Source: an archaeon (GTDB taxonomy: Archaea; Asgardarchaeota; Thorarchaeia; Thorarchaeales; Thorarchaeaceae). Taken from it: a DNA stretch of 32,000 nucleotides. Shown piece after piece: positions 1-32,000 of the stretch. The notes beneath the pieces were generated by a model. That model was given only the letters and a program-made list of their open reading frames with translations, ran no database searches and was not told the origin of the DNA. The DNA lies in the NCBI GenBank assembly GCA_024275415.1, contig JAJRZD010000034.1:1-32000 (forward strand), read 5' to 3'. Each line of letters starts with the position of its first letter. Positions within the stretch are counted from its first letter, which is position 1. The position numbers were made by a program, and so were the translations under genes.

Positions 1-711
1 ATGTAGTCTTACATCAGGGCTATCGATGTCCATACCAACGAGCAGGTCATTGAAACTAGGAAGGACGATGATATTTGATGAGCCATCCTTCATCTCGGGC
101 ATACTCCGTGCTCGTCGAACGCAATCCCTGTCTACTGTTGTCATTATGACCACTGGGATGTTGAAAGTGAACAGTCTTCGCTCTGGCATTCCATTCTCTG
201 GTGATGGCACGTTCTTCACTCGTCTTAATGTTGGATGGTTGTGCCCGATGACAAGCATTTCGGTTCCCAGTATCTCTGAAGAAGGCCACGCGTGTCCATG
301 AGCGATCCCAACAGTGATCTCTTCAAATTCCAATACTTCCCCGTGGACATTTCCAATCCTCACACGATGAGGTAGCAAAGCAGCGATACCCCCATCGTGA
401 TTTCCTGGGACTAACGTTACATCAGCAAACCGACTCAAGTAGTCCATAAATCTGGGAAGTTCTTTCCAGTTGTATTCTCTATCAACTCCAATCGAGTGTT
501 TCAGGTCTCCTATGATATATATCTCCTCAGCACGATGGCGTTCGCAGAGGCCCTTCAGTCGCTTGCCAATTGGCTCCCCTTGTGAAGGAAATGATGAACC
601 TGTATGGTCATATAATTCCACTTCGTATCCCAAATGGATGTCTGCGACGAGGACTACAGACTGACTGCTATCTTTCAAGATGAGCGCTCTGTCCTCAAGT
701 ATGTATTCCAT
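1..711 (-). CDS. Calcineurin-like metallophosphoesterase (COG1407/PdeM-like), 3' end outside the window
   Basis: Absent from the ORF track; translated by hand from ATG 711: MEYILEDRALILKDSSQSVVLVADIHLG...IIGDLKH...LVPGNHDG...IAHGHAWP...VIGHNHP. All five phosphoesterase motifs (DxH, GD, GNHD, H, GHxH) are present and the frame is open to position 1. Confidence 0.9.
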   Translation of the reverse strand, partial: MEYILEDRALILKDSSQSVVLVADIHLGYEVELYDHTGSSFPSQGEPIGKRLKGLCERHRAEEIYIIGDLKHSIGVDREYNWKELPRFMDYLSRFADVTLVPGNHDGGIAALLPHRVRIGNVHGEVLEFEEITVGIAHGHAWPSSEILGTEMLVIGHNHPTLRRVKNVPSPENGMPERRLFTFNIPVVIMTTVDRDCVRRARSMPEMKDGSSNIIVLPSFNDLLVGMDIDSPDVRLH

Positions 712-801
712 TCCACACTAGATGAGCAATCCACAGGATTTTAACTTCACTGAATGTATATCATCTTGAACACAATTACTCTTCCTAGCCACGAGATCCA
801 G

Positions 802-1161
802 ATGCTGGAGAAGGAGGAACTCACGCAAAAGGATATCGAACATTTTACAGAGAGATATGGCAAGCGGTTTATCAGGGCACTAAGGGCTGTGGAGGAGGGC
901 AAGGTCTTCCGATACCATTTTCTTCCAAGCGACATAACCACATGGATTGTGAAGGGGAAGAGAAGGGAGTATCTGGTGATACCTGAGATATATTGTACCT
1001 GTCGCAGCTTCTATCAGGATGTCGTTATGTCCCGCGAGGCAAACATGTGCTATCATCTACTAGCACAGAGGATTGCCGCACTTCGTGTTCAGTATCACAC
1101 AATCGAGTCGACCGACACGGAACGCAGGAATCTCCATGTCGAATGGCGAAGGACTGACTAG
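802..1161 (+). CDS. SWIM zinc-finger protein
   Basis: YLV...YCTCRSF...MCYHLLA fits the CxC-xn-CxH SWIM signature. Start moved to ATG 802 (ORF track 754). Confidence 0.8.
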   Translation: MLEKEELTQKDIEHFTERYGKRFIRALRAVEEGKVFRYHFLPSDITTWIVKGKRREYLVIPEIYCTCRSFYQDVVMSREANMCYHLLAQRIAALRVQYHTIESTDTERRNLHVEWRRTD

Positions 1162-1196
1162 GTAGCAAGTAGTACTTCCTGCGAACTGTGGATAAC

Positions 1197-1203
1197 TTTA
1201 AAA
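1197..1203 (+). promoter_or_regulatory. Putative TATA box of the GIFT-domain gene
   Basis: TTTAAAA in the intergenic region about 55 nt upstream of ATG 1258. Confidence 0.4.
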
Positions 1204-1257
1204 CATCGCCGAGGCTGTGGCTCGCTGTCTAAGCAACCATCGTGAGTTGAGCCCATC

Positions 1258-2349
1258 ATGCGCATCAGTAGCTATTCGAAGATATTGGTCTTATCATTGA
1301 CCCTCCTGCTAGTCCTTTCTAGCGTTCCCAGGACAGTGAGCGCGCAGTCACCCGACCTTGATCCTCTCGTAGTCCTGTATGATGTAAGTCATGAGCCGCA
1401 GTTCGCACCTGATGATGAGGATGGGTTCAAACTAATGCTGGACATGGTGAACGAATCGACCAAATACATCGTCCGAGTGAATTCTGACCCATTGAATGAA
1501 ACCATTCTCCATGATGTTGATGTGCTAGTTATCGCTGATCCCGACAAGTCTGCACTTTTTGAGCAAGAAGAGGTTCTTGCTATCGGCGAGATGATGGCAA
1601 ATGGGAGCTCGCTTCTTTTGCTTGGCGACCCTGTAATAAGTCAGAACACTTCTGTGTATTGGAATGAACAGTTGTTCCGTGATATCGGCGAGAATCAAGC
1701 CCTCAATACACTCATGGATCAACTGAACATTACCGGTGTCCGATTCAGTTTGAATGATACTGGTGAGGACATCTGGGGTGATTCGATGTTCGACTATGAG
1801 AAATCGATAAACTCCACATCGATGCCGTTTGTCATCCAGCTTGACACGACCACATGGGACACCAGTCATCCTATCTTCAATGACATCAACTCGTTGTTGA
1901 CGATGTCTGCAACATTGAAGCCCACTGAGGCCGCATCTGTAATTGCTCATAGCTATGACACGACCTTTGCTCAATATCGAGCTGGTCCTAACGCTTTTGC
2001 CAATCTTACCTATCCCAATATGACCATTGCAGAGTTCGAAGAGCGACCATTATCCTATTCGGCAATAAATGGAACCTATCCCGGTTGGATTTCTGCATTC
2101 GAGTATGACGATGCCAGAATCATAATATCTGGTTCATCAATAATGTTCAGTGGCAAGACACTGCCAGAGGTAGATTCTGAGGAACAATGGTTCTATCAAG
2201 CTGACAACTCCCGACTGTTCATGAACATGCTGAACTGGTTGACAGAAGGCTTCATAGACAGCCCCAATGCCATAGTTCCGATGGCTATCATCTCCTCGGT
2301 AATCCTGATTGTCGGTGTAGCAGTATACGTGTTCAAGAAGATCAGATAG
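1258..2349 (+). CDS. Secreted, C-terminally membrane-anchored GIFT (GldG/IFT52/Wbp1-type, GATase-like fold) glycoprotein
   Basis: Signal peptide ending TVSA-Q. VLYDVSH...DVDVLVIADP...GSSLLLLGD...RIIISGSSIMFS...NSRLFMNMLNWL is a typical GIFT pattern. Ten N-x-S/T sequons, one C-terminal TM helix and a KKIR tail. Confidence 0.7.
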   Translation: MRISSYSKILVLSLTLLLVLSSVPRTVSAQSPDLDPLVVLYDVSHEPQFAPDDEDGFKLMLDMVNESTKYIVRVNSDPLNETILHDVDVLVIADPDKSALFEQEEVLAIGEMMANGSSLLLLGDPVISQNTSVYWNEQLFRDIGENQALNTLMDQLNITGVRFSLNDTGEDIWGDSMFDYEKSINSTSMPFVIQLDTTTWDTSHPIFNDINSLLTMSATLKPTEAASVIAHSYDTTFAQYRAGPNAFANLTYPNMTIAEFEERPLSYSAINGTYPGWISAFEYDDARIIISGSSIMFSGKTLPEVDSEEQWFYQADNSRLFMNMLNWLTEGFIDSPNAIVPMAIISSVILIVGVAVYVFKKIR

Positions 2350-2971
2350 CATACCATTCCGGCGGGGCAATACCCCTGCTATCTAACTCTTCTTCGATGG
2401 CTGCTCGTAGTTTCTCAGTCCCTTCTCTTCGGACAGCAGATGTAACAATAATGATTGGGGAAGACGCAGGAAACGACTCGATTAGTTTCTGTTCTAGAAA
2501 TGCCAACTCGCCCGATACTCTCCGTTTTTTCACTTTGTCAATCTTGTTTGCTACAACTATCACTGCTGGCGATATCTCTGAAAGGAAACTATAGAATTCC
2601 ACATCTATTGGGATCTCTCCTCGAGCATCCCACCTCTCAAAGAGTTCCCGAAACAGCGAGATATCAATAATTAAGATGGCAAGTGCAAGTTTGTCACTCC
2701 ATTTCTCTAAATCCCTAACAATCTTGTCCTTTGTCCGTTCTATCTCTTCCTTGCTTTGCCCCTTCATGTAGCCGAATCCCGGGAAATCAACGAATCTAAC
2801 TGATCCCATATCAATCTCGATGTTCCATCTGGTGCTACCAGGCTTCTTCCCAACTCGTACACGTTTACCAGTGAGCGCCCTTATTGTACTGCTCTTACCC
2901 ACATTGCTCCTTCCCGCAAACACCACGAGTGGAGTCGTCTTTTCAGGTCCAGAACGGTTTTGTGCGCTCAT
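2342..2971 (-). CDS. engB: EngB/YihA-family GTP-binding protein
   Basis: G1 GRSNVGKSS, G2 KPGSTR, G3 DFPGFG, G4 NKID, G5 TSA. Start set at ATG 2971. Confidence 0.9.
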   Translation of the reverse strand: MSAQNRSGPEKTTPLVVFAGRSNVGKSSTIRALTGKRVRVGKKPGSTRWNIEIDMGSVRFVDFPGFGYMKGQSKEEIERTKDKIVRDLEKWSDKLALAILIIDISLFRELFERWDARGEIPIDVEFYSFLSEISPAVIVVANKIDKVKKRRVSGELAFLEQKLIESFPASSPIIIVTSAVRREGTEKLRAAIEEELDSRGIAPPEWYAI

Positions 2972-5789
2972 ATTCCTTCTCCGCCTCTGCAATAGATTTT
3001 AGAAGTTTCAATCTATCCTCGATTTGTCCCGGCCGCAAGAGTCTTGATGCAGTCACAGGCCCGATGCCTCTTCCCGCAAGCACCATGAGTGCAAGTTTTC
3101 CATAGTGTGCGACCAGATTTGCAGTAAGATTCCCTCTCTTGAAAATCTTCTCCTCCTCGTTACTTAGAGTCTTACCTGTCCTTCTTTTTTTTACTATCTT
3201 TATGAATCCCTCTGTGGATGGGGGGAGAGCAGCAATCATTCTAGACCCGCAAACTGGACAACTGATTGTTTCTTCCAATGTGGAAATAGTTCTTGTGGAC
3301 ATCCAATCGGCACTGCCTATGCATACCAGTCTGAACCGCTTTGATAGTAATCGTTCCTCTATCATTCGAAGCACTTCGTTCTCCTCCGTAATCTCGCCCA
3401 TTACCTCAAAACGAGTCTTTTCCTCAACGATTAGTCGTCCGAGAGCTGATGGTGTTTCAACAAGCACGGTGTGCACCTCAATCTCTCCTTTTGCTACTGC
3501 ATCAAATATCGCAATAGCTCTGGACTCATCAAGTTTTTCAAGAAGTACTTCTCGGAGCGTTTCTTCGTAGACTGGCGACCCCTCGTATGCTTTAATCAAC
3601 CTACTCACAGGTATTTCGTTCATCTTCGCATCATGTCTAATAACATTCATCCGTTTTCCCACATGGACAAACCTTGTTGCGAAGGTCTGAGTATGTTTTA
3701 ATGCAAGCCGCAAAATCTCAGAAACCTGTTTCGCAGAATAATCATAGAATACATCTTTGATTTGAGTTGATGTGACTCTATCTGAAGAAGTGAACAGAAT
3801 TCGGTAGGGGTCTCTTTCAACACCAATGGTTTTCCCTAGTCGTGTGGTAAGAAGTGCTGCAATTACCAGTCCAATGGTTTCGTTCACGCGCGTTCCATAT
3901 GGCATGTGAATCACAGTTCCCTCCATGAATTCCTCGATCACCATACGTTTCGCAGATGGCAGTGCTCCCAGCTCTGCATATGCCCTTCTTACGACCTGAA
4001 TGAGGTGTTCTTGAGCTTGTGATGAGATATGATACTCCTTCTCCAGTTTTTGTTTGAGAAGAGGTTCCTTCATTATTGGAACCATGTTCAATACAGTCGC
4101 CACTTCCACTGCAACATTGAATGGCACAGGAATCATTTCACCAATCCATCTTGGTGCTTCAACCTCTGTTCCAGTCACGGGAGCACACAATACTTCGTCT
4201 GTGTCCTCGTCAACTGAAACAACCTGCCAGGGCTTCCCTCTGATAACAAAGACCGAACCCTGTGCGACATTCTGCATCACATAGTATTCATCCAGCACCC
4301 CTATGCTTGTCCGTGTCGTAATATCAACAGCCCGCACTTGGCGCACATCAGGGATAGTGCTGAGATTCTCATAGTAACTATTACGTGTCATCCTTCCTTT
4401 TTTGATGGTGTCTTCCGCAACCTGAACCATCTTCCTATTTTCCATGAAGGCAAGAAGGGACTGCAATTCTTCTATTGAAACATCCTTGAATGGATATGCC
4501 GCCTGAATGAACGAATGCAGCTCGGTTTGATTGATTTGTCCTTTGTCCAGTAATATTCCATTAATTTGCTGAATAAGGACATCCCACGATTTGCAAGGGA
4601 TCATCGCATCTTCGACCTTGTTCAATCTTGCTCGCCGCAATATCACACCAGATTCCGCGACATCATCCAAGTTCATCGTGGCAATAACTATTCCTTTGGG
4701 TGTCCGTCCAATGCCATGTCCAGCCCGACCAATCCTTTGTAGCGCACGTGAAACCTCTCTGGGAGACGAGTATTGAATGACAAGATCTGCCTGGCCAATA
4801 TCAATTCCAAGCTCTAGGCTTGAAGTTGCAATAATCGCTCTGGAATGTCCTCGCTTCAATCTATTCTCCGCATCAAGACGAACATCTTTTGCCAGAGATC
4901 CGTGGTGGACATCGAACTCAAAGGAAGGACGTACAGCACGCATTTTTGAACCGAGAACCTCTGCAAAGGATCTTGTGTTCGTGAACACTAGTGTGGATTT
5001 ATGCTCCTCGATTAGTTGAACAATCCTGTCAAGCCGTGCAGTTGAATGAATTGGATATGACAGGAAGTGTGCCTGTTCCTTGTGCTGTTCTAGTGGAATT
5101 GGCATCTCGACATGTATGTCCATCCTCCTTTTACCGTATCCTGCCCAAAGCGTCTTGACTGAGCGATTTCCTCCCACTAGCAACCTAGCAACTTCCTTTG
5201 GATTTCCCACTGTGGCTGAGAGTCCAATTCTCAGCATCCTTTCATCATTGACCAATCGCGAAAGCCGTTCAAGCCCTAACGACAACTGCACTCCCCTTTT
5301 GCTTTTTGCAAGCTCGTGAATCTCATCGACTACCACTGCAAACACAGTCTTCAGGTGCTCCCGCATTCGTCTTCCGGGAAGGATTGCCTGTAGTGATTCG
5401 GGAGTTGTAATCATAAAGTGAGGAGGTGTAAGGGCCTGTTTGCGGCGATGATATTGTGTTGTATCGCCGTGGCGAACGGATACCGTAATCCCAAGGTACT
5501 CGCATAATGTTTCAATTCTCTTAAACACATCCCTGTTGAGTGCCTTTAAAGGTGTGATATAAAGGATGTAGTTCCCATATAGGTCGTTTCTTATCTTATA
5601 GCGGTAAAGTCGATCCAATAAAGGCAGGATTGCCGCTTCTGTCTTACCACTCCCCGTAGGGGATAATAGAAGAGCGTTCTCAGTCCCTCTGATGAGCACA
5701 GGTATTGCTTTCTCTTGGATTGCAGTAGGTTTCGTGATCCCTTGCGATACCAAAAAAGATACGATTTTTTTGTGAAGCGACTTGAACAT
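2943..5789 (-). CDS. lhr: Lhr-family SF2 DExH helicase
   Basis: Q motif PTAIQEKAIP, SPTGSGKT, VVDEIHE, GLSAT, HHGSL, QRIGRAGH, Lhr-type WH/domain 4, C-terminal CPVCGS and KPFW end. Confidence 0.92.
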   Translation of the reverse strand: MFKSLHKKIVSFLVSQGITKPTAIQEKAIPVLIRGTENALLLSPTGSGKTEAAILPLLDRLYRYKIRNDLYGNYILYITPLKALNRDVFKRIETLCEYLGITVSVRHGDTTQYHRRKQALTPPHFMITTPESLQAILPGRRMREHLKTVFAVVVDEIHELAKSKRGVQLSLGLERLSRLVNDERMLRIGLSATVGNPKEVARLLVGGNRSVKTLWAGYGKRRMDIHVEMPIPLEQHKEQAHFLSYPIHSTARLDRIVQLIEEHKSTLVFTNTRSFAEVLGSKMRAVRPSFEFDVHHGSLAKDVRLDAENRLKRGHSRAIIATSSLELGIDIGQADLVIQYSSPREVSRALQRIGRAGHGIGRTPKGIVIATMNLDDVAESGVILRRARLNKVEDAMIPCKSWDVLIQQINGILLDKGQINQTELHSFIQAAYPFKDVSIEELQSLLAFMENRKMVQVAEDTIKKGRMTRNSYYENLSTIPDVRQVRAVDITTRTSIGVLDEYYVMQNVAQGSVFVIRGKPWQVVSVDEDTDEVLCAPVTGTEVEAPRWIGEMIPVPFNVAVEVATVLNMVPIMKEPLLKQKLEKEYHISSQAQEHLIQVVRRAYAELGALPSAKRMVIEEFMEGTVIHMPYGTRVNETIGLVIAALLTTRLGKTIGVERDPYRILFTSSDRVTSTQIKDVFYDYSAKQVSEILRLALKHTQTFATRFVHVGKRMNVIRHDAKMNEIPVSRLIKAYEGSPVYEETLREVLLEKLDESRAIAIFDAVAKGEIEVHTVLVETPSALGRLIVEEKTRFEVMGEITEENEVLRMIEERLLSKRFRLVCIGSADWMSTRTISTLEETISCPVCGSRMIAALPPSTEGFIKIVKKRRTGKTLSNEEEKIFKRGNLTANLVAHYGKLALMVLAGRGIGPVTASRLLRPGQIEDRLKLLKSIAEAEKEYERTKPFWT

Positions 5790-5791
5790 GC

Positions 5792-6040
5792 TTATCCCAT
5801 AGATCTTATGCGGGACTCGTGTTCGACTTCATTTATGAGTATGCGTATGTCTGTAACCATCGTTACATCTTCATTCTCCGCTCTTTCCCTCAAAATCCTG
5901 ATACATTCTTCTAGGTTTTTTCGCTCCGCTAGCATCTCATCCACCCATGACTTTACGGTTTTGAGATTCGTTATATGGCCTGCGACATTCTCAAAAGCAA
6001 TTAGAAGAATAGGACGAGTGACCATGGGAACCTCTCCCAC
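5792..6040 (-). CDS. Small helical hypothetical protein (start GTG 6040 or ATG 6025)
   Basis: Fills the gap exactly, and the stop lies 2 nt before the lhr ATG. GGGAGAGG SD precedes ATG 6025. No family recognised. Confidence 0.65.
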   Translation of the reverse strand: MGEVPMVTRPILLIAFENVAGHITNLKTVKSWVDEMLAERKNLEECIRILRERAENEDVTMVTDIRILINEVEHESRIRSMG

Positions 6041-6049
6041 TATTGGTGT

Positions 6050-6175
6050 TTACTCCTCCTCTGTTGGATCTGTTCCATATACAGTATAGGCTAGAATCAG
6101 CACTAGGGCAAATATACCCATCGCGTCAAGCACGACGAATATGACAGATTTGAGGAAATCCGGGTCAAACTGCAT
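6050..6175 (-). CDS. 41-aa single-pass membrane miniprotein, Ost4-like candidate
   Basis: Below the ORF-track cutoff; hand translation MQFDPDFLKSVIFVVLDAMGIFALVLILAYTVYGTDPTEEE. One TM helix, a TATA-like TTATAA about 30 nt upstream, and the stop lies 9 nt before the next gene. Confidence 0.65.
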   Translation of the reverse strand: MQFDPDFLKSVIFVVLDAMGIFALVLILAYTVYGTDPTEEE

Positions 6176-6205
6176 TGGAATCTTGCCTCTTCGGATGACC
6201 TATGC

Positions 6206-6211
6206 TTATAA
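6206..6211 (-). promoter_or_regulatory. Putative TATA box for the miniprotein-hypothetical-lhr-engB string
   Basis: TTATAA 31-36 nt upstream of ATG 6175, the spacing expected for a short-leader archaeal transcript. Confidence 0.4.
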
Positions 6212-6320
6212 TCATTGCTGAATGATGATTGCTGTACTATACTCGGCTCTTTGCTAAAGGTGACAATTGGATCGTTAACGACCTACTGATTGACGAATGA
6301 CATCATTGCCCATCAAACGA

Positions 6321-6569
6321 TCATTCTATAGATTTTGCCTGATAAAAACGATCGATGAAATCGCCATAGACATCTACTGGTTCTGTCAGTGAATTTACCG
6401 AATCTAATGCCATCTCCAACGAGCATGATCCACACTTGATAGTCGCTAGGCCATTGTCTTTGTATACTTCTATCTTGATGGAGGTGTTCCCGCAATTTGG
6501 ACAAGGATATACATCAGGTATCCGTCTTTGTGGCCGTCGTTGAACCTTTTGTCGTCGGCGTCTTCCCAT
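6321..6569 (-). CDS. elf1: Transcription elongation factor Elf1
   Basis: Basic MGRRRR N-terminus, YPCPNCG...CGSC zinc ribbon, EPVDVYGDFID motif. Confidence 0.93.
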   Translation of the reverse strand: MGRRRRQKVQRRPQRRIPDVYPCPNCGNTSIKIEVYKDNGLATIKCGSCSLEMALDSVNSLTEPVDVYGDFIDRFYQAKSIE

Positions 6570-6741
6570 TTCTCATCACCCATGTTTGCCTATCTCACAC
6601 AAGAGGAAACTAACGGCCTCCAGTAGAAATAGAGCAAGCCGTTCCTGAAATGTATTCATTTAAGCATTATGTTGAGTGATTTATTGGTTGTTTTGTGTTC
6701 TTTCGAAGCTTTATTATCTGACAATGTACGGCAGAGCAACT

Positions 6742-6975
6742 ATGCCCGACCTGTCACGCGATGCTCAATGTGTTTTAGCTATCCTCAAAGAGGAGGACAA
6801 TCTCACCACATCTGAAATACTTGAACGTGCGAGGAATCCTAAATTCGCAGATCTATGTACCGATTGTGCCGGCGGTGATGCGTTTGTAGTGGCAGCAAAC
6901 CAGTTGGTGGAGCAGAATCTAATCTCAAAGAGGTTTGGCAAGGGCGGGTACAGATGGCACCTTATAACGAGTTGA
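6742..6975 (+). CDS. Small winged-helix protein with a CxxC motif
   Basis: VLAILKEEDNLTTSEILERA...LCTDCAGG...LVEQNLISKRFGKGGYRWHL is a wHTH with a terminal wing. It ends 7 nt before sufS. Start set at ATG 6742. Confidence 0.7.
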   Translation: MPDLSRDAQCVLAILKEEDNLTTSEILERARNPKFADLCTDCAGGDAFVVAANQLVEQNLISKRFGKGGYRWHLITS

Positions 6976-6982
6976 ATCAACA

Positions 6983-8224
6983 ATGACCGAGTGGGAACAG
7001 ATTCGAGGAGATTTTCCAGTTCTGAAACGCCTTATCAATGGAAAACCATTGGTCTACCTAGATAGTGCATGCATGGCACTGAAACCTCGACAGGTTATCA
7101 CAGCCATGAACGAATATTACGAGCAATTTCCCGCCTGTGGTGGGAGAAGTATTCACAAGCTGGGTGAGGAGGCATCGAACGCTTATTCTGCTGCACGTGA
7201 GAAGTTCGCAAAGTTCATCAACGCATCTGAACCGGAGGAGATTATTTGGACTCGGAACGCAACAGAATCATTGAACATCGTTGGTCGTTGTCTACGTCTC
7301 CCAAAGAAATCTAAAATCATCACGACTTCACTTGAGCACCATAGTGGCTCGCTGCCATTTGTAGAACGGGCACGAAGAGATGGACATTCAATCGAGATAG
7401 TAAACGCACGATCTGATGGCACATTCGATATAGAAGATTGGAAAACCGCTATCGACTCGGATACAAGCCTGATTTCTGTTGTCCACTCATCCAATGTCAC
7501 TGGAACTGTTGCACCCTTAAAGGAGATTGTTGAATTGGCTCATGACAAGGGTGCACTGGTTATGTCTGATGACGCACAGTATGTCCCACACCATCCACTG
7601 GATGTGCAAGCTTTTGATGTTGATTTCTCTGCAATCTCAGTCCACAAGATGTGCGGCCCGACTGGCATGGGTGTGCTCTATGGAAAAGCAGAGCATCTTG
7701 AGGCCATGGACATGTTCATGCATGGTGGCGATACCGTCAGAGACGTGAAATACGTCGATGGACAAATCATTCCAGAATATCTGCCTCCTCCGGAGAAATA
7801 CGAAGCTGGACTTCAGAACTACGCCGGAGCCATAGGCGCTGGTGCTGCTGCTGATTATCTTCAGAGCATTGGTATGCACGAGATCGAGAAACATGAACGT
7901 TCGTTGCTTTCGATGGCGCTAAATGAGCTTACGAGTATGGAACATGTTCACATCATAGGAACCGACGACATCTCAATCAAGACAGGTCTTGTCACGTTCA
8001 ATGTTGATACGGTTGATTCGGCACATGACATCGCTACGTTCCTCAATGACGAGTTCAATGTGATGGTAAGATCTGGGGCACACTGTGTGCATCCATTCCA
8101 CTACCAACTAGGCATCCCTATAGCAACAGGGACTGCACGTGCGAGTTTCTATCTGTATAACAACAGGAACGATGTAGAAATCTTCCTCGAGGGCATGAGA
8201 TCCTTGATTGAAGCATCCTCCTAG
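6983..8224 (+). CDS. sufS: SufS-type (group II) cysteine desulfurase, PLP-dependent class V
   Basis: VYLDSA, TRNATESLN, SLEHHS, DDAQ, PLP lysine SVHKMCGPTG, catalytic RSGAHC, ARASFYLYN. Confidence 0.9.
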   Translation: MTEWEQIRGDFPVLKRLINGKPLVYLDSACMALKPRQVITAMNEYYEQFPACGGRSIHKLGEEASNAYSAAREKFAKFINASEPEEIIWTRNATESLNIVGRCLRLPKKSKIITTSLEHHSGSLPFVERARRDGHSIEIVNARSDGTFDIEDWKTAIDSDTSLISVVHSSNVTGTVAPLKEIVELAHDKGALVMSDDAQYVPHHPLDVQAFDVDFSAISVHKMCGPTGMGVLYGKAEHLEAMDMFMHGGDTVRDVKYVDGQIIPEYLPPPEKYEAGLQNYAGAIGAGAAADYLQSIGMHEIEKHERSLLSMALNELTSMEHVHIIGTDDISIKTGLVTFNVDTVDSAHDIATFLNDEFNVMVRSGAHCVHPFHYQLGIPIATGTARASFYLYNNRNDVEIFLEGMRSLIEASS

Positions 8225-10386
8225 TTCAAATAGCTCTCCACGCTCTGTTTCATCCGTGCGATTTCCTCAACGGGGTCTGCAAAGGAAAGGTCAGAGGCCG
8301 TTATGTCGAATGAGTCCTTATACCTGGTCACTCGTCCCTTCACAACTACATAGCTGCCTAGGATTCGGTCAGCGTTCTTCTCAATAGGTGCCTTATCGTT
8401 ATTGGATTTTTTAATCAATGTCTGTGCTTCATCAGCAGTCATGCCTAACAAATTCTCCCCTGACTTTCCGAAGAGTGTCGCTCTTATAGATCCAGACCCG
8501 TCATCAATTGTAACTTTGTACAGCATCCGATATTCAGGTCTGACGTTTCCATGTTCTTTGCAGACAAAATCATCATCGACGAATTCTGCCTTTTTCATAC
8601 ATTCAGGGCAGGCGGGATAGATAGGATTATGCTGTCCAACGGCTACGATAATGCCACAGACCTCTAGCGTGTCCCCTTCAGACTCTTCACCGATGTCTGC
8701 AATAAAGGTACGTTGTCCTACGATTACGGGAGTGAACCGTTTTCCATTGATCTCCAACTTGGAAGCATCACTATCTTTCGGATTGATCTCAATCTCTGCT
8801 TTCTGACCTACTCCAAATTCGATATCACCTTGATACCCTTTCTTGATATAACCGTGCTTGATTCTAACTACATCACCCTCTTTGACATCCTTCAGCAAGT
8901 CCACATGCTCATTCCAGAAGGCTGCACGGATAGACTTCTCTGACTCGTCGACTATGATAATGTTCTGCACTAGTCCTTGTTTTCCGTCTCGGCTCCACTC
9001 ATTCGGTGGGAATATACGGAACACTTTCCCCTCAATATCAACATCCCACATTCCAATCTTCATATCTTCGATTCTGACCCGCCCGAGAGGATCCGATGAG
9101 GTACTATCCAGACTTGATGTGATTTGTATGTCTAAAGACGCGATTTTGCTGTCTTTCGGATTGATTTCGATTTCTGCTTTCTGACCCACTCCAAACTCGA
9201 TGTCATCACGATACCCTTTTTTGACATAACCATGCCGTACCCGAACTATATCGCCTTCTTGGAGATTCTTGATTTTTTCCACATCATCATTCCAGAAAGC
9301 CACCCTCACAGATTTTCCTGACTCATCAACCACAATGATATTTTGAACCTGCCCTCTCTCCCCTTTGCGTTCGAACTCCTTTGGTGGGAATATTCTGAAC
9401 ACCTTTGCCTCAAGATCAACATCACGCATCCCAATCTGCATCTCATCGATAGGGATCCTTCCTGTAGGCTCTCCTCCACCATCAAGACCAGTAGGCTCTA
9501 CAACGTCCATTTTGACCTTTAGGTTTCTTTCGATATTCGAGCTTCTGGTCAGGTGTGCTTCTATCTCTCCTGCATTTCTGCCCGGCCGGGTTCTGATTCC
9601 AGTAACTCGAATCACTTCGCCTTCTTCGATATTTTCTGCCACTTCGGCATGTTCATCCCAGAACACAAGTCTTGTGGTTCCTGTATCATCCCCCACAATC
9701 ATACTGAGGACCTTCCCCTCTGTTCCATCAGCCTTCCTAGTAAATGTGGACAGTCTAAATTTCCTCTGCACCTTGACTGTCAAAGTGACATCATACATAT
9801 CCTCCGTCAGCTCGCTGATTGTGTTAGTTTTAGGCTCGCCTACTTTGATATCAAGACCCTCAATCTCGTGCTCCTCAAAAATCTTGATTCCCCCAGTCCT
9901 GCCCAAGTTAAGTTCGATTTTGTCTTTCAGTCCCTTTCGTACATATGCTCCTCTGATCTGGATGATATTCCCAACAGAAACAGCTCCTTCCGACACAGCC
10001 TTGGTCATCTCATCCCATAATGCGACTCTAATCTGTACAGTTTCATCAGCAAGGGTTATGCTGGCAACTTTACCTTCTCCTCCTCCATCCTTTCGTGCGA
10101 AGGTTCTGACAGTTCCTATATGGATTACTTTAGCTGTAATAACGACATTCCGGTCAGTTTCCGAGATGTCCTCGATTCTCTGACGTGATCGTGCTGTGAC
10201 CTGTTGCAAATCGATACCTAATTCTCTTGCGACTATCATAGCAGCAGACTCCTCATTCACCACCTCTGGTCCAAGCTCCTGCCTTTTCTCATTGACCATT
10301 TTCATGATATCGTTTCTGTCGTATTCAGGGAGATGTTTTCGAATTAGCTCAATAGTTTCTTCAAGGGTTAGCACTATATTTCCCAT
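8221..10386 (-). CDS. rpa: Replication protein A large subunit: N-terminal helical domain, five OB folds, last with zinc finger
   Basis: Repeated OB motifs (LADETVQIRVALW, VGDDTGTTRLVFW, VVDESGKSVRVAFW, IVDESEKSIRAAFW, IDDGSGSIRATLF) and YPACPEC...CKEH. Start probably ATG 10386 or GTG 10374, not 10572. Confidence 0.9.
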   Translation of the reverse strand: MGNIVLTLEETIELIRKHLPEYDRNDIMKMVNEKRQELGPEVVNEESAAMIVARELGIDLQQVTARSRQRIEDISETDRNVVITAKVIHIGTVRTFARKDGGGEGKVASITLADETVQIRVALWDEMTKAVSEGAVSVGNIIQIRGAYVRKGLKDKIELNLGRTGGIKIFEEHEIEGLDIKVGEPKTNTISELTEDMYDVTLTVKVQRKFRLSTFTRKADGTEGKVLSMIVGDDTGTTRLVFWDEHAEVAENIEEGEVIRVTGIRTRPGRNAGEIEAHLTRSSNIERNLKVKMDVVEPTGLDGGGEPTGRIPIDEMQIGMRDVDLEAKVFRIFPPKEFERKGERGQVQNIIVVDESGKSVRVAFWNDDVEKIKNLQEGDIVRVRHGYVKKGYRDDIEFGVGQKAEIEINPKDSKIASLDIQITSSLDSTSSDPLGRVRIEDMKIGMWDVDIEGKVFRIFPPNEWSRDGKQGLVQNIIIVDESEKSIRAAFWNEHVDLLKDVKEGDVVRIKHGYIKKGYQGDIEFGVGQKAEIEINPKDSDASKLEINGKRFTPVIVGQRTFIADIGEESEGDTLEVCGIIVAVGQHNPIYPACPECMKKAEFVDDDFVCKEHGNVRPEYRMLYKVTIDDGSGSIRATLFGKSGENLLGMTADEAQTLIKKSNNDKAPIEKNADRILGSYVVVKGRVTRYKDSFDITASDLSFADPVEEIARMKQSVESYLN
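8770..9462 (-). repeat. Tandem duplicated OB fold inside rpa (9148-9462 and 8770-9084, period 378 nt)
   Basis: Manual alignment gives 72/105 identical residues with no gaps, including an identical DIEFGVGQKAEIEINPKDS. The similarity is also visible in the DNA. Confidence 0.9.
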
Positions 10387-10436
10387 CCGGCTGATGTTCA
10401 TGACCATTAAAGTCATAGTATTGTTTCTCACGAGAC

Positions 10437-10444
10437 CTTTAAAG
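10437..10444. promoter_or_regulatory. Palindromic TATA-like element between divergent rpa and polC
   Basis: CTTTAAAG reads the same on both strands; about 50 nt upstream of the rpa ATG and 110 nt upstream of the polC TTG. Confidence 0.35.
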
Positions 10445-10553
10445 CTCACTACTTGTGATGAGTGAGTCATGCACTGCGCTACCATGAAGTGCACATGGCA
10501 TCGTATGCCAAAAGACAAAAGACAATTTAGTTGCCAATATGATGTGACTTGGT

Positions 10554-13500
10554 TTGACAGATGATGATCCAAAACTGCCCGTGCATAGCCTTAACTATGG
10601 CATATACTTTGATTCATTGAACAAAGAAGTAGAGCGTGTTTATGAAGTCGCAGGACTCGCACGCGAACAGGGGTTTGATCCTTCTACAAAGGTCGAGATT
10701 CCCCCAGCTCACGACGTGGCTGCGCGGGTCGAGGCCACACTGGAGGGGCCCAAAGGTGTGGCGAAACGGATTCGTGAATTGCAGGAAAACCATACCAGAG
10801 AAGAAGTGGCCTTTGCAGTCGCTAGAGAGATTGCCCTTGGAAAACTTGGAGGCATTTCCGAACCTGAGAAAGCTGCAGACAAGGCTGTTCGCGTAGCACT
10901 TGCGATCCTCACTGAAAGCATCACTGCAGCCCCCTTGGAGGGGATTTCAAAGGTGCGCATCAGAGGGTCGGGGTCTGAAAAGTATCTTGCACTCTATTTG
11001 GCCGGTCCAATTCGTGCTGCTGGCGGAACCGAGGCCGCTGTAACGGTTCTTGTTGCTGACTATGTTCGTCAAGTGCTTGATCTTCCACCTTTCAGAGCAA
11101 CGGAAGATGAGATTGAGAGGGCACTTGAGGAGGTCGAACTTTATGCCAGAAATGTTCACCTCCAATATAATGTGTATCCTGACCTTATCAAGTTTGCATC
11201 AAAGAACCTCCCCATCATGCTAAATGGTGAACCCACAGAGAGCTTTGAAGTATCTGCTGGCAGGGACTTGAATCGCATTGAAACGAATCGCGTAAGGAGT
11301 GGGACTGTCCTTGTTCTTAATGATGGTGTCGTAGGGCGTGCAGCAAAACTGGCGAAGATTGTTCATAGACTAAATATCGAGGGTTGGGATTGGCTGGATA
11401 AAATATCCGACGAGCTGTCAAAAGCAAAGACTTCCAAAGATTCTGATTCTGATAGCAAGCTTGCACCAAAGGCAGACTATCTTGCTGATGTCATAGGTGG
11501 ACGCCCTGTTTTCTCGCATCCTTCTCGCAAGGGTGGGTTCAGATTACGATATGGACGATCACGGAATACTGGGCTTGCAGGAGTAGGTGTTCACCCCGCA
11601 ACGATGGTTTTAGTCGAAGAATTCCTCGCTCCTGGAACCCATATCCGGACGGAACGACCTGGAAAGGGATCCATTGTTGCTCCCGTTGATACCATCGAAG
11701 GCCCGATTGTGCTACTGAGTGATGGGACTGTAAAACAGATACAGACATTCGAAGAGGCAAAAAAGATCCAAGACAAGGTCAAGCGTATTATTGCTTTAGG
11801 CGATATCCTTGTTGCACTGGGCGAGTTCCTTGAGAACAACCATCCACTAGCACCATCTGGGTACTGTGAGGAATGGTGGTCACACGATCTGGATAAGGCA
11901 TGTGCATCATTCGAATCCGATAAGTTAAGGAATCTCTTGAGGAGAATCAATCTTACTCCCGAAGAGATGAATGCATTCATCGAGTCACCCCTAACAAGGA
12001 TTCCTTCCCCCGAGGAGGCTTTGCATATCTCGAAAAAACTAGGAGTGCCATTGCACCCAAAATACACGTATCGTTGGACAGTTGCTACTATCGCGGAGTT
12101 AAAGGAACTTAGAGAACACATCCTCTCACAACACGAAATTGTTGAAGAGAATGGGAGGTTTCTGTATATCCCCTCAACCCCATCCATTAAAGCTATCCTT
12201 GAGAATGTTGGTATTCCCCATACACCTTTGAAAAGGAAGAGGATTCGGCTGTCCGACAGCGCAGATGTGATTCTCGCACAGTTGGGAAAACCCACGAAGA
12301 AGGGACGTGGAAAAAACGCGCTAGCGTTCATGAATTCTGTGTCTGACGTCAAACTGAGAGACCGTGTAGGATTCTCTATTGGCGCACGGATGGGACGGCC
12401 TGAGAAAGCTCAGGTACGGAGGATGAAGCCCCCTGTACAGGTGCTATTTCCAGTAGGCAGGTTCATGGGAACCGAGCGGAATATTGTACGTGTGGCACAA
12501 GGAGCGTCTCATAGGACAAACCAAGGTATCCTTGTCGCTAATGGGTTCGACAAGTCTATGAAGGCTGGCCCTTCTTCTGCTTCTCAACTGAGAGTAGATT
12601 TGGTAGTCCGAACTTGTCCTCGTTGTCAAAGTGAAACATTCGAATCCCGCTGTCCAGAATGTGGGATTCATACTGATATTCGGTCTTGGTGCTCACAGGA
12701 CGGCTGTGGCCGTTATATTGAAGACAGTGGAGATGATGACAAAACAGTCAAACAATGTCCTCTAGGCCATGATCCCACTCTAGTTCGCGGCACCCGTTCT
12801 ATTCATATCGATATGGAACAACTTCTGAAACGAGTGAGAGGAGAAATCGGAGAGCCTGAGTCCTATAATGTTAGGGGTGTTCTCGGACTAACCAGTGATT
12901 TGAAGATTCCCGAGTATCTTGGCAAAGGAATCCTTCGTGCAAAACACGGTGTGTATTGTTATCGTGACGGTACAGCACGATTTGATGCGACTGATGCCCC
13001 CTTGACACACTTCACACCCGCAGAGGTAGGTGTTTCTTTTCATCGACTAAGAGAACTTGGCTATCTGAATGACATTCACGGGGAGCCCCTTGACTCTGAC
13101 GACCAGATACTGGAATTGAAGGTACAAGATATCGTCATACCTGAGAACTGTGGTGACTACATGGTTCAAGTTGGCAATTTTGTCGATGACTGCCTCGAGA
13201 AAATTTACGGCTTGGAACGATATTATAATTTCAGAGAGCCTGACGATGTCGTAGGGCACCTCGTAATAGGTCTGGCTCCTCATACGTCCGCAGGCATCAT
13301 CGGAAGAATCGTCGGATTCACCAGTGCAAGTGTCTGTTATGCACATCCATATTGGCATGCTGCAAAGAGGCGAAACTGTGATGGGGACGAGGACGCTCTG
13401 ATCCTCGTCATGGATGCCCTACTCAACTTCTCGCGTGCATACTTGCCCAAAGGACGGGGTGGGTTCATGGACGCGCCTCTCGTCCTGTCAGTGATTCTTA

Positions 13501-14123
13501 ATCCGTCAGAGGTCGATGATGAAAGTCACAATATTGAGATTTGTTCTCGTTATCCTGCACAGTTCTATGATATAGTCGCTAGGGCTGAGCATCCCCGCGT
13601 CGTGGAATCATTGGTTGATATAATCGCCTCACGTTTGGATACCGAGGCACAATACGAGGGTTTTGGCTTCACACATGGAACAAGCTCAATAAATGCAGGT
13701 CCCACGAACACTCGGTATAAAACATTAGGCAGCATGGTAGAGAAGCTTGATGCTCAGCTCAAGATTGCGTCTTTGATTGATGCTGTCGACGCAGATGATG
13801 TTGCTCGAAGAGTGATATCCCATCACTTTCTCCGAGACATTCGCGGAAACCTCAGAGCATATTCTACCCAGAAGATTAGATGTATGAGGTGCAACCGTAG
13901 CTACCGTCGTGTCCCCCTCTCCGGCAAATGTGCATGTGGAGCGGGTAAACTATCACTTACTGTCAGGCAACGCAATATATCCAAATATCTGGAGATTGCT
14001 CAAAGAATCATCGAGGAGCACAAGCTCGGAACATACCTTCAGCAGCGTCTTCAATTGATTAATACATCCCTCAATTCGTTGTTTGTGTCTGAACAGACTA
14101 TGCTTACCGATTTTCTCGAGTGA
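10554..14123 (+). CDS. polC: DNA polymerase D large subunit DP2, intein-free
   Basis: YLAGPIRAAGGT, LRYGRSRNTG, RMGRPEKA, catalytic HAAKRRNCDGDED, C-terminal CMRC...CACG zinc site, terminal PIP-like QTMLTDFL. TTG start preceded by GATGTGA. Confidence 0.97.
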   Translation: MTDDDPKLPVHSLNYGIYFDSLNKEVERVYEVAGLAREQGFDPSTKVEIPPAHDVAARVEATLEGPKGVAKRIRELQENHTREEVAFAVAREIALGKLGGISEPEKAADKAVRVALAILTESITAAPLEGISKVRIRGSGSEKYLALYLAGPIRAAGGTEAAVTVLVADYVRQVLDLPPFRATEDEIERALEEVELYARNVHLQYNVYPDLIKFASKNLPIMLNGEPTESFEVSAGRDLNRIETNRVRSGTVLVLNDGVVGRAAKLAKIVHRLNIEGWDWLDKISDELSKAKTSKDSDSDSKLAPKADYLADVIGGRPVFSHPSRKGGFRLRYGRSRNTGLAGVGVHPATMVLVEEFLAPGTHIRTERPGKGSIVAPVDTIEGPIVLLSDGTVKQIQTFEEAKKIQDKVKRIIALGDILVALGEFLENNHPLAPSGYCEEWWSHDLDKACASFESDKLRNLLRRINLTPEEMNAFIESPLTRIPSPEEALHISKKLGVPLHPKYTYRWTVATIAELKELREHILSQHEIVEENGRFLYIPSTPSIKAILENVGIPHTPLKRKRIRLSDSADVILAQLGKPTKKGRGKNALAFMNSVSDVKLRDRVGFSIGARMGRPEKAQVRRMKPPVQVLFPVGRFMGTERNIVRVAQGASHRTNQGILVANGFDKSMKAGPSSASQLRVDLVVRTCPRCQSETFESRCPECGIHTDIRSWCSQDGCGRYIEDSGDDDKTVKQCPLGHDPTLVRGTRSIHIDMEQLLKRVRGEIGEPESYNVRGVLGLTSDLKIPEYLGKGILRAKHGVYCYRDGTARFDATDAPLTHFTPAEVGVSFHRLRELGYLNDIHGEPLDSDDQILELKVQDIVIPENCGDYMVQVGNFVDDCLEKIYGLERYYNFREPDDVVGHLVIGLAPHTSAGIIGRIVGFTSASVCYAHPYWHAAKRRNCDGDEDALILVMDALLNFSRAYLPKGRGGFMDAPLVLSVILNPSEVDDESHNIEICSRYPAQFYDIVARAEHPRVVESLVDIIASRLDTEAQYEGFGFTHGTSSINAGPTNTRYKTLGSMVEKLDAQLKIASLIDAVDADDVARRVISHHFLRDIRGNLRAYSTQKIRCMRCNRSYRRVPLSGKCACGAGKLSLTVRQRNISKYLEIAQRIIEEHKLGTYLQQRLQLINTSLNSLFVSEQTMLTDFLE

Positions 14124-14128
14124 TCTGG

Positions 14129-14977
14129 TCATTCGTCAAATGCCAGTCTGAGGAGATCTCTATCCTCAATCATACCAATTAGATTCCCAGCCGCTGAGAG
14201 AACCGGTGCTTGGTCTATCTCGTTCTTCCGGAGGATCGAAACGCACTCGGCCACGGTCGTTACCTCACTGACACTGATCATGTTCTTTGTCATCACCTGT
14301 GCGACCGGCACATTCGGCAATTTCAGTAGTTTCTTTGTCACCACAAGAAAATCCTTGGATGCCCAACCCCACTCGGCAGTTCCGCCCTCACTGTTGTGTA
14401 CCTCTGAGATATTATCCTCAATTTCGACTTCAGATAGTCGGATGTAATCACTGACCGTCATGAGACCTGAAACACCCCCACTTGCATTAACAACCACAAG
14501 CGAGTTTCGTCCCGCCATTTCCATTATCATGTAGGAAAGAGGAAGTGGGGTTTGATCCCAGATGCTGAAGACCTCCCTTCGGATGTACTTCGAAATGTTT
14601 TCCGATTTAAATCTCTCATCGTCCTCAAGCACAGCACCTATGATATCAGGAACAGATATCATTCCTACCAGCTCGCCCTTGGTCACGATAGGCAAACGCC
14701 GGTACTTGTTCTCAGCCATGATTCGTGCGGCTCTTTCGATTTTGCTTGTTGGAGATACTGTTACTGGATCTCTCACCATCAACATTGCAAGCTGATTTTC
14801 ATCCGCTTTCCTTAACAGATCCGTCCGGGTCACAATCCCTACGAGGGTCTTGGATCCCTTTTTGACAACTGGCAACCCATTTATTTGCTTTTCAGCCATG
14901 AGTTGGAGAACATTCTCTCTCGTTCCCGGCACTGAAACATATACAACATCTGATTGCATACAATCCTTGACCATCAT
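14129..14977 (-). CDS. Four-CBS-domain protein
   Basis: Four CBS repeats (GLPVV...GIVTRTDL; RRLPIV...GMISVPDI; SLVVV...GLMTVSDY; QAPVL...GMIEDRDL). Confidence 0.9.
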   Translation of the reverse strand: MMVKDCMQSDVVYVSVPGTRENVLQLMAEKQINGLPVVKKGSKTLVGIVTRTDLLRKADENQLAMLMVRDPVTVSPTSKIERAARIMAENKYRRLPIVTKGELVGMISVPDIIGAVLEDDERFKSENISKYIRREVFSIWDQTPLPLSYMIMEMAGRNSLVVVNASGGVSGLMTVSDYIRLSEVEIEDNISEVHNSEGGTAEWGWASKDFLVVTKKLLKLPNVPVAQVMTKNMISVSEVTTVAECVSILRKNEIDQAPVLSAAGNLIGMIEDRDLLRLAFDE

Positions 14978-15132
14978 TGTTGCGATACTCCGGTGTCTTT
15001 AAGAAGCTAGGTTCTGTCTTGTTCCCCATCATTATCCTCAAATCACAATGAGAATGGTTGGAACATGACTAGACACAGGATTTTCCTTAAATGTCTATCT
15101 TTACAAGAATCACCTGTTTGTACCAGCCTTTC

Positions 15133-15693
15133 TTACCAAGGATGCTTTTTTAGTCCCAGAAGATATCCCATTGCGTTGCTTATCCAGTGTATTCCCAGCG
15201 TCATAGAGATAAGAATGACCACGTAGAGAGCAGATGCCTGCATGACTGGGGATGCTATGATTAGAGCCATGATGATGAAACCCAGCTGGTCAAGCATTGG
15301 GGCTGGATTGCCGCTCTTGATGTCAGCGCGTCGCTTAAAGAACGACCCGATTAGATCCCCCAGAAGTGCTCCTACTGATAACATGAATGCCCCTGGAACT
15401 GACATATGGAGAATGGAACTCATCTCGGGAGTTATATTCACGTACGTTTCTAAGAGTGGTTGGAGGAAAGGGGCTGCCATCTGCTGACCTACCCCCATCA
15501 AGGTTCCCAAGGCAACTCCTACAATAAATCCACGAATAGTTTTTCCATTACCCAATATTCTACGTCCGTCCTTTAGAACATGTCCTCCGTCAATAGGAGG
15601 CCCTCCGCCAAATAGTACAGGCATCGAGTTGGCTATCCAAGCCGGAAGTCCAAACCATATGGCGAGTTCTATCATGGCAAGTATCTCGTACAT
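15133..15693 (-). CDS. carS: CDP-archaeol synthase (DUF46)
   Basis: ANSMPVLFGGGPPIDGG, DGRRILGNGKTIRG, GDLIGSFFKRR, APMLDQL and several TM helices. AAGGAG SD before ATG 15693. Confidence 0.92.
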   Translation of the reverse strand: MYEILAMIELAIWFGLPAWIANSMPVLFGGGPPIDGGHVLKDGRRILGNGKTIRGFIVGVALGTLMGVGQQMAAPFLQPLLETYVNITPEMSSILHMSVPGAFMLSVGALLGDLIGSFFKRRADIKSGNPAPMLDQLGFIIMALIIASPVMQASALYVVILISMTLGIHWISNAMGYLLGLKKHPW

Positions 15694-15735
15694 CGGGTGT
15701 ACTCCTTTCAACTAGAAATCGTCCGCAATCCAATT

Positions 15736-16425
15736 TCACTGTTTCTCTTCGGGTTCTTCTGACGAGAAGCCCTGTGCAGTAAGGTATAGATATTCACGCG
15801 ATGTATCCCCCTCTGGGACTAGGCGTTCAACTATTCGTTCTCCCACTCTTTTCCCATCACGGATGCATAGCACGTAATCTGACCAGTAGTCCATTATACT
15901 ACTTGCAACAGGCTCGATCGCATAGGACTCGCTCATCTTTGCCCGAACTTGATTCAGGATTATGATTCCGACATCATTGTATCTTGCCAATCCCTTGAGG
16001 ATTCCCAATTGGCGGTTCAGCTCCCGATGAACTACGTAGTTTGTCTTTCGATCCTCAAGCACCGTACGATAGAGGCGTGTCAAGGTATCCATGACGACTA
16101 GGCGTGTGTCTTCTTTCAGATACATCTCGATATCTTGGACTATAGTGCTTTGTTCATCAAAGCTCTTTGGAAGGAGAAGTGTTATTCTGTTTGCAAACTC
16201 TTCAAACCTCTCTCCCTTGAGTTGCTCTAGACGATCAACAGGTGATGACGGTTCGGAGTTGATATAGATCACATGACCGCCAAAATCCAGTACACCTTTC
16301 ACAAAAGCCAATGCAAGAGTTGTCTTTCCCATCCCTGCCTTTCCATACACATGCGTGATTAATCCTGTGTGTATTCATTTGGCAAGCAACCTATCCAGTT
16401 TCGACACCCCTGACGGAAGAATCAA
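15736..16425 (-). pseudogene. radB: RadB recombinase paralogue interrupted by an in-frame TGA at 16375-16377
   Basis: From TTG 16425 (AGGTG SD; ATG 16446 also in frame): LILPSGVSKLDRLLAK*IHTGLITHVYGKAGMGKTT, then IYINSE, LVVMDTLTRLYR, ILNQV, DYWS. The ORF track captures only the part after the stop. Family call is confident; pseudogene status is not. Confidence 0.75.
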
Positions 16426-16490
16426 ATTGACAAGCACCTGCTTCATTCTATCCTGCGTCGTGTGATAAGCTTAGCTTAGAGGACAAAAAA

Positions 16491-17288
16491 ATGTCCAAGT
16501 ACCGAATTGCTCTTGCAACGAAAAACCCCAGAACCTTCTACATCGCAGTTAAGATTCTCAAAAGGTTGGCGTTGGCATTCCGTTCTTGTACACCAAATGA
16601 TCAGTACTGCAAGGAGGCAAATCTAGTTATCACAACATCCGAAGAGGTTGACGATACTGGATGTGAACACCTGCTCGTCATCGATGAAATGCCCGACGAA
16701 TCGACAACATCGCTTGATGTTATGATGCACTATCTGTCGCTAATACCTCCACGCGAAATCGCTATTGGAATTGACCCTGGATTACACAACGGGATTGCGG
16801 TTCTTGTAGATGGAACACCCTCGTTTGGCCGTGTCCTTGTGTCACCAATTGATACATCAGCACTCGTTACCAAGTTGGTAGTGCATGTTGAAAGCAAATA
16901 CCCCTTAAGTCGAGTCTATATTCGCATAGGGATTGGATCCAAACTCCACTCAACACTCTTGCTCCGAGAATTAGTACGAAGGTTGCCTGCTTCACGTCTA
17001 GAAATGGTAGACGAACGAAACACTACCACTCAAGGAGGATATTTTAAAGACCAATTCTCTGCAGAGCTGATAGCACTGCGCCCCGGTCGAGGGCACACAG
17101 CAGACGACTTGAAGCTGGAGCCAAAAAGAGGTTTCATCCGTGGACTACAACATCTTTTCACATGGTTGACCGATAATAAGGAAACCCTATCCATCGAGTC
17201 TGTCAGGCAAATCCTGAGGGGCGATATCACATTGGAAGACGCTCTCAGCATTCATGAAACACCTGAAAAGAACTCCTCTACCGCCTGA
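16491..17288 (+). CDS. RNase H-fold protein with a YqgF/RuvX-like nuclease domain
   Basis: IAIGIDPGLHNGIAVL (beta-1 catalytic Asp), MVDERNTT and DQFSAELIA match the YqgF pattern GxD...DERxTT...DxxAAxxI. Extra N- and C-terminal segments are present. Confidence 0.65.
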   Translation: MSKYRIALATKNPRTFYIAVKILKRLALAFRSCTPNDQYCKEANLVITTSEEVDDTGCEHLLVIDEMPDESTTSLDVMMHYLSLIPPREIAIGIDPGLHNGIAVLVDGTPSFGRVLVSPIDTSALVTKLVVHVESKYPLSRVYIRIGIGSKLHSTLLLRELVRRLPASRLEMVDERNTTTQGGYFKDQFSAELIALRPGRGHTADDLKLEPKRGFIRGLQHLFTWLTDNKETLSIESVRQILRGDITLEDALSIHETPEKNSSTA

Positions 17289-19183
17289 CCTACGACCTCT
17301 GGATTATCTGGCATCACTTTCGTTATCTCAGCTAGCCATGACGGGAAGAACCGTTTAAGATAGGACGTCGCGAACCTCTGGTCAAGCATGACAATCACCC
17401 CACGATCGTCTAGCTTTCTGACTGGCCTACCGGCAGCCTGTATTGAGCGAGTCATCGCGGGAAGCACATATGCATAATCCCTCCCCCTGCCGTTGAACCG
17501 TCTGTCATAATATTGTATCAATGCTTCTATTCGAGGAGTGGGCTTTGCATAAGGCACTCCCACTATGATTACACTCTCCATTGACGAACCAGGAAAATCC
17601 CCTCCTTCACTGTTCCTCCCTCCTTGTACTCCAAGCAACACTGCTCCTTTCTCATTGCCCATTCTCTTGAATTCCATAATCATTTCATCATTGGCCTTGC
17701 TTTTTCCCCTTTGCATTTCCACAAAGAGCTTTTTGTCAAGTTTTCTTTCAAGCCCTGATTTCAGCAAGTTCTTTGCAATTGCATAACTTGTTGTAAATAT
17801 ACCTGTGTTGCTGGGAGTTGCCCTCGCCACAGCGGTACAGTGTTCTACCATCCTATCAAACACTGCCGAACTGCGTGACCGATAGGATGTGTCCAGCCCA
17901 TCTATGACAATCCCTAACCGGTTCTTGGCAGCAAAAGGACTTTGAAAAGCCATTCTTGTAGCGTCCTTCCGAAGTCCTATCATCTCAGCATAAGCATTCA
18001 GAGGTGAGATGGTTCCTGACACAGCAACCGTGGCCCTCACTGACTTGAGAATCTGTCTTGTTACGGATGTCGGATCCAACGCGACCAGTTCAAGGGAAAC
18101 CCTTCTGCTCCTGTTTGCACTGGTCGAAACACTCAGGATGAACGTGTAATCGGTCTTGTTGATATGCTCCAGCCACCTAATCATGAATTCTGCCACGCGG
18201 AAAATTGCCGAACGTGGAAATTTACCTGCTCTAAGCAGTCCCTTCCGTATCTTGACCCCCATTTCTCGCATTTGGATCAAAATGTCGCTATCTCCGTCCA
18301 ACCCCGCCTCCTTAAGAGATGTGTTGAATACTCCCTGAGGGTCAAGAATGACCTCATCGCCATCACTCATTCTTTGCGAGAGATCAATGATACACTTGGC
18401 CAGTCCCCTGCAGAATGCAGTGATAGGTCTTTCATTGAAATTCTTAGCCTCCCGCATGGCTGACCGGACGGTTCCGAGTGTCAAGGAGTCACTTGCAGAA
18501 CCGAGTGCTGTGTCTGGTACATTGTGTGCTTCATCCTGAACAAGTATCACCTCCGATAAAGGAGTTTCTAACTCGGGAATGAATGTCTGAAGGATGAATG
18601 GGTCAAAGATGTAAAGATATGAAAGAGCAATCACATCCACGACTTTCGCCAAGCTTTTCGCCAGCTCATATGGGCACATCTTCTGTGCCTTGCCGTATCT
18701 TACGATTTCAGGTGCGCTCATGACTTGGTCTGGGAGGTCGGCTAGGAGGTCTTCGGGAAGGATATTCCTCAAAGTTTCATAAAAGGGGCAACTACGGCTT
18801 GCCTTGAGCTGGCCACATACCTCGCTTATTGACACGGTTCCATCAGAATTCTCAAGAACAAACGAATTGAGGCACATATGGTTACGTCCTCGAAAGGAGA
18901 TTCCACTGATCATACCCTCTTCATCCATCATGGACAGCTCTTCCATCACACGATCGAGCTGTTTGTGAGTACGTGCACAATAGAGTACTTTCCCGTCATT
19001 CTCCTTGACCCATGGCAATACGCCGGACAACGACACTACTGTTTTACCAAAGCCATTTGGCGCTTCGATGATGGACTGTCCCGCATCACGCACAACTTTC
19101 TCGATTAGTGCCATCATCGCTTCCTGTCCTTCCCTTGGATTTTTGTAGGGAAAGAAGTCCATGAATGTGAACTGGTCGCTCAT
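17252..19183 (-). CDS. xpd: XPD/Rad3-family Fe-S 5'-3' DNA helicase
   Basis: PYKNPREGQ, EAPNGFGKT, four Fe-S cysteines (HMCL, EVCG, SCPF, MCPY), VQDEAHN, SGTISP, SEGGDF, QAAGRPVR. Start set at ATG 19183. Confidence 0.93.
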   Translation of the reverse strand: MSDQFTFMDFFPYKNPREGQEAMMALIEKVVRDAGQSIIEAPNGFGKTVVSLSGVLPWVKENDGKVLYCARTHKQLDRVMEELSMMDEEGMISGISFRGRNHMCLNSFVLENSDGTVSISEVCGQLKASRSCPFYETLRNILPEDLLADLPDQVMSAPEIVRYGKAQKMCPYELAKSLAKVVDVIALSYLYIFDPFILQTFIPELETPLSEVILVQDEAHNVPDTALGSASDSLTLGTVRSAMREAKNFNERPITAFCRGLAKCIIDLSQRMSDGDEVILDPQGVFNTSLKEAGLDGDSDILIQMREMGVKIRKGLLRAGKFPRSAIFRVAEFMIRWLEHINKTDYTFILSVSTSANRSRRVSLELVALDPTSVTRQILKSVRATVAVSGTISPLNAYAEMIGLRKDATRMAFQSPFAAKNRLGIVIDGLDTSYRSRSSAVFDRMVEHCTAVARATPSNTGIFTTSYAIAKNLLKSGLERKLDKKLFVEMQRGKSKANDEMIMEFKRMGNEKGAVLLGVQGGRNSEGGDFPGSSMESVIIVGVPYAKPTPRIEALIQYYDRRFNGRGRDYAYVLPAMTRSIQAAGRPVRKLDDRGVIVMLDQRFATSYLKRFFPSWLAEITKVMPDNPEVVGQAVEEFFSGVS

Positions 19184-19295
19184 CTGAGATTCACTTCCCT
19201 GTAAATACCAAGCTTGATAATCATGTTGCTCGCTGTCCATGTACAGCGTGAATTGTTTTATAGTAAAGTCATATTCCTAGATGTGGTTTCAAAAG

Positions 19296-19637
19296 ATGAA
19301 TGCTGACATCACCGAATTCGAATCGAGATACTCTGGAGGTTCGCTGCGAGTAAGGCTCATTGAGCTGGAGAATGGACTACTAGTCCTCCTCTCTGATGCA
19401 GAGCGATTCAGAATAGGACAGACCGCTATGGCGATACCTCCCGGACAAGGTCGTACAGAACCTACCTCTACTGGGGTATTTTCTGGTGCAATGGACTCCG
19501 CTTTGATAAGGACGATTGCTGAACGGATTGCTGCAATGACCGGACAGGCTTGCATGGTGGTGTCTGGCATCCGCGAGATGACTCGAAACATCATGATGGA
19601 AATTGTGGTGATACTCAAGAACCATCTTGTTGCATGA
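19296..19637 (+). CDS. Proteasome assembly chaperone 4 (PAC4/PSMG4)-like protein
   Basis: Length and pattern (ITEFESR...LIELENGLLVLL...AMAIP...PTSTGVF...IAERIAAMTGQACMV) align with human PSMG4 as recalled (LHNFSAR...VMRLTDSLFLWV...LAVAM...PVSTSLL...LAQRLARKTNKQVFV). Confidence 0.6.
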   Translation: MNADITEFESRYSGGSLRVRLIELENGLLVLLSDAERFRIGQTAMAIPPGQGRTEPTSTGVFSGAMDSALIRTIAERIAAMTGQACMVVSGIREMTRNIMMEIVVILKNHLVA

Positions 19638-19833
19638 GATACTCAACGACCTCTCTTGCCCACTTGCCGATATTCTCCTCGTCCAGAAGTCGCGTTAGGT
19701 AAGTGTTCCAGTCAATCTCAAGTGCCTTTCTCCACTCATCGAAAGCAATCTTCACATTCTCTAACGCACTGATGTGATATGCGCAAAGGTCATCTTTCTC
19801 TGACCTGCGACCGCAGATTGCACAATCACTCAT
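19615..19833 (-). CDS. 72-aa CCCH-type zinc-binding protein coupled to topA
   Basis: MSDCAICGRRSEKDDLCAYH (C-x2-C-x9-C-x2-H) followed by Trp-rich helices. ATG overlaps the topA stop by 8 nt. Confidence 0.75.
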   Translation of the reverse strand: MSDCAICGRRSEKDDLCAYHISALENVKIAFDEWRKALEIDWNTYLTRLLDEENIGKWAREVVEYLMQQDGS

Positions 19834-21940
19834 CTTTTCTTTCTCCTTTCGCCCGTTGTTTCTCAAGTTTTTCTAGTGCTCCTTTTCTCCCTGGGCATTC
19901 AGTCCAGTTGATACAGGTTTCAAAGGCCCTTCTTCCTGACCCCACCTTTATCATATGGTGGCTGCAGTGGGGACACTCCTTGCCCAGTGGAACAATCCGC
20001 CCTTTCTGTGGGAGTGGAAACGTCTGGTCACATGTTCCTTGTCTGTAGTTCGAGCATCCTATGAAGCGTTTTCCAGTCTTCGGTGAACGGATAATCATCA
20101 TCTTTCCGTCTTTGCATGTCGGACAAGTGCCGACCTCCTCACTCTCGTTCCAATAGCGTTGCAGTCCATTCACAAGATCTCTGCCTATCATATCCTCTTG
20201 TTCTTTGAACGAATTGAGTAGCTCGAGCAGGCTTTCTTTTGCATGGGCTAGGATGGTCTCTCTATCAGTTTCTCCTTGAAGGATCTTATCCATCTCACCT
20301 TGCAGCTCGCGAGTGAAATCAGGCGAGAGAAGCGTAGGGACATATTTTTGCAGGGTTTCGAACAGTGCATATCCAAGGGTTGACACTTCAAACCTATCAT
20401 TTAGGGTGTATCCACGAGACCTGACGGAATCAACAATTCCCGCGCGTGTTGCCTTAGTTCCCAACCCTTTCTTTTCAAGGAGCCTAAGAAGGCTCGATGG
20501 ATTGTACCTCCTCGGTGGTGCAGTCCGTTTCTCTTCAACGTCCACACGTACGATATCGACAGCATCGCCGATGTCCATTTCAGGAATAACCCTCTCTTGA
20601 ACTGTCACATATTTCCCGTAATATCTCATCCAGCCTGCTTCAATCAACCGTTGTCCCCGGCATACAAGGATATGGCCATTACATTTGACTTCGACCCGCG
20701 CTCTTTCTTTCTTTGCAGGTTTTCCAAAAAGCGCAAGGAATCTTCTGACAATCAAATCGTATATCCGTTTCTCGCTTGGGGTCAATCTCCGAGACGCTCG
20801 CTCGCCAGTGGGATGGATTGCAGGATGTGCGGGATCTGTGCTTTTTCCTTGAGCAGGGGATAGTACCTTTTGTCCAATAATCTCTTTAATAATCGATTTG
20901 TATGATTTCTGCTCACTCAATTGAACCAGTATTTGCTTGACATCAATTGTTGGAGGAATCTTCTGGCTATTTGTTCGAGGATAAGATATTAGCCCTTCCA
21001 GATAGAGGGTCTGTGCTAGATTCAATGTACGACTTGGTTTGAACCCAAAGTGTCTGTAGGCTTCAGCCTGCAATCCTCCCAGATTGAAGGGGACTGGTGG
21101 AGGCTGGGAAACGATAGACCGCTTGATATCTCCAACAGTTCCTTTTCTCTCCTGAAGCCCGTTTGCTATTCGCACTGTCTTGACGCGATTGTCGATTCTA
21201 CCTCTTGAATACTCCAAGTGGATTGCCGAGCCATTGCATATACCCTCAGCACTTATGTTCCAATAGGGTATCGGCACAAATACATTGATCTTCTTGTCCC
21301 TTTCAACAACCATCGCCAGAACAGGTCCTTGAACCCTCCCTGTAGATACGATCTTGAACCATCCCGATGCATTCTTGATGGCGAGGGTCAATGCACGAGT
21401 AAGGTTTATTCCATATAGCCAATCAATCTCATGTCGAACCTGTCCTGCTTCTATCATCGGGAAATCAAGTTCTGTGCTGGCTTCATCGTACGCCTTCTGG
21501 AGTTCATTCTTAGTAAGGGTGGAGAATATCATCCTGCGTGCATCGTCCGAATCAATCCCGCAGGCGTATCTAAGAGTGAGGTAACCGATCAAACTCCCTT
21601 CTATGTCATAGTCTGTTGCAATGATGAACTCATCAATCTCTTTGGCAAGCCTCTTGATCAACCGGATTATCGGTTTGACGTTAGTTGCTTTTTTGTCCAC
21701 TTCGTATTTTGGCACCCATTCCATGTCAAGGCGTGGATATGTCCATCCCTTCTCTACCTGTTTCAACTCGAATAGATGACCCAATGCATAGACCACATAA
21801 ATTGCATGTCCCCCTCTTAAGCACTCGAAGTATGAAGCCCCTCTCTTCTTTATTTCCTGCGGGGCATTGTGCTCGTCAAGTGCGAATGCTAGCTTCCGAG
21901 CAGCTGTTGGTTTCTCGGAAATCACCATGATCTTGGACAT
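19826..21940 (-). CDS. topA: Type IA DNA topoisomerase
   Basis: Toprim ISEKP and ATDYDIEG, STGRVQGP, catalytic GLISYPRTNS, GLGTKATR, two C-terminal zinc ribbons. Confidence 0.96.
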   Translation of the reverse strand: MSKIMVISEKPTAARKLAFALDEHNAPQEIKKRGASYFECLRGGHAIYVVYALGHLFELKQVEKGWTYPRLDMEWVPKYEVDKKATNVKPIIRLIKRLAKEIDEFIIATDYDIEGSLIGYLTLRYACGIDSDDARRMIFSTLTKNELQKAYDEASTELDFPMIEAGQVRHEIDWLYGINLTRALTLAIKNASGWFKIVSTGRVQGPVLAMVVERDKKINVFVPIPYWNISAEGICNGSAIHLEYSRGRIDNRVKTVRIANGLQERKGTVGDIKRSIVSQPPPVPFNLGGLQAEAYRHFGFKPSRTLNLAQTLYLEGLISYPRTNSQKIPPTIDVKQILVQLSEQKSYKSIIKEIIGQKVLSPAQGKSTDPAHPAIHPTGERASRRLTPSEKRIYDLIVRRFLALFGKPAKKERARVEVKCNGHILVCRGQRLIEAGWMRYYGKYVTVQERVIPEMDIGDAVDIVRVDVEEKRTAPPRRYNPSSLLRLLEKKGLGTKATRAGIVDSVRSRGYTLNDRFEVSTLGYALFETLQKYVPTLLSPDFTRELQGEMDKILQGETDRETILAHAKESLLELLNSFKEQEDMIGRDLVNGLQRYWNESEEVGTCPTCKDGKMMIIRSPKTGKRFIGCSNYRQGTCDQTFPLPQKGRIVPLGKECPHCSHHMIKVGSGRRAFETCINWTECPGRKGALEKLEKQRAKGERKDE

Positions 21941-22036
21941 GTTATCTCACTCAACATTCTGGTCGCTAGTACGCTCTTTCATCCCACGATAGTCTTAAAA
22001 GCAGACCGCCAAAGCAGACCATCTGAGGTATAAAAT

Positions 22037-22453
22037 ATGAAACCTTGGTGGCCGAGGATAATTGTAAAACCCCGTGTACGACTTGGAAGACCTCGTTTCA
22101 CGACTCCCACACGCCCTCCAGGCATAATATTATTCGGTCTTCTTTTCGTTGCTGTCTTATTCATCCTTGGTGGGAACATATACACGCTTGTTAGAACGCC
22201 ACCTCCAATCGCCAGTGATGGTTCAGGAAATCCCATTCTTATTGCCCCTGCAGTCGATGTCCAACTAGGGCTCGAGGGGATTGTCGCATCTGTTATTGTG
22301 TTGATAGGCACAATTGGCCTTAGCCTCATATATTACGCATCCAGATACATATTCCAGCCTGGGTACGCGACAAGATTGCTCATCCTTGGAGTGATAGTGG
22401 CAGGAGTCGCATTTCTCGCCTTTGCCTATCTATTTAATATCAAGACATCATGA
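22037..22453 (+). CDS. OSTC/DC2-like oligosaccharyltransferase subunit (OST3/OST6 family TM module, no thioredoxin domain)
   Basis: Three TM helices. LFILGGNIYTLVRTPPPIAS...VQLGLEGIVAS...IGTIGL parallels human OSTC as recalled ([21 protein letters not shown]...GQYIMEGLASS...MGGLGF). Confidence 0.8.
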   Translation: MKPWWPRIIVKPRVRLGRPRFTTPTRPPGIILFGLLFVAVLFILGGNIYTLVRTPPPIASDGSGNPILIAPAVDVQLGLEGIVASVIVLIGTIGLSLIYYASRYIFQPGYATRLLILGVIVAGVAFLAFAYLFNIKTS

Positions 22454-22481
22454 GGTACACTTGCATCCTGCATGTACCTCA
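22451..22481. terminator. Stem-loop between convergent OSTC-like and mptE genes
   Basis: TGAGGTACA-CTTGCATCCTGCA-TGTACCTCA: perfect 9-bp outer stem starting at the OSTC stop codon, with an inner TGCA/TGCA pair. Confidence 0.5.
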
Positions 22482-22529
22482 CCATGTTCCTATCTACGAA
22501 TCCGATTGGGACTGACTTCTGATGCTAAT

Positions 22530-23243
22530 TCACTCTAGGAATGAAAACTCGAACTTTCTCTCATCCTGAAGATACTTGAGCATATCCTGAGCTATTCTTA
22601 GTTTGAGTTCCTTTCGAGGAGATGCGAGAAAGTGATCTGTGTACCCTGGTTTCGACCACTTCCCGACAACGTTACCAAAGTCCATTCCTGCAAGAATGAT
22701 CCTTTTAGGTGAATAATGGGATATGATGAAACAAGCTCTGTCCCCATCCGTGAACCCTCCCCACAAGAACACATTGTGCAGAGGTTCCACTTGCGTACTC
22801 CCTAGAACATGGACCATCTCTGGGGCCAGACGTGACACAACGTCCATGTTGTCACCATGAGCATGTACAATGGGGATTGCACCAGCATCTACAGCAGATA
22901 AGATGTCCCGAGTATTCCCGTCAAGGTCTGTTACGACGAACTGGCAATCCATTCCGGCATCGTTCAATGCTGACACCGCCCCATCTGCTGCGATGCGAAC
23001 TGCCTCTCTGATAGGCTTTCTATCCATCACAATATCTAGATGGCGCCCTAACGAAGGACCGCTTCCAAAAACGACCACATCTTTCCCTCGGATAGTCGTT
23101 GCAAGATGATGCAAGAGTGGTTCTGGATTCGAGTCTGTTAGTATCTCACTCAATAACTCGGCAGCCCTATAGTCGCATTGGACATCAATTTGTAACTTTC
23201 TGACAATGTCAAAGTAGAGTGGTTCCCACTCACTCCACTTCAC
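22530..23243 (-). CDS. mptE: 6-hydroxymethyl-7,8-dihydropterin diphosphokinase (DUF115)
   Basis: WSEWEPLY N-terminus, FGSGPSL, AADGA, VTDLDG, VHAHGDN, GGFTDGDRA, LAGMDF. GTG 23243 with GGAGG SD. Confidence 0.9.
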   Translation of the reverse strand: MKWSEWEPLYFDIVRKLQIDVQCDYRAAELLSEILTDSNPEPLLHHLATTIRGKDVVVFGSGPSLGRHLDIVMDRKPIREAVRIAADGAVSALNDAGMDCQFVVTDLDGNTRDILSAVDAGAIPIVHAHGDNMDVVSRLAPEMVHVLGSTQVEPLHNVFLWGGFTDGDRACFIISHYSPKRIILAGMDFGNVVGKWSKPGYTDHFLASPRKELKLRIAQDMLKYLQDERKFEFSFLE

Positions 23244-23271
23244 GATGATATTCCTCCCATCATCCCTTACC

Positions 23272-24444
23272 TCATATAATCTTCTCAATCCTCTTACCAA
23301 TATCAGAGAGACCAAAATAGGTCATCATTTTTATCTTGCCCACAAGCCCCCTTATCTGCCGGTCTGTCCCCATTATCAACATGTCAGTCTTTTCAATGGC
23401 ATGGTCAATGGTATCATAATGATATGCTGCATCTCCTCCGAGTGCAAGCATCTCCTGCTTTATTATCAATGCAGCTGGAGCCGATAACCCTCGCAGGACT
23501 ATCTGGTTCATGACTCCCTTTTGAGATAACTCGTGTCGTATCTCACCCCCTACGCCAATCTTCTCAAGCAAAAGCTCAACCTCATGCCTATCTGACAGCG
23601 CAAGAACCTCAATCTGTCCGTCATAAACGGTGTTAACACTAAGAGCCTCTCCAACCTTTGACGCGATACATGCCTCTGCAACATCATGTGCACGTATCAC
23701 ATCTACTCCCTTCATGACCGCAATGGACGTAACGGCAACCGTGCCAGTAAGCCGCTTCTCCGGATTAGGTTCCCCCAAAAGGGCTCCGATGAATGCCTTC
23801 CGTGAAACTCCTACTAGGATGGGCCTTCCGAAGATATGAAATCGAGTCAATCTCCGAAGAATGTCAAAATCAACCTCTGGGGGTTTGCCAAAGCCGATTC
23901 CTGGATCCAAAATTACCTTCTCTAACTCTATCCTATTGCGCTTCGCAATCGCTATGCTTTCCTCTAATGATGCATATGATGCGTTAGCTGAAGAACACCC
24001 ATCAGGACAGTTGGACATCAGGACAACAGGTATCGCTCTCTCTGCAATGAGTTTCGCCATTTCTGAATCCCCTTTGAGCCCTGACACATCATTCACAATG
24101 TCTGCTCCCATATCAAGAGCAATCTCAGCAACGGTGGATGAAGTCGTATCGATCGAGATTGGGAGGCTTGTTTCTTTACGAATGATTCCCATTGCAAAAG
24201 ACACCCTCTCCAACTCTTTCTCCTCTTCCACTTTCGTGGTTCCGTAGACTCCTGATGGGGCAGTCGACGCCCCTCCGATATCGATTATGGTCGCTCCCTG
24301 AGATTCCATTGTCCGGACGCAATTCCGTAAGGATTCTTCATCCCCAAATACAGATCTCTGGTAGAACGATTCTGGCGATAGGTTGATGACTCCCATGACT
24401 CTTACTGGGTTGTCACCGCCAATTGCCAGCCCCTTGATGGTCAT
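23272..24444 (-). CDS. folP: Dihydropteroate synthase with an extra C-terminal domain
   Basis: VMGVINLSPESF, DIGGAST, ISIDT, NDVSG, DPGIGFGK, GVSRK, IRAHDV, followed by about 110 extra residues (IIKQEMLALGGDAA...MGT). Start set at ATG 24444. Confidence 0.9.
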   Translation of the reverse strand: MTIKGLAIGGDNPVRVMGVINLSPESFYQRSVFGDEESLRNCVRTMESQGATIIDIGGASTAPSGVYGTTKVEEEKELERVSFAMGIIRKETSLPISIDTTSSTVAEIALDMGADIVNDVSGLKGDSEMAKLIAERAIPVVLMSNCPDGCSSANASYASLEESIAIAKRNRIELEKVILDPGIGFGKPPEVDFDILRRLTRFHIFGRPILVGVSRKAFIGALLGEPNPEKRLTGTVAVTSIAVMKGVDVIRAHDVAEACIASKVGEALSVNTVYDGQIEVLALSDRHEVELLLEKIGVGGEIRHELSQKGVMNQIVLRGLSAPAALIIKQEMLALGGDAAYHYDTIDHAIEKTDMLIMGTDRQIRGLVGKIKMMTYFGLSDIGKRIEKII

Positions 24445-24550
24445 TGCATCTCTCCGCATCTGGGATTCCCCGCTGGCATTGACCCCATGGAAGGAAATAA
24501 AACATAGCTCTATTTGGCAAGCTCGCCCAAAACCTAGGAGGCAGTATCTC

Positions 24551-25693
24551 ATGAACGGAGAACTACAACGCACCCACTTGTATGATTGGCACAAGCAACA
24601 CGGCGATCTCGTCCCCTTCGGCGGTTGGGAGATGCCTGTCCGCTACTCTGACATCCGCGAGGAACACATGGCTGTACGCAATTCAGTAGGATTGTTTGAC
24701 ACTTCACATATGACTCGCTACGTCATCTCTGGTTCACAAGCCGTAGATTTTCTCCAACGAGTGACGACGAACAACGTGCGCAAGTTGGCGATTAATGGGG
24801 GTCATTACTCAACGTGCCTTAACGAGAAAGGCGGGGTACGGGATGACCTCATGTTGTATAGGATTGGTGAGGCTGAGTTCATCTGGGTGACGAATGCTGC
24901 GAACGGGCCGAAGATACATGCGCATCTTCTCAATCATGCTAAAGATTATGATGTCACCATAACCGACAGATCCAGAGATATTGTGATGATTGCGGTTCAA
25001 GGCCCCAATGCAATGCCTCTTCTTTCAAAGATGGCTGGGAAACAGATAGATTACGGTCGTTTCACATGTAACCCCGTGAGGCTGGCAGGATATGATACCT
25101 ATTTGTGCAGAACCGGCTATACTGGTGAGGACGGTGGTGAGATTCTTCTCTTGGACACTCCCTATGGGGACGAGGGCAATGCAAAGGCAATAGGCTTCTG
25201 GGAGGAGATACTACGCGAGGGAGATGAATTCGGGATACACCCCTGTGGTCTTGGTGCACGTGACTCGACCCGCCTTGAGGCCGGGTTCGTGCTGTACGGG
25301 CATGAGCTGAACGAGGAAACATCACCAATTGAGGCAGCGATACCTTATGCGGTGAAGCTTAAGGTCGAGCCCCACTACATCGGCTATGATACTGTGTACA
25401 GGCATAAGAAAGAAGGAGTTTCAAAGAAACGGATTGGGTTCGTAATGATTGACAGAGGAATTCCTAGAGAAGAGTATCCCATTCTCCTCGATGGGACTCA
25501 AATAGGGGTCACCACTAGCGGTGGACTCTCTCCAGTCCTGAAGACAGGGATTGGGATGGGATATGTGCCCCCTGATACGGTAAAAGAAGGGGACATCATC
25601 GAGATTGACATAAAGGGAAGGATTCGGAAGGCAAAGGTCAAGAAGTGGCCCTTTTATGACCCCGACGAGTATGGTGCAACAAGGTCGCAATGA
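24551..25693 (+). CDS. gcvT: Glycine cleavage system T protein (aminomethyltransferase)
   Basis: RTHLYDWH, FGGWEMPVRY, GLFDTSHM, DDL, VQGP, RTGYTGEDGGE, CGLGARDSTRLEAG. AGGAGG SD before ATG 24551. Confidence 0.95.
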   Translation: MNGELQRTHLYDWHKQHGDLVPFGGWEMPVRYSDIREEHMAVRNSVGLFDTSHMTRYVISGSQAVDFLQRVTTNNVRKLAINGGHYSTCLNEKGGVRDDLMLYRIGEAEFIWVTNAANGPKIHAHLLNHAKDYDVTITDRSRDIVMIAVQGPNAMPLLSKMAGKQIDYGRFTCNPVRLAGYDTYLCRTGYTGEDGGEILLLDTPYGDEGNAKAIGFWEEILREGDEFGIHPCGLGARDSTRLEAGFVLYGHELNEETSPIEAAIPYAVKLKVEPHYIGYDTVYRHKKEGVSKKRIGFVMIDRGIPREEYPILLDGTQIGVTTSGGLSPVLKTGIGMGYVPPDTVKEGDIIEIDIKGRIRKAKVKKWPFYDPDEYGATRSQ

Positions 25694-25747
25694 CCAAAGA
25701 AAGAATTCATTAGGAGCATATGACCTGCACTCAGATGGTTGATAATC

Positions 25748-26137
25748 ATGACCGAGATACCTAGCGATTTGAAGTATAGCCGAGAGCATGAGTGGGTTAA
25801 GGTCGAGAATGACATCGTCATAGTTGGGATTACCGACTACGCTCAGAATTCACTTCATGAGATCACATACGTGGAGATAAATGAGGTGGGTACTACCCTT
25901 GAAGCAAACCAGGAATGCGGTCTTGTTGAATCCATGAAGGCATCTTCTGACATTTTCACCCCCTTGGCTGGTGAGATAGTGGAAGTCAACTCGAAGTTGG
26001 AGGATTCCCCGGAGCTGGTCAATGAATCCCCCTATGGTGAAGGATGGATGTTTAAGATCAAGCCATCGAATCTGGATGCCGATCTCGCTGCTCTCATGGA
26101 TTCAGACGCATACCGCGAGTATATCGAGTCCCTATAA
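25748..26137 (+). CDS. gcvH: Glycine cleavage system H protein
   Basis: YSREHEWV, GITDYAQ, lipoyl lysine VESMKASSD, NESPYGEGW. Confidence 0.95.
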   Translation: MTEIPSDLKYSREHEWVKVENDIVIVGITDYAQNSLHEITYVEINEVGTTLEANQECGLVESMKASSDIFTPLAGEIVEVNSKLEDSPELVNESPYGEGWMFKIKPSNLDADLAALMDSDAYREYIESL

Positions 26138-26238
26138 TGGGCCCTCTCCCATTGAGAGATACTCATCTCTCAATCTCTCTTTCTTTATCGCCAATGCCCC
26201 TCCTGTGTATTAGTTCAATAATCCCACAATGCGTAACC

Positions 26239-26244
26239 TTTAAA
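26239..26244 (+). promoter_or_regulatory. Putative TATA box of aglB
   Basis: TTTAAA about 57 nt upstream of ATG 26301, downstream of a pyrimidine tract after gcvH. Confidence 0.4.
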
Positions 26245-26300
26245 GAGAATCAGAAAATTGCTCGGTCTGACGTTGAGTCAGAACGGAGAGAGCACTCTGT

Positions 26301-29063
26301 ATGTCAACATTCAGTAAGTTCAAGAGATCCGCCGGACGATTCCTTCGGCAGATCTTTCATAGACCAAAGGCGAAGATCTCACGAGGTTCAGTCCTCATAA
26401 TAATGGCAATGGCTCTGATATTCTTTGCAGCTCTTATCTTGCGCTTGGAACCGCTTATCAACTCGCAACCAATCGTGCGGGCATTTGACCCGTGGTTTCA
26501 GCTGAAAGTAACAGAGTATGTGGCAGAGAATGGGTACATGTCCTTCTTCAACTGGTATGACTATTCAACATGGGTTCCGTATGGCCGGGACATGACCTCT
26601 ACCAGTTATATTGGCGTTCCATTCACCAGTGCCTTCTTCTACTGGGTCGCCAACAATCTTGGGATTGAAGTGTCAGTGCTCACTGTTTCTCTAGTTCTGC
26701 CAGCAATAATGGGCGCGCTGACGACAGTCGTTGCGTTCTACCTTGGACGTGAGGTTTCAAACAATACAGTGGGCATGCTTACTGCGCTGTTCTTGGCTTT
26801 CATGCCTGCATTCATCCAACGCACGGTCGCTGGATTCTATGATAATGAAGCAATTGGAGTCTTTGCAATAGTACTTACGTTATACCTCTTCACACGAAGC
26901 CTGAAGAGAGGTTCTGCTCTCTCAGGGATCGGAGGCGGCCTTGCATTAGCATATCTTCTGGCATCATGGGGTGCTGGAGATTTCATGCTTGGCTTACTGT
27001 CTCTCTATGGGTTCTTCATGCTGATTGGTGGTAGATACAGCCATCGACTGCTCACTTCGTATACCATTACAATCTCCTTGGGGATATTTCTCGGAGTACT
27101 TGTCCCTAGAAACGGGTTCGGAACCCTTACCTCCATGACTTACCTAGCAGCGATTGGTGTTGGTGGACTACTCGCCTTATTTGAGATATGGCAGAGAATT
27201 GGAAAGTACCGCGCGACAACGGCCTCGGTACTCGCGCCACATATGAGGTCTATCGTTCTCGGTCTAATTGCTCCAATTATCGGAATTGTGGGTTACTCTG
27301 TCTATGTATCCAGCACAGAGCTTGAGATTGTCACAACAACATCCAACCCAATCACATTTATTGGCGGAAAATTCACGAGTGTCATCAATCCATTCTTTAG
27401 ACTTGACCAACGGATTTTCGCTTCAGTAGCTGAGCATCTACCAAGTCCATGGGCAAGTTTCTATCAGACTCTACTGGTGCTGATTCTTTTCTTCCCATTG
27501 GGCTTGTATTTTGCCTATAGACGCGGCAGGGATGAGGACTGGCTCATTCTCCTTTTCGGTGCCACGGCCGTTTATTTCACTGGCAGCATGATCAGACTGG
27601 CTCTGATACTTGCACCTGCTGCGGCAATACTTGCGGCAATCGCCGTGAACGGCATCCTCGTGCCTTTCGCAAAAATTGTCAAACAGCAATCAGTGTTTGA
27701 ACGCAGACGGTTCCGGATGAGTTCGTCCCTGACATCAGAACATGCCATTACGGCATTCGCATTTGTCGGACTCCTGTTGTCAGTGAATGTCGTACTAGGT
27801 GTCGTATATGTCACCCAAGGAGTGGGTCCGCCGGAGTTTGCACCAGCTGAGATCACATCACAAGGGCAAGTAACTGATTGGCAAAGTGCAATGACCTATA
27901 TTCGGAACGTCTTGCCAGACAGTGCCACGATTGCAAGCTGGTGGGACTACGGGTACTGGATCAATGGCGCTTCTGGGGCTAAGACAATCGTTGATAACGC
28001 GACGTTCAACAGCACGCAGATAGCTTTAATGGGATATGCGTTGATGTCGCTCAATCTCACCGAGTCACTACGCACCCTCAGTCAGTGGAACACAACCCAT
28101 GTTCTTGTGTACTGGGGACACAGAAGTGGGTACTTTGGTGGTGATGATGGTAAATGGCCATGGATGGTTCGAATCGCAGAGGATAATCTTGGATCCGATA
28201 TGATTGATGATACAACATATCTGGGTGATAATCCTGCTACACCAGACACAGAGGAAACCGAGTACACCCTTGATGCGTTCTTCCAGTCCACCCTCTACAA
28301 GCTTATGCTTTATGACGAGCCAGCTGACCAGACCGAAGCCCAATCAATGGGTCTCTCTGATACACGACAGCAGCTCGATAATATCTACTGGCAGGACAGC
28401 GACTCACGGTGGGTTTCGAATATTCCCTCTGACCTCTATGGTGCGTTCAACCTCGAGTTCATCAGCTATTCATACGGTACAGTCAAACTGTATAGCATCG
28501 ATTACACCATGCTAGAACAATACAACAACAAGACTGCAGCAGACTGGGTTCCTGATTTAGATGTTCTAGATGATGTGAGTCTCGATGGTAACCTTTCCAC
28601 TTCCGAATTAGCGTTCTCCAGTTATGATCTCGTATTTGGTGGTGGATATGATGCCAAGGTCTACACACGATCGAACTCCACTCATATTTACTATGGGATT
28701 CAGATGGACAACTACACCATAGGTGAGGACGCCTTCGGTCTACAGATATCTCCAATAGACTCGACCGATACTGGTGACCTCAAACTTGTCAACTACGAGG
28801 ACCAAGACTATTTCGACGGTTACATCGATTACTATGGGGATTGGACTGAGGATGCCAGTGGATCCGACTCGTCAGAGTATGCAACAGGTGAGCGCGTCAT
28901 CGAGTTTCTCCTCCCACTGTCATCAGATGACTCACACGATCTGAACATGACCGGTGGGATGAACTACCAGATCCGCTTCCTGTTTTGGAACAATGCGAAC
29001 ACAGGTAATCCGACCCTTGATAGTGACTGGACAATCATCTGGGTACCTGTCGAACTCCATTAG
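26301..29063 (+). CDS. aglB: Oligosaccharyltransferase AglB/STT3 with a C-terminal acidic beta-rich extension
   Basis: FDPWF, YDNE, SWG, SVAEH, WWDYG (27939-27953), DNATFN and DDGKWPWMVRI, with about 13 TM segments. Confidence 0.96.
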   Translation: MSTFSKFKRSAGRFLRQIFHRPKAKISRGSVLIIMAMALIFFAALILRLEPLINSQPIVRAFDPWFQLKVTEYVAENGYMSFFNWYDYSTWVPYGRDMTSTSYIGVPFTSAFFYWVANNLGIEVSVLTVSLVLPAIMGALTTVVAFYLGREVSNNTVGMLTALFLAFMPAFIQRTVAGFYDNEAIGVFAIVLTLYLFTRSLKRGSALSGIGGGLALAYLLASWGAGDFMLGLLSLYGFFMLIGGRYSHRLLTSYTITISLGIFLGVLVPRNGFGTLTSMTYLAAIGVGGLLALFEIWQRIGKYRATTASVLAPHMRSIVLGLIAPIIGIVGYSVYVSSTELEIVTTTSNPITFIGGKFTSVINPFFRLDQRIFASVAEHLPSPWASFYQTLLVLILFFPLGLYFAYRRGRDEDWLILLFGATAVYFTGSMIRLALILAPAAAILAAIAVNGILVPFAKIVKQQSVFERRRFRMSSSLTSEHAITAFAFVGLLLSVNVVLGVVYVTQGVGPPEFAPAEITSQGQVTDWQSAMTYIRNVLPDSATIASWWDYGYWINGASGAKTIVDNATFNSTQIALMGYALMSLNLTESLRTLSQWNTTHVLVYWGHRSGYFGGDDGKWPWMVRIAEDNLGSDMIDDTTYLGDNPATPDTEETEYTLDAFFQSTLYKLMLYDEPADQTEAQSMGLSDTRQQLDNIYWQDSDSRWVSNIPSDLYGAFNLEFISYSYGTVKLYSIDYTMLEQYNNKTAADWVPDLDVLDDVSLDGNLSTSELAFSSYDLVFGGGYDAKVYTRSNSTHIYYGIQMDNYTIGEDAFGLQISPIDSTDTGDLKLVNYEDQDYFDGYIDYYGDWTEDASGSDSSEYATGERVIEFLLPLSSDDSHDLNMTGGMNYQIRFLFWNNANTGNPTLDSDWTIIWVPVELH

Positions 29064-29076
29064 TTCAAATGGGGAA

Positions 29077-29123
29077 TGTGGCTGTCAGTACTGACAGTCA
29101 CACTTCTGTTCTTTTTTAAAAAA
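29077..29123. terminator. Probable bidirectional terminator between convergent aglB and nop10
   Basis: 26-nt inverted repeat TGTGGCTGTCAGTACTGACAGTCACA (perfect 16-nt core at 29082-29097, one G-T pair outside it), followed by T6A6, which gives an oligo-U tract on either strand. Confidence 0.6.
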
Positions 29124-29176
29124 TCAAAATAGATGAAAAATAAGCGTCTGCAATGAAGGTGAAGGAGTATGTCTAT

Positions 29177-29353
29177 TCACTCGATAGGCCTTCTAGCCAG
29201 TTTCTTTGCTTTCCTTCGATATTTCCCGTATTTGTCCTGCGGAGAGAATTTCGGGGGCGCAGGGCTTCTAACAGCATTGCCGCACTTCGGGCATGCTGTA
29301 TCATTGAGAGTATATGATGCGCAGCTTGTGCATTTGTACAGATATGGCATCAT
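29177..29353 (-). CDS. nop10: H/ACA RNP protein Nop10 (58 aa)
   Basis: Below the ORF-track cutoff: MMPYLYKCTSCASYTLNDTACPKCGNAVRSPAPPKFSPQDKYGKYRR, with a zinc ribbon and the PxxFSPxDKYxxYR motif. Canonical position after eIF2alpha. Confidence 0.95.
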   Translation of the reverse strand: MMPYLYKCTSCASYTLNDTACPKCGNAVRSPAPPKFSPQDKYGKYRRKAKKLARRPIE

Positions 29354-29359
29354 GAACCC

Positions 29360-30154
29360 CTATTTTCTGTTGAATACGATCGTCCCTGCGTCTTTCTCAA
29401 TAATCTTTGTGACAGTTCCAAGAACCTTTGATAGAACCTCTTCTGCTTCTTTATAATCAGGTGAAACGATTCGTAGTTTGTACCGTGGCGAACCCAGAGT
29501 GTAGATCTCAACTGTTGACTTCTCCTGAGCTTTTCCAATTTCCAGGCCTTCGGAGAGCGCTTTCCTTATAGTTCCAACGCCCTTCACTCCCGGAACTGTG
29601 ATTGTCATCTCTCCATCTATTTCGACAGATGGGATTTCAATCCGCACCTTCGCCATCTCGGCAAGCTGCTCCTTGAGTTCTTTCGGGATGTCCACTTCAT
29701 CAAAGACTCTGACATTGCCGTCAGCAGCTTGTTCAAGCCCTTTGTAGATCTCACCGAAGTAGTCCTCCAAAGGCCATCCTACTTTCTCATAGATCTCTTC
29801 AAGGCTCATGTTGTTCTCCTTTGCGAGAAGTTCGAGCAGCTTCTCTGCCTTCTGTGCTCGTTTCCATTCGTTGTTCTTTGCCCGTCTTGCCTCGGTGGAT
29901 ACCCGCCTGAGGGAGCAGTCGATGTGTCCTTTCTGTTCATCAACTTGTAGGACCTTGATAACGACTCGCTGGTTCTCGTGGATGTGGTTTCTGATGTTTC
30001 GCACCCAAGTGCTAGAAATCTCAGATATGTGGATGAATCCCTCCTTGTTCCCATATTCTGGGAGTACTACATATGCTCCATAGGGTGCGACTTTGGTAGC
30101 TACGGCTACTGCATACTCGTCTGGAGTAGGCCATTTTGCACGCTTTCTGACCAT
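29360..30154 (-). CDS. eif2a: Translation initiation factor 2 alpha subunit
   Basis: S1 domain EGFIHISEISSTWVRNIR, KGHIDCSLRR, EKLLE, LGSPRY. GGTGA SD before ATG 30154. Confidence 0.96.
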   Translation of the reverse strand: MVRKRAKWPTPDEYAVAVATKVAPYGAYVVLPEYGNKEGFIHISEISSTWVRNIRNHIHENQRVVIKVLQVDEQKGHIDCSLRRVSTEARRAKNNEWKRAQKAEKLLELLAKENNMSLEEIYEKVGWPLEDYFGEIYKGLEQAADGNVRVFDEVDIPKELKEQLAEMAKVRIEIPSVEIDGEMTITVPGVKGVGTIRKALSEGLEIGKAQEKSTVEIYTLGSPRYKLRIVSPDYKEAEEVLSKVLGTVTKIIEKDAGTIVFNRK

Positions 30155-30196
30155 CGATATCACCTTCCTTGAGAACCTTGTCCGAGCATCCTTGTC

Positions 30197-30397
30197 CTAT
30201 GGAAGAACCTCGATTTCTCGCGCTATTGGCTCAAGCTTTGCTTTACCCCCGCTTGGTTTTGCAAGGGTCCTTCCACATTTCAGACAGGTTACTTCTGTGG
30301 TCGCATGTCCGAATATGATTTGCTCATGCTCACATTCCAGGCATTTCACCTTCAGGAATCGTGATTTTGGCATCTGAACTATGTCACGTTTGGGCAA
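30197..30397 (-). CDS. rps27e: 30S ribosomal protein S27e
   Basis: PKSRFLKVKCLECEHEQIIF...CLKCG...PSGGKA. TTG start with GGTGA SD. Confidence 0.95.
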   Translation of the reverse strand: MPKRDIVQMPKSRFLKVKCLECEHEQIIFGHATTEVTCLKCGRTLAKPSGGKAKLEPIAREIEVLP

Positions 30398-30569
30398 TTA
30401 TGTTCACCGCTGTATCTTGAAGTTTCACTACCACCCTGTGAGGCGGAAAATCACCCACCAAGGGCTTCTTTCCGTCGGGGTTAAGTATCATTATAACTCT
30501 ATCGACATACCACTTGTGATTCCCGTTAGAGTTAGTTTGTATCAAATGCAACCCGTGACTTTCTGTCAT
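30384..30569 (-). CDS. 61-aa hypothetical ORF between rpl44e and rps27e
   Basis: ATG overlaps the rpl44e stop (ATGA) and the stop falls 14 nt into rps27e. No family recognised; could instead be a non-coding leader. Confidence 0.4.
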   Translation of the reverse strand: MTESHGLHLIQTNSNGNHKWYVDRVIMILNPDGKKPLVGDFPPHRVVVKLQDTAVNIIAQT

Positions 30570-30847
30570 CCACGCGCAACTTCGACCTTCTTGAGCCTCA
30601 TGCCTTTGCCCTGAACGATATGTCCGCACTCAGTACACTTGTACTTTAACATCGTCTTCTTGGTCGTCTTGGCAAATCGCTTCTGGATCGGCTTCGGGAA
30701 CGACCCGTACCCTCTCGTCTTTCTCTCCATCCGCCTCTTTCCTTCAGCCATACTCCTCTCCTTCCCTTTTTTGTAGACCGAAATTTGATGTACCTGATGT
30801 GACTTACATCTTGGGCAATACTTCCGAAGCTGATTTACCATTTTCAT
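30566..30847 (-). CDS. rpl44e: 50S ribosomal protein L44e (eL42)
   Basis: YCPRCKSH...GYGSFPKP...KTTKK...KCTECG. Start set at ATG 30847 (GGTGA SD); the ORF-track extension to 31093 looks spurious. Confidence 0.95.
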   Translation of the reverse strand: MKMVNQLRKYCPRCKSHQVHQISVYKKGKERSMAEGKRRMERKTRGYGSFPKPIQKRFAKTTKKTMLKYKCTECGHIVQGKGMRLKKVEVARG

Positions 30848-31491
30848 AATCTTCACCGATTCCAAGGAGATATATGTTGATGGTGACGCGCTAGGACACT
30901 TCTTAACCTTATCGCTTTGGCAACAGTGCTCGATATCATGTTGTTTCTGGCCTTGCTCAAGCTCATGGTTACAGTGGGATGATCTGGCATTGCCGGATGA
31001 TGGATGTTGAACATTGCCGTTTATTGTATGTTGTACAACCTTTGACACCCGAGTGTTGCACTCCCAGATAACGGCACTGGGTGGAATCTGCAAGGCCGTT
31101 TGTGTGTCATGTCGTCTTCATACTCCTGTGAGAGTGGTAGAGTATATACGCCCCAAAAATTACTTCAAGTGTCCAATCTAAAGGATGTCTAAGTTCGCGT
31201 AAGTTTGTGCAGCTGTTTGCAATCCTCGATCCCACAGTTGTATCTTGGAAGCATTCCATCAAGGAACAGCTAATGTGTGGGCAATGTTCTGTTGCTGCGC
31301 ATATATCCATCTGGAGCAATTGTGACTATTCGGTTGTACACTTCTGTGAATTCTCAAAACGAATCGTTTGGTTCCCATTTTATTTGCCTTTTAGGCCAGA
31401 CAAATCGCGTTCGCTGTATCGTACATCTTGGATAACATGTTCCGACTTGTATGTTCCCTATCCTGTAAGGAGCAGTTCTCATTTCTCAACA

Positions 31492-31686
31492 TTATGCTCC
31501 CGTCGCAAAGACATGCGCCAGAATTGTCACAGCCACAAGTATAGATGAAAAGATGATAACGAGGGTAGGACCCACCTTTATCCCAGGTGTTTCATCTTCG
31601 AAGAACCGAATAAGACCTGCCCCGCCGCTTGGCATGCCAGCTCCACCGTCTCGTTTCCTCTTCCGTTTGCTTCCAGTCTTGGGCAT
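31492..31686 (-). CDS. sec61b: Sec61beta/SecG translocon subunit
   Basis: GAGLIRFFEDETPGIKVGP plus a single C-terminal TM helix. AAGGAGG SD before ATG 31686. Confidence 0.93.
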   Translation of the reverse strand: MPKTGSKRKRKRDGGAGMPSGGAGLIRFFEDETPGIKVGPTLVIIFSSILVAVTILAHVFATGA

Positions 31687-31750
31687 AGTTATTGCCTCCT
31701 TAGGCAGGAGTGTCCAGCAGGGTTTGACATTTAATCCTTTTGACGGGACA

Positions 31751-31999
31751 TCAAATCTCACAAGTACAAGGAATCATCCCACACTTTGAACAAGCATTTT
31801 GATACTTGCGGGTCAAAGAGTCGCCAATATCAACGTCCATCAGGTTAGCAATAGAGCACAGCCATGCAAACACATCAGCAACTTCTTCTTCTATCGCTTC
31901 AGGTTCCCCTCTGGTTACTGCCTCACTTAGCTCTGCCAGCTCTTCAAAAGTGCGCAGGATGGCGATTGAAACGCCCCGTTTCTTATCTCTCTCAAGATA
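31751..31999 (-). CDS. MazG-like NTP pyrophosphohydrolase, 5' end outside the window
   Basis: Absent from the ORF track; hand translation ...FEELAELSEAV...EEEVADVFAWLCSIAN...KY..ACSKCGMIPCTC shows the ExxE...ExxD metal motif and a Cys-rich tail. Confidence 0.88.
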   Translation of the reverse strand, partial: YLERDKKRGVSIAILRTFEELAELSEAVTRGEPEAIEEEVADVFAWLCSIANLMDVDIGDSLTRKYQNACSKCGMIPCTCEI

Positions 32000-32000
32000 A

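Follow-up and report, generated by a model that had tools for sequence, protein, structure and literature searches.

A conserved block of the Thorarchaeia chromosome carries genes for STT3/AglB, an OSTC/DC2-like protein and a miniprotein predicted to be an Ost4-like partner of STT3

The window, by which we mean the whole stretch of 32,000 nucleotides analysed here, belongs to a genome of Thorarchaeia (Asgard archaea) with a completeness of 92.9%. Five of its open reading frames were singled out by the initial annotation as possible parts of a eukaryote-like oligosaccharyltransferase (OST) and its translocon, i.e. genes for a GIFT-domain membrane protein, an Ost4-like miniprotein, an OSTC/DC2-like protein, STT3/AglB and Sec61beta. 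All five are present where they had been placed, the miniprotein gene however on the minus strand; the plus strand of its interval (6050-6175) is interrupted by stops. The OST-related genes do not constitute a single operon, in line with the caution given there. In the half of the block between 1 and 14 kb, gene order is kept in relatives with only about 54% identity in the GIFT protein, and in two relatives STT3 lies ~22 genes from the GIFT gene, as counted by locus tags. A DC2-like gene is also found 4-7 kb from STT3 in the genomes G016, G086 and G103, the only spacing to be found again in another class. An explanation by chance clustering was set aside, as the conserved gene order in relatives makes the co-location mostly inherited synteny. 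The window represents a conserved housekeeping block of the Thorarchaeia chromosome, and the clustering of OST genes mostly reflects that block.

Sec61beta (31492-31686, minus strand) is an ordinary archaeal translocon subunit, correctly named from the outset. It matches Pfam Sec61_beta (PF03911) with E 2e-14 and possesses the C-terminal membrane anchor of the family; NCBIfam PRK01253 is matched at E 7.4e-14 and 51.2 bits, just below the model cut-off of 55. The gene adjoins those of L44e, S27e, aIF2-alpha and Nop10. Being a universal archaeal gene beside ribosomal genes, it says nothing on the docking of an OST.

The catalytic OST subunit STT3/AglB is encoded at 26301-29063 (plus strand, 920 aa), as had been proposed. 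Pfam STT3 (PF02516) is matched with E 1.3e-50 and 173.5 bits over residues 32-445, the N-terminal multi-helix membrane domain. The WWDYG motif occupies residues 547-551, and a DK motif of the form DxxKxxxM is located at residues 615-622 (D615, K618, M622) in the C-terminal external domain; both motifs are invariant across 21 STT3 orthologues. STT3 is single-copy, with one match in a profile search of the 92.9%-complete genome. Its cytosolic N-terminus is basic and conserved in the alignment of orthologues.

The OSTC/DC2-like gene (22037-22453, plus strand) codes for a protein of 138 aa with three membrane helices, which matches Pfam OST3_OST6 (PF04756) with E 9.1e-11 and 42.1 bits (cut-off 27) at profile positions 185-288 of 294. 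A profile built from 20 orthologues has OSTC chains as its only matches in the PDB, with 6s7o_H at E 8.3e-6 in a nearly full-length alignment (profile 12-128 against chain 15-134 of 149), and thus bears out the name given to the gene. The thioredoxin domain with CxxC of the Ost3/Ost6/TUSC3/MAGT1 branch is absent from the 138-aa protein, in which ~30 residues precede the first membrane helix. In size, in its three helices and in being closest to OSTC it corresponds to the OSTC/DC2 branch (about 140-150 aa, three membrane helices). The protein is present in 60 of 61 genomes of the class. In mammals, DC2 mediates the contact between OST and translocon (PMC5674889). This nearest solved relative is one of the points in favour of a reading in which all five genes make up a proto-eukaryotic OST that docks on the Sec translocon via the DC2-like subunit, with the GIFT protein as a one-domain equivalent of OST48/Wbp1; its remaining evidence concerns the GIFT protein and is treated below.

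Outside the window, the genome search recovered Ost5 on contig 32 and a ribophorin I-like protein on contig 123. DAD1 (Ost2) and OST48_N were not found by profile searches of the genome, which at its 92.9% completeness means not found rather than absent. Swp1/ribophorin II gave no match there either, a result of little weight given that the ribophorin II profile matched in no genome. This inventory fits the published distribution, according to which homologues of STT3, Ost3, Ost1, Ost4 and Ost5 occur in most Asgard classes, while Ost2, Wbp1 and Swp1 are reported only in Heimdallarchaeia, with Wbp1 also in Njordarchaeales (PMC10307638, Eme et al. 2023). Asgard OST subunits had already been reported by Zaremba-Niedzwiedzka 2017, as that work is cited and extended in PMC10307638. 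Accessory OST homologues in Asgard archaea, which the initial annotation treated as known, are therefore indeed in print, and the present findings refine this general idea and do not constitute its discovery. The published homologues include an "Ost4". The miniprotein of the window is invisible to Pfam Ost4.

The miniprotein (6050-6175, minus strand) comprises 41 aa with one hydrophobic membrane helix and an acidic C-terminal tail. Its gene occurs in all 43 sampled Thorarchaeaceae genomes in a constant position downstream of Elf1. Conservation is seen at the protein level, with M1, G20, Y30 and G34 invariant in the Thorarchaeaceae loci examined and a G-x9-Y pattern invariant in the family. Upstream lies a BRE/TATA-like block (6204-6220, minus strand; TTATAA at 6206-6211, 31-38 nt upstream of the start codon) of the form cagcaat-g/c-g/a-TTATAAG, situated at equal distance in all 23 Thorarchaeaceae loci compared, for which we infer a promoter role. 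Because of its conservation in 43 of 43 genomes, the conservation at the protein level and the upstream block, the miniprotein gene is a genuine gene and more than a chance ORF. In the annotation of two public relatives (L010, L011) the ORF remains uncalled. A search for RNA or DNA sequencing runs over positions 5500-7000 yielded no entry.

The gene that follows begins within about 25 nt and encodes a soluble four-helix protein of the MJ1579/PF2048.1 family (5792-6040, minus strand; 77-82 aa); genes for the helicase Lhr and a GTPase come next. PF27357 (MJ1579) is carried by atlas neighbours of the four-helix protein, and its AF2 model (pLDDT 93) has Pyrococcus PF2048.1 (6ns8_A, Z 10.4) as best structural match. 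The tight linkage and shared orientation of the miniprotein gene are hence with a pan-archaeal MJ1579-like gene and the gene of the DNA-repair helicase Lhr, and with none that serves glycosylation. The pair of miniprotein and ~80-aa gene, with about 10-25 nt between them, is kept in Thorarchaeaceae, G016, G086 and G076 and is the most faithful linkage of the miniprotein. It is the first argument for a miniprotein unrelated to glycosylation, a small membrane partner of the MJ1579-like protein or a subunit of another membrane complex, whose predicted docking on STT3 would be an artefact. Members of the MJ1579-like family outside Asgard, in Hadarchaeota and in Pyrococcus (PF2048.1), point in the same direction.

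With 41 aa and a single hydrophobic helix, the miniprotein has about the dimensions of Ost4 (roughly 35-40 aa, one membrane helix), a subunit on which the stability of Stt3 and the recruitment of Ost3/Ost6 depend in the eukaryotic enzyme. Similarity to Ost4 was not detected at the sequence level, which is again compatible with a role outside the OST: Pfam Ost4 (PF10215) gave no match to the miniprotein at E<=1 and, in the genome search, none on the ORF at E<=10, and the profile of the miniprotein family matched no OST4 chain of the PDB at E<=10. Searches of Pfam, NCBIfam and PDB sequences with the miniprotein returned noise only (phage holin, E 0.048; CorA, E above 2). Across 201 Asgard genomes nothing exceeded the cut-off of Pfam Ost4, and what came near it were different short ORFs in which L-x-Y-H or L-H-Y occurs; in contrast to the miniprotein, a short ORF of the Asgard family f9 does match human OST4. 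Human OST4 also has G and Y 10 apart in the alignment, as does the miniprotein. Elsewhere in Thorarchaeia no Pfam-recognisable Ost4 was found, and the Ost4 slot is therefore otherwise empty.

The complex model places the miniprotein on STT3 with an ipSAE of 0.81 in three runs, against 0.00-0.01 in three controls (best 0.01), which were unrelated natural proteins and not other one-helix membrane proteins; one of them kept the miniprotein and replaced STT3 by another protein. According to the calibration of the tool, which holds only roughly for the custom alignments used here, the ipSAE mark is reached by 58 of 80 solved complexes and by 2 of 110 mismatched pairs. The partner has a pLDDT of 77, and at least 98% of the contacts are common to the runs. 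The model included the DC2-like chain; the score is given for the miniprotein alone, and no confident contact between miniprotein and DC2-like chain was reported. Modelled contacts on STT3 comprise residues 27-54 (first helix), 154-167, 450-461 and 486-505 (last helix). The predicted orientation is N-out/C-in: residue 17 of the miniprotein comes close to STT3 501, and its residue 27 to STT3 36. The best-defined contacts of the miniprotein are its residues 17-27, a conserved small-residue face including G20 and A23, and in the model its acidic tail adjoins the conserved basic N-terminus of STT3. In yeast, Ost4 is nestled between TMH1 and TMH13 of Stt3, and Ost4 residues 18-24 are critical (PMC7226087).

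These features of the model speak against a miniprotein unrelated to glycosylation: the score is lost when STT3 is replaced, site and orientation match Ost4 specifically, the predicted interface coincides with the conserved face, and the charges of tail and STT3 N-terminus are opposite. Complex predictors, on the other hand, can draw on solved OST structures when they position hydrophobic helices, and the Ost4 groove is a place where they can do so. Taken together, we regard a function outside the OST as unlikely, though with an appreciable chance of being right. Of the Ost4-like label originally attached to the miniprotein, the predicted position in the Ost4 groove of STT3 has gained high confidence in the model, but a sequence match to Ost4 was not obtained.

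The GIFT protein (1258-2349, plus strand, 363 aa) possesses a signal peptide, a single lumenal GIFT domain, a C-terminal membrane helix and the tail FKKIR (KKxR), so that the type I topology and the KKxx-type ending described for it are both seen. The GIFT fold covers approximately residues 34-335; as the membrane helix begins at 339, no second lumenal domain lies between them. Its best Pfam family is ABC_transp_aux with 38.5 bits (cut-off 34.7), while the match to IFT52_GIFT is weak. This family, together with some relatives annotated as "Gldg family protein", would suit an accessory component of an ABC transporter like GldG, in place of a free-standing surface glycoprotein. GldG acts with an ABC transporter; unlike it, the GIFT gene is without transporter genes nearby, both in the window and in the loci L010, L011 and L057. 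Its conserved neighbours are instead genes for a metallophosphoesterase, a SWIM-like protein, a GTPase and Lhr, and with 12.3 bits the protein hardly matches the GldG model at all (cut-off 389.85). We consider a transporter accessory role highly improbable.

Structural comparison brings the GIFT protein close to the N-domains of OST48/Wbp1, the main support for its membership in a five-gene, translocon-docked OST. The top match in Foldseek is OST48 (6s7t_G, E 1.2e-7), and Z-scores of 16.6 and 16.1 are obtained with OST48 (6s7o_G) and Wbp1 (6c26_B), respectively. Like these proteins and the Wbp1-like proteins of Heimdall/Njord type, it combines a GIFT-type alpha/beta ectodomain, a signal peptide, one C-terminal membrane helix and a short tail with KK at -4/-3; KK is found there in 88 of 119 GIFT orthologues. 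Weak matches to OST48_N occur in 19 of 72 distant relatives, and in three families the GIFT gene is located within 1-8 kb of the miniprotein gene. IFT52, however, fits the fold better (PDB 5FMS and 5FMR; Z 19.4 over 204 aligned residues, rmsd 2.7 A), and the sequence profile of the GIFT protein matches nothing else in the PDB, so that the IFT52/GldG/ABC_transp_aux/DUF4350 proteins provide its best fold, PDB sequence and Pfam matches. In feature space, DUF4350 and CGP-CTERM proteins from bacteria and from archaea outside Asgard are among its nearest neighbours.

After a membrane anchor, the positive-inside rule predicts a short basic tail of 4-5 residues such as that of the GIFT protein, and a COPI-type retrieval signal was accordingly set aside as an explanation of KKxx. 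More distant GIFT relatives have long, varied, K/R-rich tails.

OST48_N (PF03345) does not match the GIFT protein at E<=1, nor anything else in the genome at E<=10. Asgard Wbp1-like proteins are longer (402-460 aa, with an extra Ig-like stretch in two) and have a second lumenal domain where the GIFT protein has one. In five genomes (G073, G134, G170, G174 and G206), the best match to the GIFT family is a gene other than the OST48_N-positive one. In the tree, which left out the OST48_N-positive gene of G170, the GIFT clade is split from the Wbp1-like clade with 97/98 support, and the other four genomes carry a Wbp1-like gene besides a separate closest GIFT relative. Since both clades coexist as separate genes in the same Heimdall-type genomes, the GIFT protein is not a Wbp1 orthologue, and the homology to OST48/Wbp1 once suggested for it is not supported. 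Ost2 and Swp1, the subcomplex III partners that such a subunit would be expected to have, are those not found in the genome. A five-gene OST docked on the translocon is, on this evidence, improbable.

In the ectodomain of the GIFT protein, 10 sequons occur where 3.0 would be expected (p about 5e-4), and over the 119 orthologues the median is likewise 10. IFT52 is a cytosolic protein; unlike it, the GIFT protein is extracytoplasmic, membrane-anchored and sequon-rich. A surface protein with heavy glycosylation is the more likely identity, and with it the role of an OST substrate rather than a subunit: the putative product would be a conserved type I surface protein carrying N-glycans, from a clade of paralogues that extends across Asgard archaea.

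The closest known system to the remaining genes is the eukaryotic OST subcomplex II (yeast Stt3-Ost4-Ost3/Ost6, PDB 6EZN and 6C26; human OST-A STT3A-OST4-DC2, PDB 6S7O). Both share a catalytic STT3 with WWDYG and DK motifs and a small partner of the OST3/OST6 family, the thorarchaeal one being closest to DC2/OSTC among solved structures and, unlike Ost3/Ost6/TUSC3/MAGT1, lacking the thioredoxin domain. The third shared element would be the ~40-aa one-helix protein, which like Ost4 is predicted to insert N-out/C-in between the first helix of STT3 and the last one; it differs from eukaryotic Ost4 in having no detectable sequence similarity and in its cytosolic tail, which is acidic where that of Ost4 is basic. 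The thorarchaeal assembly is a predicted one.

STT3/AglB and the two small membrane proteins probably assemble into a core like subcomplex II (Stt3-Ost4-Ost3/DC2). In this core the miniprotein would, in the manner of Ost4, be wedged between the first membrane helix of STT3 and the last, with its acidic tail beside the basic cytosolic N-terminus of STT3, and the three-helix protein without thioredoxin domain would serve as the DC2-like partner. Ost5 and the ribophorin I-like protein, encoded elsewhere, may complete a five-part OST without the Ost2/Wbp1/Swp1 module. While the identities of the genes, their conservation, the genome inventory and the status of the GIFT protein as a paralogue are shown by the analysis, the physical assembly and a descent of the miniprotein from Ost4 are inferred. 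The picture as a whole, i.e. a housekeeping block with a core of STT3, DC2-like and Ost4-like proteins, a GIFT protein as glycosylation substrate and a normal Sec61beta, appears to us rather probable.

There is a slim chance that Thorarchaeia, a class outside the lineage from which homologues of Wbp1, Ost2 and Swp1 were reported, instead employ the Asgard-wide clade of GIFT glycoproteins with one domain as a primitive lumenal OST subunit of the Wbp1 type, with the miniprotein as a highly diverged true Ost4. A lumenal GIFT subunit and the Stt3-Ost4-DC2 core would then date back to the Asgard ancestor, and the DC2-like rather than the Ost3-like form would be ancestral. GIFT fold, type I topology and KKxx tail together do not suffice to identify a Wbp1 homologue, as these traits are found in at least two clades of proteins in Asgard genomes.

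If, as preferred here, the miniprotein and the DC2-like protein assemble on STT3, the Stt3-Ost4-DC2 core of the eukaryotic OST would have existed in Asgard archaea well beyond Heimdallarchaeia. Within the Ost3 family, the DC2 form without thioredoxin domain might in that case represent the older state, and an ancestral OST of several subunits could be reconstituted in a simple way from three proteins.

The window is densely coding with a G+C content of about 47%, and all five features proposed in the initial annotation are present as open reading frames, the miniprotein on the minus strand. STT3/AglB (26301-29063, plus strand; 920 aa) matches Pfam STT3 with E = 1.3e-50 and carries WWDYG at residues 547-551 and DxxKxxxM at 615-622. 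A 138-aa protein (22037-22453, plus strand) lies above the cut-off of Pfam OST3_OST6, aligning with the membrane-helix part of that profile. The 363-aa GIFT-type protein (1258-2349, plus strand) carries a GIFT-type domain and a C-terminal helix besides its signal peptide, and its tail reads FKKIR; its Pfam matches are ABC_transp_aux, above cut-off, and a weak IFT52_GIFT. The one-helix miniprotein of 41 aa is encoded at 6050-6175 (minus strand), where the plus strand is closed, and Sec61beta (31492-31686, minus strand) is identified by profile matches.

Housekeeping genes fill the rest of the window, i.e. metallophosphoesterase, SWIM-like protein, GTPase, Lhr helicase, Elf1, a cysteine-desulfurase-like aminotransferase, RPA, PolD DP2, CarS, XPD, a PAC4-like protein, type IA topoisomerase, folate and glycine-cleavage genes, Nop10, aIF2-alpha, S27e and L44e. 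The transcription elongation factor homologue Elf1 (6321-6569, minus strand, E = 3.2e-19) occurs in 61/61 genomes of the class. The PAC4-like proteasome assembly chaperone (19281-19637, plus strand) is a weak match, above the PAC_bac and below the PAC4 cut-off; Asgard PAC4 domains are mentioned in the supplement of Eme et al. 2023 (PMC10307638). Between the genes of a RadB-like ATPase and XPD, a 265-aa frame (16491-17288, plus strand) matches no family except DUF460 (E = 0.087). Taken from its TTG start at 24383, the longest GcvT frame shares about 210 nt (24383-24594) with the opposite-strand pterin-binding gene, and since its Pfam match begins only at residue 66, the true start is probably further downstream. 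PolD DP2 of the window has 1189 aa and no intein-splicing match; that of the relative GCA_014728035.1 (L011, 18868-21095) has 1648 aa and such a match.

Homologues of the GIFT protein and STT3 are labelled nearly all as Thorarchaeota. Asgard homologues of all OST subunits have been reported, with Ost1, Ost3, Ost4 and Ost5 in most classes, Ost2, Wbp1 and Swp1 in Heimdallarchaeia only, and Wbp1 additionally in Njordarchaeales (Eme et al. 2023, PMC10307638). The present genome (92.9% complete) agrees with this pattern: genome-wide profile searches find a single STT3, the OST3-family gene of the window, and Ost5 and a ribophorin I-like gene on contigs 32 and 123, respectively, but no match for DAD1, ribophorin II or OST48_N. 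At least three contigs thus share the OST genes between them.

The OSTC/DC2-like gene of the initial annotation is borne out. The 138-aa protein is present in 60/61 genomes of the class, and the PDB chains matched by a profile of 20 orthologues are all OSTC/DC2 (6s7o_H at E = 8.3e-6, over almost the whole length), with no Ost3, Ost6, TUSC3 or MAGT1 chain. With three membrane helices and without a thioredoxin domain, the protein is thus more exactly named "OSTC/DC2-like" than by the OST3/OST6 label of the literature.

The miniprotein is a real gene. A 37-41-aa frame of the same shape lies directly downstream of Elf1 in every Thorarchaeaceae locus examined, with M1, G20, Y30 and G34 invariant and an acidic C-terminal tail. 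Its family profile matches 43/43 sampled Thorarchaeaceae genomes and, more weakly, 35-40-aa frames (approximate lengths) in four further Asgard genomes (G016, G086, G076, G081). The block cagcaat-N2-TTATAAG, read as a putative BRE/TATA promoter, precedes the start codon by 31-38 nt in each of the 23 Thorarchaeaceae loci listed. The next gene begins at most about 25 nt further on; its product, a four-helix protein of 77-82 aa, belongs to the MJ1579/PF2048.1 family, and Lhr and a GTPase come after it. The pair of miniprotein and four-helix genes (window 5792-6175, minus strand) repeats in G016, G086 and G076 and is seen at L057 (3603-3961), L054 (2971-3369) and L056 (1725-2153); it occurs in several Asgard families. 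The four-helix protein measures 75-86 aa across loci (AF2 pLDDT 93; Pyrococcus PF2048.1, 6ns8_A, Z 10.4, 28% identity), and its family extends beyond Asgard to Hadarchaeota and Pyrococcus. Nearby, a calcineurin-like metallophosphoesterase (minus strand) and a 135-aa SWIM-like protein (plus strand) lie head to head close to the Lhr-type helicase (1-1161, 2943-5789), which looks like an Lhr-MPE-type DNA-repair neighbourhood; in G086 (L054) the phosphoesterase/SWIM-like pair adjoins the miniprotein gene.

The proposed Ost4-like character of the miniprotein is supported by predicted structure, not by sequence. Pfam Ost4 does not match it in direct or genome searches, and OST4 chains are absent from the PDB matches of its family profile at E ≤ 10. 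Recognisably Ost4-like short frames occur in other Asgard genomes, one from family f9 aligning to human OST4 only; none was found in Thorarchaeia, which leaves the Ost4 slot otherwise vacant in that class. A complex of the miniprotein with STT3 (residues 1-700) and the DC2-like protein, predicted with an alignment for each chain, gave ipSAE 0.81 in three runs, and the best of three controls gave 0.01; in the tool's calibration the former mark was attained by 58/80 solved complexes and 2/110 mismatched pairs. The runs had at least 98% of contacts in common, at a partner pLDDT of 77. In the model the miniprotein packs against the first (residues 27-54) and last (486-505) membrane helices of STT3 and against STT3 residues 154-167 and 450-461. 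Close to the outer face, miniprotein residue 17 meets STT3 501, and close to the cytosolic face residue 27 meets STT3 36, which would orient the miniprotein N-out/C-in. According to the review PMC7226087, yeast Ost4 sits between the Stt3 helices TMH1 and TMH13, and its residues 18-24 are critical; the predicted interface of the miniprotein includes its conserved G20 and A23. G15 and Y25 of human OST4 are spaced like G20 and Y30 of the miniprotein; the OST4 tail is basic and that of the miniprotein acidic. Because the prediction may draw on solved OST complexes, its controls were other than one-helix membrane proteins, the alignments were self-made and the tail is acidic, we lean only somewhat towards a miniprotein that works like Ost4.

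The GIFT protein, put forward as an OST48/Wbp1 candidate, is not the Wbp1 orthologue. Its AF2 model (pLDDT 71) has a single GIFT domain (about 34-335) with the anchor helix immediately after, and resembles IFT52 (Z 19.4), human OST48 (16.6), the site-1 protease C-terminal domain (16.1) and yeast Wbp1 (16.1), followed by ThuA-like proteins; the fold is that of GIFT and is not specific to OST48. Its sequence profile finds IFT52 only in the PDB. An exhaustive profile search yielded 312 relatives. Among 72 relatives of similar length, IFT52_GIFT matches 44, ABC_transp_aux 42 and OST48_N 19, the OST48_N match being below cut-off in the ten inspected singly. OST48_N exceeds its cut-off in 5/201 Asgard genomes, against 160/201 matched by the Thorarchaeal GIFT profile, and in those five (G073, G134, G170, G174, G206) the positive gene is not the best GIFT-family match. 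The OST48_N-positive proteins have 402-460 aa, and in two of them an additional Ig-like segment precedes the anchor. An unrooted maximum-likelihood tree without eukaryotic sequences separates five Wbp1-like proteins from 23 others (support 97/98), the latter holding the window's protein and second paralogues from four OST48_N-positive genomes plus G170. The ectodomain carries 10 sequons versus 3.0 expected from shuffles (p ~5e-4; orthologue median 10, n = 119), and KK stands at -4/-3 in 88/119 orthologues. Read most simply, the protein is conserved, lies at the surface and is heavily N-glycosylated, which would make it a client of STT3. A basic tail after a membrane anchor is predicted by the positive-inside rule, which the GIFT protein fits. 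Relatives in other Asgard families bear long K/R-rich C-terminal tails, e.g. a repeated RERRLQQIK-like motif (L110:1483-2595, L112:774-1748, L114:1219-2223, L111:511-1596, L068:1252-2418), in contrast to the 5-residue KKxR tail of Thorarchaeia.

The DC2-like gene lies 4 kb from STT3 in the window and about 5-7 kb from it in G016 (same order) and in G086 and G103 (both of a different family within the phylum); such close spacing is not seen in G081. Because gene order in the 1-14 kb half is kept in relatives with only about 54% GIFT-protein identity, and STT3 is about 22 genes from the GIFT gene by locus tags in two relatives, co-location of the candidate OST genes mostly reflects inherited housekeeping synteny and not an operon; that the genes are not one operon the initial annotation had itself cautioned. 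Its observation is confirmed, and its reading as a proto-eukaryotic, translocon-docked OST is supported in part. Asgard OST subunit homologues were already known (Eme et al. 2023, PMC10307638); the two useful refinements are that the Asgard "Ost3" is DC2-like and that the GIFT protein is a paralogue.
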